A stretch of DNA of 64,000 nt from positions 75,595-139,594 of IMG/VR virus record IMGVR_UViG_3300016471_001035. One strand, written 5' to 3'. How positions within the stretch are numbered: the first letter of the stretch is position 1; each line of letters opens with the position of its first letter. This stretch comes from a virus. Shown here in pieces: positions 1 through 64,000 of this stretch. The notes beneath the pieces are model-generated. The model saw only the letters and a list, made by a program, of their open reading frames with translations. It had not been told where the DNA came from and searched no databases. The position numbers were made by a program, and so were the translations under genes.

Positions 1-1
1 A

Positions 2-1663
2 GAGCAAAAACTTCAATATCTTGAATTATTAAGGATGATTGCTTATGCGGGGTTAACTACATTTGAAGGCGCTCTTGGTTCATTATCAGTAATTACGGGT
101 TTATGTGCTATTAGAGCGAGGTCTCGTAATCAAAGAATCCCTACTTTTAATAAGGAAGTTCACAGCGATGAACAAAATGCTGGTGCGTATGTTGGTGAAC
201 CACGCAAAGGGTTTCAGGAGAATATAGTTTCATTTGACGCTAATAGTCTATATCCAAATGTTATGATAACATTAAACCTCTCTCCTGAAACAAAGGTAGG
301 GGTAATCACAGATAAAAATGATAAAGAAATAACTATACAGCATGTAAACGGACAAGAATTTAAATTATCACATCAAAGCTTTGTTGATTTTGTAAAGAAA
401 GAAAAGATAGCTATTTCAAAAGCAAAAGTTTTATTTACTCAGAAAGAAAAAGGAATTATACCGGTAACTGTAGATCATTTTTACAAGAAGAGAGTAGAGA
501 TTAAAAGACAGCTTAAACTTTTACAAAAGAAAATTATTTCTATAGAGAAAAACACAGATGAGTATAAGCAACTCAAATTGCAGATAGATAATTTAAATAT
601 TACTCAACATACTATAAAAATCTTAATTAATACCATATACGGTTATTTCGGTAATAAGCACAGTCCCTTAGGCGATGATCAGCTAGCTGAGAGTATTACT
701 CTTACAGGCCAAGCTGTAATTAAAGAATCTAATAGATTATTAGAAGAGTATGTAAAAAGTAAGACAGGAATGAGTAATGAAGATATCATAAAAGATACGC
801 CTATAATTTACAATGATACTGATAGTTCGTACATTTCTATTAAACATATCGTACAAAAAACAGGATTAAAAATGCTTGATAGTAAGGGTAAAATTACTTC
901 TGAATACTATAAAGAGGTACAGTCAATAGAGGACTATCTTAATAAAAATATTGTTGTCTGGGGTCAAACTGCGCTTGGTTCGCAAGATTGTAGGTTAAAT
1001 TTTAAGAGAGAAGCTATAGCAGATGCAGGGATTTTTCTACAGAAAAAGAGATATGTACTTCACGTATTAGATGAGGAAGGCATACCATGCAATAAGTTTA
1101 AGTATACAGGGGTAGAAGTGGTTAGGACTACTATGCCTGCGCCTATAAAGCCCCACGTTAAAAAGATTATTGAGACAATGTTATTAACAAAAGACCTAGC
1201 AGCTACTAATAAAATTTTTAATGAAACTTATGAAATATTTAAAAACCTTAGCGTAGAAGATATAGCTTTTGTAATGGGCATTAAGGGGTATGAGAAATAT
1301 TCATCGATGTGTGACGGCTTTAAGACAGCAAAACATATGCCTATTCACGTAAAAGCTGCATATTTTTATAATATTTTGCTCGATAGGTTTAATACAGGTA
1401 AAAAGTATGAAAAGATATCATCTGGAGATAAAGTAAGATATTTTTATGCTAAACAGCCCAACAAATTCGGTATATCTACTATCGGCTATAAGTATTCCTT
1501 TCCTAAAGAATTTAATGATGTGTTCGAACCTGATCACGAATTAATGTTTGAGAAAATTATTTTCTCAGTTATTGAGAGATTTTATGATGCAGTTAATTGG
1601 AAGCTTCAATCCCCAGGGACACAGGTTCAAACTGACCTTTTTGATCTACTAAAAGAAAGTTGA
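2..1663 (+). CDS. gp43: Family B DNA polymerase (T4 gp43-like), 5'-truncated by window edge
   Basis: Motifs SFDANSLYP (A), KILINTIYG (B), YNDTDS (C), KKRY. Frame is open from position 2, so ATG 35 is internal. Confidence 0.96.
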   Translation, partial: EQKLQYLELLRMIAYAGLTTFEGALGSLSVITGLCAIRARSRNQRIPTFNKEVHSDEQNAGAYVGEPRKGFQENIVSFDANSLYPNVMITLNLSPETKVGVITDKNDKEITIQHVNGQEFKLSHQSFVDFVKKEKIAISKAKVLFTQKEKGIIPVTVDHFYKKRVEIKRQLKLLQKKIISIEKNTDEYKQLKLQIDNLNITQHTIKILINTIYGYFGNKHSPLGDDQLAESITLTGQAVIKESNRLLEEYVKSKTGMSNEDIIKDTPIIYNDTDSSYISIKHIVQKTGLKMLDSKGKITSEYYKEVQSIEDYLNKNIVVWGQTALGSQDCRLNFKREAIADAGIFLQKKRYVLHVLDEEGIPCNKFKYTGVEVVRTTMPAPIKPHVKKIIETMLLTKDLAATNKIFNETYEIFKNLSVEDIAFVMGIKGYEKYSSMCDGFKTAKHMPIHVKAAYFYNILLDRFNTGKKYEKISSGDKVRYFYAKQPNKFGISTIGYKYSFPKEFNDVFEPDHELMFEKIIFSVIERFYDAVNWKLQSPGTQVQTDLFDLLKES

Positions 1664-1687
1664 TTTTAAATTACTATAACATAATAT
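1660..1687 (+). promoter_or_regulatory. Sigma70-type promoter, start codon at predicted +1
   Basis: TTGATT-N16-TAATAT-N6-ATG(1694); the -35 overlaps the polymerase TGA stop. Confidence 0.65.
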
Positions 1688-1693
1688 ATCTAC

Positions 1694-2050
1694 ATGAGTA
1701 AAGAAAATATTGTCACTTTTATCGATCACATTGGTAGAACTATTATTGCAACACATGTTGACCAAGATAAGTCACATTTAACTGTTAAAAACCCTGCCAT
1801 TATCCATGTTCAACCTACGCAGAACGGTCAGCTAAATGTGCAGACAATTCCTTTATTTTTTAGAGAATTTGTTGGTGAAAAATCTAAAGCTACAGGAACT
1901 ACATGGAAGTTTAATTTACAAAATATTGTTCTAGGTATTGACATTGACAATGATCCTCGTCTGTTAGAACAATATAATAAGCTTTTTACTTTTGTAGCTC
2001 CATCCCCTGCAAAAGAATCAGCTCCTGTAATTAAGTTGTTCGACGAATAA
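1694..2050 (+). CDS. Hypothetical protein between DNA polymerase and UvsX
   Basis: 118-aa ORF with its own promoter; no recognised motif. Confidence 0.8.
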   Translation: MSKENIVTFIDHIGRTIIATHVDQDKSHLTVKNPAIIHVQPTQNGQLNVQTIPLFFREFVGEKSKATGTTWKFNLQNIVLGIDIDNDPRLLEQYNKLFTFVAPSPAKESAPVIKLFDE

Positions 2051-2058
2051 TATTTTAC

Positions 2059-2086
2059 TTGTTTTTTATTTTTCAGTCTTTATACT
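2059..2086 (+). promoter_or_regulatory. Sigma70-type promoter, start codon at predicted +1
   Basis: TTGTTT-N16-TATACT-N6-ATG(2093). Confidence 0.7.
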
Positions 2087-2092
2087 AGTTTT

Positions 2093-3211
2093 ATGAGTAA
2101 AGACCTTAATAAAATATTTGCGTCACTAGATAAGCTTAATAGCGAAGCTTCTTTTTTAAACGAAAATGCACTTAGTAAAGTTGATGAGTGGTTTGATACT
2201 GGATGCTATGCTCTTAACGCTATTCTTGGCGGGAGTTGTCGCAACGGTGGCGTACCTAAGGGAAGAATAACAGGATTCTCTGGACCTAGTCAAACTGGTA
2301 AGACTTTTATTGTAAATAAGATTTTAGCTACTGCTCAAAAAAAAGGTATTACTCCCGTTATATTTGATACTGAAATAGCTATTGATGAAAATAGTACAAA
2401 AGGTGTAGGTTTGGATCCCGAAAATGTAAAATATGTGCCTGTTGACACCATTGATCAGTGTCGTAATCAAGTTAGTGCACTACTCGATAGTATTATAGAA
2501 AATGATGCTAGAGGTAAATTTATACTTAGTATTGACAGTTTAGGCAATCTTGCTTCACAGAAAGAGCTCGATGACGTAGCTAAAGATAAATCTGCAGCGG
2601 ATATGGGTCTTCGTGCAAAGTCTTTAAAGAGTATGTTTCGCACTTTAACCTTTAAGGCTGCAAAGGCTGGCGTTACAATTCTTTTTACCAATCATACGTA
2701 TGATGATCCAGCTGCAATGTTCCCAAGTCTTGTGAAGAATCAAGCCGGTGGCTCAGGCCCTGTATATATGGCAAGTATACTTGTACAGCTTGCCAAGCGC
2801 CACGAGAAGGAGGGCGAAGGTGATTCTATGGATGTAGAGGACAAGAAGCTAGCAGAAGCCAATAAATACAGCGGTACAACACTTCGTGCATTGACTGTAA
2901 AGAATCGCTTCTTGCCTCCGTTTTTAGAGACTGAAATGTATCTTTCTTTTAAAACCGGTCTTAACAAGTACAGTGGATTGCTTGGTATGGCTGCAGTGAG
3001 AGGTATCGTTGAACAAAACGGTGCCACATACACAGTGGGGATTACAAGCGGTAAGTACAAGAAGGGTGATAAACTAGGGTATGCAAAGACTTTTGCAAAA
3101 GATCCTGCTTTCTACGAGGAATTTATTATTCCTGAGTTAGATAAGAGATTAATAGAGGAATACAAATATAATGCCAACGAAGAAGGTAAAGAAGAAGAAC
3201 CTATCGAGTAG
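2093..3211 (+). CDS. uvsX: RecA-like recombinase UvsX
   Basis: DTGCYALNAILGG, Walker A GPSQTGKT, FDTE, IDSLGNL, TNHTY, VKNRF. Confidence 0.95.
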   Translation: MSKDLNKIFASLDKLNSEASFLNENALSKVDEWFDTGCYALNAILGGSCRNGGVPKGRITGFSGPSQTGKTFIVNKILATAQKKGITPVIFDTEIAIDENSTKGVGLDPENVKYVPVDTIDQCRNQVSALLDSIIENDARGKFILSIDSLGNLASQKELDDVAKDKSAADMGLRAKSLKSMFRTLTFKAAKAGVTILFTNHTYDDPAAMFPSLVKNQAGGSGPVYMASILVQLAKRHEKEGEGDSMDVEDKKLAEANKYSGTTLRALTVKNRFLPPFLETEMYLSFKTGLNKYSGLLGMAAVRGIVEQNGATYTVGITSGKYKKGDKLGYAKTFAKDPAFYEEFIIPELDKRLIEEYKYNANEEGKEEEPIE

Positions 3212-3941
3212 GGCTGTAGTCCCTGTTAGTGGTGGCATGGACAGCTCAGTACTGCTTCATTTAGCAGCTGAACGGTATGATAAGATAGTTGCTGTAAGCT
3301 TTGCATATGGTCAAAAGCACGGGGTAGAAATAATTTATGCTACACGACAGCTAGGCCAAGTACTTAAAAAAGTGGGCGAAAAAAATATAGTACATAAAAT
3401 TATTAATTTACCGTTTTTTAAGGATGTTTGTCAGGTTTCTTCACTTCTTAACAATAAGATTGCAGTAGCTAAAGCCAAGGACGTAATGGGAGATCCGCAA
3501 ACAGTAAACTATGTACCTTACAGAAATACGATGCTGCTAAGTATTGCATTAGCAATAGCTGAAAACTGCGGTGCTTCTACTGTTTTTCATGGTGCTGCGC
3601 AGGCTGATAGTGTTGCGGGATTTTGGGATGGGAGTGAGGAATTTTTAGAACAAATTAACAAACTTTCATCACTCAATAGACGGAACAAGATAACCGTTCA
3701 AGCTCCTTTAATCAAAAAATCTAAATCAGATATTATTAAATTAGGTATAAAGTTGGGAGTAGATTTTAGTCAAACATGGACTTGTTATGAGGGCGGAGAA
3801 CAGGCCTGCGGTGAATGTACTGCGTGTTCTTTGAGAATAAAAGGCTTTATTGACGCTGGTTATATAGACCCGGTAAATTATAAAACATTAATACCTTGGG
3901 AAAAATATAAGTGTAAGTTAATCTATAACTCTGCAAAATAA
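3171..3941 (+). CDS. queC: 7-cyano-7-deazaguanine synthase QueC family PP-loop ATPase
   Basis: SGGMDS PP-loop, YGQKH, YVPYRN, C-terminal Zn site TWTCY...CGECTACSLR. Confidence 0.92.
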   Translation: MPTKKVKKKNLSSRAVVPVSGGMDSSVLLHLAAERYDKIVAVSFAYGQKHGVEIIYATRQLGQVLKKVGEKNIVHKIINLPFFKDVCQVSSLLNNKIAVAKAKDVMGDPQTVNYVPYRNTMLLSIALAIAENCGASTVFHGAAQADSVAGFWDGSEEFLEQINKLSSLNRRNKITVQAPLIKKSKSDIIKLGIKLGVDFSQTWTCYEGGEQACGECTACSLRIKGFIDAGYIDPVNYKTLIPWEKYKCKLIYNSAK

Positions 3942-5014
3942 TATAATTTACCGCTTGTTGTCTTAAAATTAGCAGGGGTATGTGTCCAAGTAAAACCGTC
4001 TTCAGAAGTTAAAATTTGATCAAAATTTGAATATCCGGCAGTAGAAACGTTAGTGACCAGAAGCACAAATTTACCTTGACCATAAGTAAAGCTTCTAATT
4101 CCTCCAGAAAATAGATTAGTTGTTACATTTCCAGGAATCATATTAAATGTAGCTCCATTATCAGTAGAATATACTGCTTTCATAGAATCGCCCAACACTA
4201 CCCATTTACCGTTTCCATAAGCTATAGATTGAGGATAGGAAAAGGTACTAGTATTAGGCCCACTTGAAGCGGCCCAGGATATCCCATCAGAAGAATAGCA
4301 AATACCATAAGCAGTGGGATTTACACTGTAACCTGCAGCTAAATATCTATTATTTGCAAATAAAGCTTGAATGTACCACAGGGTAAAAGGAAGAGAGGTT
4401 GTTGCCCAACTAATACCATCATTTGAGTAGACAGCTGTATTTGTTCTAGTAGCCCCTCTACCCGGGCTTGAAGCTACAAATCTATTATTTCCGTAAGTAA
4501 TAGAAGAATAATGTGATACTGTAGAGCTTGTTGGTAAAGTTGTCTGTATCCAAGAAGCAGCATTATTATTACTGTATGCGCCTCTTCCTAATTGTGTTGT
4601 ACTGCCACCTACAGCTGAAAAAATTCCGTTACCGTAAACAACATCAACTAGATTTGCTCCTGAATAAAAAACGCCCCCGTTAGACCATGTAATTCCTTTA
4701 TCAGCGCTGTAAATTGATTTAGTAGAGCTTATTAGAACTAAAATATTGTTAACACTATTATAAGCTAAAGATCTCCAAGTATCTGACACTGGTAAGGATC
4801 TGCTAGTCCAGTTGGTACCGTCATCAGAAAAATAAATTAAATTTTGGGTAGAACCAACATATATAAATTTACCTACATTTTTGTTATAAACATTTTTCCA
4901 TACACCTTCATTTTTTACATATCCTTTTTGAACATCTCTCCATTGACCATTATTCTTTACAAATATATTTTTTACAGCTTTCCATGTACCAGAAGATTTA
5001 ATATATGCAGGCAT
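3923..5014 (-). CDS. Putative fibre/receptor-binding protein with Asp-box-like beta-propeller repeats
   Basis: Repeated YSxDGxxW and YGNGxFV units; N-terminal (Y/F)(I/V)KxxGxW triple repeat. Confidence 0.65.
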   Translation of the reverse strand: MPAYIKSSGTWKAVKNIFVKNNGQWRDVQKGYVKNEGVWKNVYNKNVGKFIYVGSTQNLIYFSDDGTNWTSRSLPVSDTWRSLAYNSVNNILVLISSTKSIYSADKGITWSNGGVFYSGANLVDVVYGNGIFSAVGGSTTQLGRGAYSNNNAASWIQTTLPTSSTVSHYSSITYGNNRFVASSPGRGATRTNTAVYSNDGISWATTSLPFTLWYIQALFANNRYLAAGYSVNPTAYGICYSSDGISWAASSGPNTSTFSYPQSIAYGNGKWVVLGDSMKAVYSTDNGATFNMIPGNVTTNLFSGGIRSFTYGQGKFVLLVTNVSTAGYSNFDQILTSEDGFTWTHTPANFKTTSGKLYYFAEL

Positions 5015-5023
5015 ATATTAATA

Positions 5024-5245
5024 TTAAGTTACTTGATAGTATATATCTCCGTCGTTGCCAGTAGTATTTAATGGCGGACCGGCTGCAGTAGATACAGTTA
5101 TATTTGGCTTGCCGGTTATACTTGCAAATGAAACAGGTAAGCTTGATATTTCAGCTTTACTAGTAGCAACTCCATTAGAAAAAGGTATTACGCTAGTACT
5201 ATCTGGAATAGCAGGGCTTAATTCTGATATAGTAACATCACCCAT
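5024..5245 (-). CDS. Small fibre-associated protein with shared MxDxTISxL N-terminus
   Basis: N-terminus resembles those of 17466-18197 and 18932-19783; ends in GNDGDIYYQ, a motif typical of phage fibre proteins. Confidence 0.6.
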   Translation of the reverse strand: MGDVTISELSPAIPDSTSVIPFSNGVATSKAEISSLPVSFASITGKPNITVSTAAGPPLNTTGNDGDIYYQVT

Positions 5246-5257
5246 ATAAATCTCTTT

Positions 5258-6160
5258 TTAAGCAGTACTGTACTTGTCAAATTCGTCGAAGCTTCTTCCA
5301 CCTTTATAACCTAGCTCTCTTGCGATTGAAGTAGGCTCGTCTTCTTCAGGATATTCTTCTACCGTTTCCACTTCACCGGTACCTTCGCCTTCTTTTTTCT
5401 CAGATGAAGGTGAAAAACTATTTTTAAATTTTAATGAATCAATAAAGTCCTGTACCATTTCGCTGTCTTTAGCCATCTTTTCATCATAGGCGCGAATAAT
5501 AGCCTCTTCTACTTCTTTTTTAAGCTCAGGTGAATTATAAATATCGCTACCACTAGATACAGTTATTTCATCAGGCAATTCATTAAAGATTGGCATCCAT
5601 TCTTTAATAAATCTAACATCGTTTTTTATAAAGGTATTTGTTGTAGAAGCTGGTGTTGCAGGTGATGTACCAGGTGCACCGGGAGCAACTACTTTCTTAC
5701 CCTCTACCCCAGAGGTAACAGCTTGCTTGACTTGTGCTGGGCTAGCTGCTGCACCACCTTCTACATCTACTCTTAAAACGTTTAACAAATTGTCAACTAT
5801 TCTAGCAGTGTATCTAGCTTCAGTACCGCCGAGTTTAAGTTCGTTTTTAATTAAATTTTCTAAATCTGTTCTAAATTTCATCTTAGATCCCGGATAATAA
5901 AGCTTATATTCTTTACCATCTATAGTATGAATTGCGGGTTTAAAGAGCTTTGTCTGTATTGCTTGAAGTAAACGATTTGCAATTTCTGCTTTTGTTTTAC
6001 CTTCCTTTGCAGCTGTTTTACCAATACCATACCCCTTGCCAGGCGCTTTTTCAATATCACCGGTATATCCTAGCTCGTCAGCATATATAGGTGCTTCTTT
6101 TAAAACCCTAGGTTTTTTAGTTAAATAAGCTTCGAAAATAAGCTTTGTATCTTTGTTCAT
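5258..6160 (-). CDS. Hypothetical late protein, candidate internal head protein
   Basis: 300 aa, TAAATA upstream, N-terminal LIFEA/VLKEA motifs, acidic C-terminus. Confidence 0.7.
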   Translation of the reverse strand: MNKDTKLIFEAYLTKKPRVLKEAPIYADELGYTGDIEKAPGKGYGIGKTAAKEGKTKAEIANRLLQAIQTKLFKPAIHTIDGKEYKLYYPGSKMKFRTDLENLIKNELKLGGTEARYTARIVDNLLNVLRVDVEGGAAASPAQVKQAVTSGVEGKKVVAPGAPGTSPATPASTTNTFIKNDVRFIKEWMPIFNELPDEITVSSGSDIYNSPELKKEVEEAIIRAYDEKMAKDSEMVQDFIDSLKFKNSFSPSSEKKEGEGTGEVETVEEYPEEDEPTSIARELGYKGGRSFDEFDKYSTA

Positions 6161-6161
6161 C

Positions 6162-6200
6162 TTGAATTATTTATTCTTTATATTATAATAAATCAGGAGG
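6162..6200 (+). promoter_or_regulatory. Sigma70-type promoter followed by Shine-Dalgarno AGGAGG
   Basis: TTGAAT(6162)-N16-TATAAT(6184-6189); AGGAGG at 6195-6200, 8 nt before ATT at 6209. Confidence 0.75.
6168..6173 (-). promoter_or_regulatory. T4-type late promoter core
   Basis: TAAATA-N7-ATG(6160), nested in the spacer of the opposite-strand sigma70 promoter. Confidence 0.6.
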
Positions 6201-6208
6201 TTATAGCT

Positions 6209-6892
6209 ATTTGCGGTATATTTGGTTCTAAAGACTTTACAACTTATGTAAAGCTTTATAAGAGCAACAAGAAACGTGGTACGTTTTCTTACGGTGGTCT
6301 ACTGATCGGCTCACATATTCACGCTGTTCTCAAGACACCAGGCACTGCCAACCTATCCAATAAGCTAGTTATAGAGTACGGTAAAAAGAGGAGAAACATT
6401 ACAGATTTTGATGTTTTTTTAGGACACACTCAAGCCCCTACATCTGAAAAAAGAACATTTTCACCAAATACATCTCATCCTTTTCAACATAAAGAATGGT
6501 TAATTGCACATAACGGGGTTTTAACAAACGATAAGGAATTAAAAAAGCTTATTAAAGATAAAAAATCTTATAACGTTGTAGATTCATCTGTTATTGCACC
6601 GCTTATAGCTATGTTTGTTAAAGAGCTAGATGATGAGGTTGCAGGTGTTTGCAAAGCACTATCGCTACTTAAAGGTACGTTTGGCCTTTGGATATATAAT
6701 CAAAAAACTGGTAATATTTTTCTCGCACGATCCGGCAGTACAGTATTCGCAGATTTTCTATCAAACGACTTTTCTTCTTTAAAGGAAAGCGGGTTTGTCC
6801 CTCTTGACGAAGGTACACTATACCTATTAACTAAGGAAGGGTTAACCTCCGTAGGCGTATTTAAGACTAACTCTCCGTTTTTTACACAATGA
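6209..6892 (+). CDS. Class II (Ntn) glutamine amidotransferase, ATT start, 227 aa
   Basis: Read by hand: ATT TGC GGT ATA TTT GGT = (M)CGIFG, then RG, LGHTQAPT, SHPF, AHNGVLTN, VDSSVI, LKGTFGL. No stop before joining ORF 6611-6892; no in-frame ATG/GTG/TTG back to the TAA at 6122. Confidence 0.9.
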   Translation: MCGIFGSKDFTTYVKLYKSNKKRGTFSYGGLLIGSHIHAVLKTPGTANLSNKLVIEYGKKRRNITDFDVFLGHTQAPTSEKRTFSPNTSHPFQHKEWLIAHNGVLTNDKELKKLIKDKKSYNVVDSSVIAPLIAMFVKELDDEVAGVCKALSLLKGTFGLWIYNQKTGNIFLARSGSTVFADFLSNDFSSLKESGFVPLDEGTLYLLTKEGLTSVGVFKTNSPFFTQ

Positions 6893-7581
6893 AAACAGCA
6901 TTTTATTTTTGTACAAGAAATTCTAAAGCGCAAGATACTTTTGCATTTAAATCTCTTCAAAGAATTAAACTAGCTACTCTATGGGAGTTTACTATAATTT
7001 ATAAGGAAAATAATAATGACGGATTAAGCTTAAATTATAATAGTGTTTTAGAAAAGCATGGTAAAGATTATGATAACATAGTTTTTATACACGATGATGT
7101 TTATATTGACGATCTTGGAGTGGTAAATAAGCTAGAAAAAGCTCATAATGATTTTGATATTGTAGGTCTTGCTGGGGGGTTAAATCCTGAAATTAAAGCA
7201 CCCGCCCTTTGGCATTTAATGTGTGGGGGGTTTAACAGCGGTAATTTGAGAGGAGCAGTAGCCCATAAATTTAATAATGATCAAATTTTTATGACCAATT
7301 TTGGCCCCACACCCGCTAGAGTTGCTATTTTAGATGGACTATTCCTAAGCGTTAAAACCGAATGTTTTTTAAAAAAGGAATTTAAATTTAATGAAAATTA
7401 TAACTTCCATCATTATGATATTGCCACCTGTATTGATGCTAATAAAAACAAATTAAAGTTAGGGGTCGTCCCTATATGGGTAGTACATAATTCACCCGGT
7501 CTTCTTAATATCAACGATGCTACATTTAGCGCTAGTCAATCTATATTTTTAAGAGAGTATAGCAGTATTGATTCTGTATAA
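6889..7581 (+). CDS. GT-A fold glycosyltransferase-like protein
   Basis: LSLNYN, VFIHDDV (DxD-like), IVGLAG, LDGLFL, FHHYD; ATGA overlap with the amidotransferase. Confidence 0.75.
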   Translation: MKTAFYFCTRNSKAQDTFAFKSLQRIKLATLWEFTIIYKENNNDGLSLNYNSVLEKHGKDYDNIVFIHDDVYIDDLGVVNKLEKAHNDFDIVGLAGGLNPEIKAPALWHLMCGGFNSGNLRGAVAHKFNNDQIFMTNFGPTPARVAILDGLFLSVKTECFLKKEFKFNENYNFHHYDIATCIDANKNKLKLGVVPIWVVHNSPGLLNINDATFSASQSIFLREYSSIDSV

Positions 7582-7595
7582 TTTTAATATATCAT
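7568..7595 (+). promoter_or_regulatory. Sigma70-type promoter, start codon at predicted +1
   Basis: TTGATT-N16-TATCAT-N6-ATG(7602). Confidence 0.7.
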
Positions 7596-7601
7596 AAGAG
7601 A

Positions 7602-8930
7602 ATGGTTAAATTAGATCTAGATTTTTTTGAGCTTATTATTGCTTATAAATCATTAACTGATGAAACCTATTTAGCTTCTGTTGTCGACCATATAAAGCCT
7701 ATTTTCTTTAAAAATAAAGATATTAAAGTTATTTTTACAATAATAAGAGATTTTTATGAAAAAAGAAATGCATGTCCTACCTTAACAGAAATAAAATCGT
7801 ATTTAACTAACGATGAGCTTAAAAATTCATTTAAGAATGTTGTAACACAGTTTAATAATTTAGATAAAAATTTTAACACAGATGAATTATCTGCTAATAC
7901 AGAAACTTTTATAAAAGAAAAATCCGTATACCATACAATGATGGATGTAGTAGATGATATCAACAAAAATAGTGTCGACACTTCTAAAATTTTAGCTAAA
8001 TTTGAAAAAGCTTGTAGTATATCTTTAACCACTGAAATAGGGTTAGATTTGTATGCTAATTTAGATAGAGTAATTGAAGACCTGCATTCTTCAGAAAAAT
8101 ATATTCCTTCTAAATGGAAATGGCTTGATGATAAAATAGGAGGTGGGTTTCTAGAATCTGGTAGAGCACTCTATTTGTTTGCAGGCGAAACAAATATTGG
8201 TAAAAGTATATTTTTAGGAAATGTAGCTATTAACATAGCTGAGCAAGGAAAGACTGTATTGCTTGTTTCTTTAGAAATGCCAGAAATAATTTATGCTAAA
8301 AGACTCGTTTCAAGTGTATCTAAAATACCATTAAGCCAATTAAAAATAGAGTCTGATTCTTTAAAAAATCAAATTAGCGAGTATTGTATTGAAAATCCAA
8401 ACGCAAAAATTATTATAAAGGAGTTTCCTCCCGCAACAATTACGCCCAACCATTTAAAGGCTTTTATTAAAAAATTAATACAAAAAGGTATTAAGATAGA
8501 TGCCATAGTTTTGGATTACGTAAATCTATTACATTCGTCTATGGGTGATTCAAGCTATGAGCGTGTTAAGATTTGTACTGAACAATTAAGAGCTTTATCA
8601 TATGGGTTTAATTGCCCTGTTATATCCGCTACTCAGTTAAACCGTGAGGGGTATGAAATAACTGACCCAGGTTTAAAGACAATATCAGAAAGTATAGGGT
8701 TGGCTATGACAGGTGACGTTATTATGAGTATTTGGCAAGAAGATACAGATAAAGAACTTGGCATTATTAAAATGGGATTAATGAAAAACAGGTTTGGACC
8801 TAATTACGGTCATTGTGCAATGAGGATAGATTATTCAACACTTACTATTACAGAAGACGAGCATATAAATGACACAGAAGCAAGCACTTCTTCAATTAGT
8901 ACGTTGACAAAATTAGCTATCGACAATTGA
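7602..8930 (+). CDS. gp41: Replicative DnaB-like helicase (T4 gp41-like)
   Basis: Walker A GETNIGKS, SLEM, VLDYVNL, ATQLNR, KNRFG. Confidence 0.95.
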   Translation: MVKLDLDFFELIIAYKSLTDETYLASVVDHIKPIFFKNKDIKVIFTIIRDFYEKRNACPTLTEIKSYLTNDELKNSFKNVVTQFNNLDKNFNTDELSANTETFIKEKSVYHTMMDVVDDINKNSVDTSKILAKFEKACSISLTTEIGLDLYANLDRVIEDLHSSEKYIPSKWKWLDDKIGGGFLESGRALYLFAGETNIGKSIFLGNVAINIAEQGKTVLLVSLEMPEIIYAKRLVSSVSKIPLSQLKIESDSLKNQISEYCIENPNAKIIIKEFPPATITPNHLKAFIKKLIQKGIKIDAIVLDYVNLLHSSMGDSSYERVKICTEQLRALSYGFNCPVISATQLNREGYEITDPGLKTISESIGLAMTGDVIMSIWQEDTDKELGIIKMGLMKNRFGPNYGHCAMRIDYSTLTITEDEHINDTEASTSSISTLTKLAIDN

Positions 8931-8955
8931 TTTATCTATTTAGTTAGATAATTAG

Positions 8956-9252
8956 TTGTTGAATGTGAAAGGTTACGATCCTTCTGAGCAATTAACAGAT
9001 TATGAACAAACTCATTTGTTTTTATCTTTCTGTTCGTTTGTAACACTCACTAATACAAAAAAATTAAATCTTGCTAATGTTTTTATTACCCTTCTTAAGA
9101 ATAAAGAATTTAGAGAGATTTTTAAAATTTATTGTGATTTAAAAAATGATTTTTCAGCTGTAAAATTTTTCTTGCAATTTGATTCAAGCTTGTATAAAAG
9201 TAAATATATAATGAAATTTTTAAACTCAAATAAAAAGGCGCTTTTCCTATGA
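8956..9252 (+). CDS. Hypothetical protein
   Basis: 98-aa ORF, start uncertain (TTG 8956 or GTG 8965); its stop overlaps the bS21 start. Confidence 0.65.
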   Translation: MLNVKGYDPSEQLTDYEQTHLFLSFCSFVTLTNTKKLNLANVFITLLKNKEFREIFKIYCDLKNDFSAVKFFLQFDSSLYKSKYIMKFLNSNKKALFL

Positions 9253-9461
9253 GCAATATTGTTAATGCTTCTGTAACTTTAGATAAGAAGAAATGTACAG
9301 ATAAAGTTTATTTTGATAAAGCCTACAAAAGGTTTGCAAGAGAATTTTTAAGGTCGGGTGTGTTAGAGGATTTAAGATTTAAAAGGTGTTATTATAAACC
9401 AAGCGTGTTGCGTAAGTTAAAAAAGCAAGTTGCAAGACAGAAGTGGAAGTTTTACAATTGA
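9249..9461 (+). CDS. rpsU: Phage-encoded 30S ribosomal protein bS21
   Basis: 70 aa, basic; FDKAYKRFAREFLRSGVLEDLRFKRCYYKPSVLRKLKK matches the bS21 pattern ALRRFKR..G...E.R.R.FYEKPS..RK. Confidence 0.85.
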   Translation: MSNIVNASVTLDKKKCTDKVYFDKAYKRFAREFLRSGVLEDLRFKRCYYKPSVLRKLKKQVARQKWKFYN

Positions 9462-10099
9462 TTACCGAGTTTGAAAAGCACATTTATAATTCTTATTTAA
9501 AAGTCACTAGATCAAATAGTGAACTACCTTACAAACTTAGAAAAAATTTTGAAAAAGTTGACGATAAGCTTTATGTAGCCTTAAAAAAGCTTTCTTCTTT
9601 TTTTAAGAGATACCCCCATATAAAAATAGAGGATTTTTTTCGCGCGCCTTATTCTCTTTACCCTGACGAAAAATATTTTCCAATAGAATATTTTTATTCA
9701 CTTAAAGCTATAAAGTCCTATACTTTGTTTAATAAGCAACAGACAAATCTTGATCCGGATAGCGATGAACAGCTTAATAGCATTAAAAATTCATTAATTT
9801 TTATAAAAAGTTTTTGTAGAGATAATAATTTAAATGTAGAAAATTATATTTTTCACAAAACAAAAAATGAATATTCATTTATTTTGCACTTAAAAGAACA
9901 TAATGTCAACGTATATACTTTATTAGGATTTAATAACTTTGAGAAAATTCTTAGAGGCTGTAACCCCGATATTACAAAATTTATTATTGGTGAGGATATA
10001 TACAACAACATCCAGGTATTTAGAACACGTCTTTATAATTCAAAAAAAGCAAGTAAAGTTGTCGAATATGGACTTAAAAAAATATTAGAAAAAGCTTGA
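9443..10099 (+). CDS. Hypothetical protein, possibly gp59-like helicase loader
   Basis: Basic, aromatic-rich, about 215 aa, directly upstream of gp32 as gp59 is in T4; function from synteny only. Confidence 0.45.
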   Translation: MEVLQLITEFEKHIYNSYLKVTRSNSELPYKLRKNFEKVDDKLYVALKKLSSFFKRYPHIKIEDFFRAPYSLYPDEKYFPIEYFYSLKAIKSYTLFNKQQTNLDPDSDEQLNSIKNSLIFIKSFCRDNNLNVENYIFHKTKNEYSFILHLKEHNVNVYTLLGFNNFEKILRGCNPDITKFIIGEDIYNNIQVFRTRLYNSKKASKVVEYGLKKILEKA

Positions 10100-10123
10100 T
10101 TAAGCAAATAAAGTTATTATTAT
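10096..10123 (+). promoter_or_regulatory. Sigma70-type promoter, start codon at predicted +1
   Basis: TTGATT-N16-TATTAT-N6-ATG(10130). Confidence 0.7.
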
Positions 10124-10129
10124 TATTCT

Positions 10130-10984
10130 ATGAGTACATTTACCACATCGATGTTTGAAAGTATTAAGGGCGCTTTGACGAAAAATAACGAATCTACTGC
10201 TTCGAAGGTTAAAGACTATCTTCGCTGTGAAGCCGGCAACACATATACAGTTAGACTTATTCCTAATGTAAAAGACCCATCTAAGACGTTTTTTCACTAT
10301 TATTCATACGGCTGGAATAGTTTTGCTACTGGTGAGCTTATTACTGCAGTAAGCCCTACTACATGGAATCAGCGTGATCCTATTGCTGAAGAAAGGTATC
10401 GTATTTTGAGAACAGGTACAGAGAAAGAGAAGGAAAAGGCTTTGGCTATTAAGCGTAGAGAAAATTGGTTAGTTAATGTTTATATTATTAACGATCCCGT
10501 AAACTCTGATAATAATGGGAAGGTAAAGCTCTTACGTTTTGGTCGCCAGCTACATAAAATTATTATGGATGCTATTGAAGGTGAAGAAGCCGCAGAGCTT
10601 GGTCCTCGTATATTTGACCTATCTCCTAAAGGCTGTAACCTTAGAATTAAAGTTGAGAAGCAGGGTGACTACCCCACATACGTTTCATCTAAGTTTTCTA
10701 CTCCTAAGGAAATAGAGGGGTTGGACGAAGATGATTATAAGAAAGTTTATAACAGCTCATTTGATCTTGAGTCATATGTTAGTGTTAAGAGCTACGAAGA
10801 GCTTAAAAATCTACTTGATGCGCATTACTATGGCACCAAGGATGTTGAAGAGGACGGCGCTGTTACTGCTGAAGTTAAAGCACCTAAGCCTTCAGTTAAT
10901 GTAACTATTAATTCTAAGAAGGCTGAGACGAAAGAGACTACAGCCGACGATCAGCAAATAGACGAATTACTTAAAGATCTATAA
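10130..10984 (+). CDS. gp32: Single-stranded DNA-binding protein (T4 gp32-like)
   Basis: VRLIP, NVYIINDP..NNGKVKLLRFG, IFDL..GCNLRIK, YPTY.SSKF, acidic tail IDELLKDL. Confidence 0.92.
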   Translation: MSTFTTSMFESIKGALTKNNESTASKVKDYLRCEAGNTYTVRLIPNVKDPSKTFFHYYSYGWNSFATGELITAVSPTTWNQRDPIAEERYRILRTGTEKEKEKALAIKRRENWLVNVYIINDPVNSDNNGKVKLLRFGRQLHKIIMDAIEGEEAAELGPRIFDLSPKGCNLRIKVEKQGDYPTYVSSKFSTPKEIEGLDEDDYKKVYNSSFDLESYVSVKSYEELKNLLDAHYYGTKDVEEDGAVTAEVKAPKPSVNVTINSKKAETKETTADDQQIDELLKDL

Positions 10985-11382
10985 TGGAAGATACTTTTAG
11001 AGAGTTAACTCCAGAAGAAATTAAACTGGCTACTATCCAGTTTATGGGCCAGCACCTAACTGGAGAAATGAAAGAACTCAATAAAAATATTATCGGCGAA
11101 AGCGCTACACTTAGATCTTTATCCATAGACCCCTTAAAAGTTATTCAAACAATTCCAGGGGATAAACGTCCATATGCTACAACTGTTAATGCTGGGATAA
11201 ATATTGCTCCTAACGCTATTCATCATCCTATTCCAGTACAGCAATCTCAACAACCCACAGTAGATCCTAATCAACTTGAATTTGATTTTGGTAAGTCAAA
11301 TTTAGCAAATTCTATTTTAGATCGGTTAGATTCGTTGAGCTCAAAATTAGATAAAGTTATAGCCTTACTTAAAAAAGATTGA
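10984..11382 (+). CDS. Hypothetical protein
   Basis: 132 aa, TAATG-coupled to gp32; contains DPNQLEFDF. Confidence 0.75.
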   Translation: MEDTFRELTPEEIKLATIQFMGQHLTGEMKELNKNIIGESATLRSLSIDPLKVIQTIPGDKRPYATTVNAGINIAPNAIHHPIPVQQSQQPTVDPNQLEFDFGKSNLANSILDRLDSLSSKLDKVIALLKKD

Positions 11383-11406
11383 TAATTAGTAGTTATATCT
11401 TATTAT
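11379..11406 (+). promoter_or_regulatory. Sigma70-type promoter, start codon at predicted +1
   Basis: TTGATA-N16-TATTAT-N6-GTG(11413). Confidence 0.7.
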
Positions 11407-11412
11407 AAATGT

Positions 11413-12144
11413 GTGAATTTAAGTATAAAAGATAGAGATAACTTTTTAAATAATTTTGTAATTCCGTTAAGTAAGATAACAGACAGCGCAGTTATAAAAA
11501 TTGCTCCAGGCAAGATAACATCTTTAATTTCCACAAGCGATAATACAATTATTGTTAATTCAGAGTATAACGATGATAGTATAAAAGCAGTTAAAACTTT
11601 AAACGTACCTGACTTAAAGAAGCTTTGCAGAGTTATTTCATGTATAGATGAAACAACTTTTAATTTAGATATATCATCAAATTTTATAGGCTACGATTCT
11701 CGTAATGTTAGGTTTAAGTATCATTTGTATGACGATGGCATTATTGCATCACCTAAGCTTAGTATAGATAAACTTAATTCTTTAGAATTTGATGGTAAGT
11801 TCACCCTACCTCTCGCCTCTGTCATAAACCTTATCAAAGGCAGCTCCATAAGCACCGAAACAAATAAGATTTATTTGTCTGTTAAAGACAAGCAGATATT
11901 TGGTGAATTAACAGATAAGACTAGATCTAATATTGATTCATATGGTATTAATATTTCTGATGATTATAGCGGAACTCAGTTTGCAGTTGCTATACCCTTG
12001 AATTTTGAGATATTTAGAATAATTTCTTCTATGAGATTTAAGGAGCTTCAAGCAAACCTAATAACAAAAATGGGCGTATTAACGTTAGACTTAAACTTAG
12101 ATAATTCTAAATTTAAGTTTGTTATTTCTGCTCTAGCCAACTAA
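11413..12144 (+). CDS. gp45: DNA polymerase sliding clamp (T4 gp45-like)
   Basis: 243 aa, two-domain beta-rich pattern, LNVPDLKKL and FKYHLYD resemble gp45 segments; replication context. Confidence 0.7.
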   Translation: MNLSIKDRDNFLNNFVIPLSKITDSAVIKIAPGKITSLISTSDNTIIVNSEYNDDSIKAVKTLNVPDLKKLCRVISCIDETTFNLDISSNFIGYDSRNVRFKYHLYDDGIIASPKLSIDKLNSLEFDGKFTLPLASVINLIKGSSISTETNKIYLSVKDKQIFGELTDKTRSNIDSYGINISDDYSGTQFAVAIPLNFEIFRIISSMRFKELQANLITKMGVLTLDLNLDNSKFKFVISALAN

Positions 12145-12507
12145 ATGAGCAAAAATAAAATTAAAACACCTAGCTATTTTGTAAAGCGTTTAAGAGACAA
12201 CGGCTTTATAGCTATTAAGTTATTTGGGGTATTTGCTAAGCAAGATCCAAGACAATGGGTAGTTCTTGTCAATCCTAGTGAGGCATCGGTTCTTGTTACC
12301 TGTTATTTAAACAAGGATAATCTCAATGAAGTTCTATTTGAATTTAATGACGGTGATAGACATATACCTAGAAATTTTTCTATTAAAACTGATTCTATTG
12401 AAGTAATTATAGACTATTTGCTTAGACACGGTGTTTCTAATAATAAAGATTACCCAGGCCGCGATAGATATTTGTCAAAAAGATTAAATACTTATGATGA
12501 AAAATAA
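12145..12507 (+). CDS. Hypothetical protein
   Basis: 120-aa ORF abutting the clamp gene. Confidence 0.75.
   Translation: MSKNKIKTPSYFVKRLRDNGFIAIKLFGVFAKQDPRQWVVLVNPSEASVLVTCYLNKDNLNEVLFEFNDGDRHIPRNFSIKTDSIEVIIDYLLRHGVSNNKDYPGRDRYLSKRLNTYDEK
12485..12490 (+). promoter_or_regulatory. T4-type late promoter core
   Basis: TAAATA-N6-ATG(12497). Confidence 0.5.
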
Positions 12508-12820
12508 AAATTCATCCAAGGGTAAAGATCAGAATAAAAGCTTTAATCCTAATGAAAATAAAGAAATCAAAGAGCTTACTCATAAAGCACTTTTATCATT
12601 TCTTCGTGATCAAATTAGTGAAAAAAACTCTAATAAAAAAGATATAGAAGCGCTAAATGCTCAAATATTAGAATTTTTAAATTGCTTTATTTTAATTGGA
12701 TATAACTTTAATGGCGAGCCAATATCTATGATATCTGCGCACAACCAGCAAGAAGCAGATTCTCTGGGCACACTTATTAATAAGTTTATATTTAATTCAT
12801 CTAAAGACTCTGGAGAATAG
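12497..12820 (+). CDS. Hypothetical protein
   Basis: ORF; second ATG (12497) preferred over 12494 from promoter spacing. Confidence 0.7.
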   Translation: MKNKNSSKGKDQNKSFNPNENKEIKELTHKALLSFLRDQISEKNSNKKDIEALNAQILEFLNCFILIGYNFNGEPISMISAHNQQEADSLGTLINKFIFNSSKDSGE

Positions 12821-12838
12821 TTAGTTTGTTAATATAAT
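12811..12838 (+). promoter_or_regulatory. Sigma70-type promoter with weak -35
   Basis: TGGAGA-N16-TATAAT-N5-GTG(12844). Confidence 0.5.
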
Positions 12839-12843
12839 ATTTT

Positions 12844-13680
12844 GTGGTAAAAGTATTAATACTTGGCAAAGGATTTATAGGTAATAAACTTGCAAAATAC
12901 TTGCAAGAAAATAATGTTGATATTTTTCATATAGCACAAAATGAAATAGATTACACTCGCCATACCACTTTAAGCATGCTCTTAAGAGAATATAATTTTT
13001 CTCATGTAGTTAATTGCTGCGGTTATACAGGCAAGCCTAATGTTGATGGCTGTGAAAATAATAAGGAAGATTGCTGGAAGTATAATGTAACAGTTGCTTC
13101 TTACATAGACAGGCTATGTCATTGCTATGGAAGAAAGATTATACATATTTCAAGCGGTTGTATATACACAGGCTACGAAAAAGAATTTACAGAAACAGAC
13201 GTCCCAAACTTCGGTCTTTTTAATCCCAACTCTAGCTTTTATTCTAAGAGCAAACACGCATTAGAATCAGTAGTCAATACAAATTTTTCTACTGTTTTTA
13301 GAATAAGAATGCCATTTACAAATCTGAAAGAAGATAAAAATTATATTTATAAAATATTGAAATATGATAATCTTTTGAGTATGCCAAACAGTCTTACAAG
13401 TGTAACAGACCTCTGTAGTGTAGTTCAGCAATTTATAGAGGAGCATAGGCCTGGAATTTTTAATGTTGTCAATCCGCAACCGGCTGAAGCTAAGGAGATT
13501 GTCACTCTTCTAAAAAAATATAACCATATTAATCCTAATTGGAAGTTCGTAGAATATAAGGATCTTGACATCATAGCTAATAGATCTAATTGTATTTTAA
13601 GCTCTGATAAACTTAAGACTATAGGCCTATGTTTACCTGATACATTCGAATCTCTAGAGAAATGTATAAAGGAGTTATGA
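12844..13680 (+). CDS. NDP-4-keto-6-deoxysugar 3,5-epimerase/4-reductase (RmlD/UER1-like SDR)
   Basis: GKGFIG Rossmann motif, GYTGKPNVDGCE, SSGCIY, catalytic YSKSK, RIRMP. Confidence 0.85.
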   Translation: MVKVLILGKGFIGNKLAKYLQENNVDIFHIAQNEIDYTRHTTLSMLLREYNFSHVVNCCGYTGKPNVDGCENNKEDCWKYNVTVASYIDRLCHCYGRKIIHISSGCIYTGYEKEFTETDVPNFGLFNPNSSFYSKSKHALESVVNTNFSTVFRIRMPFTNLKEDKNYIYKILKYDNLLSMPNSLTSVTDLCSVVQQFIEEHRPGIFNVVNPQPAEAKEIVTLLKKYNHINPNWKFVEYKDLDIIANRSNCILSSDKLKTIGLCLPDTFESLEKCIKEL

Positions 13681-13970
13681 AATTTTCATTTTTAAATAAG
13701 CACCCCAAAAAGCGTATTATATATGCTATTACTGGGGGCTATTATTTAGGCGAATTATTTGTTTTTATGGAAAAGACAGATGAAAAATATATATTTCTCT
13801 CCCTACCTGAAATGCACATTAGAGAGGTGCCAATCGATAAATTTGAGTTTGGATTGAACCAAAACATTATAGATATAGTTAAAAAAATACCAAATTTTGT
13901 TTATAAAGTATGTAAAGCGCAATATACCAAAAATAAAACACGTGACTTACAGTCTTTAAAGGATAAATAG
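13677..13970 (+). CDS. Hypothetical protein
   Basis: Start probably ATG 13677 (ATGA overlap with upstream stop) rather than 13662. Confidence 0.7.
   Translation: MKFSFLNKHPKKRIIYAITGGYYLGELFVFMEKTDEKYIFLSLPEMHIREVPIDKFEFGLNQNIIDIVKKIPNFVYKVCKAQYTKNKTRDLQSLKDK
13964..13969 (+). promoter_or_regulatory. T4-type late promoter core
   Basis: TAAATA-N5-ATG(13975). Confidence 0.6.
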
Positions 13971-13974
13971 TTAT

Positions 13975-14163
13975 ATGGATTTTATTTCACCAAAACCAAT
14001 CGTGTCCCCTATTAGCGGTCAAGTAGTAAGACCGGTCTTAAAAACGTATGTTCGTGAAGGCAAAGAAATTGTAGAAGCTGAATATATCGACCCAGCTAGT
14101 GGTTCTTTTATCCGTAAAGGTATTGTTTCTGTAAGAGATTTAAAGAAACCCTCCGAAAAATAA
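13975..14163 (+). CDS. Small hypothetical protein
   Basis: 62 aa; SPISG...DPASG resembles a cysteine-free ribbon; own late motif. Confidence 0.7.
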   Translation: MDFISPKPIVSPISGQVVRPVLKTYVREGKEIVEAEYIDPASGSFIRKGIVSVRDLKKPSEK

Positions 14164-14165
14164 TC

Positions 14166-14193
14166 TTGTAAGTTAGTTGTTTTGTACTATAAT
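14166..14193 (+). promoter_or_regulatory. Sigma70-type promoter, start codon at predicted +1
   Basis: TTGTAA-N16-TATAAT-N6-GTG(14200). Confidence 0.75.
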
Positions 14194-14199
14194 TAAAAT

Positions 14200-15237
14200 G
14201 TGTTAATACCGACCGAATATATACTGCAAAAATTTTATCAGTACGCTGGCTATCCTCAATATAAAAAGAGTAGCAACACTTATATTGCAGGGTGCCCTAT
14301 ATGCAGAGAAGGAAAATCGTGGGGTAAAAAAAGAAGATGCATTTTTATTGTTGAAGACAATGCTATATGCTGTCATAATTGTGGTTGGTATAGTGATGCG
14401 GTAAAATGGATTTGCGAGGTATCGGGGCTAAATTTTTCTGAAGTACTTAATGAATCTAAAAATTTTGATATCTTACCATTAAACGCATATACTGACGAAA
14501 CTAAACAGGAAAAGCCTAAACCAACACATACACTCCCTACCGACTGTATAAATTTATTTGATAATAATCAAATTGAATTTTATAAAGATAATAAGATTGT
14601 TAATGACGCTCTTTCTATTGTTATTAATAGAAGACTAGATAGAGCAGTTAATAGACCAGATACATTGTATGTTACCTGTAAAGATAAAATTCATAAAAAC
14701 AGAATTGTAATACCTTTTTATGACGATAATAATAATAATATTATTTTTTATCAAACAAGGCTTATTTATAAAAACGATGAAAAGCTGTATCCTAAGTATC
14801 TAAGCAAGGTAAATGGAGAGAAATCCCTATACAATATCAATAAAATAGATCCGCAATTAGAATATATTTTTATTTTTGAAGGCCCTATCGATTCTTTTTT
14901 CGTAAAAAACGGTACTGCTGTTGCAGGTATTCAAGAGAATAGTAGCAATACATTTTCAACACTCCAGGAACAACAACTCATACCTTTTAAGTTTTTTAAA
15001 AAGATATGGGTGTTAGACAGCCAGTGGGCTGATACAGCAAGTAGAAATAAGACGAGTAAGTTAATTGAAAATGAAGAAACTGTTTTTATATGGCCAGAGG
15101 ATTTAGGTAAAAAATATAAAGATATAAATGAGTACTGTGTTAGTAATAAATTAGACAGTATTGATCCAGAGTTTTTAATTAATAATTCTTATTCAGGAAT
15201 TAAAGCCAAGCTTTTAATGTCTATTATCTGTCGTTAG
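14200..15237 (+). CDS. gp61: DNA primase (T4 gp61-like)
   Basis: Zn ribbon CPIC...CHNCG, RIVIPFY, TOPRIM FEGPIDS, KDINE. Confidence 0.93.
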   Translation: MLIPTEYILQKFYQYAGYPQYKKSSNTYIAGCPICREGKSWGKKRRCIFIVEDNAICCHNCGWYSDAVKWICEVSGLNFSEVLNESKNFDILPLNAYTDETKQEKPKPTHTLPTDCINLFDNNQIEFYKDNKIVNDALSIVINRRLDRAVNRPDTLYVTCKDKIHKNRIVIPFYDDNNNNIIFYQTRLIYKNDEKLYPKYLSKVNGEKSLYNINKIDPQLEYIFIFEGPIDSFFVKNGTAVAGIQENSSNTFSTLQEQQLIPFKFFKKIWVLDSQWADTASRNKTSKLIENEETVFIWPEDLGKKYKDINEYCVSNKLDSIDPEFLINNSYSGIKAKLLMSIICR

Positions 15238-15631
15238 CAGAAATTAAATAGCCTTTAAGAGATTCGCTCAAAGAACTAAGCTCTGCTGCTAGTCTTGCTA
15301 TTTTCTTTTTCTCGCTTCTAGCAATATCTTCAAAAATAGAATCACAAGCTGCTGTGTGAAGCTGTACCTGCATGCTGCTAGCATCTGTACTATTTAAAAA
15401 CTTAATAAACTCATCTATTTGAGTAATCCAGCCTTTAAGCTTGGAAATCTGCTCTGCTTTTTTATGATCTTGTACTTGCTCTCTTCCTCCCTGAACGTCA
15501 AAATCTTCAGGCTTAGCAGTATCAAGCGTAGATGCCATAGCTTCTTTATCGGTTTGAGGAGCTACAGCTGGAGCAGGTTCCGTCTCATCAGCTTCTAATA
15601 ATGTGGTAAACTTACTAACAAAAGAACTCAT
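15224..15631 (-). CDS. Hypothetical late protein, candidate internal head protein
   Basis: 135 aa, N-terminal LLEAD, TAAATA-N5 upstream. Confidence 0.7.
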   Translation of the reverse strand: MSSFVSKFTTLLEADETEPAPAVAPQTDKEAMASTLDTAKPEDFDVQGGREQVQDHKKAEQISKLKGWITQIDEFIKFLNSTDASSMQVQLHTAACDSIFEDIARSEKKKIARLAAELSSLSESLKGYLISANDR

Positions 15632-15636
15632 ATTAT

Positions 15637-15656
15637 TATTTATTATTGAATAAATA
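15637..15656. promoter_or_regulatory. Back-to-back divergent late promoters
   Basis: Minus TAAATA (15637-15642)-N5-ATG(15631); plus TAAATA (15651-15656)-N5-GTG(15662). Confidence 0.7.
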
Positions 15657-15661
15657 TTTTT

Positions 15662-16048
15662 GTGAGAAAAAAGTTAGTTTTTGAAGATATTTTAAATTAC
15701 AATAAATGGGTTTCTGGTATTGCTTCAAGAGAGCTTGCCTCACAAAGAGTTAGCTTAAGAGATTTATTTAACAACCCTTATGTCGATCAAAATCCTAATG
15801 ATGCTAGAGCAGAGCCAGTTATGCCATATCCATTGCAAAGCGTGGTACCGCAGATAGGGGACCTTTACATTTATGCATGTAATACTAAAGATTTGTTTAA
15901 ATCATCATTATCAAATCCTCTTGTTGCAAAAAATAAAATTGCCAAAGAAACTGTATTAGATATTGTAAGTAAATTAGATGCTGTTATTGACATTATTAAA
16001 GGTATAATTGAACAAGCCAATAAACCGGTTGCAAAAAAAGTTAAATAA
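15662..16048 (+). CDS. Hypothetical late protein
   Basis: 128 aa, N-terminal LVFED. Confidence 0.7.
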   Translation: MRKKLVFEDILNYNKWVSGIASRELASQRVSLRDLFNNPYVDQNPNDARAEPVMPYPLQSVVPQIGDLYIYACNTKDLFKSSLSNPLVAKNKIAKETVLDIVSKLDAVIDIIKGIIEQANKPVAKKVK

Positions 16049-16056
16049 GTTATAAT
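16029..16056 (+). promoter_or_regulatory. Sigma70-type promoter, start codon at predicted +1
   Basis: TTGCAA-N16-TATAAT-N6-ATG(16063). Confidence 0.75.
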
Positions 16057-16062
16057 ATATTG

Positions 16063-16512
16063 ATGGTAAAGAAAGTAATATCACAATTACTACCTCTTTT
16101 AGGCGTTGCAACGCTTACAAGTTTTTTGCTAGCAACCTGGGGCGTTAATTATTTTATTGGTGCCTTAGTTGGCATTTTAATTCAATTTGTTGCCTTTTAT
16201 TCATTCAAAAGCATTCTTATAGCAGTTGTTGCTTTGAGAAATAAAAAACTAGATAATGAGAGAATAAAAGAATTATCTTACCAAGGACTAGAGGTGGTCT
16301 GCCCTTGTTTTAAACAAATTAAGGAATTTGTTCCAATAAAGCTAAATATAGCAAACTACTATAAATGCAGTGAATGTAAAAAAACTATTGGAGTCGTAAT
16401 TACACCGGAAACTGCAATTGTAACAGAGCCCGCTGATTCAAGCCAAGAAGCAGTAAATAAACTGCTAGCACAAGGCATTCTGAATGTATCTAAACCAAAT
16501 GCAAATACCTAA
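16063..16512 (+). CDS. Membrane protein with C-terminal putative Zn ribbon
   Basis: Two hydrophobic N-terminal segments, then CPC...CSEC; ATG 16063 preferred over TTG 16060. Confidence 0.7.
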   Translation: MVKKVISQLLPLLGVATLTSFLLATWGVNYFIGALVGILIQFVAFYSFKSILIAVVALRNKKLDNERIKELSYQGLEVVCPCFKQIKEFVPIKLNIANYYKCSECKKTIGVVITPETAIVTEPADSSQEAVNKLLAQGILNVSKPNANT

Positions 16513-16972
16513 TAGCATAAACAATCTTACTGCTGATAAAGCAGCTGATGTATTCTTATCAAATACAAAGCTTCCAGAGATACCTTTAGATGAAATAGTT
16601 CTTGCAATTAAGAGGTCATTACCGGTAAAAGAACTTGAGTCTTTTGAATTAGGGCTAGCTTACTTTAAAAAGGATGTAGAGATAGATAAAGCTATTATTA
16701 AAAATATTTTATCTTTAATAAACGAGTCTTTAACTAGAGCTGTAAATGATAGTCAAATTGATATTGAAATAAGGCACTTAATTAACTCACAACTCAAGAC
16801 AGCAATGGAAAGTATGTCTTATAATTTTGACTCTTTTTATAATATATTAAATATTTTAAATAAACAAAAGAATTTACTTGACGTTAAGAACTTTATCCTG
16901 ATAATAATAGGATATGCCATCAGTCTTCTCAAAAAAATACATAACAATACAAACAAGCAAAACAACTCATAA
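16484..16972 (+). CDS. Hypothetical protein
   Basis: Helical ORF; start uncertain (16484 or 16499). Confidence 0.65.
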   Translation: MYLNQMQIPNSINNLTADKAADVFLSNTKLPEIPLDEIVLAIKRSLPVKELESFELGLAYFKKDVEIDKAIIKNILSLINESLTRAVNDSQIDIEIRHLINSQLKTAMESMSYNFDSFYNILNILNKQKNLLDVKNFILIIIGYAISLLKKIHNNTNKQNNS

Positions 16973-17222
16973 ATTTAAGGCTGAAGAATATGCCAGGTGG
17001 CTTTGTTTAATAGAAGCTTTAGATATTGTTACTCGCGGTGCAGATAGATTTAAAGTCGATCTAAATAACAAAGATATTGATTGGATTAAGCCTCTGTCTT
17101 TTCAAAAATATGTGGCCGAGCGCTTTGAATCAATGATTGATGAGGTGTCGATGAACGAAGGTGTAAAGATAAATATTAAAAAATTACCATGCATTACATC
17201 GTCGGAACCAGTTTTAGAGTAA
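16914..17222 (+). CDS. Hypothetical protein
   Basis: 102-aa ORF; TTGACG-N16-GATAAT lies upstream. Confidence 0.65.
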   Translation: MPSVFSKKYITIQTSKTTHKFKAEEYARWLCLIEALDIVTRGADRFKVDLNNKDIDWIKPLSFQKYVAERFESMIDEVSMNEGVKINIKKLPCITSSEPVLE

Positions 17223-17464
17223 CACCTAATCCCAAAGCTTTAATTAGGGACAAAAGATTCGAACCACAGCAAATCTATACTTTAATTCATATAGTTAAAA
17301 GAGATAATAAAGTCACATATACTTTTTTAGGTAATGGAAAAAAAATATTAGTAGACTTTAATAGTTGTAGAGAAGGCGATCAGTTTATTTCAAAATTTAG
17401 AAATGAAAATTTACCTAATTACGAGGCCCAATTATCCCCTGTAACAGATAATATAGCAGATTAA
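17189..17464 (+). CDS. Hypothetical protein
   Basis: 91-aa ORF, last of the plus-strand run. Confidence 0.65.
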   Translation: MHYIVGTSFRVTPNPKALIRDKRFEPQQIYTLIHIVKRDNKVTYTFLGNGKKILVDFNSCREGDQFISKFRNENLPNYEAQLSPVTDNIAD

Positions 17465-17465
17465 G

Positions 17466-18197
17466 TTACCATTCTAAAATAACACACCCACCTACACCGC
17501 TACCGCTGTTTGCAGATCCGCCAAAACCAAAATTAGAAAATATTTTTCCAGGTAAATTATTTGTACCGTTTAAGATTATTATTCCACCTGATCCGCTACC
17601 ACCACCACCCTGTCCCCCACTGCCTCCAGCAGAATTGTTACCACAATTTTTAAATGCTCCTCCACCGCCATTTCCGCCTGTAGCTACTATGCTGCCTACT
17701 GATGTAGATCCTCCTACTTGACCAGCACCTGCAGTAACGCCACAACCCGTGCTTCCACCACCGCCACCGCCATTTCCAATAGAAATTGATAGCTGTTGCC
17801 CAGGTGTTACATCTAAAATACCTAAACAGCATCCACCCCCACCACCAGCTCCGCCTCCATATGCTCCATAGCTAGAGGATGCACCTCCCCCTGCACCGCC
17901 CCCACCACCTATACATGTAACTTTTAATTTTGTTATATTAGAAGGTACAGTAAATGTACTGGATGAGGTAAATAGCTGTAAGCCGCTAAACGTAGAAAAA
18001 GATGGTTTATTTAACAAATCGGTGTAACTACCAGTTGTCGCAACAGTAGCTAATGTAGGCTTGTTGGCTATATTAGTATAATCTACTTGTAAAGCTGATA
18101 ATTGTGCTTTACCGGTTGTACTTCCATTTGATATAGGGACAACCAGAGAGCCTTGAGGAGTTATATCATTTAATTGAGATATAGTTATATCAGCCAT
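17466..18197 (-). CDS. Glycine-rich fibre-like virion protein
   Basis: MADITISQL N-terminus, LATVATTGSYTDLLNKP fibre motif, FTSSSTFTVP...IGGGGG Gly-rich domain ending GCVILEW. Confidence 0.75.
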   Translation of the reverse strand: MADITISQLNDITPQGSLVVPISNGSTTGKAQLSALQVDYTNIANKPTLATVATTGSYTDLLNKPSFSTFSGLQLFTSSSTFTVPSNITKLKVTCIGGGGGAGGGASSSYGAYGGGAGGGGGCCLGILDVTPGQQLSISIGNGGGGGGSTGCGVTAGAGQVGGSTSVGSIVATGGNGGGGAFKNCGNNSAGGSGGQGGGGSGSGGIIILNGTNNLPGKIFSNFGFGGSANSGSGVGGCVILEW

Positions 18198-18925
18198 TAT
18201 TGATAACCTCCATATACATCTGAATAATCTGTTTTGCTATAGTCAAAAACATTTTTTGATGCTACATTGACATCGTAGCTATAAGGCTTTTGTGCTCCTG
18301 AAGCTGTAGGCGACGTGGTGTCATCAAATACTTGATCATTTTGCGCTTCTGGCGTTACTCCAGGTTCAAACGAGTATTCGAATCTCTTAGCTTTTATCAA
18401 CCAAACATAATGACCTGCAAGAGGATTAATTTGTGCTATATCTTGATCTAATCTTTGGGTAATTTCATATATATTACCGTTTCTACCCCCCGGCCTATCA
18501 TTACCATATTCGGTTAATTGAAAAAGATCGCCAGCTTTAGGTTCTGCACCCTGCCCAAAAGTAGCATAAAACGCGCTTATATGAACAAATGCAGTGACTT
18601 CGTCATCTGATACTAAGCCAAACTTACTTAAAAGCAATGCATTTTCATTTAAATTAATAGCTATAATTAAATCTTGAGGAGGAGAGTATTGTTGTGTTGG
18701 CTGCTCTCCGTAAAGCATGTCTGCACTTAATGTACTAGTATTATTAACTATATAACCAACTTTCTGTCCATAAAGATTAATTTGTTCTCTCCAGTAATTA
18801 GATATAATGTTTCTTTCGTCTGTATTTTTACTTTTATCTGTAAATCTAAAACAAGTATTATCTACAAAAAAGAAAGGGTATGTCTTAGACTGTTCTAGAT
18901 TACCTGTATAATATTCTGTAGACAT
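18197..18925 (-). CDS. gp14: Neck / head completion protein (T4 gp14-like)
   Basis: EQINLYGQKVGY, LYGE, LSKFGLVSDDE, PKAGDL, YEIT, KRFEYS. Confidence 0.85.
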   Translation of the reverse strand: MSTEYYTGNLEQSKTYPFFFVDNTCFRFTDKSKNTDERNIISNYWREQINLYGQKVGYIVNNTSTLSADMLYGEQPTQQYSPPQDLIIAINLNENALLLSKFGLVSDDEVTAFVHISAFYATFGQGAEPKAGDLFQLTEYGNDRPGGRNGNIYEITQRLDQDIAQINPLAGHYVWLIKAKRFEYSFEPGVTPEAQNDQVFDDTTSPTASGAQKPYSYDVNVASKNVFDYSKTDYSDVYGGYQ

Positions 18926-18931
18926 ATTAAG

Positions 18932-19783
18932 TTAAGAGATTTTGCTTACCCCTAATCCAGTTAGCTTTATCCAATAGTAGCCTTGGCCATTATAAGACCC
19001 TGCAGATTTGCTTATAACTAAATCTGTATTATCCCAGGTAACCGACCAATTGCCTGCTGTACCATTATTAGAATTGTAATATGTAGTAATATCTTTTATA
19101 GACCATGGAGCTCCCCCTAGGGCAAAAGCCGCAAAATAAGTACAACCATAAGTATTAACATAACCATAGTGCGAGAATGTTGCTTCAATTTTAAAAGGCC
19201 CTCCTATTTCAGGTCTTGCTTTATGGGTAATTACTGAATTTCCTGCAGAATACCCTGCCCATGCGAGATCAGAAACACCATCTAGAGAAAAAGATTTTTG
19301 TGCAGATACAGTACCATAAACTGATAATTGCCCATCCTGTTGTAACGTCATTCTCCTGTAAACTACCGGTGTTTGAAAATTGCTACCTCCACTAGGCCCT
19401 TGAATAAATTGTAAATTACCTGTCAATCCGGTATTATCAGTTAAATTGTCCGGGCTTACAAATATATGCCAACTTCTATAGTTGTTACTATTACTATTTT
19501 CAGGAAATGTTAACCCTTCATAAGGCCCGGTTTCATTCCAATATAAATTGTTTAAACCTCTTATATCACCGTTATTGAGTTGTAAACAAATAATACCAGG
19601 ACTACCAGCGGGAACAGTATCCCAAGTTAACGTAGAACTTAAAAGACTTATTCTAGAAGAATCGCTATAGAGAATAGAAGATACGGGAATGGATTTAGTT
19701 GTACCACCGTTAGCTACAGGTAATAAAGCATTACCTCTTGTAACCGTTGCTATTGGTAATCCAGATATTGTAACATCTGCCAT
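18932..19783 (-). CDS. Fibre-like virion protein with shared MxDxTISxL N-terminus
   Basis: MADVTISGL start, RMTLQQDGQL fibre-type segment, beta-rich C-terminus. Confidence 0.65.
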   Translation of the reverse strand: MADVTISGLPIATVTRGNALLPVANGGTTKSIPVSSILYSDSSRISLLSSTLTWDTVPAGSPGIICLQLNNGDIRGLNNLYWNETGPYEGLTFPENSNSNNYRSWHIFVSPDNLTDNTGLTGNLQFIQGPSGGSNFQTPVVYRRMTLQQDGQLSVYGTVSAQKSFSLDGVSDLAWAGYSAGNSVITHKARPEIGGPFKIEATFSHYGYVNTYGCTYFAAFALGGAPWSIKDITTYYNSNNGTAGNWSVTWDNTDLVISKSAGSYNGQGYYWIKLTGLGVSKIS

Positions 19784-19784
19784 A

Positions 19785-20105
19785 TTATTTCTCTAAAACC
19801 GCCTTTCCTATTAATGGATCAAATCTAAGACTTATACCCGTATTACCTAGTTTTTTAGGTGTAGTACTAGAATATTTTAAGTTAAATTGATCTTCAACAT
19901 CTTTTATATCAGAACTATTAATAGCAATCTTACCTGTTTTTTTTCTTAATAAGCTTAATACTCTTTGGTTCTTAAGTATTGTTTGATGTGCTTTGGGAAC
20001 AAACCTCGCTTGTGAGGGTAGAGTTTCTCCTAAACCCTCATGTCGCTTTTTAACAAAATCTCCTTTTTTGTTGAATTTACGCCAATGATCTTTAAACGTA
20101 TTCAC
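19785..20105 (-). CDS. Small basic late protein
   Basis: 106 aa, GTG start 5 nt after TAAATA (20111-20116); MNTFKDHW start. Confidence 0.7.
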   Translation of the reverse strand: MNTFKDHWRKFNKKGDFVKKRHEGLGETLPSQARFVPKAHQTILKNQRVLSLLRKKTGKIAINSSDIKDVEDQFNLKYSSTTPKKLGNTGISLRFDPLIGKAVLEK

Positions 20106-20119
20106 TTAAGTATTTAAGC

Positions 20120-20150
20120 AAAAAAAAGGGCCTAATTTGACTTAGGCCCT
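20120..20150 (-). terminator. Rho-independent terminator
   Basis: Perfect 9-bp stem AGGGCCTAA(20127-20135)/TTAGGCCCT(20142-20150), 6-nt loop, A8 run 20120-20127 giving a U-tract on the minus strand downstream of 20177-21085. Confidence 0.85.
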
Positions 20151-20176
20151 AATTTTTACTATTTTTGACTAATTTA

Positions 20177-21085
20177 TTATTTTAGTCCTGCTAGATAAGC
20201 ACCTACTTTGCTTGTCTTAGAGGCAACTACATTAGCCTTACCCTTTGGAGATGTTGGGGCACCACCCTTAACACCTGCACCTACTAGGGCATGGCCCTTT
20301 TCACCATCATTACCAACTTTATCCGTTACCTTGCCATCGCCTTCACCGTGAGAAACAAGGCTCTTTGTTACATCACCAACCTTGTTATCTTTCTTTTGAA
20401 GGGACTGACCGGCTGAATCGGGAAGTTCTTTTAATTCTGTGGCTTCTTTAGCAACGCCGTCTTCTTCGTCTTCATCCTTCTTATCGTCCTTCTTATCTTC
20501 TTTCTTTTTCTCTTCGTTGGACTCTTCAGGAGTTGTTTCATCACCGGCTTCTTCACCACCTAAATCTTCTTCGCCAGCGGCTTCCTCATCACCAAGAACT
20601 GCCACCAAAGCATCGTGTAGCTTTTGGGCTAGATCCTTAGAGAGAGTAACTGTTACTTCTTCACCACCGACATCTTCACCAGCATCGCCCGAGGGCAACC
20701 CGAGAGCAGCGGCGTCATTTGCCTCGGTATCATCTGGCTGACCGGACATTACGTCCTCATATAGTTTGTCAAAAATAGATTTGCTCATAAAAGTATTTAT
20801 TGTTTGAGTTTCTGTTTTTTCAAGGTTTTGTGAGAATTTTTTAGGCTCATAAAAATTTTCTTTTTTAGCGGTTTTAGGATCAATAATATCCTTATTAAAT
20901 CCATCTGCGTTTTCAGGGCCAGAAGCTTTAGGAAGAATAGCGCTTTTATCAGCTTTTGCTTCAACAGGCTTCTTATCTTCAACACGCTTAAAAGTATCCT
21001 TAGGAGGAAATACACTTTTCTTTTCTTCAATAACTTGCTTTTCATAGTATTCACCTAATTTAACTAGCGTTCTGACACCGTTCAT
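20177..21085 (-). CDS. Acidic low-complexity late protein, candidate prohead core/scaffold component
   Basis: E/D/K-rich, several hydrophobic-x-E sites, own late promoter and terminator, divergent from terminase. Confidence 0.6.
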   Translation of the reverse strand: MNGVRTLVKLGEYYEKQVIEEKKSVFPPKDTFKRVEDKKPVEAKADKSAILPKASGPENADGFNKDIIDPKTAKKENFYEPKKFSQNLEKTETQTINTFMSKSIFDKLYEDVMSGQPDDTEANDAAALGLPSGDAGEDVGGEEVTVTLSKDLAQKLHDALVAVLGDEEAAGEEDLGGEEAGDETTPEESNEEKKKEDKKDDKKDEDEEDGVAKEATELKELPDSAGQSLQKKDNKVGDVTKSLVSHGEGDGKVTDKVGNDGEKGHALVGAGVKGGAPTSPKGKANVVASKTSKVGAYLAGLK

Positions 21086-21087
21086 AT

Positions 21088-21097
21088 TAAGTATTTA
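21088..21097. promoter_or_regulatory. Overlapping divergent late promoter motifs
   Basis: Minus TAAATA(21092-21097)-N6-ATG(21085); plus TAAGTA(21088-21093)-N12-ATG(21106). Confidence 0.55.
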
Positions 21098-21105
21098 TTA
21101 TATAT

Positions 21106-22812
21106 ATGCCTAAAAAACAAGAAAGTCAATTTTATTTAGGTAATCAAAATCTACCTACAGCTGATGCAACTTTTGATTATGAAGCACATCCAGAGTGGGT
21201 AGAAGATATAGCTAAATGTAGAAAAAATATTTTATATTTTGCAGAAAACTTTTTCTTTATTACTAATTTAGATGAAGGTAAGATGAAAATTAAGCTCCAT
21301 ACCTATCAAAAAAGAATATTAAGAAGTTTAAGAGACAATAGATTTGTATGTCTATTAGCTTCAAGACAGATAGGTAAAACCACATTAATGACGATATATG
21401 CATTATGGATAGCATCTTTTTTTGAAGATCAGCGTATTTTAATTGTAGCAAACAAAGAACAGACAGCTATTAACATTTTTAAAAGAGTTCGTTTAGCTTA
21501 TGAAAAGCTACCTAATTATCTTAAACCAGGAACCGTAGAATATGGAAAAACATCAATGTCTTTGGGAAATGGGTCTAGTATTGGTATTTCGACGACCAGC
21601 AGTGATGCTGGTAGAGGCGATAGCTGTAATGTTCTTATTTTGGACGAGCTAGCATTTATTGACAACCATCTCGTAGAGCAGTTTTGGAGCTCAGTTTACC
21701 CAATTATTTCATCCTCTAAAAAATCTAAGATATTTGTTGCTTCAACTCCAAATGGAACAGGTAATCTTTTTCACGAATTATATTCTGGAGCTGTTGAAGG
21801 TAAGAACGATTGGCACGCAGAAAAAGTTGATTGGTGGGAATTCCCTGGTCGTGATGATGTATGGAAGGAAAAAACAATTCGTACCTTGGGTAGTAGAGAA
21901 GTTTTTGACCAAGAATTTGGTAATGTATTTTTACAGGCTGGTGAAAGCGCTATAGATGAAAAACTTTTTGAACAGATGAAATCAGAATGTATAGAACCAA
22001 ATTTTGTTTTTGAAAATGGAAAATATTTAATGTGGGATGAACCAAGTAAAGAAAATATTTATGTTGTAGGGGTTGATATAAGTGAGGGGGTAGGCGAGGC
22101 TGCTAGCGTTGTACAAGTCTTAGACATTACAGATTTAAGAGAAATAAAACAAGTAGCCATTTATCATGATAGAACAATAAGCCCTTACAATTTTACTTCC
22201 AAGCTTCATGAAATTTTAAAACACTGGGGATCGCCTCTAGCATTAATTGAAAGAAACAATTGCGGTGCTCAGGTTGTAGATCAATTAAAGAATACACACG
22301 GATATGAAAATATAGTTTCATACGGGATAAAAGCAGGGCCTATAAATTACAATAAAATTGGTGTACAAGCACATACTAACACAAAATATAAAGGGGTAGT
22401 TAACATGAGATATTGGATGTCTGAATTAAAAGTTTTAAAAATTAGAGATTTAAAAACTTTAAACGAATTAAAAGGGTTTGTAAGATATCCAAACGGTACG
22501 TGGGCTGCAAAGCAAGGGGTTGATAGTTGGGATGATAGGGTTATGAGCCTTGTGTGGAGCTTAATGATTTTAGAAAACGATTTAGTAGAAAAATATTTTG
22601 AAGTAGTAGAATATGATTCAAATAGAAAACCATTAAAACTTAAATCATTAGATTACGGAGTCAAATATTTTGTAAATCCCGCTTCAATTTATAGCAATGA
22701 AAAACTAGGTGACGGATTACCACCTCTACCTATAGTCATACAGGGGGATAACTCTAATGAATTTGACGAAATAAAAGACTTAGAATCTCAAGGTTGGCAG
22801 AGGTTACAATAA
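21106..22812 (+). CDS. gp17: Terminase large subunit (T4 gp17-like)
   Basis: ASRQIGKTT Walker A, LILDELAF Walker B, ASTPNG, nuclease GVDISEG and DDRVMS. Confidence 0.97.
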   Translation: MPKKQESQFYLGNQNLPTADATFDYEAHPEWVEDIAKCRKNILYFAENFFFITNLDEGKMKIKLHTYQKRILRSLRDNRFVCLLASRQIGKTTLMTIYALWIASFFEDQRILIVANKEQTAINIFKRVRLAYEKLPNYLKPGTVEYGKTSMSLGNGSSIGISTTSSDAGRGDSCNVLILDELAFIDNHLVEQFWSSVYPIISSSKKSKIFVASTPNGTGNLFHELYSGAVEGKNDWHAEKVDWWEFPGRDDVWKEKTIRTLGSREVFDQEFGNVFLQAGESAIDEKLFEQMKSECIEPNFVFENGKYLMWDEPSKENIYVVGVDISEGVGEAASVVQVLDITDLREIKQVAIYHDRTISPYNFTSKLHEILKHWGSPLALIERNNCGAQVVDQLKNTHGYENIVSYGIKAGPINYNKIGVQAHTNTKYKGVVNMRYWMSELKVLKIRDLKTLNELKGFVRYPNGTWAAKQGVDSWDDRVMSLVWSLMILENDLVEKYFEVVEYDSNRKPLKLKSLDYGVKYFVNPASIYSNEKLGDGLPPLPIVIQGDNSNEFDEIKDLESQGWQRLQ

Positions 22813-22815
22813 ATA
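22810..22815 (+). promoter_or_regulatory. T4-type late promoter core
   Basis: TAAATA-N5-ATG(22821). Confidence 0.65.
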
Positions 22816-22820
22816 ATTAA

Positions 22821-23435
22821 ATGGCAAACTTAGTACCATACACTCAAAGCCCTTTCAATAAAGCGCGTAAAGACAAATTTTTACTAGTGCTTAATTTTCC
22901 TCAAGGCTTAAAAGACATATCACAAAAAATGATTAGATCTAATAAAACTATAATTCCCGATTCCATTCAGTTTTCTGTGTTTGGTGCAGTTGTGCCAGAA
23001 ATAGAAGTACCGGTAGTAAATGTTAGATACTCTGGACAAACGTTAGCAGCGTCTAGCCATTCTCGTGAACCGTACCCTCCAGTCACGGTTAACTTTACCG
23101 TTGATAACAGATTCAACAATTATTATGTCATTTATAAATGGTTAGATATTTTAAACAGCAGTAAAACTAGTATTTTTGACGAAAATAATATTATAGAGGC
23201 TAAGAAGTCAACCAGTGGGGGTAATGATAACATGCTTTACAGAGCTAATATATCTATTTTCGCATTAGACGAATACGATAAAAGAATAGTAGAATTTGTC
23301 TATACAAATGCATTTCCTATTAATTTAGGAGGTATTACATTTAATAATAGGGATGCAGGAGAAGTAGAAGCTTCATTTACATTTGTTTACTCTCAACTTC
23401 AGGTTTCTTTGGTAGAATATATAGATAGTTTATAA
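22821..23435 (+). CDS. Tail tube-fold protein (gp3/gp19-like)
   Basis: VTVNFTVDNRFNNYYVIYKW, YTNAFPINLGGITF, FTFVYS are tube-family patterns. Confidence 0.7.
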   Translation: MANLVPYTQSPFNKARKDKFLLVLNFPQGLKDISQKMIRSNKTIIPDSIQFSVFGAVVPEIEVPVVNVRYSGQTLAASSHSREPYPPVTVNFTVDNRFNNYYVIYKWLDILNSSKTSIFDENNIIEAKKSTSGGNDNMLYRANISIFALDEYDKRIVEFVYTNAFPINLGGITFNNRDAGEVEASFTFVYSQLQVSLVEYIDSL

Positions 23436-23464
23436 AAAATTAAAAAGTTTTATCCAAAAAAACA

Positions 23465-23470
23465 TAAATA
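23465..23470 (+). promoter_or_regulatory. T4-type late promoter core
   Basis: CATAAATA-N6-ATG(23477). Confidence 0.7.
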
Positions 23471-23476
23471 CTTTAT

Positions 23477-25774
23477 ATGGCACGCACAATTCAAAGCCCC
23501 GGAGTGGAAATTAATGAAATCGATTTATCGCTTAGAAATGCAGGAGCCCCAGCTACAGTAGTTTTTGTACCCGGGTTTGCACCTAAAGGGCCTACATCTG
23601 AACCTATTAGCGTAACATCCCTCTCTGAATTTGAACAAATTTTCGGTCAGCCTACTAATTCTGCTGAAAGATATTTTTATCATTCGGTAAAAGGTGTCCT
23701 GCAATCGCCAGCCAATCCAATCGTTTATCGCTTACCTTATGGTGAAGGCGCCGGTGTTGATACAAGCGATGAATATAGTGCATTAGTATTTCCTGTCAAA
23801 GCATATTGCCCTTCTACAGGGTATATTGAAACAGATTTAACTAAGCCCGATTCAAGATACTTTTTCGGTTCACCCACACACCTTAAGCTTACACAAAATG
23901 AATACCTTTCAATTTTAAAGGGCGACGGTTTTAGTTGGGCAGCTGATACACAAAACACAACAACATTTAGTAGTGTTTCTGCACTTAGTGGTGCAGGTGT
24001 TATTATTCTCAATAAAGCTCAATCAACTATTAATACAAAATTTGAAGGTGTTTATATTAGTATTGCTGATAATACGAATCTTAACCCTGCAACACCCTTT
24101 AATGATGTAAACGCAGTTCTTAGCGTTAATAATGAAACTAAAGCAATTTTTGGCAATGGTTATGTTAGCATTCCAGATGTAAGATTAAACTTTACTCTGT
24201 CAGCGGATGCAGCAGGGTTACAAGGTAGCGTGTCCGAGGTACTAGAGAATATACCTACATTTGATATTTCATCAAACCAGTATGATGATACCGTAACACT
24301 TGGTGTATTTAAGCTTAGACAGTCTGTATTCTCACCTGATACAATTGCGCTTGACTATGTGCTGCAAGAAGGATATACCGCATCATTTGATGCACACAGA
24401 CAAATTAACAGCGTTAATGGCGGGCCGCCCATCAGTTTCTTCTTAGAGATTGCTGACCAGACTTCAACAAATATAACAACAATTATTAACCCCTACATTT
24501 CTAATAAGGGTGGAAATACCTGGCTTGATACTAATGGTGTACCAGCTAAGAAAGTTCGTTTCCTTAGCTCTCAACTTCTAACACCTTTAGCAAATGAAAC
24601 TGCAAGTGCTTATACGACTCGTGTTGGTGCTCCTTCCGGGCAAGTCGCTACATTAGCAAGCCAACTAGGTACAACAAATGCTTTATACGCTCTAGGTGAT
24701 TACAGCGATGAAGATCTATCAACAAAAATTATTGGTAATGTACCTGCAAAGCTCACTACAGCTACTGAAAAGCTAGCTAATGTAGATTTATATCCGCTTA
24801 ATATATCAATAGAAGCCGGTTTAGGTACTATATATGCAAACTCATTTAACCCTTCCACATATCAATATTTTGATGATAGTGTTCCTTTTGACGCTTTAGT
24901 TGAAGAATTAGCAGTACAAAACCCTTCTAGCACACCATCTTGCGTACAACATTATAATGCAGTTGTAGGGCCTTTCATAAACCTTACAAATAGCCGTAAG
25001 GACCATTTGTTTATTGCTGATCCATTTACAAATATCTTTATTCAGGGTGCTAACTTAAAGACATTAGATATACCTGAAAAGTCGTTCCCCACAGATATTT
25101 ATTGGTCTTTAAAAAATCAATTTGGCAGCATTGATTCAAGTTATGTTGCAACATTTGCAAATGTTGCTAAAGTAGCAGATATTGCTACAAATCAGCAAGT
25201 ATGGGTACCATTCTCCGGATTTGCAGCAGGATCAATGGCTTCAACTGATAATAACTTCCAGCCTTGGTATGCACCTGCAGGATTTACTCGCGGTATAATT
25301 AGCGGTATAGTAGATCTTGCTATATATCCTAAGCAAAAACATCGCGATCAGCTATATCGTATTAATTTAAATCCTGTTACATTCTTCCCTTCAGAAGGGT
25401 TTGTAATATTTGGACAGAAAACAATGCAGAAGAAACCTAGCGCATTTGATCGTATTAATGTTCGTAGATTGTTCTTAAATCTAGAAACTGCAACTAGAGA
25501 TACAGTAAAGTATTTCTTGTTTGAGCCTAATACGCTCTTTACTAGAACACAGATTATTAATAGTTTAACACCGATCTATGATAACGCTAAAAATACTCAA
25601 GGTATTTATGATTATCTATTAATATGTGATGAGCGCAATAATACGCCCGAAACTATTGATGATAATACAATCGTTATAGACGTCTATATTAAGCCAGTAA
25701 GAGCTGCAGAGTATATACTATGTAACTTCTACTGCACTAGAACCGGAACAAATTTCCAGGAGATAGTAACTTAA
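23477..25774 (+). CDS. gp18: Contractile tail sheath protein (T4 gp18-like)
   Basis: SPGVEINEIDLS, PWYAPAGFTRG, GQKT, FDRINVRRLF, FEPN, CDERNN, IKPVRAAEYI. Confidence 0.96.
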   Translation: MARTIQSPGVEINEIDLSLRNAGAPATVVFVPGFAPKGPTSEPISVTSLSEFEQIFGQPTNSAERYFYHSVKGVLQSPANPIVYRLPYGEGAGVDTSDEYSALVFPVKAYCPSTGYIETDLTKPDSRYFFGSPTHLKLTQNEYLSILKGDGFSWAADTQNTTTFSSVSALSGAGVIILNKAQSTINTKFEGVYISIADNTNLNPATPFNDVNAVLSVNNETKAIFGNGYVSIPDVRLNFTLSADAAGLQGSVSEVLENIPTFDISSNQYDDTVTLGVFKLRQSVFSPDTIALDYVLQEGYTASFDAHRQINSVNGGPPISFFLEIADQTSTNITTIINPYISNKGGNTWLDTNGVPAKKVRFLSSQLLTPLANETASAYTTRVGAPSGQVATLASQLGTTNALYALGDYSDEDLSTKIIGNVPAKLTTATEKLANVDLYPLNISIEAGLGTIYANSFNPSTYQYFDDSVPFDALVEELAVQNPSSTPSCVQHYNAVVGPFINLTNSRKDHLFIADPFTNIFIQGANLKTLDIPEKSFPTDIYWSLKNQFGSIDSSYVATFANVAKVADIATNQQVWVPFSGFAAGSMASTDNNFQPWYAPAGFTRGIISGIVDLAIYPKQKHRDQLYRINLNPVTFFPSEGFVIFGQKTMQKKPSAFDRINVRRLFLNLETATRDTVKYFLFEPNTLFTRTQIINSLTPIYDNAKNTQGIYDYLLICDERNNTPETIDDNTIVIDVYIKPVRAAEYILCNFYCTRTGTNFQEIVT

Positions 25775-25778
25775 TAGA

Positions 25779-25784
25779 TAAATA
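25779..25784 (+). promoter_or_regulatory. T4-type late promoter core
   Basis: TAAATA-N5-ATG(25790). Confidence 0.7.
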
Positions 25785-25789
25785 ATTTT

Positions 25790-26338
25790 ATGGCAGACGT
25801 AAATCAATTAATTACTGACTTTTACAGAGTAGCGACGAACCGTGAGTTTGCACGCGATTATAACTTTAGAGTATTATCTATTAATACAGGAGGTGCTAGT
25901 GATGTAACGTTTGATCAAGATGATTTAGTTTATGTTAAGACAGCTTCATTACCTGCACGTCAAATTAAAAATGTTGAAGTACCTTATATGGGATTAAATT
26001 TTAATCTCCCTGGTAACGCCACATATCCAGGTTCTGATGCATATGAAATGACATTTTATGCTGATGCACAGTCGAGAATACGTCAAAAGTTTGAACAATG
26101 GTCATTAGACATTTTTAATGACGCTAATTCAACCGGTAATTACTTTGCACCAAAACAAACTGCTATTATTGATCTTGTACAGCTAGATAACCAGCTTAAT
26201 AAAGTTGCTCAATATCAACTAGTAGGTGTATCAGTTCGCAATGTAGGTCCGATAAGCTATAATATAGCTACTGGTACTGGAGAGACAATTGAATTTACAG
26301 CTACAGTTTCTTATCACTACTGGAGAAACATTGGTTAA
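25790..26338 (+). CDS. gp19: Tail tube protein (T4 gp19-like)
   Basis: Follows sheath; KTASLP, VPYMG, IRQKFEQW, EFTATVSYHYW. Confidence 0.88.
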   Translation: MADVNQLITDFYRVATNREFARDYNFRVLSINTGGASDVTFDQDDLVYVKTASLPARQIKNVEVPYMGLNFNLPGNATYPGSDAYEMTFYADAQSRIRQKFEQWSLDIFNDANSTGNYFAPKQTAIIDLVQLDNQLNKVAQYQLVGVSVRNVGPISYNIATGTGETIEFTATVSYHYWRNIG

Positions 26339-26349
26339 TTAGTTTGGGT

Positions 26350-26357
26350 TATAAATA
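26350..26357 (+). promoter_or_regulatory. T4-type late promoter, full consensus
   Basis: TATAAATA-N5-GTG(26363). Confidence 0.75.
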
Positions 26358-26362
26358 ATTAG

Positions 26363-27271
26363 GTGAACAATCCGTTTACCAGTGCCCTTAATGGTTTAGG
26401 ACAAAATTTTACAGGTCTTTTTACTGGTACAAACCCATCATTTGCCCCTCAAATAACCGATCTATTTGGGTTTAATATACCTGGAGTACCCTTAATTTCT
26501 GTAAGAGATTATTTTCTCGTGCAGATGGAATCTTGGTTTACTTCCATTCCTAACTCGAGTCAGTGGATAATAGTAATTGATAAATATCCACCTGCTCTAC
26601 AATCAAGTGTTATACAGGGACTAGAGAGAGTTGATGGTAGCCGTAAGGGGTATGATATTAGTACAGCTAAAAATATTTTAGCAAGTTTTCCTCTTCAAAA
26701 AATTATTGGATGTTTATTTGCCCATGAAGTTACAATACCAACAGAACAGTTTGATATACTCTCTGCATCTGTACCCAACAATAGAGGATTTTTACCGGGT
26801 ATTTTAGGCGGAGGTAGAAACACAGAACCGCCCGCTTTAGTAGTTGATTTTAGAGAAACCAATACGTCGTTTATTGACTTTGTTGTTAGACCGTGGGTCA
26901 TTCTTGGCTCACATTTTGGTATGGCAGCTCGCCCGGGCGATACCTCTAATTCTAAAAGCTTTTATAATATGAAATGTAATATGACACTTATAAATTTTGC
27001 AGCTACCATACAAGGTATTTCGATGATTCCTAGAAAAGTTTTTAATTTCTTCAATTGTATGCCATATCAGGTGTCTGAGCAAAGCTATGACTACACTGAT
27101 TCTAGACTAACCTCTTACAATACAAGATGGACATATTCACACTATACTGTAGAAAATAATTTATACTTGCCTATTGCTGATATAGTTAATAGAATATCTC
27201 AAGGTGAAATACCAAGAGTTACAAGCTTCCAAAACGGGCTTAGCATAACTAATCCTTTAGGCTTTTTATAA
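26363..27271 (+). CDS. Tube-fold baseplate-tail junction protein (gp54-like)
   Basis: EVTIP, VDFRETN, FFNCMPY, TRWTYSHY tube-like pattern; position after tube. Confidence 0.55.
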   Translation: MNNPFTSALNGLGQNFTGLFTGTNPSFAPQITDLFGFNIPGVPLISVRDYFLVQMESWFTSIPNSSQWIIVIDKYPPALQSSVIQGLERVDGSRKGYDISTAKNILASFPLQKIIGCLFAHEVTIPTEQFDILSASVPNNRGFLPGILGGGRNTEPPALVVDFRETNTSFIDFVVRPWVILGSHFGMAARPGDTSNSKSFYNMKCNMTLINFAATIQGISMIPRKVFNFFNCMPYQVSEQSYDYTDSRLTSYNTRWTYSHYTVENNLYLPIADIVNRISQGEIPRVTSFQNGLSITNPLGFL

Positions 27272-28104
27272 TGTCATTTTATTTAAACTTTACAGCTCCA
27301 ACTACCAAAAAAAGTTTAAGATTAAAAGAGCTTAACTTTTTACAATACAAGACTCTTAATAAATTTTTAATTAATAACAATAATACACATATTGCAGAAT
27401 ATTTTGATCAGATTTTAAAAGAATGTATTTTAGACGAAGCCACAGAACTTACTAACTTTGATAAGTTTTGTGCTCTTTTTCTACTAAGATGTACTTGCGT
27501 TTCACCAGATATAGAATTTTACATAGGTACAAACACTCAAAAAACATCCTTATTAAATTTTCTTAAAGATTGCTTAGACTTTGATACTGAGTTTAATAGA
27601 AAAATTTCTATTGACAAAAGTATAGAATTACAATTATCGTTACCAAAAAATTTAAACTTTGAAACAACTTTCGATGCATTGCATGATTGTATAACAGGGG
27701 TGATTTATGAAGGAAAAAAATTAATTTACAGAAATGTAAATGAACTTATTGAAGTTCTACCAGCAGGTATTACCACTCACTTAAAGGATTTTAGCGATGA
27801 TTTAGAAAAAAGTTTTAAAAAGCTAATCTTTAAAGTAGGAGTCAAAGAATCAGAACAATTCTCTATTTCTCCTTTTAATTTGTCTTTATTAGAAGTTTTA
27901 AAAGCTTTATTTAGCTCTAATTTAAAAAATATTTTAGAACTGCAATATCTACTTGTAAGCAAATGTAGATACAACCCAGATTACATTGATAAGAGTACAT
28001 TAATGGAGAACCTAATTTTAGTCAACATATACGAAACAGAAGTTAAAGCTATAAACGAAGAGCAAGATAAAGCATTGGAGAAAACCAAGCCTGGTAATAA
28101 ATAG
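27271..28104 (+). CDS. Baseplate hub assembly protein (gp26-like, possible gp51-like C-terminus)
   Basis: PTTKKSLRLKEL, FDKFCALFLLRCTCV, LSLP; C-terminal QYLLVSKCRYNPDYID resembles gp51. Confidence 0.55.
   Translation: MSFYLNFTAPTTKKSLRLKELNFLQYKTLNKFLINNNNTHIAEYFDQILKECILDEATELTNFDKFCALFLLRCTCVSPDIEFYIGTNTQKTSLLNFLKDCLDFDTEFNRKISIDKSIELQLSLPKNLNFETTFDALHDCITGVIYEGKKLIYRNVNELIEVLPAGITTHLKDFSDDLEKSFKKLIFKVGVKESEQFSISPFNLSLLEVLKALFSSNLKNILELQYLLVSKCRYNPDYIDKSTLMENLILVNIYETEVKAINEEQDKALEKTKPGNK
28098..28103 (+). promoter_or_regulatory. T4-type late promoter core
   Basis: TAAATA-N5-ATG(28109). Confidence 0.65.
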
Positions 28105-28108
28105 GTTT

Positions 28109-28861
28109 ATGGATAACTTTTCTAGTGCATTAAATTCTTTAGAAAGCCTGACAAAAGCATACGATATTTTTGTCCCCTCTTTAAACAAAAAAGTTAAATT
28201 TAAAGGCTTAACAACAAAGCAACAAAAAGACGCAGTAAAAACCGCGTTAGATAAGAACATTACAGGCTTAACATTCTCTAATCTTTTAAACAAAATAATT
28301 TCTGAAAATTCATTAGAAAAAAATGTATATCTACTAACTGATAGAAATTACATTGTAACTGCTTTGAGAGTTTTATCTTTATCAACAAAAGTCACGGTTG
28401 AAGAAGAAGAAAAGGATATATCGTTTGTAACTAATTTTAACTTGCCTCTTCCTGAGGAATTAAAAAAATTAGATATTTCTGACGATAACGTTTTAATTTC
28501 AGTATCGATACCAACTCTTGAAAAAGATACGTTTGTAAACAATGAAACAAGAAAAAAGCTCGCTCCCTTACCAGATGACGATAATTTCGCTAAAGAGTCT
28601 TTAGGTGAAGTTTATGTAAATGAGCTCATAAAATATTTAGACAAAGTTTCAGTTACTGCGGGAGGCAACGTTAACGTTATAGTAATGAATGACCTAACAT
28701 TTGACCAAAAGACGCAGCTAGTAGAAAAGCTTCCATTAAATATTAATACTAAATTAGTAAATTACATTAATAATGTAAAAGCGTTTGAAAAGAAATACTT
28801 TACATCACCTTCCGGCGAAGAATTAGACATTAATATAGACCCCACTCTTTTCACTGTCTAA
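28109..28861 (+). CDS. Baseplate hub assembly protein (gp26-like)
   Basis: VPSLNKKVKFKGLTTKQQK, DRNYIVTALRVLS, SIPTL. Confidence 0.65.
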   Translation: MDNFSSALNSLESLTKAYDIFVPSLNKKVKFKGLTTKQQKDAVKTALDKNITGLTFSNLLNKIISENSLEKNVYLLTDRNYIVTALRVLSLSTKVTVEEEEKDISFVTNFNLPLPEELKKLDISDDNVLISVSIPTLEKDTFVNNETRKKLAPLPDDDNFAKESLGEVYVNELIKYLDKVSVTAGGNVNVIVMNDLTFDQKTQLVEKLPLNINTKLVNYINNVKAFEKKYFTSPSGEELDINIDPTLFTV

Positions 28862-28875
28862 ATTAATATTTTAAT

Positions 28876-28881
28876 TAAATA
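28876..28881 (+). promoter_or_regulatory. T4-type late promoter core
   Basis: TAAATA-N6-ATG(28888). Confidence 0.65.
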
Positions 28882-28887
28882 TTAATA

Positions 28888-30813
28888 ATGAAAGATGACG
28901 GAACGTCTTCAATGATAGGCGACTCCTCCTCCGTACAAGAACAATTAACAACTATTATTGGGCTTTTAACTAAAAAGGCAGCCACAGAAGAAGCATTAAA
29001 GCCAGGAATATTAAAAAACCTACAGGACAGTCTATTCCCAGAGCAAAAAAGCGAGAGATCATCATTTAGAAGACTAAAACAAAAGCAAAAAACATATCAG
29101 GGGATACCTATTGCAATTGATTCAATTACTCCTGAAGGCAGGAGAGATATTAAAAGAGCATTTTCAAATGTAATATCTTTTGAGGTAGACTATGAAAAGC
29201 CAAATGTTAAAAGCGGTCCTTGGGCAAAATTTTTCTTCTTTTTAGCTTTATTATTTGGAATACTTGTAGGTGCAATTACTCAAATTATTAAAGATGTAAG
29301 AGGTTTATTTAGAATAATAAAAACTAAATTTAAAAATCTCTTTACTTTTTTAGGTAAAACTAAAATAGGTCAGTTTATAACAAAACTTTTTAATGGTATT
29401 AAAAGTAAATTTTTAAATGCAATAAAATTTATTAAAAACAATTCAATAGTAAAAGCAATATCCGGGTTTTTTACTAACATAAAAAATAATCTTTTAAATA
29501 AATTTAAAAAAATTACAGATTTAGCTAGTAAGCTTTTTAAAACAATAAGCGCTAGAGTAATAGCGTTTTTTAATACAGTAAAAAATATTGTTGTAAAAAT
29601 AAGAAATTTTTTTAAGCCAATAACTGCTTTTTTAAGTAAATTTACTAAAATAGGTTCTGTTATAGGAAAAGCTGGTAAAATGTTTCAAGGATTTTTAGGT
29701 TTTTTTGGCAAACTATCAAAGTTTTTTGGTTTGGGGTTAAAATTAGGCAGGCTATTAGGTAAAGCTTTATTTCCTTTGTTTTTATTAATTGATACCGTAG
29801 GAGGATTATTTAAATCATTTAATGATCCAAAATTAAAAGATAAAAGCCTTTTTCAAAAAATTATTACAGGTCTTGTAGCAGGTATAGCTAAATTTTTTGA
29901 TATATTTGAAATATTTGGGTTAGAGCTATTTGGCTTTGATGAAATAAGAGATAGATTTGATAAAATATTTACAGCCTTTAAAGGTGGAATTATAAATGGT
30001 ATTTTAGAATGGTTTAATCAAATTCAATCGTATGCCATAGGGTTAATTGGTAAAGTTATTGGTTGGATAGTTGGGTGGTTTAATAAAGATGCCGGTAAAG
30101 CTATAACAGAATGGTCTAAAAATTTTGATTTAGGTAAATTTATAATAGAAACTGTAGGAGCAGTAGTAAAATGGTTTAAAAAAATATTTAATTTTATAGG
30201 CGGTATTAAAGACACAGTTGCTAGCGCTTATGGGAAGATAAAAGAATTTGCTACCGGTCTTTACGATAAAATTATAGGATTTGTAAAAAACGTAGTAGAC
30301 GCTATTGCTAATATTTTTAACATTAAAAAAATTAAAGATTGGATAAAAGACAAATTAGGGTTTGGCCCTACAGAAAAACAAGTTGAAATTAAATCACCCA
30401 CACCTGTTGGAGACATAGTTGATACTAGTGATAGGACTATTTTTTCAAAACGAGGTTCTTATTCATTAGATAAAAACGATGAAATTCTTGCTATGAAAAA
30501 GGGCGGACCTATAGCAGAAATTATGTTAAATAACACAAGAGGGTCGTTAGATGCTCTTAAAAATTTAAATGATACTGCTAAAAAAATTAATGAAGCTGTT
30601 GATAGATTTGCAAAATCAGCAAATTCTATGCAAGATAGAGAGATAAAGCTTATGCAAGAAAATCTTATACTGTTAAAAGACCTAAAAGATAAGAATAATT
30701 CATCTAATGTAGTAGTGCAAAACAATTCAAATAGTAATGTATTTAGTGAAAAAACTAGCTCGAATATTGATATGAGAAAAGACCTGGCTTTAAGGAGTAG
30801 CTTTCCTTTTTAA
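28888..30813 (+). CDS. Probable tape measure protein
   Basis: 641 aa, periodic F/W amphipathic helices, hydrophobic segments, NVVVQNNSN tail; between hub and baseplate genes. Confidence 0.7.
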   Translation: MKDDGTSSMIGDSSSVQEQLTTIIGLLTKKAATEEALKPGILKNLQDSLFPEQKSERSSFRRLKQKQKTYQGIPIAIDSITPEGRRDIKRAFSNVISFEVDYEKPNVKSGPWAKFFFFLALLFGILVGAITQIIKDVRGLFRIIKTKFKNLFTFLGKTKIGQFITKLFNGIKSKFLNAIKFIKNNSIVKAISGFFTNIKNNLLNKFKKITDLASKLFKTISARVIAFFNTVKNIVVKIRNFFKPITAFLSKFTKIGSVIGKAGKMFQGFLGFFGKLSKFFGLGLKLGRLLGKALFPLFLLIDTVGGLFKSFNDPKLKDKSLFQKIITGLVAGIAKFFDIFEIFGLELFGFDEIRDRFDKIFTAFKGGIINGILEWFNQIQSYAIGLIGKVIGWIVGWFNKDAGKAITEWSKNFDLGKFIIETVGAVVKWFKKIFNFIGGIKDTVASAYGKIKEFATGLYDKIIGFVKNVVDAIANIFNIKKIKDWIKDKLGFGPTEKQVEIKSPTPVGDIVDTSDRTIFSKRGSYSLDKNDEILAMKKGGPIAEIMLNNTRGSLDALKNLNDTAKKINEAVDRFAKSANSMQDREIKLMQENLILLKDLKDKNNSSNVVVQNNSNSNVFSEKTSSNIDMRKDLALRSSFPF

Positions 30814-30816
30814 TTT

Positions 30817-32100
30817 ATGAATCATGTATTTTCAATAAGCAGATCTACCTCGTTAAATAGCTTTAAGCAAAGCAACACGGTAGACGTTGAACCGCCTTTA
30901 CTAGTTTCTCCTCAAAATACCCCTTTAGGGTCTGGTATAGGTAAAAGCACTGCTACACCTCAAGGCAATATAGTCAACGTGGTAAGAGATTTTTATTGGA
31001 CACATTCAAAATTAGTTGGGTCAAGAAAAGAAGTACCTAGAATTATATTATCTGAAAAAAGACTAAAAGCTAATGCATTAATTTCGCAGCTAAAATATGC
31101 TTTTGGTGTTAGTTCAGCCGCGGTAGGTGAATTTGTTAATAATTTACCTGAAAACATAAAATCACCGCTACAAACTTTTGGAAAAAAATTAGCTGAATCA
31201 CAAACTGGGCAAGCAACAACCGATTTTGTTAATAGAATTAATGAGGGGCTTAATATAGATGATGATAATAATGTTTATAAACAAAATCCGTTTTTATCTC
31301 CTTATCAAAACCTCTATATAACTGAACCTACAGGTTGGGAGTTTATATTACCCTACTTTGATAATTACAATAATGCGGCTGCAAACGCATTTACTGAAGA
31401 TATGGGCGGAGCTTCCGGTTTAAGCTTTTTAAAAGAAGGTGTTGATTTAGTCACAGGGTTTGCACAGATGGCAAGCGTCTTAAGAGCTCCCACACAAGTA
31501 ACATTTGTAGAAAAAGCAAAATTTTATAATTATCCCACAGAGGGTGAAGAATTTACTTTTGGATTTCCTCTAATAAACACCGGGTCTGCGACATTTGATG
31601 ATGTCGTACGCAATTGGGAATTATTATTTTTATTACTTTATAATAATAAACCGTCAAGAAAAAATGTATCTGTAATAGACCCTCCTGTTATTTATCAAGT
31701 AGAAATACCAGGGGTAAAGTTCCTACCTTTCTGCTACATTCAAAGCATTGCAGTCGATTTTCAAGGCTCGAGGCGCGAAATAGATTTTAACCTACAATTA
31801 GTTGACAACATAAATGTTGATGCGTCAACCCCAAATCTGCAAAATGGACCAGTAAGGCCCGGTGAGCAGCTATCAGAAAATGTTGTAAGGTTCTTTAATA
31901 ATCAAATAACTAACAGGTCTGTTAGTACTATAGTTCCGGATGCATACAATATAAAAATAACTGTAAAAAGCTTATTACCAGAGACTAAGAATTTTATGTA
32001 TACTGTTTTAAACAAAAATAATATAGTTTCAGCGAGAACTCTTGGAGCTGAAGCCGAAGGTACTCTAAATCCAATAGTAAATCCCACTGGTGGACCGTAA
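30817..32100 (+). CDS. Baseplate/tail-tube initiator-like protein (gp48-like)
   Basis: FILPYF, FTFGFPL, PPVIYQVEIPG, CYIQSIAVDF; position after tape measure. Confidence 0.55.
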   Translation: MNHVFSISRSTSLNSFKQSNTVDVEPPLLVSPQNTPLGSGIGKSTATPQGNIVNVVRDFYWTHSKLVGSRKEVPRIILSEKRLKANALISQLKYAFGVSSAAVGEFVNNLPENIKSPLQTFGKKLAESQTGQATTDFVNRINEGLNIDDDNNVYKQNPFLSPYQNLYITEPTGWEFILPYFDNYNNAAANAFTEDMGGASGLSFLKEGVDLVTGFAQMASVLRAPTQVTFVEKAKFYNYPTEGEEFTFGFPLINTGSATFDDVVRNWELLFLLLYNNKPSRKNVSVIDPPVIYQVEIPGVKFLPFCYIQSIAVDFQGSRREIDFNLQLVDNINVDASTPNLQNGPVRPGEQLSENVVRFFNNQITNRSVSTIVPDAYNIKITVKSLLPETKNFMYTVLNKNNIVSARTLGAEAEGTLNPIVNPTGGP

Positions 32101-32109
32101 GTTGTCTAA

Positions 32110-32115
32110 TAAGTA
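32110..32115 (+). promoter_or_regulatory. Variant late promoter core
   Basis: TAAGTA-N5-ATG(32121). Confidence 0.5.
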
Positions 32116-32120
32116 TTTTT

Positions 32121-32483
32121 ATGGAAGGTGAATACCAGAGCGATATTAACGAACTACCTTTTTTAAAAAGTTACAGATATGAAAATATCTTTAAAATCTA
32201 TAAAAACGGTGACGATCAATACTACTATAACTTACTACAAAGCGTTTTTTTACCCGACAAAATAGATGAAGATTATGTATATTATCAATTAGTTACTAAA
32301 ACTATGCCTTGGACTATCGTAAGTTTTAACGCTTATAAAACTATAGAACTTTGGTGGCTGGTTTGCTTAGCAAACAAAATCTACAATCCAATTGTGTTAC
32401 CTAAAGAAAATCAATTACTTAAAATAATAAGACCACAATTTGTACCTAATGTTGTTAACGAAATTACTCAAGCGTTGAGATAA
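32121..32483 (+). CDS. gp53: Baseplate wedge protein (T4 gp53-like, LysM-like)
   Basis: VSFNAYKTIELWWLVCLANKIYNP...LKI. Confidence 0.8.
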   Translation: MEGEYQSDINELPFLKSYRYENIFKIYKNGDDQYYYNLLQSVFLPDKIDEDYVYYQLVTKTMPWTIVSFNAYKTIELWWLVCLANKIYNPIVLPKENQLLKIIRPQFVPNVVNEITQALR

Positions 32484-32487
32484 TATT

Positions 32488-34119
32488 ATGGCTACAGCTA
32501 TTACACCAGAAATTGCATCAGGAAAAGTACCTCCTCTGGGGTCAGAGAAGCGCACAACTAACATAATAAATAATAATCCATACAAATTTAATGTAAGTCT
32601 TATTACAGCAGACGGAAGATATCAAGAGCTTAGAATAGGTGCTATAAATTCGTTAGTTATAGAAGACACCTTTACAAATTTCTACCATAAAGGCTACATT
32701 ATACTGAATAATACCTTTGATGCATTAGAGAGAATTGTAGAGATGGAGAAACCAAGAGATCAATCGTCTGGTAATTCAGCTAATTCTGTCTCAAAGCAAA
32801 AAGGGTTTTTAATGAGAGGAGATTCACGAGATTTATTAGTCGTAGATATAATGCCTATATTTGATGACGATAAAGATAGTGTTGATACATCTATGAATGA
32901 CGAAGATGCAAACAAAGCATTTTTAATTTCAATAGTTTTTAGTATTTACAACACTGAAGAAGTTATAGGTTCATCACCCGGGCAAAAGTTTAAAAAACTG
33001 TATTTTTGGGACATGCACTATGAGCTTTTAAGAGAGAAAAACTCTTACTTCTCCACTGCTAAAAGCTTTAAAGAAGGTACTCTGGTAACATCTTTAGATG
33101 ATAGCGAAAGAGCTCTATATACCGGAGATGCAATAAAAGAGTTTTTACTAGATTTCTTTAAAGAAGAAGATGGTTGGCCTATTAAAATAGATGAAGAGCA
33201 TTTTGATCAGGGGTCTACTAAGGTATTTTTTTCAGCTCCCGCGAGATTTAAAGGAATAGATTGTTTAGAATACTTAACTAACAGACATACTTCAAGTATA
33301 AAAAACAACTTTGATCAAGCCTTTTTAAATATAGAAAGAAATACTTCATTATTTAGTTTTAAGAGTTTAGCCGATGTATACAAGACCGCTTTAAATAATA
33401 TTTCTAATAATAACGTAGTTTTAGGTAGTAGTTATTTAGAAACATTTAAACTAGGTGCTTATTCTGAAACATCTAATACAGAAGAAACAATGACTTTAGA
33501 AAGAGTAGATTTCACTCCCGCAGGTGCTCTATTTTTTGATAAATATGGAACTATAAACAATTTTTCCTATGACCCTCTTCCTGGTGAAATTACCCAACAC
33601 AATATTGCTCCTGTGCTAGTCCATAGCTACGATCATGACTGTAAACAATTTAATATAGATTTTGAACGCAATAGTATGCAATCTACACTGTCTACATTTA
33701 AAGAAAATTACGTAGATACATTTAAAAAAGCTAGTAAGACATTTAACAATGTTTATGAAAATGTATTTCCTGGTGAATATAGATTAAAAAATAAGAATGT
33801 AAGAAATGTGTTTACTATTATTAATGACCCTGATCAACGACTTTCGCAAGGAAGAAACAAAGTACTATACAATTCTATTTTTATGAATAGTACCATTACT
33901 TTTAAAGTGCCCGGCTCTACTCACCGTCAAGCCGGTCATTTCATAGGATTAAATTTTGACGGCGCTTCTAACTCTAGTGAATTTAATAAAAAACTGCTAG
34001 GTGTGTATTTTCTAATTAATGTAAAACATATATTTGAAGGTAATGAATATTTCAATGAAATCCGCGCAGTTAAAACCTACAATTACGAGGATTTACTACT
34101 AAATAAGGAGAGCAGATAA
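32488..34119 (+). CDS. Baseplate hub protein (gp27-like)
   Basis: C-terminal ITFKVPGSTHRQAGHFI...GVYFLINVKHIF is a hub-family pattern; follows gp53. Confidence 0.65.
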   Translation: MATAITPEIASGKVPPLGSEKRTTNIINNNPYKFNVSLITADGRYQELRIGAINSLVIEDTFTNFYHKGYIILNNTFDALERIVEMEKPRDQSSGNSANSVSKQKGFLMRGDSRDLLVVDIMPIFDDDKDSVDTSMNDEDANKAFLISIVFSIYNTEEVIGSSPGQKFKKLYFWDMHYELLREKNSYFSTAKSFKEGTLVTSLDDSERALYTGDAIKEFLLDFFKEEDGWPIKIDEEHFDQGSTKVFFSAPARFKGIDCLEYLTNRHTSSIKNNFDQAFLNIERNTSLFSFKSLADVYKTALNNISNNNVVLGSSYLETFKLGAYSETSNTEETMTLERVDFTPAGALFFDKYGTINNFSYDPLPGEITQHNIAPVLVHSYDHDCKQFNIDFERNSMQSTLSTFKENYVDTFKKASKTFNNVYENVFPGEYRLKNKNVRNVFTIINDPDQRLSQGRNKVLYNSIFMNSTITFKVPGSTHRQAGHFIGLNFDGASNSSEFNKKLLGVYFLINVKHIFEGNEYFNEIRAVKTYNYEDLLLNKESR

Positions 34120-34120
34120 T

Positions 34121-36502
34121 ATGGCAACTACATTTACAAGAGATACGGCGACATCTACTAGTACTATTTTAAACAAAGCTATAATGGGTATGGCTCTACC
34201 TCATGATCAAGCTAGAGATTACAGTACCTTTCTTCAGGTAATGGGTAGTAATGCAGAGCCTAACCCCGGTTTAGGCACTTCATCTAGTGTAGGCACGTTT
34301 AGTAGATCTGCAACGCCAACTGGAGGCGCACTAGTACCAAACAGTAGAGGTAAAGTTAATAGCGGTGCGCTTTATAACTTTCTAAAGCAAGAGATAGAAA
34401 ATTCTAAATTATTGGGGTTTGTTCCTAAAGACGGTAAGAAATACGGAATTGATGGATCCGGAGATTCTTATGCAGATTTCATGACTCAAACTGCTCAATG
34501 GGAATCGGGGTTTAGAGTAAATGCTAAAGGCGATGTTGGAAGATATAGGGGCGGTTCTAATGGTTTATTCCAGCTGTCACCTGACGACGCTCTTACGTAT
34601 AAAATTCAAAAAACACCTTTTACTATTCAACAGCTACAAGACCCGGCTTTAAACGCCAGGGTTGCTGTAAAGATATTAGAAGATAACGTATTGAGAGACG
34701 GTGTAATGGTAGGTCAATCAGGCCCAAGCACGTTTTTAGGGGCTTCAGCTTATTGGGGCCCTCACAGACCAAATAGACCTTCAGATCAACGTATAAAAAT
34801 AACTCCTGGTAAATTTATACCCGCTAGTACAGCTGCTAAAGATATAGAATCAGATACTGTACAAACGCTTAGTAGAATATCTACAGAATATAAGAGAACA
34901 TTAACGTCACCGGCGCCTGTAAATCAGCGTACTATATTTTTTACTAGTTTTGACGGTAAGGTAATATCAAATAATTTAGATAATAGACATGCGTTTGATT
35001 ACTTTAGGGCTTTTTCATCACAAGCAGAATCCATGTATGAATCTGTACCTAGTAGTTTATTTGATGAAGATTCCTTTTTAAGCCCCCCTAGCGATTCGCT
35101 AGGGTTTTTCTCAACAAATGTGTTTCCTAAGTTTACGCCAGGTGTTGCTCCTGCTTGGGATTTTAATAGCTTTGGAGCTATACAAGACAATAATGCTTTA
35201 ATTTTTTCAAAAGATACTTGGTCTACTAGCTATGGCGGACCTTACATGTTTGCTGGTAATAATGTTCAAAAAGTTTCAGATAACACTTACATGATGACTG
35301 TTGATATGAGTGATATAACTCAATCTCTGCATAATTATAATTTTCAAAATATAGTAAGAAAAAATCAGAGTAGTGATGTATTTGGTGGAGGAGATCAAAC
35401 CCAGTCTTCTCAACTAGTAGGAACTACTGATTTACCAAGCTACATAGATCATTACAATAATAAAAGCTATTACCTAGAAGATTTTAAAGGGCTTTTTCCT
35501 AATACTTTTGAGTATATATCATATTTTAACACAGTAAACGATAATCCTGGCTATAATCCCCGTGATTATAAGAGTAAAAATCTTGAAAAAATGGAAGATA
35601 TATATGCAGAACTCAATGTTGAGGGTCAAATTATAAAAGTCGACCTACTTTTAAAAAAATATAAGAAACCTGTTAGTAACAGAAGTATAAAAAGATCATT
35701 ATGTTTATGTGAAGGGTGTGGAGAAGCTAAAGATAACCAGGAAGGCGGCGAAACTCTAGATACAGCTACGATAAATAAAAGATTTCTAGAGCAAGGAACC
35801 ACAAGAGGCGGGTTAGAAAGTGCTAAAACAAAGGGTTTATTTAGTGCTAATAGAGGAGCATTAGAAAGTGCTAAAGTAAAGGGAATTTTAAATAGTAATC
35901 TCTCAATATTTGACAAAGCTGAAGATAAATTAGAACAGGCTAGAGAAGCTTTTTCACTACCTCAACAAAAAGTTGCAGAGTTACAAGCTAAAATAAGTCA
36001 GGTAGGTATTAATAATATTCCAGGACTACAGGATATTACTAGTCCTATTAATGATTTGTTGGGATCGGCGTCAGGGCTAACATCTATATTACAGACGCCT
36101 TTAAATCTTCCTAACATTCTACCCTCTGTTGACGCCGGTTCTTTCCCTCAAATTGCAGGATTGCTAATGAATACTAATTGGAAGAACTTGGATGTAGGTA
36201 GTACTGTAGAAATTGCAAAACAATTAAATACTATTTTATGCGATTTTAGATTACCAATTATAGGTAAAATAGAATGGGAAGATATTTTCGATATTGATAT
36301 TGAGGATTTTGATATTGGAGAAGAATTTGATAAGTTTATTCAAGGGTTTAAAAAGAAATTTGATAAACTCTTTACAGATCTGCAAGATAAATTTAAGAAT
36401 TTATTGCCTAATTTCTTTAAGAACTTAGAAAACTTCTTTAAAGACATATTTACTTGCGACGAAAAACCTAATGTTAAAGATTCAGATAAAAAAGTTAATT
36501 AA
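34121..36502 (+). CDS. Tail-associated protein with lytic transglycosylase (SLT/lysozyme-like) domain
   Basis: AQWESGF (catalytic Glu), SNGLFQLS, LQDPALNARVAVKIL; acidic helical C-terminus. Confidence 0.7.
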   Translation: MATTFTRDTATSTSTILNKAIMGMALPHDQARDYSTFLQVMGSNAEPNPGLGTSSSVGTFSRSATPTGGALVPNSRGKVNSGALYNFLKQEIENSKLLGFVPKDGKKYGIDGSGDSYADFMTQTAQWESGFRVNAKGDVGRYRGGSNGLFQLSPDDALTYKIQKTPFTIQQLQDPALNARVAVKILEDNVLRDGVMVGQSGPSTFLGASAYWGPHRPNRPSDQRIKITPGKFIPASTAAKDIESDTVQTLSRISTEYKRTLTSPAPVNQRTIFFTSFDGKVISNNLDNRHAFDYFRAFSSQAESMYESVPSSLFDEDSFLSPPSDSLGFFSTNVFPKFTPGVAPAWDFNSFGAIQDNNALIFSKDTWSTSYGGPYMFAGNNVQKVSDNTYMMTVDMSDITQSLHNYNFQNIVRKNQSSDVFGGGDQTQSSQLVGTTDLPSYIDHYNNKSYYLEDFKGLFPNTFEYISYFNTVNDNPGYNPRDYKSKNLEKMEDIYAELNVEGQIIKVDLLLKKYKKPVSNRSIKRSLCLCEGCGEAKDNQEGGETLDTATINKRFLEQGTTRGGLESAKTKGLFSANRGALESAKVKGILNSNLSIFDKAEDKLEQAREAFSLPQQKVAELQAKISQVGINNIPGLQDITSPINDLLGSASGLTSILQTPLNLPNILPSVDAGSFPQIAGLLMNTNWKNLDVGSTVEIAKQLNTILCDFRLPIIGKIEWEDIFDIDIEDFDIGEEFDKFIQGFKKKFDKLFTDLQDKFKNLLPNFFKNLENFFKDIFTCDEKPNVKDSDKKVN

Positions 36503-36963
36503 TTTATTACTTCAGAATCGATTATTTTTACGCTTTTGTTAGCATTATCAATTAACATTTTAAATACTTGTTCTCTAGTTGCTAGCAACCTTGCCTGGTT
36601 ATCAGATTCTTTTAATTCTTTTCTTGAATTAATATCCATTTCCTTAGCCTTCAACAAAGTTTCGTTTTTCTTATCAGTAACTATTATTTTATTAAGAGTT
36701 TCTATGGCAGTAGCTGTTGCAGCTATTAGTTCTGCAAGAGACCCTACATCTTTACTTTCTGGAGCAGATGAAATATAGTCCTTTACATTGGACATAACGT
36801 CTAAACTCTCTTCTACTAATCTACCAGCTTTTTCAACAACAAACTTTTCCATATTTTCTTTAGTTAGAGGATTAGCCTCTTTTTTAACTTGCTCTACTTG
36901 CTTATTGGCATCGCTAAGTTGTTCGAGTAGATCACCTACCATTTCATTAAGCTCTTCGCTCAC
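36499..36963 (-). CDS. Probable terminase small subunit (gp16-like)
   Basis: 154 aa helical; pattern ESLDVM...SAPESKDVGSLAELI...ATREQVFKML; TAAATA(36969-36974)-N5-GTG. Confidence 0.55.
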   Translation of the reverse strand: MSEELNEMVGDLLEQLSDANKQVEQVKKEANPLTKENMEKFVVEKAGRLVEESLDVMSNVKDYISSAPESKDVGSLAELIAATATAIETLNKIIVTDKKNETLLKAKEMDINSRKELKESDNQARLLATREQVFKMLIDNANKSVKIIDSEVIN

Positions 36964-36983
36964 AAAATTATTTATGTAAAATA

Positions 36984-37011
36984 TTGAATTTCTACAGTTA
37001 TAATATATAAT
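36984..37011 (+). promoter_or_regulatory. Sigma70-type promoter, start codon at predicted +1
   Basis: TTGAAT-N16-TATAAT-N6-ATG(37018). Confidence 0.75.
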
Positions 37012-37017
37012 TTAAGT

Positions 37018-37497
37018 ATGTATAATATTAATCCCTATTCTAATAGAGACATAGATCCAAATATACAGTTTATTCCTGTATTAAAGTTTGAGAAAACCCA
37101 TGAATTAGCTAAATTACCTTCCAAAAACCATGAATCTGATACAGGATATGACGTCTATTCAATTGAAAGTAAAGTAATACCTGCTAAATCTAGCGCTACA
37201 GTAGGCGTTGGATTAAAATTTGCTTATATTCCTGACGGCTATTGGGTAAAGGTAGAATCTAGAAGCGGTCTAGGGTTTAAGCACAGTATACTAGCTCATC
37301 CCGGTATTATAGATAGTGGTTATAGAGGTGATGCTGGGGTAAAACTGTACAATTTGTCTGATAAAGATTATGAAATTAAAGAAGGAGATAGAATAGCTCA
37401 ATTTGTCATATATTTTAATATTTCTATGCCAGTAGAATGGGGGGTCGCAGAAAAATCTGAAAGAGGTGAAAAGGGATTTGGATCATCCGGTAAGTAA
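37018..37497 (+). CDS. dut: Trimeric dUTPase
   Basis: GYDV, SRSGL, GIIDSGYRG, GDRIAQ, RGEKGFGSSG. Confidence 0.97.
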   Translation: MYNINPYSNRDIDPNIQFIPVLKFEKTHELAKLPSKNHESDTGYDVYSIESKVIPAKSSATVGVGLKFAYIPDGYWVKVESRSGLGFKHSILAHPGIIDSGYRGDAGVKLYNLSDKDYEIKEGDRIAQFVIYFNISMPVEWGVAEKSERGEKGFGSSGK

Positions 37498-38435
37498 TGA
37501 ATAGTGATTTTAATAATTTATGGATTGAAAAGTATAGACCTGCTTGTTTATCTGATTATGTAATCAGCGAAACAAACAAGAAAATTATTGAATCGTTTAA
37601 AACAAAAAAAGAAATACCTAATCTCTTATTTTTAGGCACACCAGGGCTTGGTAAAACAACTTTAGCTAAGATTATAGTTAATAATATTCTAAATTGTCAA
37701 TATCTCTACATTAATGCAAGCGACGAAAACGGTATAGATACAATCAGAACTAAAGTTACTAGCTTTGCACAGACAAAAAGCATTGATGGTACAATAAAAG
37801 TTATTATTTTAGATGAGACTGATGGTCTATCCATTGATGCTCAACGTGCACTTAGAAATACAATGGAAGAGTTTGCTAGAATTACACGGTTTATTTTAAC
37901 TGCTAACTACAAATATAGAGTTATAAATGCATTACAAAGCAGATGTCAAAGTATAGACTTAACGCCTCCTTTGGACGGTGTAGTAAAACGTGTTGGTTTT
38001 ATTTTAAAGAATGAAAAAATAGATATTAAAGCTGAACACAAGCCAAAGTTACTATCGTTTATAAGAGAAAACTATCCAGATCTTCGTAAAATAGTAAATG
38101 AGGTTCAAAAACACTCTACAACTGGTTCACTTAATCTAAGTGGTATTGATAATAATGAGATATTATCTTTAATCTTTGGTGAGATAAAGAAAAATAACAC
38201 GCTTAATTTAAGAAAAGCGCTAATAGAGAATGAATCACAGTTTAATTCTGATTACGTAAATCTATTACGAAATCTTTTTAATTATATAGACTCTAACGAA
38301 CAGAATGTATCCGTGAAGAAGCAGTATTTATTATTAATTGCTGAACATCTTTACAGGAGTAGCTTTGTAGTAGACCAAGAAATTAACTGTTATTCTTGTT
38401 TTATTGCTCTAAGCAATGTTACGGCAAGTAGTTAG
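37497..38435 (+). CDS. gp44: Clamp loader AAA+ subunit (T4 gp44 / RFC-like)
   Basis: WIEKYRP, GTPGLGKTT, INASDENG, ILDETD, LQSRC. Confidence 0.95.
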   Translation: MNSDFNNLWIEKYRPACLSDYVISETNKKIIESFKTKKEIPNLLFLGTPGLGKTTLAKIIVNNILNCQYLYINASDENGIDTIRTKVTSFAQTKSIDGTIKVIILDETDGLSIDAQRALRNTMEEFARITRFILTANYKYRVINALQSRCQSIDLTPPLDGVVKRVGFILKNEKIDIKAEHKPKLLSFIRENYPDLRKIVNEVQKHSTTGSLNLSGIDNNEILSLIFGEIKKNNTLNLRKALIENESQFNSDYVNLLRNLFNYIDSNEQNVSVKKQYLLLIAEHLYRSSFVVDQEINCYSCFIALSNVTASS

Positions 38436-39021
38436 CAGTGTAGCTAGCAGGGTCTTTGTGACCTACTGCAGGAGATGAAGGTATCTTAACATTGATATTT
38501 TGTAATTCTCTATCACCCTTACTTAGTTTCTTATTACCGACATCAGAAAGTCTGGTCTGACCAGGAGATAGAAATGGAACTTCTTGATTTTCATCTTTAA
38601 ATTTCTTAGGCTTTATATTAGTTCTTTTGCCGGGATCATCTTTTTTAAATACCTCAGGAACATCCGGTAAATTTGGATATGAACTCTTTGGCTGTACTAA
38701 ATGAGCAGGAATAGTTACGAAATCCTTATATCTGCCAGGTGCAATCTCGGATGTTATGTCTAAAACTACTTCGCCATTGTTATAGTCGTTGTTACCAGCG
38801 CCCTGAACTGCAGGTAAAAGAGTTTTTACTGCTGATACCCTGAGGTTTAAACCACTATTCATCATTTCCTTGATCTTCTCTACGGTATTAACACCTTTAT
38901 CCTTAAACCAGGGATCTCTCAATGCATTTTCTTTAAAAATAACAAGATCTCCTGCTAAGAAGCCACCTAAAGTATAGCGCTGCATCCACGACTCATACAA
39001 TTTGACAAAATTACGGCTCAT
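38419..39021 (-). CDS. Hypothetical late protein
   Basis: 200 aa, N-terminal KLYES, TAAATA(39028-39033)-N6-ATG. Confidence 0.7.
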   Translation of the reverse strand: MSRNFVKLYESWMQRYTLGGFLAGDLVIFKENALRDPWFKDKGVNTVEKIKEMMNSGLNLRVSAVKTLLPAVQGAGNNDYNNGEVVLDITSEIAPGRYKDFVTIPAHLVQPKSSYPNLPDVPEVFKKDDPGKRTNIKPKKFKDENQEVPFLSPGQTRLSDVGNKKLSKGDRELQNINVKIPSSPAVGHKDPASYTANYLP

Positions 39022-39077
39022 TTAAATTATTTATTGTTTTGCATTGCTTAAAATCGTTTTTAAAACATAAAAATCGA

Positions 39078-39085
39078 TATAAATA
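39078..39085 (+). promoter_or_regulatory. T4-type late promoter, full consensus
   Basis: TATAAATA-N5-GTG(39091). Confidence 0.7.
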
Positions 39086-39090
39086 TGTAT

Positions 39091-39573
39091 GTGGCTACTA
39101 TAAAAGTACAATCTATTGCTGAGCCAGAAAAGTCAGAAAGTAGTTTTTTGTATACAGATTTAAAACTAGATCTTCAAATAGACTATACAAAGAACAATGA
39201 GTTTTTAAAACGAAAAGAAGTAAGAGATTTACAAATAGATTATGATTACGCAGCTGTAAGAAACTCTATATTCAATTTATTTACAACAATTCCTGGTCAA
39301 CGCATTTTAAACCCCGAATTTGGTTTAGGGCTACAAAAATATTTGTTTAACCCTGTCGATGAAGATATTGCCAGACTTATAGGTAATGATATTTTAAGAG
39401 GATTAAATATTTTTGAACCTAGAGTTAGAGCTAACAGCATAGATGTTGTAGCTGATGAGTTAGAGCAGCAATACACCATAACTTTAATACTTACCTTATT
39501 AACTATTGATCCTGTAACTGGTTTTAGATTGGTAGGTATATTAAGTAATACAGGATTCACATTTACAACATAA
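39091..39573 (+). CDS. gp25: Baseplate wedge protein (T4 gp25-like)
   Basis: YTDLKLDL, AVRNSIFNLFTTIPGQRILNPEFG, FEPRV; GTG 39091 preferred because ATG 39085 overlaps the promoter. Confidence 0.92.
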   Translation: MATIKVQSIAEPEKSESSFLYTDLKLDLQIDYTKNNEFLKRKEVRDLQIDYDYAAVRNSIFNLFTTIPGQRILNPEFGLGLQKYLFNPVDEDIARLIGNDILRGLNIFEPRVRANSIDVVADELEQQYTITLILTLLTIDPVTGFRLVGILSNTGFTFTT

Positions 39574-39574
39574 T

Positions 39575-41428
39575 ATGGCAACATTTAACGATTTTACATT
39601 ATCCAAAGACGGCTACGTAGCATTTGATGCTTTGAGCTTGAAAAGCCTTATCAAGACTCGGCTTAATACTAATCGTATATTTACAGATCAAAATTTTGAG
39701 GGCAGCAATCTTTCCTCAGTTATAGATATTATTGCATATGCATATCACGTTTTAATTTTTTATTTAAATAGATCTGCTGCTGAAAGCACCTTTACAACCG
39801 CTGAATTATATGAAAACATTAATAAAATTGTAAAAATTTTAAATTATAATCCTATAGGTAATCAAACATCTATTTTATCTTTTCTTGCAAAAGCATTACC
39901 TTCACTCTTACCGAATACCTATACAATTCCTCGATATTCTTATTTTACTATAAATGGTGCATCATATTCGTTTAATCAAGATGTTACTTTTTCTAAAAAT
40001 ACTACAGAAGAAGAAGTTTTAACTAATTTACAAGAAAGTAATTTATTGTATCAAGGAAGCTATAATGAATATCCTACATACATAGCCACAGGTGAACCTT
40101 TTGAAGTTTTAACTATGACATTAGTTAATACAGAAGGTGAAAATATAGTATTAGATCATTTTAATATGGATGTTTATGTAAAAGATAACACCATTTTAAA
40201 TGCAGTTTGGGAAAAATGGTCTCCTACTCAATCTTTATTTTTAGAAAGATCTAATTCTAAGGTTTATGAAGTTAGATTGAATGAAAATGGTAGATATGAG
40301 TTTCGTTTTGGTAATAATGTTACTGGAAAACAGTTAAATGAGGGCGATGAAGTGGCTATTTATTATTTAAAATCTGATGGAAAGAAAGGTGAAGTAGGCC
40401 CGGGGTTGTTAGACAATAATAAATTATATTTTTACAGTACCACAAGGTTTAATCAAATAAAATCTGATACCACTCCTTCGAATTTAACACTTATCACAGA
40501 AGCACAATCAAATAGTATAAACTTTTCTAATATTGACGCCTCTTCTCCTTTTGTTGCACGTGAATCTGTTGATAGTATTAAAATTAATTCTCTTAATACG
40601 TTTAGAAGCCAGTATAGATTAATTACATCAGAAGATTTTACAAACTATGTACTAAAGAACTACAGTAATATAATTTCTTCTACCGTCGCCGTCAATAACT
40701 GGGACTATATCTCAGGACATTTAAAATACTTTTTTGATTTAGGTGTTGATAAACCAAATTATGAAAGCAGAGTGCTTTTTAATCAAGTAAAATTCGCTGA
40801 CTCTTGTAATTTTAACAACGTTTACATATATGCAGTACCTAAATTAGAAAAACTTACCTCATTAACTACTAGAACTAATTACTTAAATACAGCTCAAAAG
40901 CAGCTTATTATTAACGACCTACAAAAGGTAAAACTTACTACTGCAGAGGTTATTATAAACGACCCCGTTTATGTCGCAATAGATCTAGGTGTAAGATTTC
41001 CAAGCGAAATTCTTTCTCCCTCTATTTCAGACAATACATTCTTGGAAATACAACGAGATATTACCGCTAAAAGAAATCCAGAAGCCTTAAAACAGCAAGT
41101 TGCGCAAATATTTAAAGACTATTTTTCAACTTTAAAAGATAATTTAGGTTTGACTATTAGCTTGACAGACATTACAAATAAAATTCTTGCTATAGAAGGC
41201 GTAAAAGGTATTAATACAGTTCGTACTGAGGGCACCAATACAATTACTATACCCGGTATAAGCTTATTAATCTATAACCCGGTTTACCCGTTCGATGATA
41301 TAAGAATTACAACACAAGATGAAAAGCTACCATTCTTTAAGTTTCCTTTTTTAAATAATCCGCTAGATTTCAAAAACAAAATAAATGTCATAACACCATC
41401 TATTCAGACATTACAACGTGAGTTTTAA
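39575..41428 (+). CDS. gp6: Baseplate wedge protein (T4 gp6-like)
   Basis: FTDQNFEGSNLSSVIDIIAY, LNYNP, RFGNNVTGK, ESVDSIK, RLITSEDF. Confidence 0.9.
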   Translation: MATFNDFTLSKDGYVAFDALSLKSLIKTRLNTNRIFTDQNFEGSNLSSVIDIIAYAYHVLIFYLNRSAAESTFTTAELYENINKIVKILNYNPIGNQTSILSFLAKALPSLLPNTYTIPRYSYFTINGASYSFNQDVTFSKNTTEEEVLTNLQESNLLYQGSYNEYPTYIATGEPFEVLTMTLVNTEGENIVLDHFNMDVYVKDNTILNAVWEKWSPTQSLFLERSNSKVYEVRLNENGRYEFRFGNNVTGKQLNEGDEVAIYYLKSDGKKGEVGPGLLDNNKLYFYSTTRFNQIKSDTTPSNLTLITEAQSNSINFSNIDASSPFVARESVDSIKINSLNTFRSQYRLITSEDFTNYVLKNYSNIISSTVAVNNWDYISGHLKYFFDLGVDKPNYESRVLFNQVKFADSCNFNNVYIYAVPKLEKLTSLTTRTNYLNTAQKQLIINDLQKVKLTTAEVIINDPVYVAIDLGVRFPSEILSPSISDNTFLEIQRDITAKRNPEALKQQVAQIFKDYFSTLKDNLGLTISLTDITNKILAIEGVKGINTVRTEGTNTITIPGISLLIYNPVYPFDDIRITTQDEKLPFFKFPFLNNPLDFKNKINVITPSIQTLQREF

Positions 41429-41430
41429 AG

Positions 41431-44400
41431 ATGGCTAATTTTGTAAATTATACTTATGTATATTTCTACATAACTAACTATACCGGTACTAATACACTTA
41501 CTTCCTACACTCTACCAAATACGCCAGTAACATTTTATCCGGATTTTACCACTTCAGCTATTTTAACTGCTACAGATAACATATCTAATAAGATTATAAG
41601 ATGGGATTTTGGTGATGGTACTTTTTCTAATGAGTTAACAGCTGTTCATCATTATGAATGGCCGGGAGAATATAGCGTAAGGCTTACTGTTTATGATAAA
41701 CAGGGCAGTAGCTTCGATAGCTCTTACAGACCAGTAGTAAAAATATATGATTATGTTTATGATCAGCTGCAATTTAGAGATTATATAAAATTTATATACG
41801 ATGTACCTGCTAGCAAAATACAAGACCCTCTCATTATTGAAAGGCAGAATAGCTGGCAATCATATCCCGCGCTTAGTGCTAATGGATATACTTTAAATCT
41901 TTATGCCTCAGGCGCAAACGGTCAATATCAGAACATTGATAACTTTTATGACGACAAATGGTCACATCTAAGAGCTTTAAGTAGGTTTTACATAAAAAAT
42001 AGAATAGGAGCAAATTTTGAATTTAAATCTGTAAGTCAAGTAACAACCACCAATGAAGAAATTTATGTAAAATTAGCAAATAAAAAATTAATTTTATGTA
42101 AAAAAGATGATGAGGGTGCTGTTTTAGCAGGCACAAAAGGAACTGCAGAAATTTATTACGTAGATGATGTAGCTAAAAATTTTACTACAAGAGAACCTCC
42201 TATTTTCGTATTTGCAACATTTGATAGTTCAAAATTTGAGGACTGGTACAGCATATTACATAATTCCTACCCTACAATAAATTATCCACCTTATGGGTTT
42301 CAAAATTTAAAGCCTGCAGTACTTCCCATTATTAAGGTTAGACACAATGAAGCAACTAGACTATCCATTACTACAACAGGAATTGATGGCGAAGGATATC
42401 TTTCCGCAACCAACTTTAATATGCCAGAGATTAGCTGGCAAAACACAGAAATACCTTTCGTTATTAGAATGAAAGATAGAGATAACTATACAACAAAAAC
42501 TTATCCTCCACTGTCCTCATCTACAATTAATTCATCTTTATCAACCTTAACTGCATTTGATGTAAAGTTTGGTTTAATTGAACAGACTAATACAGGATTT
42601 AAAGAAGTAAGTACAATAAAATTTTACGAAGATTTTAATTCAGAAATTCCACAAAGTATTGGAGCTTTTTATAAAGGCTATTTTGTATCACCCGAAACAA
42701 CTTATAACTGTAAGCTTACAGCTCAAATGACTGTAGTTGACCCTCTTAATTTTCCTAAAGACTCGTTAATAGGTTGGATAGCAGCCCCACAATACAATAA
42801 ACTGTTAAGATTTTTTAGACAACAAATTTATAGTAATTGCCCTGGATATCTTACTGTTACAATTTCTGCATCAAGACAATATTTTAATTCATTTGAAAAT
42901 AGAAATGTATATGCAATTCAGGTCGCGCCCTCAGGAAATGGTCCAGGAAAAGATTATGAAACTTGGTTTGCTGATGGAACAAGTGATAGGGTATTCAAAT
43001 TTAATGCAAGCGGAGATATATTACTAGACATACCTTTAAATAATGCCCCTACTTTATCTGGAGGTCAAATAATAAATGTAAATTACCTTTCCCCTGTACT
43101 AAGTAGTGCGGCTCCAGGTAGTATTACTTTGGATAGAAATAACGATATATGGGTAGCTTTATTTGATTCTGTATCCTGTATAAAGATCGATGCTACAGAA
43201 GGATATGTTAAGGCTGTAGCTTATCCTCCGTATAATAATATTGTATATAGCTTAAGTTCCAGTTACAATATACCTACATTAAGTGGTTTTGCCGGTGAAA
43301 ACCTGCTGCTACCTTCTTCAGTAGATACTGACAGAGAAGATAATTTATGGGTCTCATATACTCACCCCGCATCAAACTTCTTAGTAAAGTATGATTCTCA
43401 AGGAAATTATTTATTTACTGTGGGGATGTCTGCATTACATTCACCAGTAGAAATAGTAATAGATAGAAATCGTTTTGTATGGCTATCAACTTATAATCTT
43501 ACTACTAGCGGTGCTTCACTTACTTCTAGAAACGACTTTTTATATAAATTTACCTCAACTGGTGCATTAGTTAGCGGCTACCCTCTTTCTGGCTTTAGAT
43601 TTATAGGTAATTTAACAGTTGACGGTAATCAAAATGCGTGGGTAGTACATAATAAAGATACAGTTACTAGAGTAAGCGGTGAAGATGGTACAACAACTGA
43701 TTATATTGCAGGCTCAGGAAATTTTACAAACTACATAGGTAGCATTGGCGGTATTGCTGTTGATACTAGTTCTTATCTATGGGTAATTAATAATTTAAAT
43801 CAAAGATTGTATCTTATAGATACGCTACTACCTCCAGCATCATCTTTAGAAGATTATGAATATGTTGAAATAGAGTACCCCGCAACATCCCCTGAAAACC
43901 AGCCATCAACTTTTGAAGACAAACAGCTTCAAGCTTACGGTGACTGGCTAGGTAGTAGATGGATTAACAAGCATATGTTAGCAGAAACCACAACACGTGT
44001 AATTACTGGCGAATCAACTAGCTTTAACATATATCCTCTATCAGGCGTTTACAATATTCAAAAAGTAAACGAGAATTTTAATACTGAAAAATTTTATAAA
44101 GATTTAATATTTACAGAAAATTTAGAAGATAAAAAAATATTTTTTGAAGACTTTTTAGGCACTATAGTAGGCGATGGCAAATCTATGCCCTACGAACTAG
44201 GTAAAACAATTTACGAAAAAATTGCAAATTATGTAAATAATACTTCTGATATAGATTCGTGTAATTTAGACCAGCTACTTTCATTTTGCGATGAGCTATC
44301 AGTTCAGTTCGAACAGTATAATTATCCATTCCCACCACAGCTTTTAAGACTAGTAAACCTACTTTCCATTAAACATAAAAAGCTGTGGGGCGATTTAAAC

Positions 44401-44862
44401 AAATATGATATATTATTTTTAAGAGATACAACAAAGCTTACAGAGTATAACACATTAACAAGTACTATTTCTTGCGGTTATCCTATTGTAGCGAAAGAAA
44501 AATTTTCAGACCTCTATACTGTAGTAAACAATAATATAATAAGCAATTACACTTACGGGTATGTGTTGCCTTTATCCGATTATTCTGTTGAATGGGGTTG
44601 GGGATTGGTAGCACCTAGAGGTCTTTCAGGTGATAGAATCTCAGATTATTATAAATTTTATGAGTATAAGCCTGTAGAGGATACAAGGTATTTTAATAAT
44701 ATTATCGATTGGGACAACTCAATGAATACACTTACATTTAATAATAGCTCTTTTAATAATTGGAAAAAAGATAATGGAATGATGCAAAATATGCTAAGTT
44801 ACGAGCTAACTAAAGGATTAAGACTGTTTTTAAGCGGTAGTAACATTGTATATAACAATTAA
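41431..44862 (+). CDS. Large baseplate-associated protein with PKD domain and beta-propeller repeats
   Basis: WDFGDG...HHYEWPGEYSVRLTV (PKD); repeated (I/V)D...(L/I)WV propeller units; follows gp6. Confidence 0.7.
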   Translation: MANFVNYTYVYFYITNYTGTNTLTSYTLPNTPVTFYPDFTTSAILTATDNISNKIIRWDFGDGTFSNELTAVHHYEWPGEYSVRLTVYDKQGSSFDSSYRPVVKIYDYVYDQLQFRDYIKFIYDVPASKIQDPLIIERQNSWQSYPALSANGYTLNLYASGANGQYQNIDNFYDDKWSHLRALSRFYIKNRIGANFEFKSVSQVTTTNEEIYVKLANKKLILCKKDDEGAVLAGTKGTAEIYYVDDVAKNFTTREPPIFVFATFDSSKFEDWYSILHNSYPTINYPPYGFQNLKPAVLPIIKVRHNEATRLSITTTGIDGEGYLSATNFNMPEISWQNTEIPFVIRMKDRDNYTTKTYPPLSSSTINSSLSTLTAFDVKFGLIEQTNTGFKEVSTIKFYEDFNSEIPQSIGAFYKGYFVSPETTYNCKLTAQMTVVDPLNFPKDSLIGWIAAPQYNKLLRFFRQQIYSNCPGYLTVTISASRQYFNSFENRNVYAIQVAPSGNGPGKDYETWFADGTSDRVFKFNASGDILLDIPLNNAPTLSGGQIINVNYLSPVLSSAAPGSITLDRNNDIWVALFDSVSCIKIDATEGYVKAVAYPPYNNIVYSLSSSYNIPTLSGFAGENLLLPSSVDTDREDNLWVSYTHPASNFLVKYDSQGNYLFTVGMSALHSPVEIVIDRNRFVWLSTYNLTTSGASLTSRNDFLYKFTSTGALVSGYPLSGFRFIGNLTVDGNQNAWVVHNKDTVTRVSGEDGTTTDYIAGSGNFTNYIGSIGGIAVDTSSYLWVINNLNQRLYLIDTLLPPASSLEDYEYVEIEYPATSPENQPSTFEDKQLQAYGDWLGSRWINKHMLAETTTRVITGESTSFNIYPLSGVYNIQKVNENFNTEKFYKDLIFTENLEDKKIFFEDFLGTIVGDGKSMPYELGKTIYEKIANYVNNTSDIDSCNLDQLLSFCDELSVQFEQYNYPFPPQLLRLVNLLSIKHKKLWGDLNKYDILFLRDTTKLTEYNTLTSTISCGYPIVAKEKFSDLYTVVNNNIISNYTYGYVLPLSDYSVEWGWGLVAPRGLSGDRISDYYKFYEYKPVEDTRYFNNIIDWDNSMNTLTFNNSSFNNWKKDNGMMQNMLSYELTKGLRLFLSGSNIVYNN

Positions 44863-44865
44863 ATA
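44860..44865 (+). promoter_or_regulatory. T4-type late promoter core
   Basis: TAAATA-N5-ATG(44871). Confidence 0.65.
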
Positions 44866-44870
44866 CTTAA

Positions 44871-47800
44871 ATGGTATCTAATAATAGATTTATTGATGAG
44901 AAGCTATCAGTATCCATTACTTCTCTTGTTGCACCATCAAACCCTGTAGATAGCAATAAGCCTTTATCTTTTCAAGAATGGCTAAAATATAATAATTCTT
45001 TATTCACTAATGCAGACGACTTTTTATCTAGATATCAATCTTATCTTAATAATTGGTATGAGATAAAAAATATTGCTAAGCCTGAGCAGGTTGCTATAAC
45101 TAAATCACTTTACACCTTATTAATTAATGAAATTGTACTTTCCTTTACTTCTACAGATGAAAGACGGTTTTTAAAAAATATTGATTTTAATAATAATAGA
45201 GATCTAGCTGTTGCTGTACCTTTTTTTGCTAAAAAAATTAAAGATATATGCTTATATTACAGTACATTAAGAGATGACGTTAAATCTTCTGTTGTACAGT
45301 ACAATTTAAAAGGTTCTATTTACGGTACAAAAAACTTAATTTATAATCAAATATCAAAGTCATTAGAAACTGAAGATTTGACAGACTTAATTAGAACTTT
45401 AAACTACTCTTTATCAGATATTAGAAATAATATGGTGGTAGATATAGAAGAGCTATATGATACTAATCAAAACTATTTTGATGTTAGCCCTTACCTTCCT
45501 GCATCATCTTATGATGTCACAGAAGGTGAAAGAGAAAAATATTTTTCTGTTAATCAGTACGATATTGACCCAAATTTGTTTTTAAACTTTGATACTTCAA
45601 TAGTAGATGCAATTACGTCTTACCCGTTCTTTTTGCTAGAGTTTGGTACTAATAATTTTTCTGCTAACATACCAGGTCTTTCTTCTGAATCGCTAAACTA
45701 TCTCAAAGATAGAGATTATATTAATACTGTTAACACAGAAGACAGAGACAATTTAAATCTTAATTTAAATTTAAACCAAATTACAAAGTTTATAGGTACT
45801 GATTTTTACTATATATCTACCAATTCTACTGGGGTAGAGTATCTTTCCGGTAGACTGTTTGTTGCAGATAATAATTTTGCAAATTATCTTAATAAAAGAT
45901 ACCCATCTGTAGCAGCTATCCCGTCTTCTGAATTTATTAAATCAGGTAAAGATATAGGGCTTTTTTTTAAGCCTGATAAATTAGGGTTATCTAACTTCTA
46001 CAGCTTTGGACTAGCTACGACAATTAAAAACTCAGTATTAAGTGCAGATACTGTATATGTGTTTCCAGATCCTTCTATTTACGGAGACATTTCTAGTTTA
46101 ACTGAAGAGGAATTTAACTCCCCCATTGTTTATACAGACTTATCTTATTTTAATAAAATAGATTTTTCAAATCAATTTAAATTTGGTGATACTATAAGCG
46201 GGCCTTATTTTCAAACTTTAAGAGCATATCAAGCACGTGAACAATCACTTGGCATAGGACTACAGGGGCTATCAAGATATACAGATTCACAAGATTTTTT
46301 TGAAGGGTATAAGAAAAATGTTTGGTCTAACAAAGATGTTTTTCCTATTATACCACAAAATGTTTTTCCTATAGATAATAGAATAGAAAAACTATATTCA
46401 ATTAATAAAACTATTACACAGCAAAAATCTGATATTTACGGTAACGATTATGTATTATATAAAGACGTTGAACCTTTAAAAAGACTATCTAATACCCCAA
46501 CTAATCAAGGCGGATTAAAAATTTATTACTGCCTTTACATTGATGGGCATGTCTTTTTTGATGCTATTTCCGGCTACAACTTTGATTATACTGAATATTT
46601 ACCTGCAAAAAATTATACAGGCATTCTATTAAAAACTACAACAAACATCCCACCAGGCACAGGGTATTATGTGCAGGGTCCTAATTATCTCACACCATCA
46701 CCTCTTTCTGCTTCAAAATACAACAACGGTATTCCGGAATTTACTTTACCCTCATTAACAGCCGTTATAGTTTCATACAGATTTCAACCCGATACATTCT
46801 GCCCTGATGAGATAAAAGTTAAGTTTGATTGTAGTGTTTACGACGGCGAAACTTTTGTATCACCTGCAAGCGGTCTTTTACCCGATACTTCATCCGACGA
46901 GCCAACTTTTGATCCCGAAATAGCAAATGTTTATTATGGTATTTTAGTCGACGGTGGTGTTAATCCTAACGGTCCAGATTATAGAGCTAATTTTGTTTAC
47001 CCTGGAGAATTTACCTTTACCCCACCGGTGTCTGCAGTAGAAGATGTTAACGGTAGTATTTTTGCTTATAATAGTGCTTCCCCTTGCGGTGATGATAATG
47101 TGTTTTCAGTATCCTATATTGAAAAGAGTAATTTCATGGATTATAAAATTCCTTTTAGAAATACACAGGTTATAGAAGGGCTTTCAGGTATTGATTCTAA
47201 GAGAACGTTATATGAAACTAATTTTATAGATTATGGTCAACTTTATTATAGAAATTCTAATTCTTCTATAGTAGGTCCAGCATCAGCTGCATTAAGCGGA
47301 ATGTATTTAAAGTATAGTGTTAATATTGTAAATGAACTTAATAATAATCTAATTAACTTTGATATTGTATACGACACTATTATATTTGAAACAGAAAATT
47401 ATCTTATAGCGGACAAGCTTGTATTCGATTATGAGCAAAATAAAAACATAGATATATCAAAAAATGATTGTTATTTTCAGCGTAATGCCAATAAAGAGTT
47501 AGAAAAAATTTCTACTATATGGTATAACGAAGAAATAGATACGTTTTTCTTCTGTAAAACTGTATTATATAATCAGCTTAGCGCAACTAATTATAAAATA
47601 GTTTATCCTGAAATTTATGCAATTAATGCTTCGAATTTAACTTTTAATAAAATTTATCCTCAAGTTTCTAATTCTGAATTAACTATAGATTACTTAAAAA
47701 TGTTTTCATTATCTGGAAATAATATTGAAGTTAATATTATCAAAATAGATAAACCTTTATTTAATTATAATAATGAAACAGGTCTATACACTATTACCTG

Positions 47801-48014
47801 GCTAGGTAAAGATATTGCAAATAGCTTCTACATATTTAAAACATTCTTTAAATATATTAATGGCGTTATAACTAATATTAGCAATTCAATGTTTAAACTA
47901 CTTCCAAATGTTAATACTATTAATTTTACAGGCGCTCTTTCTTCTTACTATGCAACACAAAACATTGCTGGTGAAGTAGGTGAAGTAACGAACGGAGAAT
48001 TTATCTTTAACTAA
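44871..48014 (+). CDS. Large putative virion structural protein
   Basis: 1047 aa, late motif upstream, baseplate cluster; no recognised domain. Confidence 0.65.
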
Positions 48015-48015
48015 T

Positions 48016-50412
48016 ATGCCTACATTTTATCAAACAACTTCTGCAGACAAGACATCTATTTTGTATGATTTTAAAACTATAGATACGTCAAGAGACGTAG
48101 TTATATCTTTTGACTATAATTGTTCACTATTTAACTCTACAGGAGTTGATGGGTTTAGTCTTTTTTTAGCTGAAAGTATTAATGCTCCAGTGGGAGGTGC
48201 TGTTGGCCCGGGGTTAGGCGCAACATCCTTAGTAGCACTATCTACTGTAGGTTATTTTACTAACCCTTTACCGCCTTTTGATCTTCTGCCTGTAAACGTT
48301 CCAGTTGTTTTTAATGGTGCTGAAACTAGTGCACTTGTAATAGGTTTTGATATAAGTGGTAGATTTGGCTCTGGTAATTATTACGGGTTAAACGGACCTT
48401 CACAAGAAATACCTAATACAATAACTTTAAGAGGAGGTAAAGATCAAGGATTTCAATTTCTTTATAAAACACCTCAACTGAATACTTCTGCATTCGAAGA
48501 GCCTTTCTATCTTTATACTGCTTCAGCTACAGCATTCAATACATTTAGAGCAAGACTAACAAATTTAGGTAAAACTATTATTTTAGATCATAAGATTGGA
48601 ACAGGTAAATATAATAATATTTTTAGTTATAATCTACCATATTTTCTTCCTCAATATGTGTATCCATGTCTAGGATTCAGTACAAATATAGATTTTAATA
48701 CAATAAATTTACGCGTAAAAAACTTTCATGAAAACGGATTTTTTGTAACACCTACTAATACACCATCATGGACACCCACAGTTACGCCTACACCTACAGT
48801 TACGCCTACTAGAACCGCTACTCCCACGGTTACACCTACTAATACAGTTACACCGTCTGTTACGCCTTCTAATACCGTTACACCTTCCGTCACACCTTCT
48901 AATACCGTCACACCATCAATAACCCCGTCTAATACAGTTACTCCTTCTATTACACCTTCCAATACTGCTACGCCATCAGAAACACCTACTAACACGCCTA
49001 CGCATTCAGAAACACCTACCAACACGCCTACACCAACAGAAACACCTACCAACACACCCACACCCACTCAAACAGTAACACCTACAGTAACGCCTTCTAA
49101 TACACGTACGCCAACAGCAACGCCGACTAGAACTGTAACACCTACAGTAACGCCTTCTAATACTGCTTCACCTACGGTAACCCCGTCTATAACACCGACC
49201 AATACACGTACTCCTACGGTCACACCGTCCGTCACTCCTTCAGCTACAAATATTAACTATACGGTATTCCCATCTAATCAAACAAATATTATTATTAATG
49301 ATAATACTGTTGCAACCCCGTATCCTGTAGAATTTACAGTTTCAGGTATTACAAGAATAGTAGATAAGATTACTATAAAGTTAATAAACTATAATCATGA
49401 TTTTGCTGCTGACGTTGCTATGTTGTTAGTAGCACCTAATGGTCAATCAACCATCGTAGTTGGCAGGGTAGGCGAAGGCCCCGCTATTAATGTAGACGTA
49501 ATGCTAGATCAAAATGCAAGCCAAGCTTGGGATGGTTATTCATCAGGTACTTACAAGCCTAATACAATATCGGATGATTTCCCATTCGACAATATAAATG
49601 GGTGCCCCGTTGGCCCTTATAATACATCGCTTGACACATTCTTCTATATGTCACCAGGTGACGTTAATGGTACCTGGAAATTATACATACAAGACTTTGC
49701 ACCTGTTGATGTAGGGACTATGCAAAGCGCACAGTTATATGTATATCAAGTATCACCATTTGCATCACCTACACCTACTGCTTCGCCTACTGTTACGCCT
49801 TCAGTTACACCCACAATAACACCTACATTCCCTCTACCTACATCAAGCGTAACACCTACTAATACTCCTACAGTTACTAATACGCCTTCACCTACAGTAA
49901 CGCAATCACAAATAGACTATATTTCATTCCTATCGAGTACCAGTAATCTCATTATAAATGATGAAAGTATAGCTACTCCTTATCCACTCACATTTAATGT
50001 CTCTGGGCTAGCATCTACATATTCTAGAGTAACTGTACAATTAAGCGGGTATAATCATGACTTTACTGAAGATGTTGTCATGCTTCTTGTTTCTCCTACT
50101 AATACTACTTGTTTATTAGCCGGTAGAGTTGGTTTAAATTCTGCCGTTGATACTACAGTAGTATTAGATCAAAGCGCATCTATTGCTTGGGATGGGTATA
50201 GTTCAGGGTATTACAAACCTAACACTACTTCTAATACATTTGCAATGAGTAGTAATAACGGTTGCCCCGCAGGCCCGTATAACACAACATTAAATATATT
50301 TAACAATATAAATTCTGCAAACGCCAACGGTACTTGGAAGCTATATATTCAAGACTTTGCATTCGGAGATATTGGCAGCCTTAGCAACGCTACTTTAAGA
50401 TTCCATTCATAA
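48016..50412 (+). CDS. Modular virion protein: lectin-like domain, Thr/Pro mucin-like linkers, two proprotein-convertase P-domain-like repeats
   Basis: DGFSLFL...VIGFD (L-type lectin-like); about 165-aa TP tract; two about 165-aa repeats each with [36 protein letters not shown]. Confidence 0.75.
48748..49248 (+). repeat. Degenerate coding repeats encoding TPTxTPS/TPSNT units
   Basis: ACx CCx periodicity; wobble positions diverged while the peptide is conserved. Confidence 0.9.
49765..49900 (+). repeat. Second Thr/Pro/Ser linker between the two P-domain-like repeats
   Basis: [21 protein letters not shown]...SPTVT. Confidence 0.85.
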
Positions 50413-50420
50413 ATTTTTAT

Positions 50421-50448
50421 TTGATTTAAATACATTGTGTATTAAAAT
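50421..50448 (+). promoter_or_regulatory. Sigma70-type promoter of the glycosyltransferase operon, start codon at predicted +1
   Basis: TTGATT-N16-TAAAAT-N6-GTG(50455). Confidence 0.7.
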
Positions 50449-50454
50449 ATTAAA

Positions 50455-51723
50455 GTGAAAAATAACAAAGAATTAATTTTTATTTCAATAGCTTCATATA
50501 GAGATCCGCAGTTAGTACCTACTTTAAGAGATTGTGTTGCCAATGCTAAATATCCTGAAAATTTAAGGTTTAATATTTGTTGGCAAAAAGACGAGAAGGA
50601 ATCATTAGAAGAGTTTACAAATGATTCGAGAGTTAAATACATTGAAGTTCCTTATAACGAGAGCAAAGGGACATGCTGGGCAAGAAGCAGAATTCAAGAT
50701 AATTATGATGGTGAAAAATATTATTTACAGCTAGACAGTCATCATCGCTTTGTAAAAGATTGGGATGAAAAATGTATTGGAATGGTCAAGCAACTTCAAA
50801 AGAAAGGACATAAAAAGCCTCTGCTAACTGGTTATATTTCTAGTTTCAATCCAGATAATGATCCCGCTGAACGTATACAAATACCATGGAAAATGAATTT
50901 CGATAGATTTATACCAGAGGGAGCAGTTTTCTTTTTACCCGCATCAATCGACGATTATAAAGAACGAACTGAACCGCTACCAGCAAGATTTGTTTCAGCT
51001 CATTTTATTTTTACACTTGGTAAATGGGTAAAGGAAGTTCCTTACGATCCTAATTATTATTTTCATGGTGAAGAAATTAACCTTGCTGTGAGATCATTTA
51101 CTTGGGGATATGACTTATTTCACCCTCATATGGTAATCGCATGGCATGAATATACTAGACGAGGAAGAACGAAACACTGGGATGATGTTAAGGAATGGGG
51201 CGAATTTAACAGACTTTCGCACCTACGTAATCGTAAATTGTTTGGTATGGATGGTGAGATCGATGATATTAAGTGGGGAAAGTATGGATTTGGTAAGAAG
51301 AGAACATTACAGGATTATGAAAAATATTCCGGTCTTTGTTTTAAAAAGCGTGCAGTTCAAAGATGGACGCTAGAAAATAAACTAGCACCAAATCCTAATG
51401 ACAATCTTAGTGCGGAAGAATATGAAAAGTCTTTCTTAAAGATATTTAAGCATTGTATTGATGTCGGATATGACAAAGTGCCTGAAAAAGACTATGACTT
51501 TTGGTGTGTAGCATTTAAAGATAAAGAAGGTAAAGATGTATATAGAAAAGATGCTGATAGAGCTGAAATAGATAGAATGTTTAATGATCCGGACAAATAT
51601 TGTAAGATTTGGCGTGAGTTTAATGCAGAAGAAATGCCTCATAGCTGGATTGTATGGCCTCACAGTGTATCTAAAGGGTGGTCAGATCCTATAACTGGTG
51701 TAATAGGTAATAAAGTCAGCTAA
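50455..51723 (+). CDS. GT60-like (Skp1/polypeptide GlcNAc-transferase family) glycosyltransferase
   Basis: IFISIASYRDPQL, KGTCWAR, YYLQLDSHHRF (DSH metal motif), EVPYDP, FHGEE, FTWGYD, WHEY. Confidence 0.8.
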   Translation: MKNNKELIFISIASYRDPQLVPTLRDCVANAKYPENLRFNICWQKDEKESLEEFTNDSRVKYIEVPYNESKGTCWARSRIQDNYDGEKYYLQLDSHHRFVKDWDEKCIGMVKQLQKKGHKKPLLTGYISSFNPDNDPAERIQIPWKMNFDRFIPEGAVFFLPASIDDYKERTEPLPARFVSAHFIFTLGKWVKEVPYDPNYYFHGEEINLAVRSFTWGYDLFHPHMVIAWHEYTRRGRTKHWDDVKEWGEFNRLSHLRNRKLFGMDGEIDDIKWGKYGFGKKRTLQDYEKYSGLCFKKRAVQRWTLENKLAPNPNDNLSAEEYEKSFLKIFKHCIDVGYDKVPEKDYDFWCVAFKDKEGKDVYRKDADRAEIDRMFNDPDKYCKIWREFNAEEMPHSWIVWPHSVSKGWSDPITGVIGNKVS

Positions 51724-52496
51724 TGAAATACACGTATTGTATTGCATCAGAGGCTCATTATCCTAACTATACGAAAAGAGTTAAGGAGAACAGTCTTAAA
51801 TCATACTTTAACCTTGAACTTGACAAAAAAAATATACCATATTATATTTCAACAAACAGAATTCAGGATTTTGATGAATTCAAGGACCACCCTACAGTAA
51901 AAATAATAGATATTAACGAAGCAAGAAGAGATGTTCCCGAATCTTTTAATTACGAGCTTTATCCCGACGACCCCACGGGTATCTACCCGGCTAGATATCC
52001 ATGGAACATGCGTAGATTTTTAGTTAGACGCGCCGGACTGGACGGGCTTTGTGGCTGCTATGTAATAGATGCTGATTCTGTTAGTCACCCTTCAATTAGT
52101 AAGGATAATTTTGTAGATCATATGGATAAAATATATGAGCCTAAGGTCTGTGGGTCAAATGCTGCTATATTTAAATATTCTCCCGGCTCTACATTTGAAG
52201 TGTTTGCGAGACATGATGCTTATATAAAGCATTTCGGGTTTACATTTACACCCGATCAGTATACTACTATAGACGGCCCGGCAATGTTTTTTATGGGCGA
52301 GACTAGTCAAGATCTTATTAATTTATATGAGAAATGGAATTTCTTTGCTTTGTTTGGCTATAAAAAGGAGTTTGGCTTCGGTTGTGAAAGTAATTTCCAT
52401 ACCAATCTATCATTTACATTTCCTTCTGTTGGCTTTACAGTAAAGGAAAAGCCTCTACCTTTTTATCCTGAGCATCATTATGAGGATAGATATTAA
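51723..52496 (+). CDS. Putative nucleotide-sugar transferase
   Basis: YPWNMRRF...YVIDADS (DxD); TAATG-coupled within the GT operon. Confidence 0.55.
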   Translation: MKYTYCIASEAHYPNYTKRVKENSLKSYFNLELDKKNIPYYISTNRIQDFDEFKDHPTVKIIDINEARRDVPESFNYELYPDDPTGIYPARYPWNMRRFLVRRAGLDGLCGCYVIDADSVSHPSISKDNFVDHMDKIYEPKVCGSNAAIFKYSPGSTFEVFARHDAYIKHFGFTFTPDQYTTIDGPAMFFMGETSQDLINLYEKWNFFALFGYKKEFGFGCESNFHTNLSFTFPSVGFTVKEKPLPFYPEHHYEDRY

Positions 52497-53146
52497 TGAA
52501 ACTTCTTATTAAGTTTCCTAGCAGAGGCAGGCCTGAAAAATTTAAATCAACGTTCGAGCAGTATTATAGATTACTCTCTAATAAGCGTGAAGTAAAGTTT
52601 GTTTTTACATTTGACACAGATGACGAGACTATGAATAACGATATTATTAAGAATTTTTTACAACTTTACTCTAATATTTGCGAGATTAATTACGGTGATA
52701 GTAAAAATAAAATTGAAGCTATTAATGCTAATTTACAGGATAAGCAATTCGACGTCTTATTACTCGCTAGTGACGACTTAATTCCCTATGTTCAAAATTA
52801 TGATGATATAATTTGTAGTCACATGGAAGAATTTTTTCCCGATACTGATGGCAGTATTCAATATTATACACCTATGTGGGCAGATACATTAGATATTATG
52901 TGCATCTTAGGATTTAAGTATTTTAAAAGATTTAATTACATTTACCACCCTGCTTATAAAGGGTTATTCTGTGATAACGAATTTACTGACATTAAAAAGA
53001 AGCTAAACAAAAATAAATTTGTTTGCCAACAACTATTTGATCATAATTATACTTCAGGCGATCCTACTTCATGGAGAAGTAATTTTTTTCAACATGAAGA
53101 TTGGCGAGTTTATGAAGATAGAAAATTACGCAATTTTGATCTATAA
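52496..53146 (+). CDS. GT2-like glycosyltransferase
   Basis: KFPSRGRP, FDTDD, KIEAIN, ASDDLIP, FCDNEF, FDH. Confidence 0.75.
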   Translation: MKLLIKFPSRGRPEKFKSTFEQYYRLLSNKREVKFVFTFDTDDETMNNDIIKNFLQLYSNICEINYGDSKNKIEAINANLQDKQFDVLLLASDDLIPYVQNYDDIICSHMEEFFPDTDGSIQYYTPMWADTLDIMCILGFKYFKRFNYIYHPAYKGLFCDNEFTDIKKKLNKNKFVCQQLFDHNYTSGDPTSWRSNFFQHEDWRVYEDRKLRNFDL

Positions 53147-53148
53147 TT

Positions 53149-54669
53149 ATGTTTTCAATCTCTAACGTAGCTTTTGCAGATAAGGGGTTTTACATTAATC
53201 TCGATTCGTCTTTAGATAGAAGAAATCACGTAGAAAAGCAAATAGAAAAATTCAATATTAAAAATATTGAAAGGTTTTCAGCTTTAACTGATGAATTACG
53301 CCAATGCACTGCTACTAAAAGTCAAAAAGCAGTATTTGAAAAAGCTATTAGCGAAAATTTAAATACTGTGTTTATTGCTGAGGATGATTTTGATATATTA
53401 GAGAATATTAAGCAGTACAATAATAATACTGTTTCTCTAGAAGACCACCTAAAAGAATTAAAAGTAGAATTAGATACTTTAGACTGGGACATATTTCTTT
53501 TTGGTTGCACCCCAAAAACATTTTTAATACCTTATACTAAAAATATTAGCAAGGTTCATAAAAGTACAGGAGCCTGGGGTTATCTTATTAAAAAAGAAGC
53601 AATGCAATATATTTTAGATAATTTTAATTACAAAAGAGATTATTTAGCAATAGACGATATTTTACCTATTTTAAATTTTAGAGGTTTTAAAACTTTTTGC
53701 GCATCACCGATTACGATTCACCATGCTAAAGGGTTCGAATCTACATTGAACCCTCGAGGACCAGTTAACTATGATAATATGATAGATGGTAGCTACCACA
53801 AATATCTAGAAGGATTTATTAAAGATGATTATTTAGATCAATATTATTTAGAGCGTAACTTAACAATAGTAGTCGCAGGGCACTTTGCAGAGAATTTTTT
53901 ATATTATTTGAGATATTTACTATTTAGTTTGCCTGAAGAAATTACTAAGTGTAAATTCCTCGTATATTACGATCACAATCCTAATATAGAAAATCCCATA
54001 TTACCACTTTTACATTATTTTTATAATAGAAATCGTACAATTACCTATGATATTAAGTTTGTAAAGTATGGTTTGATAGACACTGTTAAGACAATGCTAC
54101 AAGACATAACTACTCCATACTTTATGTTTTTAGAGCATGATTGGGTATTTTTAAGAAAAGACAATATTAACTTTAGATCTATACTAAAAGCATTTGATAA
54201 ATATGACTTTATACATTCTGTTTACTTGAATAAAGATGACAATAATTTAAGAGGCTTTGAAATTTGCCAAGATAAAACGGGTGCTACATCACCATTTCAA
54301 TTGGAAGATAGAGTTAAGGAAATAAACTTAATTACAACTTGTAGATGGTCTAATAACCCCTGTATACATAGAACAAGTAAATATAAAGAATGGTATACAA
54401 CATATTTGGATTCTGTACATAATAATGTCGGTCATGGCCAACATGATGTAGAAGAAGTAATGATACCCGCTTATAGAGACGTTATTTCTAAATCTAACTG
54501 GATTGACATTAGAGATAATTGGGGTACATATTTATATGGTAATATTGGTGAAGGACCATACGTTGGTCATACAGATGCTTCTAGAAGATATCTTACATCA
54601 GCAAGATCTCAGCCAGAAGAAAATGGTGATGAATTTATAAAGAACAACCCTCTTCCCGAACATGATTAA
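53149..54669 (+). CDS. Two-domain glycosyltransferase (GT25-like plus second GT-A domain)
   Basis: FYINLDSSLDRR, IERFSA, IAEDD, GAWGYLI, AIDD; second half FMFLEHDWVF, WSNNP, YVGH. Confidence 0.8.
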   Translation: MFSISNVAFADKGFYINLDSSLDRRNHVEKQIEKFNIKNIERFSALTDELRQCTATKSQKAVFEKAISENLNTVFIAEDDFDILENIKQYNNNTVSLEDHLKELKVELDTLDWDIFLFGCTPKTFLIPYTKNISKVHKSTGAWGYLIKKEAMQYILDNFNYKRDYLAIDDILPILNFRGFKTFCASPITIHHAKGFESTLNPRGPVNYDNMIDGSYHKYLEGFIKDDYLDQYYLERNLTIVVAGHFAENFLYYLRYLLFSLPEEITKCKFLVYYDHNPNIENPILPLLHYFYNRNRTITYDIKFVKYGLIDTVKTMLQDITTPYFMFLEHDWVFLRKDNINFRSILKAFDKYDFIHSVYLNKDDNNLRGFEICQDKTGATSPFQLEDRVKEINLITTCRWSNNPCIHRTSKYKEWYTTYLDSVHNNVGHGQHDVEEVMIPAYRDVISKSNWIDIRDNWGTYLYGNIGEGPYVGHTDASRRYLTSARSQPEENGDEFIKNNPLPEHD

Positions 54670-56971
54670 TATACAAAAAATTTTAAATTTTAATAACAAA
54701 AAGTTTGATCCTTCTATTGTTAATTCAGATCAAATTAAATATATTGTAACTTATCTTGCAGAAGCTATAGAAAGCCTGGAAGGCGATGTTGTTGAATTGG
54801 GATGTTACGTAGGAGAGACCAGTAAGTACATTTCAAAAACATTAGAAGTTGCTAATTCTAATAAAAGCTTTTTTGTATTTGATTCGTTCGAAGGGCTTCC
54901 TGATTTGTCTAAATTTGAAGAAGGCACAGGGTGGAAGCCGAGGACTTTAAACACTACAGAAGAAGTATTGACAGAAAATTTTACTATTAATAACGTAAAA
55001 TTGCCAATTATAACTAAGTCTTGGTTTAAAGATATTAGGGACGATCAGCTTCCCGAAAAAATATGCTTTGCATTTTTAGATGGTGATTTTTATACCTCTA
55101 TTTTTGATAGTTTAGAAAAAATTTATAACCGAGTAGTTGATGGCGGGTATATTTTAGTTCATGATTATAAGCGTAATGATTTACCCGGGGTAGAAGCTGC
55201 AATATTAGAATACTTTAGATTGAATAATATAGAACTTAATATTATAGAAATATGCGAACAGCTAGCTGTTATTTGCAAAAACAAAGAAATCAAAAAGATT
55301 GAACCCTCAAAGTCAAAATTCACTATTGTCACAGGCCTTTGGGATATTGGCAGAGATAAGCTCAAGGAAGGATGGTCTAGAGGCTATTCTCACTACTTAA
55401 ATAAATTAGAGGAGCTTTTGAAAGCTGATTTTAATTTAATTATTTTCGGTGATGAAGAATTAGAAAAGTTTGTTTTTGAGAGAAGAGAACACTATAATAC
55501 TCAATTTGTTAGACGAGATTTAAATTGGATTAAAAACATGCCATTTTTTAATAAAATTCAAGAAATTAGAACGGACCCTAATTGGTATAATCAAGCCGGT
55601 TGGTTATCTGAATCTACACAAGCAAAGCTCGAGCTCTATAATCCATTAGTAATGAGTAAAGTATTTTTGCTCAACGACGCTAAAATTTTAGATAAATTTG
55701 ATTCTGAGTTTCTCTTTTGGCTAGATGCTGGTATAACAAACACAGTACATTATGGGTATTTTACACATGATAAAGTACTAGAAAAGCTACCTAAATTTTT
55801 AGAGAAGTTTTTATTTATAAGCTTTCCTTATCCCGATGGTGGAGAAATACATGGGTTTTCTAGAGAAAAAATGAATGAATTAGCGGGCGTTGAAAATGTT
55901 GAATATGTCTGTAGAGCCGGTTTTTTTGGCGGCCCTAAAGCATCAATCTCCGAAATTAACAGTATATATTATACTTTGTTAAACAACACACTTAATGATG
56001 GGTATATGGGAACAGAAGAAAGCATCTTTACATTAATGACATATCTCCACCCCCATCTTTTTACAAGAGTTTCAATAGACGGCAACGGACTTTTAAGTAA
56101 GTTTTTTGAGGACCTTAAAAACCTAGATATTTCAGAAAAAAATATTGATTTGGATAGTAGAGTACTCTCCGGTGTAAGCATATATGTCATAACATTTAAT
56201 TCGCCAAAGCAATTTGAAATTCTATGTGAATCGTATTTAAAGCATCCAGGGTTTTTAAAAGAAACTAAAAATTATCTATTAGATAATAGCACGGATGAAT
56301 CTACATTTGAAAAATATAAATTGTTGTGTGAAAAATATAATTTTGAGCACATTAAAAAAGACAACTTAGGTATATGTGGCGGTAGACAATTTATTGCAGA
56401 TCATTTTAATGAAAGTGATTCTAAGTATTGTATCTTTTTGGAGGATGATATGGGGCTTTGTGAGCAAACTACAGATCTTTGTAGAAATGGTTTCCCAAGA
56501 TATACAGATAATTTATTTTACAAATTAGTAAAAATAATGGATATAGAAAAGTTTGATTTTCTTAAATTGTCGTTTAGTGAATTTTTTGGAGATAACTCAA
56601 TACAATGGGCTTGGTATAATGTACCCCAGGTAGTTCGCGAAAGATTCTGGCCTCATAACAAAAAGCTACCAAAAATGGGTCTAGACCCTAATGCACCTAG
56701 AACAGAATTTAAAAATATAGATTTTATTGATGGGCTTGGTTATATTACAGGAGATATATATTACTGCAATTGGCCTCAAATAGTATCTAAGGAAGGCAAT
56801 AAAAAAATGTTTATTGAAACTAAATGGGCATCGCCATTTGAACAAACATGGATGTCTTATATGTATCAGCTTACTAAGGAAAATAAATTAAAAGGCGCGT
56901 TGTTATTACTGTCTCCTATTGAACACAATAGATTTGATCATTACTCTAGAGAATTACGTAGAGAAAACTAA
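54662..56971 (+). CDS. Fusion: TylF/MycF-like sugar O-methyltransferase, HtrL/YibB-like domain, GT-A-like domain
   Basis: GDVVELGCYVG, FDSFEGLP, FLDGDFY, HDY; TIVTGLWDIGR, FWLDAG, GFFGG, GTEE; IFLEDDM. Confidence 0.8.
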   Translation: MINIQKILNFNNKKFDPSIVNSDQIKYIVTYLAEAIESLEGDVVELGCYVGETSKYISKTLEVANSNKSFFVFDSFEGLPDLSKFEEGTGWKPRTLNTTEEVLTENFTINNVKLPIITKSWFKDIRDDQLPEKICFAFLDGDFYTSIFDSLEKIYNRVVDGGYILVHDYKRNDLPGVEAAILEYFRLNNIELNIIEICEQLAVICKNKEIKKIEPSKSKFTIVTGLWDIGRDKLKEGWSRGYSHYLNKLEELLKADFNLIIFGDEELEKFVFERREHYNTQFVRRDLNWIKNMPFFNKIQEIRTDPNWYNQAGWLSESTQAKLELYNPLVMSKVFLLNDAKILDKFDSEFLFWLDAGITNTVHYGYFTHDKVLEKLPKFLEKFLFISFPYPDGGEIHGFSREKMNELAGVENVEYVCRAGFFGGPKASISEINSIYYTLLNNTLNDGYMGTEESIFTLMTYLHPHLFTRVSIDGNGLLSKFFEDLKNLDISEKNIDLDSRVLSGVSIYVITFNSPKQFEILCESYLKHPGFLKETKNYLLDNSTDESTFEKYKLLCEKYNFEHIKKDNLGICGGRQFIADHFNESDSKYCIFLEDDMGLCEQTTDLCRNGFPRYTDNLFYKLVKIMDIEKFDFLKLSFSEFFGDNSIQWAWYNVPQVVRERFWPHNKKLPKMGLDPNAPRTEFKNIDFIDGLGYITGDIYYCNWPQIVSKEGNKKMFIETKWASPFEQTWMSYMYQLTKENKLKGALLLLSPIEHNRFDHYSRELRREN

Positions 56972-57001
56972 TTTAGTACGTTTAAATACGTGTATTTTAA
57001 G

Positions 57002-57007
57002 TAAATA
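57002..57007 (+). promoter_or_regulatory. T4-type late promoter core
   Basis: TAAATA-N5-GTG(57013). Confidence 0.65.
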
Positions 57008-57012
57008 ATAAT

Positions 57013-57864
57013 GTGAATTATGTAAATTACGTTTTGTCGAGCGTACAAATTCCCGGATATCCTTCTGTATTAAATCATTATATTTTTATTGACCCTGTAC
57101 TAGGAACTTCTATTAATTGGCCTGCCTGTGCAAACGGAAGCTTTTTTTCTGAAACAACCGGCACGTTTGTATACCCCGCAACTGCTAAAGGCGGTTTATT
57201 TTTCCCTTGGGGTTATTCAGTTGAAAACACCACACTTACAGCAGATTTAGGCATATTTAAAGGGCAGGTAACTCTTTTAATTAGCCCCTCAGCTATAGAT
57301 AATACGTATTTTACAACATTAAAAATAATTTACGATTTTAATGATAATGAGATTATTAACATTGAAAAGGGTATTGTAGAAAATATTTTACCAGGCAATG
57401 TTGCTTTTCTTGATGCTGGCAACCCAAACGATAAAAATATATCACACGTATATACATCAAAATCATTAAGCGGGACAACTTATTATCCAACTATTACTGT
57501 TTTAAACGGTAATATGGCATTAAGTGTTTTTAATTTAAAGCTTTCACTTCTACCTGGCACAGTATTCGATTTTGAAGATTTTCATCTAATAAATACCTCA
57601 CAGCTTTCTAGGTTTGACGCACCGCAATTTAAATCATTAGAAGTGTTTGAATTAGATGAAGAAAACAATAATTTTGTATCAAATTTTCTTTTAATAAGCT
57701 CTTATCCCACCCCTACGCCTTCCTACACGCCAGTGCCCACCCCTACACCATCAATTACCCCTACTATAACACCTACTATTACTCCTACTAAAACTGTTAC
57801 GCCTACGATAACACCCTCACCATCTATTACACCTACTATAACTCCATCGAGGTCGAGTTTATAA
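57013..57864 (+). CDS. Putative virion protein with C-terminal Thr/Pro tract
   Basis: PKD-like YDFND...ISHVY...YYPTITV segment; about 48-aa (TPTI)n tail. Confidence 0.7.
   Translation: MNYVNYVLSSVQIPGYPSVLNHYIFIDPVLGTSINWPACANGSFFSETTGTFVYPATAKGGLFFPWGYSVENTTLTADLGIFKGQVTLLISPSAIDNTYFTTLKIIYDFNDNEIINIEKGIVENILPGNVAFLDAGNPNDKNISHVYTSKSLSGTTYYPTITVLNGNMALSVFNLKLSLLPGTVFDFEDFHLINTSQLSRFDAPQFKSLEVFELDEENNNFVSNFLLISSYPTPTPSYTPVPTPTPSITPTITPTITPTKTVTPTITPSPSITPTITPSRSSL
57706..57849 (+). repeat. Thr/Pro coding repeat
   Basis: PTPTPSYTPVPTPTPSITPTITPTITPT... Confidence 0.85.
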
Positions 57865-57867
57865 ATA
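57860..57867 (+). promoter_or_regulatory. T4-type late promoter, full consensus
   Basis: TATAAATA-N6-ATG(57874). Confidence 0.75.
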
Positions 57868-57873
57868 TTTACT

Positions 57874-60800
57874 ATGGATGTAATTAATTTAGATAGTACT
57901 AATTTTGTTGGTTTGTCAGCAAAATATAGCAATGATGAAACTTTAAAGTTTAATCAATCTATTATATTTTCTGAACAAAGCATCTATCTATCGCTTAACG
58001 AAATATTGAAAGAAATTTACGATAATAAAATAAACAACTATTCTAATTTGTTTTTAACAAATAAAAACGTTCTATCAACCGGTATATATATTGATAAACT
58101 AGAGCCATTAGAAGATGAAGGGTTCTCTACATATTTTGCTGCTAATGCTGCGGGTACTATAACACCATCTACTAAATTTTGGGTAGTAGATGAACCCGCA
58201 ATTAGCGTAAATGTAGCGCAAGTTAAAGTAGATGGCGAGTTTAGTACTATAAACAACAAGTATTTTTTTGATGTAGAGCTATTAACTGAAAAACTTTGTA
58301 AAATTTCCCACGAAAACAGCAACGTTACTAGATATTTAACTGTCGATTATACCGGTAATCTGTCTTTTGCAAAAGATGCAGGATTAGATTTAATTGGCCC
58401 TCTTAGCCCCCAGATATTTTATTACATTTATGATAGAGCTTATAATTATATGGTTTTAATAAAAAACATAAACGATATACCTAAATTTGTTACTTTTAGC
58501 GCTAATAATGAAGATCTTGCATTAACCGATCCCATTACAGGTACGAGTATACCGTATTCAATAACTTCTGTTTTTAGAGTAAGAGAAAGAAACCCTCTTC
58601 CCAATAAAACAGAATTATTAGATCCTTGGGTTAGCTATACAAAAGATTTTAAAACAAATTCACAAGATATTAATGCTGATAGAAGTTTTGATAACACTAA
58701 TACAAACTTTTTAATTAATAACCAGTATTATACAATTTCTGGTAACGAAATTAACTTTAATTTATTATCACTTAAAAATACCTCTACCCCGGAATACAAC
58801 ATTTCTAGAGCTAATCCTTTTTTTGATGAAATAAATGTTGAGTTTAGAGACTATAAAAAGCTTCATACAGGTACATATCAAAATTTAGGAAATGATAATA
58901 TTACTGCTGGGTTTGAAAGTTATACTAATGCTATAACTCTTAAGAAAGATAAAGTAACATATTTTCATATTCCTCAAGTATTTTATCCTTTTTTAAGACT
59001 TAATATAAATGATTCTGGATTGACAGAAGCAGGAGCTATAGCTGGTGATCATCCTTTAAAATCAGATAAAATATTTAAGAAAAAAGCTGATTATAAATAT
59101 ACTTCTAATTTTGGCGATACTGCGGAAGAAAATTCAGGCGAATTTTTATGCGCATGGCTTTCCGGAAATACAAGCCCAGACGTTAGACCTGTGTGGGTAG
59201 ATAGATATTATAATCCAAAGAAAATTTCTGGTTATCAAGCTCTAACTGCATCAGACTTTAAAGCAATTAAATATATTTCTAATTTTGACTGCTTGGTAGA
59301 GAAAGCTTTTGAAACGTTTGCGAGGGATGTGGATGTTTTTGATAAACCATCTGACTTAATTTTTGAAAAAGGAACTTATTATGCGTATCATCATTACGGG
59401 CCAAAAGACGTAGATAAATTTATTGAAACCCTATCTCTCGATCTGGTAGAAAAAGGTATAAAGACTTATCTTTTCAATAATGGTGCTGACGCTACATATA
59501 CTGCGGTAATAAATGAAAGTGATGAGGTATCAGAATATTTATTTGACGGTAAGAAATACGGTACTACCTCACAGTTATCCGCTATTCAGGCGTCTAACCA
59601 ATTTACTTTAGTTTTTGATGGCTACAGTTCAGATTGGAATAAACCCATAGGAAATCAATTAGTTGGTAATTATGATAGAGACGGTTTTGGTATTTTTAAT
59701 GAAAATTTAGTTACACCCACTTTATTTGTACCTATTTTAAGTGGTCTGTATGTTACAAACTTAGATTATAGAATTCTCAATACATTAAAGTTCGATAGTA
59801 ATATTACAGGTATTATAAGACTTCAGGGTATGAACGATTTTTATGGCATATTTGAAGACAATAGCTTTAGAAGATTTAATTTAAATTACTCTGAAACAAG
59901 ACGTGGTTATCCTGCTGATATAACAGATGAATTAGGTAAAGTTAGAGGTGTTGATTATAATGAAACAGATGCAAGAGTTCTTATTGGCGATAACCCCGGG
60001 GTTAAAAAACTAATGAGGCTAGATTTAAACTCTCATGAAATTACAGATATTACTTCTGGTACTTTTAATTTAACAAAATACCCTAGAAGAATATCAAAAG
60101 GGCTTAATATAAACACAGCAAATTCAATAGTATTTTATAATGACGTAATGTATTTAACGCAAGGTTCAAAAGCAATAAGAGCCAAAGATACAATTTTTTA
60201 TAATTTTGAAAATTCTCAAATACTACAATGGAAGGATATTACTAATTTAACAAGTATTAATCCAATAACAGCATTTGTATCAAGCACTACTATAAATGAC
60301 TTTTCTGTAGACTTTGATAGCAATTTATGGATAGTATTTGATAATAATAAATTTGCAAAATATAGTTATGACCGCGTTTTTATACTTTCTGGTGAATTTA
60401 TAGATACCGAAGACAAAAACTATACTAATTACAAAATAGATTTTACTGCAGATTTTAATTTAGGAAGTTATTCTCAACATGCGATAGTTACTCGTCAATC
60501 ATATACAGGAGAAAAAAATAATTTACAATTCGTAAAGCTTTCATTAAGCGGTGTTACTGTAGATAGAAAATATTTTTCAGAATATACGCCTTTAGGTAAT
60601 AATTATATTTGTAAAAACGTTCTAGTAAAGGACGTATTTACAACTTCACCTACATTATCTGTACAGTACCCCAACGGTATTGTTTTAAATCAAATTATTC
60701 CCAGTGAAAATTACACCAACCTTATTTCTTTTAGTGCTAATATTGCAAATTACTTTTATAATAGAAACTTACAAACGTATAATTTTGCAAATTCTAAATT

Positions 60801-61461
60801 CTTAACAACTTATGTTAAGGATAAATATCCTTCAAATAGTATAAATGTAAAAGCGCAACTAACCAATATTTTTAACACTAATGATACAGTATTAACAGAA
60901 ATTATTTTTAATTTATCTGCATTAGATGTAGGGTATCATAATTTTGCAGTCAGATTTGATGCTGACGGCGGATATATGCATTTGTTTATAGATGGCCAGC
61001 AAAAAGGAGTAACTGAATTTTCACCTAGAAAATATAAATTTAGTAATTTAATATACCGTCCATTTTTAATTGGTAGTTCGAGTTACGCATATTCATTACC
61101 TTTATTTTCGTATTTAAAAAACACATCATTTCTTGCATATGATTTCAGAGTAAAGAATTTCTATATATATGATACACCTCTTTTTGATTTTGATATTATG
61201 TTTCATGCAAGAAAAGGTATGAGCATACAAGATATAGTATTTGATGTTGCATGTGGTAGAAGAAATTATTTTGAAGAAATTGAGAGGTACTTTAAATTTA
61301 CACCTCCCGGCTCTAAATCTACACAATATAATTTAATTATTAAAAATTCTGGTATTCAAGACGAAGAATTGCAGTATGCTTTGGAGCAGCGTATTTATGA
61401 AATAATAAACAGTACTGCTCCAGTTTATTCAAGGCTAAATAATATTAAATGGGTAAATTAA
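57874..61461 (+). CDS. Large putative virion protein with C-terminal LamG/ConA-like segment
   Basis: YHNFAVRFD...MHLFIDG...FLIG...KNFYIYDTPL; late promoter. Confidence 0.65.
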   Translation: MDVINLDSTNFVGLSAKYSNDETLKFNQSIIFSEQSIYLSLNEILKEIYDNKINNYSNLFLTNKNVLSTGIYIDKLEPLEDEGFSTYFAANAAGTITPSTKFWVVDEPAISVNVAQVKVDGEFSTINNKYFFDVELLTEKLCKISHENSNVTRYLTVDYTGNLSFAKDAGLDLIGPLSPQIFYYIYDRAYNYMVLIKNINDIPKFVTFSANNEDLALTDPITGTSIPYSITSVFRVRERNPLPNKTELLDPWVSYTKDFKTNSQDINADRSFDNTNTNFLINNQYYTISGNEINFNLLSLKNTSTPEYNISRANPFFDEINVEFRDYKKLHTGTYQNLGNDNITAGFESYTNAITLKKDKVTYFHIPQVFYPFLRLNINDSGLTEAGAIAGDHPLKSDKIFKKKADYKYTSNFGDTAEENSGEFLCAWLSGNTSPDVRPVWVDRYYNPKKISGYQALTASDFKAIKYISNFDCLVEKAFETFARDVDVFDKPSDLIFEKGTYYAYHHYGPKDVDKFIETLSLDLVEKGIKTYLFNNGADATYTAVINESDEVSEYLFDGKKYGTTSQLSAIQASNQFTLVFDGYSSDWNKPIGNQLVGNYDRDGFGIFNENLVTPTLFVPILSGLYVTNLDYRILNTLKFDSNITGIIRLQGMNDFYGIFEDNSFRRFNLNYSETRRGYPADITDELGKVRGVDYNETDARVLIGDNPGVKKLMRLDLNSHEITDITSGTFNLTKYPRRISKGLNINTANSIVFYNDVMYLTQGSKAIRAKDTIFYNFENSQILQWKDITNLTSINPITAFVSSTTINDFSVDFDSNLWIVFDNNKFAKYSYDRVFILSGEFIDTEDKNYTNYKIDFTADFNLGSYSQHAIVTRQSYTGEKNNLQFVKLSLSGVTVDRKYFSEYTPLGNNYICKNVLVKDVFTTSPTLSVQYPNGIVLNQIIPSENYTNLISFSANIANYFYNRNLQTYNFANSKFLTTYVKDKYPSNSINVKAQLTNIFNTNDTVLTEIIFNLSALDVGYHNFAVRFDADGGYMHLFIDGQQKGVTEFSPRKYKFSNLIYRPFLIGSSSYAYSLPLFSYLKNTSFLAYDFRVKNFYIYDTPLFDFDIMFHARKGMSIQDIVFDVACGRRNYFEEIERYFKFTPPGSKSTQYNLIIKNSGIQDEELQYALEQRIYEIINSTAPVYSRLNNIKWVN

Positions 61462-63078
61462 ATGAATATATCTAGTGAAATATTAAATGAGGGGTTAATA
61501 TATGATAGATATCTTGGAGAAGAGTTATCATTACCATATACTCTAGATGATATAAAGGTACAGCCTAATGATACTGTGTCCTCTAGTCTAATAAGTTTAA
61601 AATTTAAACATTTATATGACAATTTTTTATATTTGTATAAAAATACTCTCCTTGCTTCTAATGTTATACCAGTTTCATCAACTGCAATTGCTGGTATAAC
61701 AGCATCATCAACTATATTTGCGTGGTACGAAGGTTTAAGCTCAAGAGAATTTAAATCATTATCAAACAATTCCAATTTACAAGGTGTTGATAATACGAAA
61801 GCAATAATGCTTTTAAAAAATAAAGATTTTGATAGATATTCACTTTTTACATCATCAGGAACAGCTATAAATATATTTAATTTTGATTATAATGCAACGT
61901 ACATTGAAAAAGTATTAACCGTTTCGCAAATTGATCAAGGATACGGAGTGCCGTTCAAAAGCGTTTGCGATTTTGAATTTTATAAAAACAATTTATTCGT
62001 TCTAGATTGTGAATTAAATAGGCTTATAAAATATGATGCAAGCGGATTTTACGAACTTAATACAGTTACAAATAATAGATTATTTTATATAGACTCTATT
62101 GGCAATTATGGAGATCAAAACTCAAAAACGGATTTTTACGACCCTAAAGGCATTACAATTTTTAATAATTTTATTTTTGTGTTAGACTCAGGCAACAAAT
62201 GTATAAAAAAGTACGATACAAATTTAAATTGGAAGTATACTTTTAGACTTTATCAAGACTTTTTATCCGCATTTCCTATTGATATTGCCGCAGATAGCAA
62301 CGGTAATTTATTTGTCTTAACTGATAACGATAAAATTTTTATTTATGATAATGATATTAAAAATAGAAAAATTATAGATCTCGTGGCACTAAAAGAAAAT
62401 GATGAAAAGTTTAAAAAGCTAGTTTTTTCTCAAAGCGATACTAATATTTTTTATTTATATTCAGATAAAAATATATACAAAAAACTAGTTAACAAGCCTT
62501 ATAGTACAGTAGGAAAATATTTACTTTATTTGTTTAAATATGATGACCCTGCTGAAAAAATAAATGCATTTGCATCTGCGCCCACACTAGATTTAAAAAG
62601 CGATTCAAATATTATGTTTTCTGTATCTGGTAATATAGGTAAATTTGGATATTTTTATGATAATATTAATTTATTTGATATATTAGCAGTTAGAGATTTT
62701 GATATATATGGTTTCGATGAACTAAAATTTAATTTTGATGAATATGTACAGAATTGGGTTTTTAATAAGAATATTTCTAAACTTTTATTAGGCATGATGA
62801 GATTGAGAGATGAAATAATTGGAAAGTTTATAGCTTCTAAAGACTATAAAGGTAATATAACCTTTACAGGTACCAGATATCTTATTCCTCAAGAATTAGA
62901 TACTATTTATTTTGAGCAAGATATTACCTTTTTTGTAGGTAATAATGAGCTTCTTACAAGCAGTATAATAAACAGACCTCTTACAAAACTTTTTAATGTT
63001 CAAGAATCATTATTAAAAATTCTTGATGCTGAAATTATAAGAACACCTAGTAACAACACGCCAATAACCCTTAACTAA
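61462..63078 (+). CDS. NHL-repeat beta-propeller putative virion protein
   Basis: LFVLDCELNRLIKYD, FYDPKGI...FVLDSGNKCIKKYD, PIDIAADSNGNLFV. Confidence 0.7.
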   Translation: MNISSEILNEGLIYDRYLGEELSLPYTLDDIKVQPNDTVSSSLISLKFKHLYDNFLYLYKNTLLASNVIPVSSTAIAGITASSTIFAWYEGLSSREFKSLSNNSNLQGVDNTKAIMLLKNKDFDRYSLFTSSGTAINIFNFDYNATYIEKVLTVSQIDQGYGVPFKSVCDFEFYKNNLFVLDCELNRLIKYDASGFYELNTVTNNRLFYIDSIGNYGDQNSKTDFYDPKGITIFNNFIFVLDSGNKCIKKYDTNLNWKYTFRLYQDFLSAFPIDIAADSNGNLFVLTDNDKIFIYDNDIKNRKIIDLVALKENDEKFKKLVFSQSDTNIFYLYSDKNIYKKLVNKPYSTVGKYLLYLFKYDDPAEKINAFASAPTLDLKSDSNIMFSVSGNIGKFGYFYDNINLFDILAVRDFDIYGFDELKFNFDEYVQNWVFNKNISKLLLGMMRLRDEIIGKFIASKDYKGNITFTGTRYLIPQELDTIYFEQDITFFVGNNELLTSSIINRPLTKLFNVQESLLKILDAEIIRTPSNNTPITLN

Positions 63079-63079
63079 T

Positions 63080-64000
63080 ATGTCAAAGTATATTTTCAGA
63101 CTAAATGCAGGTAAAGCTCAGGAAAATATTACCCCCATTTTTCCTACACAGACGCCTACTATTTCTCTTACACCTACTAATACTCCTACAAACACACCTT
63201 CATCTAATATAGCTCCTACTAGCACGCCTACACCTACCGCAACTCCAACAAGAACATCAGCAGAGACACCCACCCCTACGCGAACACCTACCTCCACTGT
63301 AACACCTACATCTACTATTACCAGTACAAACACTTCTACTGTGACACCAACTACAACTAATACTGCTACAACTACACAAACACCAAGTACTAGCCCATCT
63401 GCTACTTTCTCACCAACACCTACTACTTCACCTACAACAACAGAAATCGGCACACAGACACCAACAACCACCCCTACTAATACTTTAACGCCTAGTTCTA
63501 CTGTAACATCTACTGCAACATTAACACCTACACCTTCAGTTACTGAAACAGCAACACCTACTATTACACCAACTGAAACCCCTACTCCTACTGTAACACC
63601 AACAGTAACACCCACTGAAACACCTACACCTACTGAGACTATAACTCCAACAACTACAACAACAGTTACAGCTACTCCTTCGTCTACTAATAATCCTACA
63701 CCTACGTCTACCGAAACACCGACAACTACACCTACACCTACGTCTACCGAAACACCCACTCCTACTGAAACACCTACAACCACACCAACTACTTCTGAAA
63801 CATCTACACTTACTCCTACAGTTACACCATCTGAGACAACTACAGTAACACCGTCAGTCACAGAAACACCTACTTTAACTGTTACACCTTCTATTACAGA
63901 AACGTTAACCCCTACTAATACCCCCACGTGTACTTCAACAGTAACACCCACTGTAACTGTTACCTCAACGCCCACTGAAACTGAAACCCCTACTCCTACT
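63080..64000 (+). CDS. Mucin-like Thr/Pro-rich protein, 3'-truncated; absent from the ORF track
   Basis: ATG at 63080 just after the upstream TAA; MSKYIFRLNAGKAQENITPIFPTQTPTISLTPTNTPT..., open to the window end with nearly 290 T/P/S/E-rich residues. Confidence 0.88.
   Translation, partial: MSKYIFRLNAGKAQENITPIFPTQTPTISLTPTNTPTNTPSSNIAPTSTPTPTATPTRTSAETPTPTRTPTSTVTPTSTITSTNTSTVTPTTTNTATTTQTPSTSPSATFSPTPTTSPTTTEIGTQTPTTTPTNTLTPSSTVTSTATLTPTPSVTETATPTITPTETPTPTVTPTVTPTETPTPTETITPTTTTTVTATPSSTNNPTPTSTETPTTTPTPTSTETPTPTETPTTTPTTSETSTLTPTVTPSETTTVTPSVTETPTLTVTPSITETLTPTNTPTCTSTVTPTVTVTSTPTETETPTPT
63142..64000 (+). repeat. Long degenerate TPT/TETPT coding repeat
   Basis: ACx/CCx-dominated, strongly C-rich and G-poor tract. 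Confidence 0.9.

Follow-up and report, generated by a model that had tools for sequence, protein, structure and literature searches.

Genes at the locus

The DNA that we analysed (the window) is the terminal 64 kb of a 139,594-bp IMG/VR record, 66% complete, from an uncultured T4-like phage from a lake. Five enzyme genes lie on the plus strand between 50455 and 56971 with operon-like packing. The initial annotation had described them as tightly coupled, and all of the open reading frames were found in place, with junctions that overlap or nearly touch (51723/51723, 52496/52496, 53146/53149, and 54669/54662). The operon is bordered by two genes with Thr-Pro tracts, TP1 and TP2, and a third such gene, TP3, lies further on (Table 1). 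Of the two large tail-module proteins encoded between TP2 and TP3, the 1195-aa protein gave no match in a family search, and the 538-aa protein contains an NHL repeat. None of the five operon proteins has a transmembrane segment or signal sequence, and the operon contains no gene for a membrane-bound priming transferase, flippase, polymerase, or ligase.

Table 1. Genes of the enzyme operon and its surroundings, in window positions
Feature	Position	Strand	Basis
TP1, 798 aa, candidate acceptor	48016..50412	+	tracts; P_proprotein domains
GT60-family glycosyltransferase, 422 aa, GTG start	50455..51723	+	PF11397
257-aa protein, putative GT-A, variable middle part	51723..52496	+	Atlas lead only
216-aa putative glycosyltransferase, variable middle part	52496..53146	+	phrog_14945
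506-aa protein, N-terminal GT25-type domain, variable middle part	53149..54669	+	PF01755
769-aa three-domain protein (TylF, HtrL_YibB, GT2/GT13-like)	54662..56971	+	domain matches, models
TP2, 283 aa, candidate acceptor	57013..57864	+	Thr-Pro tail
Two large tail-module genes (1195 aa, 538 aa), tract-free, context	57874..63078	+	
TP3, truncated by contig end	63080..64000	+	Thr-Pro tract

The tracts were defined by the codon-neutral pattern [TS]P[TS]x[TS]P[TS]x[TS]P. All 17 matches in the window fall within TP1, TP2, or TP3, and 100 shuffles of the window gave 0 matches, which confirms the TPT/TPS tracts first noticed in the two flanking genes and in the gene at 63080. The rest of the 139.6-kb contig contains a single additional tract gene (contig positions 17847-20669, minus strand). 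TP1 begins with a globular domain of about 240 aa, which a 171-aa tract (aa 242-412, nt 48739-49251) joins to a P_proprotein-type jelly-roll; between the latter and a second P_proprotein domain lies a 54-aa tract (aa 579-632, nt 49750-49911). We regard TP1 as a candidate acceptor and as a fibre- or adhesin-like tail-module protein. In TP2, also a candidate acceptor, a globular domain of about 220 aa is followed by a 59-aa Thr-Pro tract that extends to the end of the protein (aa 225-283, nt 57685-57861) and is thus a C-terminal tail rather than a linker. Homologues of TP2 lie 3' of the cluster in 13 loci. TP3 has an N-terminal peptide of about 20 aa and consists exclusively of tract from aa 21 to the contig end. 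Its complete homologues from two relatives (1096 and 1158 aa) have a tract of about 730-1000 aa and a C-terminal globular tip of about 110 aa.

The GT60 enzyme and its accompanying enzymes

By its Pfam score, the lead enzyme is a true member of GT60 (PF11397, E 3.6e-68), as originally assigned, and it also matches phrog_24687 (E 2.5e-166). The protein has no hydrophobic segment and, judged from its sequence, is soluble. Its catalytic domain (about aa 2-330) includes D94-S95-H96, in the motif QLDSHHRF, and H231, all of which are invariant across 22 sequences (lowest identity 38%). When the predicted structure (pLDDT 89.7) was compared with the PDB, the 29 best entries were without exception polypeptide GalNAc-transferases (Z 19.0-21.9, about 275 residues aligned, rmsd about 3.7 A), in agreement with Foldseek, whereas generic GT-A enzymes scored from Z 17.5 downward. 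The suggested relationship to polypeptide GalNAc-transferases was therefore upheld by the model, in which the D-x-H motif is kept. This motif of the GT27 family binds Mn2+. The C-terminal 90 aa or so are beta-rich and match no assigned fold. Acceptors of the characterised GT60 enzymes are Thr or Hyp residues of polypeptides, and the activity of the Trypanosoma cruzi enzyme was assayed with the peptide KPPTTTTTTTTKPP in the presence of Mn2+ (PMC3769586, PMC8724618). We found no prolyl hydroxylase in the contig. We propose that the phage GT60 is an initiating polypeptide HexNAc transferase, with alpha-GlcNAc as the probable HexNAc.

The 769-aa protein starts with a TylF domain (aa 36-198, E 5.5e-22), the relatives of which include the sugar O-methyltransferases NovP and MycF. 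It is followed by an HtrL_YibB domain (aa about 218-483, E 2e-15) with a GT-A model and by a GT2/GT13-like GT-A model with an invariant E-D-D (aa about 497-765). The HtrL-like and TylF-like domains named in the initial annotation were thus both recovered, in one and the same protein. The two-domain GT-A unit (aa 218-769) is the constant partner of GT60, present in 72 of 80 related loci, and the methyltransferase is fused to it in just 11 of the 72.

The genes located between GT60 and its partner differ among loci. The 257-aa protein, found in 4/80 loci, gave no match in Pfam and NCBIfam searches; on the basis of structural similarity (Atlas TM 0.60 to the PF03407/PF01501 cluster), it is probably a GT-A nucleotide-sugar transferase of the GT8/Nucleotid_trans-like type. 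The 216-aa protein (5/80 loci) matches phrog_14945, 'glycosyltransferase' (E 3.9e-8). The 506-aa protein (9/80 loci) carries a GT25 domain (PF01755, aa about 12-171, E 8.3e-9); a PDB sequence search with this protein gave no match, and its C-terminal 300 aa or so have no assignable family. An early estimate of about six glycosyltransferase-like domains is fair, since five are supported and the remainder comprises one lead (the 257-aa protein) and one region without assignment (the C-terminal part of the 506-aa protein).

Occurrence of GT60 with Thr-Pro tracts

In counts that are phylogenetically non-independent and that come mostly from fragmentary contigs, a tract ORF lay at most 10 kb from GT60 in 57 of 80 loci and directly upstream of it in 27 of 77. 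The 104 tract ORFs near GT60 represent 21 unrelated families. In baseplate-anchored relatives with GT60 in reach, a TP1-homologous tract gene was directly upstream in 13/13. At the record level, tracts occurred in 15/15 GT60-positive and 10/34 GT60-negative relatives (Fisher p 3e-6). In the reverse test, GT60 was present in 14/46 arbitrary tract-bearing IMG/VR records and in 1/40 collagen-repeat-selected records (p 5e-4), a 12-fold excess. The co-occurrence across phages that the initial annotation had put forward as a check was observed well above chance, both among relatives and in the arbitrary viral sample. In one relative with another genome layout (G018), GT60 and the tract genes have been relocated jointly to another site, where GT60 lies next to a divergently oriented TP2 homologue.

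Thr-Pro genes independent of the glycosyltransferases, which would have spoken against a functional link, were also found in part. We found neither GT60 nor its partner in a 76.5-kb relative (G019) that has six tract ORFs, with TP1-like and TP2-like genes adjacent, and GT60 is also missing from 6 of the 8 viral genomes that carry tracts and are nearly complete. Conversely, 17 of the 23 GT60-positive contigs without a tract within 10 kb have no tract at all, in partial genomes of up to 65 kb, and no alternative Ser/Thr-rich stretch was found in the vicinity of GT60. As both tracts without GT60 and GT60 without tracts exist, the coupling is strong, yet not obligatory. We found no description of the pairing of GT60 with Thr-Pro tracts in the published literature.

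The association extends to Bacteria. Across 41 bacterial GT60 loci whose flanks were complete, 39 strict tracts were counted, and 18 of these sit within the first 2 kb upstream of GT60; this clustering spans many phyla. Among cultured phages, only Xanthomonas XacN1, Xoo-sp13, Stenotrophomonas CM1, and RAS14 have a GT60 homologue (43-47% identity). In XacN1, the homologue is ORF334 (47% identity), a second glycosyltransferase is encoded by ORF328, and tracts occur in ORF350 (190 aa and 76 aa) and, as a linker, in ORF325. XacN1 virions contain at least two Schiff-positive protein bands, which were not matched to particular ORFs, and the authors drew no connection of ORF334 to GT60 or Thr-Pro tracts.

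Proposed function and comparison with known systems

As the enzyme cluster sits amid tail-module Thr-Pro genes, the phage probably sugar-coats these stalks. We consider it rather probable that the phage uses the cluster for mucin-type O-glycosylation of its own fibre-like proteins in the cytoplasm. The data give the family, fold, motif, and solubility of GT60, the structure of the operon, and the strong but non-obligatory association with tract genes; the acceptors, donor, step order, and benefit to the phage are what we infer. The soluble GT60 would start by placing a HexNAc on Thr/Ser within the (T/S-P-T/S-x)n tracts; this sugar would most likely be alpha-GlcNAc, with UDP-GlcNAc of the host as donor. 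Its substrates would be TP1, TP2, TP3, and the fourth tract protein encoded elsewhere in the genome. The two-GT-A partner would then attach the next one or two sugars, after which the variable middle enzymes (257 aa, 216 aa, and GT25-type 506 aa) and the fused TylF-type methyltransferase would diversify and, in the case of the latter, methylate the glycan. The products may be stiff, hydrophilic, protease-resistant stalks or tails on tail-module proteins.

The cluster might instead act during infection on a glycan of the host envelope, building or altering lipo-oligosaccharide, capsule, or S-layer glycan. One benefit might be a block to superinfection or to progeny adsorption, and the tracts would be plain unglycosylated spacers in the same hypervariable tail-fibre region. 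GT25 (PF01755, 'LPS biosynthesis') and HtrL_YibB are families of LOS/LPS core loci, the strain-variable middle genes resemble surface-glycan loci, tracts are found without GT60, and reviews interpret glycosyltransferase clusters of large phages as outer-polysaccharide modifiers (PMC7824862, PMC12801897). However, we consider this unlikely: the operon lacks the membrane components of such pathways listed above and its proteins lack hydrophobic segments, the characterised GT60 members use polypeptides, and the model is nearest to polypeptide GalNAc-transferases. Nor does this explanation predict the crowding of tract genes within 2 kb of GT60 that is seen in the chromosomes of bacteria from many phyla, or the GT60 excess in tract-selected viral records.

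The positional and record-level association is specific to tract genes, and it also argues against glycosylation of phage proteins mainly at other places, such as the capsid, the sheath, or other fibre domains, as does the preference of characterised GT60 and GT27 enzymes for unstructured, Thr-rich, Pro-flanked acceptors. Such targets would fit the 17 tract-free GT60-positive contigs, the XacN1 bands not matched to named proteins, and the mycobacteriophage glycans that a citing paper places at capsid and tail-tube C-termini (Freeman et al. 2023, via PMC12619734), but we give them a low probability. Glycosylation of modified bases of the phage DNA, as in T-even phages and others, is far less probable still. 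The phage is T4-like, the C-terminal GT-A domain weakly matches the PHROG beta-glucosyl-HMC-alpha-glucosyltransferase (E 2.7e-4), and a sigma-70-like consensus match lies upstream of the GT60 gene; however, such matches are at chance level in this AT-rich DNA (50 found vs 47.8 expected), no thymidylate-synthase-type hydroxymethylase was found in the 139.6 kb of this 66%-complete record, and DNA glycosylation would not explain why GT60 is linked to tract genes, whether in phages or in bacteria. To our knowledge, GT60 is not a DNA glycosyltransferase family.

The proposed O-glycosylation of stalks has parallels in several systems. As in the window, GT60 of the XacN1 group heads a small sugar-modifying operon in a genome with tract proteins, but the lineage and host are different and the operon partner is a carbamoyltransferase. 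According to citing papers (Freeman et al. 2023, via PMC12619734, PMC12801897), mycobacteriophage glycosyltransferases adjoin structural genes, as here, and the glycans are on C-terminal extensions of virion proteins, comparable to the C-terminal tail of TP2. These are siphoviruses of actinobacterial hosts with capsid and tail-tube subunits as targets, and in the citing papers we found no report of GT60 or Thr-Pro repeat stalks. Chlorovirus PBCV-1 likewise encodes soluble, cytoplasmic glycosylation enzymes; its A064R combines two glycosyltransferases and an O-methyltransferase in one protein, and the terminal sugar is methylated (PMC9614988). The 769-aa phage protein also joins two glycosyltransferase domains to a methyltransferase, in a different order and from different families, a likeness in domain content, and PBCV-1 is a eukaryotic virus with N-linked glycans on its capsid protein.

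The initiating enzyme of Gram-positive serine-rich-repeat adhesins, GtfA/GtfB, has a GT-B fold. In these adhesins, O-GlcNAc addition by GtfA/GtfB is followed by stepwise action of soluble glycosyltransferases, and the intracellular O-GlcNAc-type start on long Ser/Thr-rich repeats with strain-variable extension resembles our proposal (PMC5578698, PMC6973325). The differences are an initiating enzyme of another family, Ser-rich acceptors, accessory Sec export, and a non-viral setting.

The protist GT60 alpha-GlcNAc-transferases (T. cruzi TcOGNT-2, Dictyostelium Gnt2 and Gnt1) share PF11397 with the phage enzyme; in both, the catalytic domain resembles that of GalNAc-Ts and a ricin-type lectin domain is absent. 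The mucin-type members act on Thr-rich, Pro-flanked acceptors (PMC8724618, PMC3769586), and Gnt1 is a cytoplasmic enzyme for Skp1 hydroxyproline; the phage GT60 is predicted to be soluble, as is Gnt1. Unlike its protist counterparts, it occurs in a phage and across many bacterial phyla, would work in the bacterial cytoplasm on virus-particle proteins, and has an additional beta-rich C-terminal part (about 90 aa) and a dedicated two-GT-A partner; its activity, donor, and anomeric configuration are predicted. The best structural matches are animal and Toxoplasma GT27 enzymes (GalNAc-T2 6nqt, T10 2d7i, and TgGalNAc-T3; Z 19-22). The phage enzyme belongs to a different Pfam/CAZy family, with 12-16% identity and neither lectin domain nor membrane anchor, but it shares with GT27 the D-x-H in place of D-x-D, and the dense O-glycosylation of Thr/Pro-rich mucin domains by GT27 may be compared with that proposed for the phage tracts.

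The operon enzymes

The lead enzyme of the operon is a GT60 member by sequence, fold and motif. The 422-aa protein scored 231 bits against the PF11397 profile (cut-off 21, E 3.6e-68), which it matched in two stretches (profile positions 2-44 and 92-350), and it matched phrog_24687 end to end. NCBIfam gave no match, and a sequence search of the PDB found no relative; relatives were found by fold comparison alone. With an AlphaFold model built from 22 sequences (pLDDT 89.7, pTM 0.84), Foldseek gave polypeptide GalNAc-transferases (ppGalNAc-Ts) as the best matches. In VIA-align, the top 29 PDB entries were all ppGalNAc-Ts of family GT27 (Z 19.0-21.9, about 275 residues, rmsd about 3.7 Å), and generic GT-A enzymes such as SpsA ranked after them (from Z 17.5, about 190-220 residues). 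The GT60 call of the initial annotation and the kinship that it cited to polypeptide GalNAc-transferases were borne out. Residues 2-330 of the model align with the ppGalNAc-T catalytic domain only, and the last 90 or so residues form a small beta-rich part that in most alignments is not matched to the lectin domain. The QLDSHHRF motif (D94, S95, H96), which is of the D-x-H type, and H231 are invariant in the 22 sequences, down to 38% identity, and by analogy we infer that these four residues may bind Mn2+.

Characterised GT60 enzymes transfer alpha-GlcNAc onto Thr or Hyp of polypeptides and are relatives of GalNAc-Ts without the ricin domain [PMC8724618, PMC3769586]. A Skp1-type hydroxyproline route was considered and rejected: the contig contains no domain of the 2OG-Fe(II) prolyl-hydroxylase type, and Thr/Ser is therefore a likelier acceptor than hydroxyproline. 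All five operon proteins are free of hydrophobic segments. One viral contig (L181 6021-8493, minus strand) carries two tandem GT60 paralogues, which are 53% and 37% identical to the enzyme of the window and adjoin the two-GT-A partner described next.

A homologue of this partner (residues 218-769 of the 769-aa protein) was found near GT60 in 72 of the 80 related IMG/VR loci. The methyltransferase part was found in 11 loci only, and the 257-aa, 216-aa and 506-aa genes in 4, 5 and 9 loci, respectively. As the partner is kept and the other genes vary, the cluster consists of a constant core (GT60 and the two-GT-A partner), strain-specific transferases and an optional methyltransferase, which is the pattern expected of a glycan with a fixed base and a diversifying periphery.

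The partner was modeled as two GT-A domains (pLDDT 87.6). Its top Foldseek matches were LH3, Mimivirus R699, LARGE1, K4CP (chondroitin polymerase), COLGALT1 and PmHS2 (heparosan synthase), with E from 8e-11 to 1e-6. The C-terminal domain is nearest to B4GALNT1, POMGnT1 and GnT-I (Z about 15) and the HtrL half to GT6-type enzymes (Z about 13). The motifs W-x-D-x-G and E-D-D are invariant. Judging from the model, the partner has the two domains and the catalytic motifs of the bifunctional two-GT-A type (LH3, LARGE1, K4CP, PmHS2). LARGE1, K4CP and PmHS2 are polymerases of repeating disaccharides, and a polymerase role of the partner is a speculative possibility.

The HtrL_YibB domain passed the Pfam cut-off (PF09612, 57.6 bits versus 24.1) and failed that of the NCBIfam equivalog (TIGR02192, 58.4 versus 264.9); rather than YibB itself, this is a remote HtrL-like domain of the GT-A fold. 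The TylF domain (PF05711, 78.7 bits versus a cut-off of 23) resembles solved sugar O-methyltransferases in sequence (NovP, 1.3e-9; MycF, 1.2e-6) and would act on a sugar. The GT25 match of the 506-aa protein (PF01755, 36 bits versus a cut-off of 24, E 8.3e-9) covers profile positions 73-198 only, and its C-terminal part of about 300 residues matched no Pfam family, PDB entry or paralogue within the operon. An NCBIfam search of the 257-aa, 216-aa and 506-aa proteins gave nothing.

Genome setting and the Thr-Pro tract proteins

The phage is a T4-like myovirus, and its IMG/VR record, of which the window forms the final 64 kb, is estimated to be 66% complete. The window encodes a family-B DNA polymerase, UvsX/RecA-like and DnaB-like proteins, a large terminase, a tail sheath, a tape measure and a baseplate wedge protein. 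The operon is neighbored by very large plus-strand genes with PKD, P_proprotein and NHL domains, and its surroundings are the fibre/adhesin end of the tail module. ORF and profile analysis of the window confirmed the ORFs, tight junctions and domain assignments proposed initially.

A similar small inverted repeat (TTTAAATAC...GTATT) is present in the short intergenic regions before GT60 (50424-50446) and before the tract gene TP2 (56983-57000); from its sequence, it may act as a hairpin that delimits the operon. TAAATA lies six bases ahead of the GTG start of TP2. A candidate early promoter before GT60 (TTGATT-N16-TAAAAT-N6-GTG) was discarded: a scan with the sigma-70-like consensus gave 50 sites versus 47.8 in shuffled sequences. 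The match is thus not above chance. Early expression of the cluster would not contradict the model proposed below, because the glycosylation genes of PBCV-1, whose products are soluble, are early [PMC9614988].

Three genes flanking the operon encode Thr-Pro tracts of 171 and 54 (TP1), 59 (TP2) and at least 286 residues (TP3). A codon-neutral tract pattern gave 17 matches in the window, all within these genes, and none in 100 shuffles. The 139,594-bp contig as a whole contains a single additional tract gene (see table); in its protein, tracts of about 190 and 170 residues each precede a globular domain of about 190 residues, and the two domains are similar. The 933 tract residues of the four proteins comprise 41% T, 21% P, 11% S and only 6% charged residues, and 183 of the 198 prolines have T/S on both sides. 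The spacing from proline to proline is nearly always even (2, 4, 6, 8); therefore, the tract follows a strict (T/S-x)n pattern, in which x is mostly P, V, I, N or E. The repeats are degenerate in the DNA (68-95% matches); they are maintained at the protein level and not recently duplicated. A mucin-type system is expected to encode Thr/Ser/Pro-rich acceptor domains alongside its enzymes, and here the tract genes border the operon.

Coordinates of the tract genes outside TP1 and TP2, the carbamoyltransferase genes and the wedge gene
Feature	Location	Strand	Remarks
Fourth tract protein, 941 aa	G000 (whole record of the same phage) 17847-20669	minus	Outside the window, 58 kb from the operon
TP3-type protein	L409 2242-5529 (relative G001)		Nearly pure tract
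TP3-type protein	L410 3025-6498 (relative G002)		Nearly pure tract
TP3-type protein (TP3)	Window 63080-64000		Nearly pure tract
Carbamoyltransferase, 765 aa	L083 16409-18706 (XacN1 ORF333)		After GT60, replacing the two-GT-A partner; Xanthomonas jumbo phage
Carbamoyltransferase, 765 aa	L084 16390-18687		After GT60, replacing the two-GT-A partner; Xanthomonas jumbo phage
Baseplate wedge gene	Window 39575-41428		Operon and its flanking tract genes downstream

In TP2, the tract hangs free at the C-terminus. Proteins of the TP3 type have a conserved N-terminal peptide of about 20 residues (MAKYIFRLN-like) and, in two relatives, 730-1000 tract residues and a C-terminal tip of about 110 residues, for which a Pfam search gave no family. 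Both the free tail and the TP3-type architecture suit a carrier role more than a simple hinge. If extended, a TP3-type chain could reach far beyond the tail length. In the NCBIfam search, the TP2 tail weakly matched an anammox S-layer glycoprotein (E 0.0016), a low-complexity hit that was discarded.

Many contigs of this phage group, among them the window's contig (at 64000) and G004, G017, G022, G027, G032 and G045, break off within a Thr-Pro tract gene or next to one. Tract repeats probably break metagenome assemblies and thus bias counts of presence and absence.

Association of GT60 with tract genes

The GT60 family is systematically linked to Thr-Pro repeat proteins, strongly but not obligatorily. 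A tract ORF lies within 10 kb of GT60 in 57 of the 80 GT60-anchored loci, and the gene directly upstream of GT60 has a tract in 27 of 77; these and the following counts lack phylogenetic independence, and the records are mostly fragmentary. The 104 tract ORFs near GT60 group into 21 families with no relationship to each other beyond the tract. Tract positions are concentrated from -4 to 0 kb and, immediately beyond the enzyme genes, from +6 to +8 kb. When relatives were anchored on the baseplate wedge gene, a tract gene was directly upstream in all 13 loci with GT60 in reach. At the record level, tracts were present in 15/15 GT60-positive versus 10/34 GT60-negative relatives (Fisher p 3e-6), and in most of these 10 the contig breaks inside the tract gene. 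A complete relative of 238.8 kb has neither GT60 nor tracts. In the relative G018, the usual site lacks both, and a divergent GT60 lies elsewhere, beside a tract-bearing TP2 homologue.

In a reverse test, an arbitrary sample of IMG/VR records, each 26 kb or longer, was picked by the tract pattern alone (n=46) or, in the same way, by a collagen-like repeat (n=40). GT60 was found in 14 of the former versus one of the latter (p 5e-4), and six tract-picked loci had GT60 or the partner within the same 14 kb or less. The sole GT60-positive control (G162 61690-63330) has a divergently oriented pair of ORFs that are distant members of PF11397 (E 2e-26 and 1e-18).

Tracts were present in each of the seven GT60-positive genomes tested that are large or complete. 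The relative G019 (wedge protein 65% identical) has six tract ORFs, with TP1-like and TP2-like genes adjacent and the operon absent between them; no GT60 or partner was found in its 76.5 kb, corresponding to 36% of the genome. Six of the eight near-complete tract-bearing viral genomes are without GT60. Clearly, some Thr-Pro tracts either serve as plain spacers or depend on other enzymes. Of the 23 GT60-positive contigs without a nearby tract, conversely, 17 are tract-free throughout, up to 65 kb, and no other convincing Ser/Thr-rich acceptor was found near GT60 in tract-free loci, except for a T/V-rich ORF in the locus L056. The initial annotation had proposed to check whether GT60 and Thr-Pro genes co-occur across phages. 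Co-occurrence held for the wedge-anchored relatives, but G019, the near-complete genomes and the tract-free contigs show that each also occurs independently.

In bacteria, GT60 homologues (37-68% identity) were found in Gemmatimonadota, Bacteroidota, Verrucomicrobiota, Acidobacteriota, Pseudomonadota, Actinomycetota, Planctomycetota and others. Among 41 loci with full flanks, 17 had a tract within 2 kb of GT60, and 18 of 39 strict tracts fell in the 2 kb just upstream of it, versus about 4 expected if evenly distributed; some small low-GC MAG contigs in this set may be phage, and many other loci are on megabase contigs. Sphingomonas and its relatives (L459, L461, L464, L467, L475, L478, L479, L482 and L483) have a conserved gene pair, in which a gene for a Pro-Thr-tract protein of about 1200-1450 residues runs directly up to, or into, the beginning of the GT60 homologue.

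Only four cultured phages, XacN1 and Xoo-sp13 of Xanthomonas and CM1 and RAS14 of Stenotrophomonas, have a GT60 homologue (43-47% identity). In XacN1, it is ORF334, the first gene of an operon with a carbamoyltransferase; the GT60-adjacent carbamoyltransferase of Xanthomonas jumbo phages suggests a carbamoylated sugar. XacN1 ORF350 has tracts of 190 and 76 residues, and in the giant ORF325 a tract forms a linker. Staining of XacN1 virions gave at least two Schiff-positive bands, which the authors credited to ORF328 or ORF334 [PMC5852040]. These bands are the sole evidence, and an indirect one, for glycans on the tracts.

Proposed pathway, alternatives and known systems

In the mechanism that we propose, GT60 would add HexNAc to Thr/Ser of the unstructured tracts, the two-GT-A partner would attach the next sugars, possibly a repeat, and the variable transferases and the methyltransferase would complete the glycan. 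Phage particles assemble in the cytoplasm, where host UDP-GlcNAc is available. The enzymes are soluble and would act there, and with this supply the operon would need no nucleotide-sugar genes. In the broadest form, GT60 and its constant partner would constitute an undescribed cytoplasmic mucin-type pathway widespread in bacteria and phages, the partner would build a polymer on GlcNAc-Thr, TP3-like proteins would be proteoglycan-like virion fibres, and GT27/GT60 would have a large prokaryotic and viral reservoir; we regard this as a speculative proposal that is unlikely to be correct.

The GT25 and HtrL names and the variability of the genes would also suit a cluster that modifies the host envelope, but the cluster has no membrane or lipid-carrier component, and this role would leave the linkage to tract genes in bacteria unexplained; we consider it quite improbable. 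Glycosylation of DNA is unlikely, since no hydroxymethylase was found in the contig of this 66% complete record and such a role has no link to tracts. Other phage proteins are possible targets, especially in the tract-free lineages.

GT60 is a very large family, with no fewer than 7,392 protein clusters (90% identity) in metagenomes, 311 stretches in IMG/VR and 162 in species-representative bacterial genomes of many phyla. If the link between GT60 and the tracts is functional, many abundant freshwater phages would have sugar-coated fibres, and many bacteria an unrecognised cytoplasmic O-glycosylation route. Such fibres, if real, would matter for how phages recognise hosts and stick to surfaces, for the stability of their particles and for resistance to proteases and grazers.

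To our knowledge, very few cases of protein glycosylation in phage particles exist, and mucin-type initiation by GT60/GT27-like enzymes is seen as a trait of eukaryotes. Our literature search, which covered GT60 in phages and glycosylated tail fibres of the Thr-Pro kind, returned no description of either. The particles of mycobacteriophages and chloroviruses are glycosylated by virus-encoded systems, and the present system would work like theirs. We propose that it also works like mucin-type initiation in protists and like the intracellular glycosylation of serine-rich-repeat adhesins; what is new is a GT60-led version directed at Thr-Pro tracts, in tailed phages and bacteria, with a constant two-GT-A partner.
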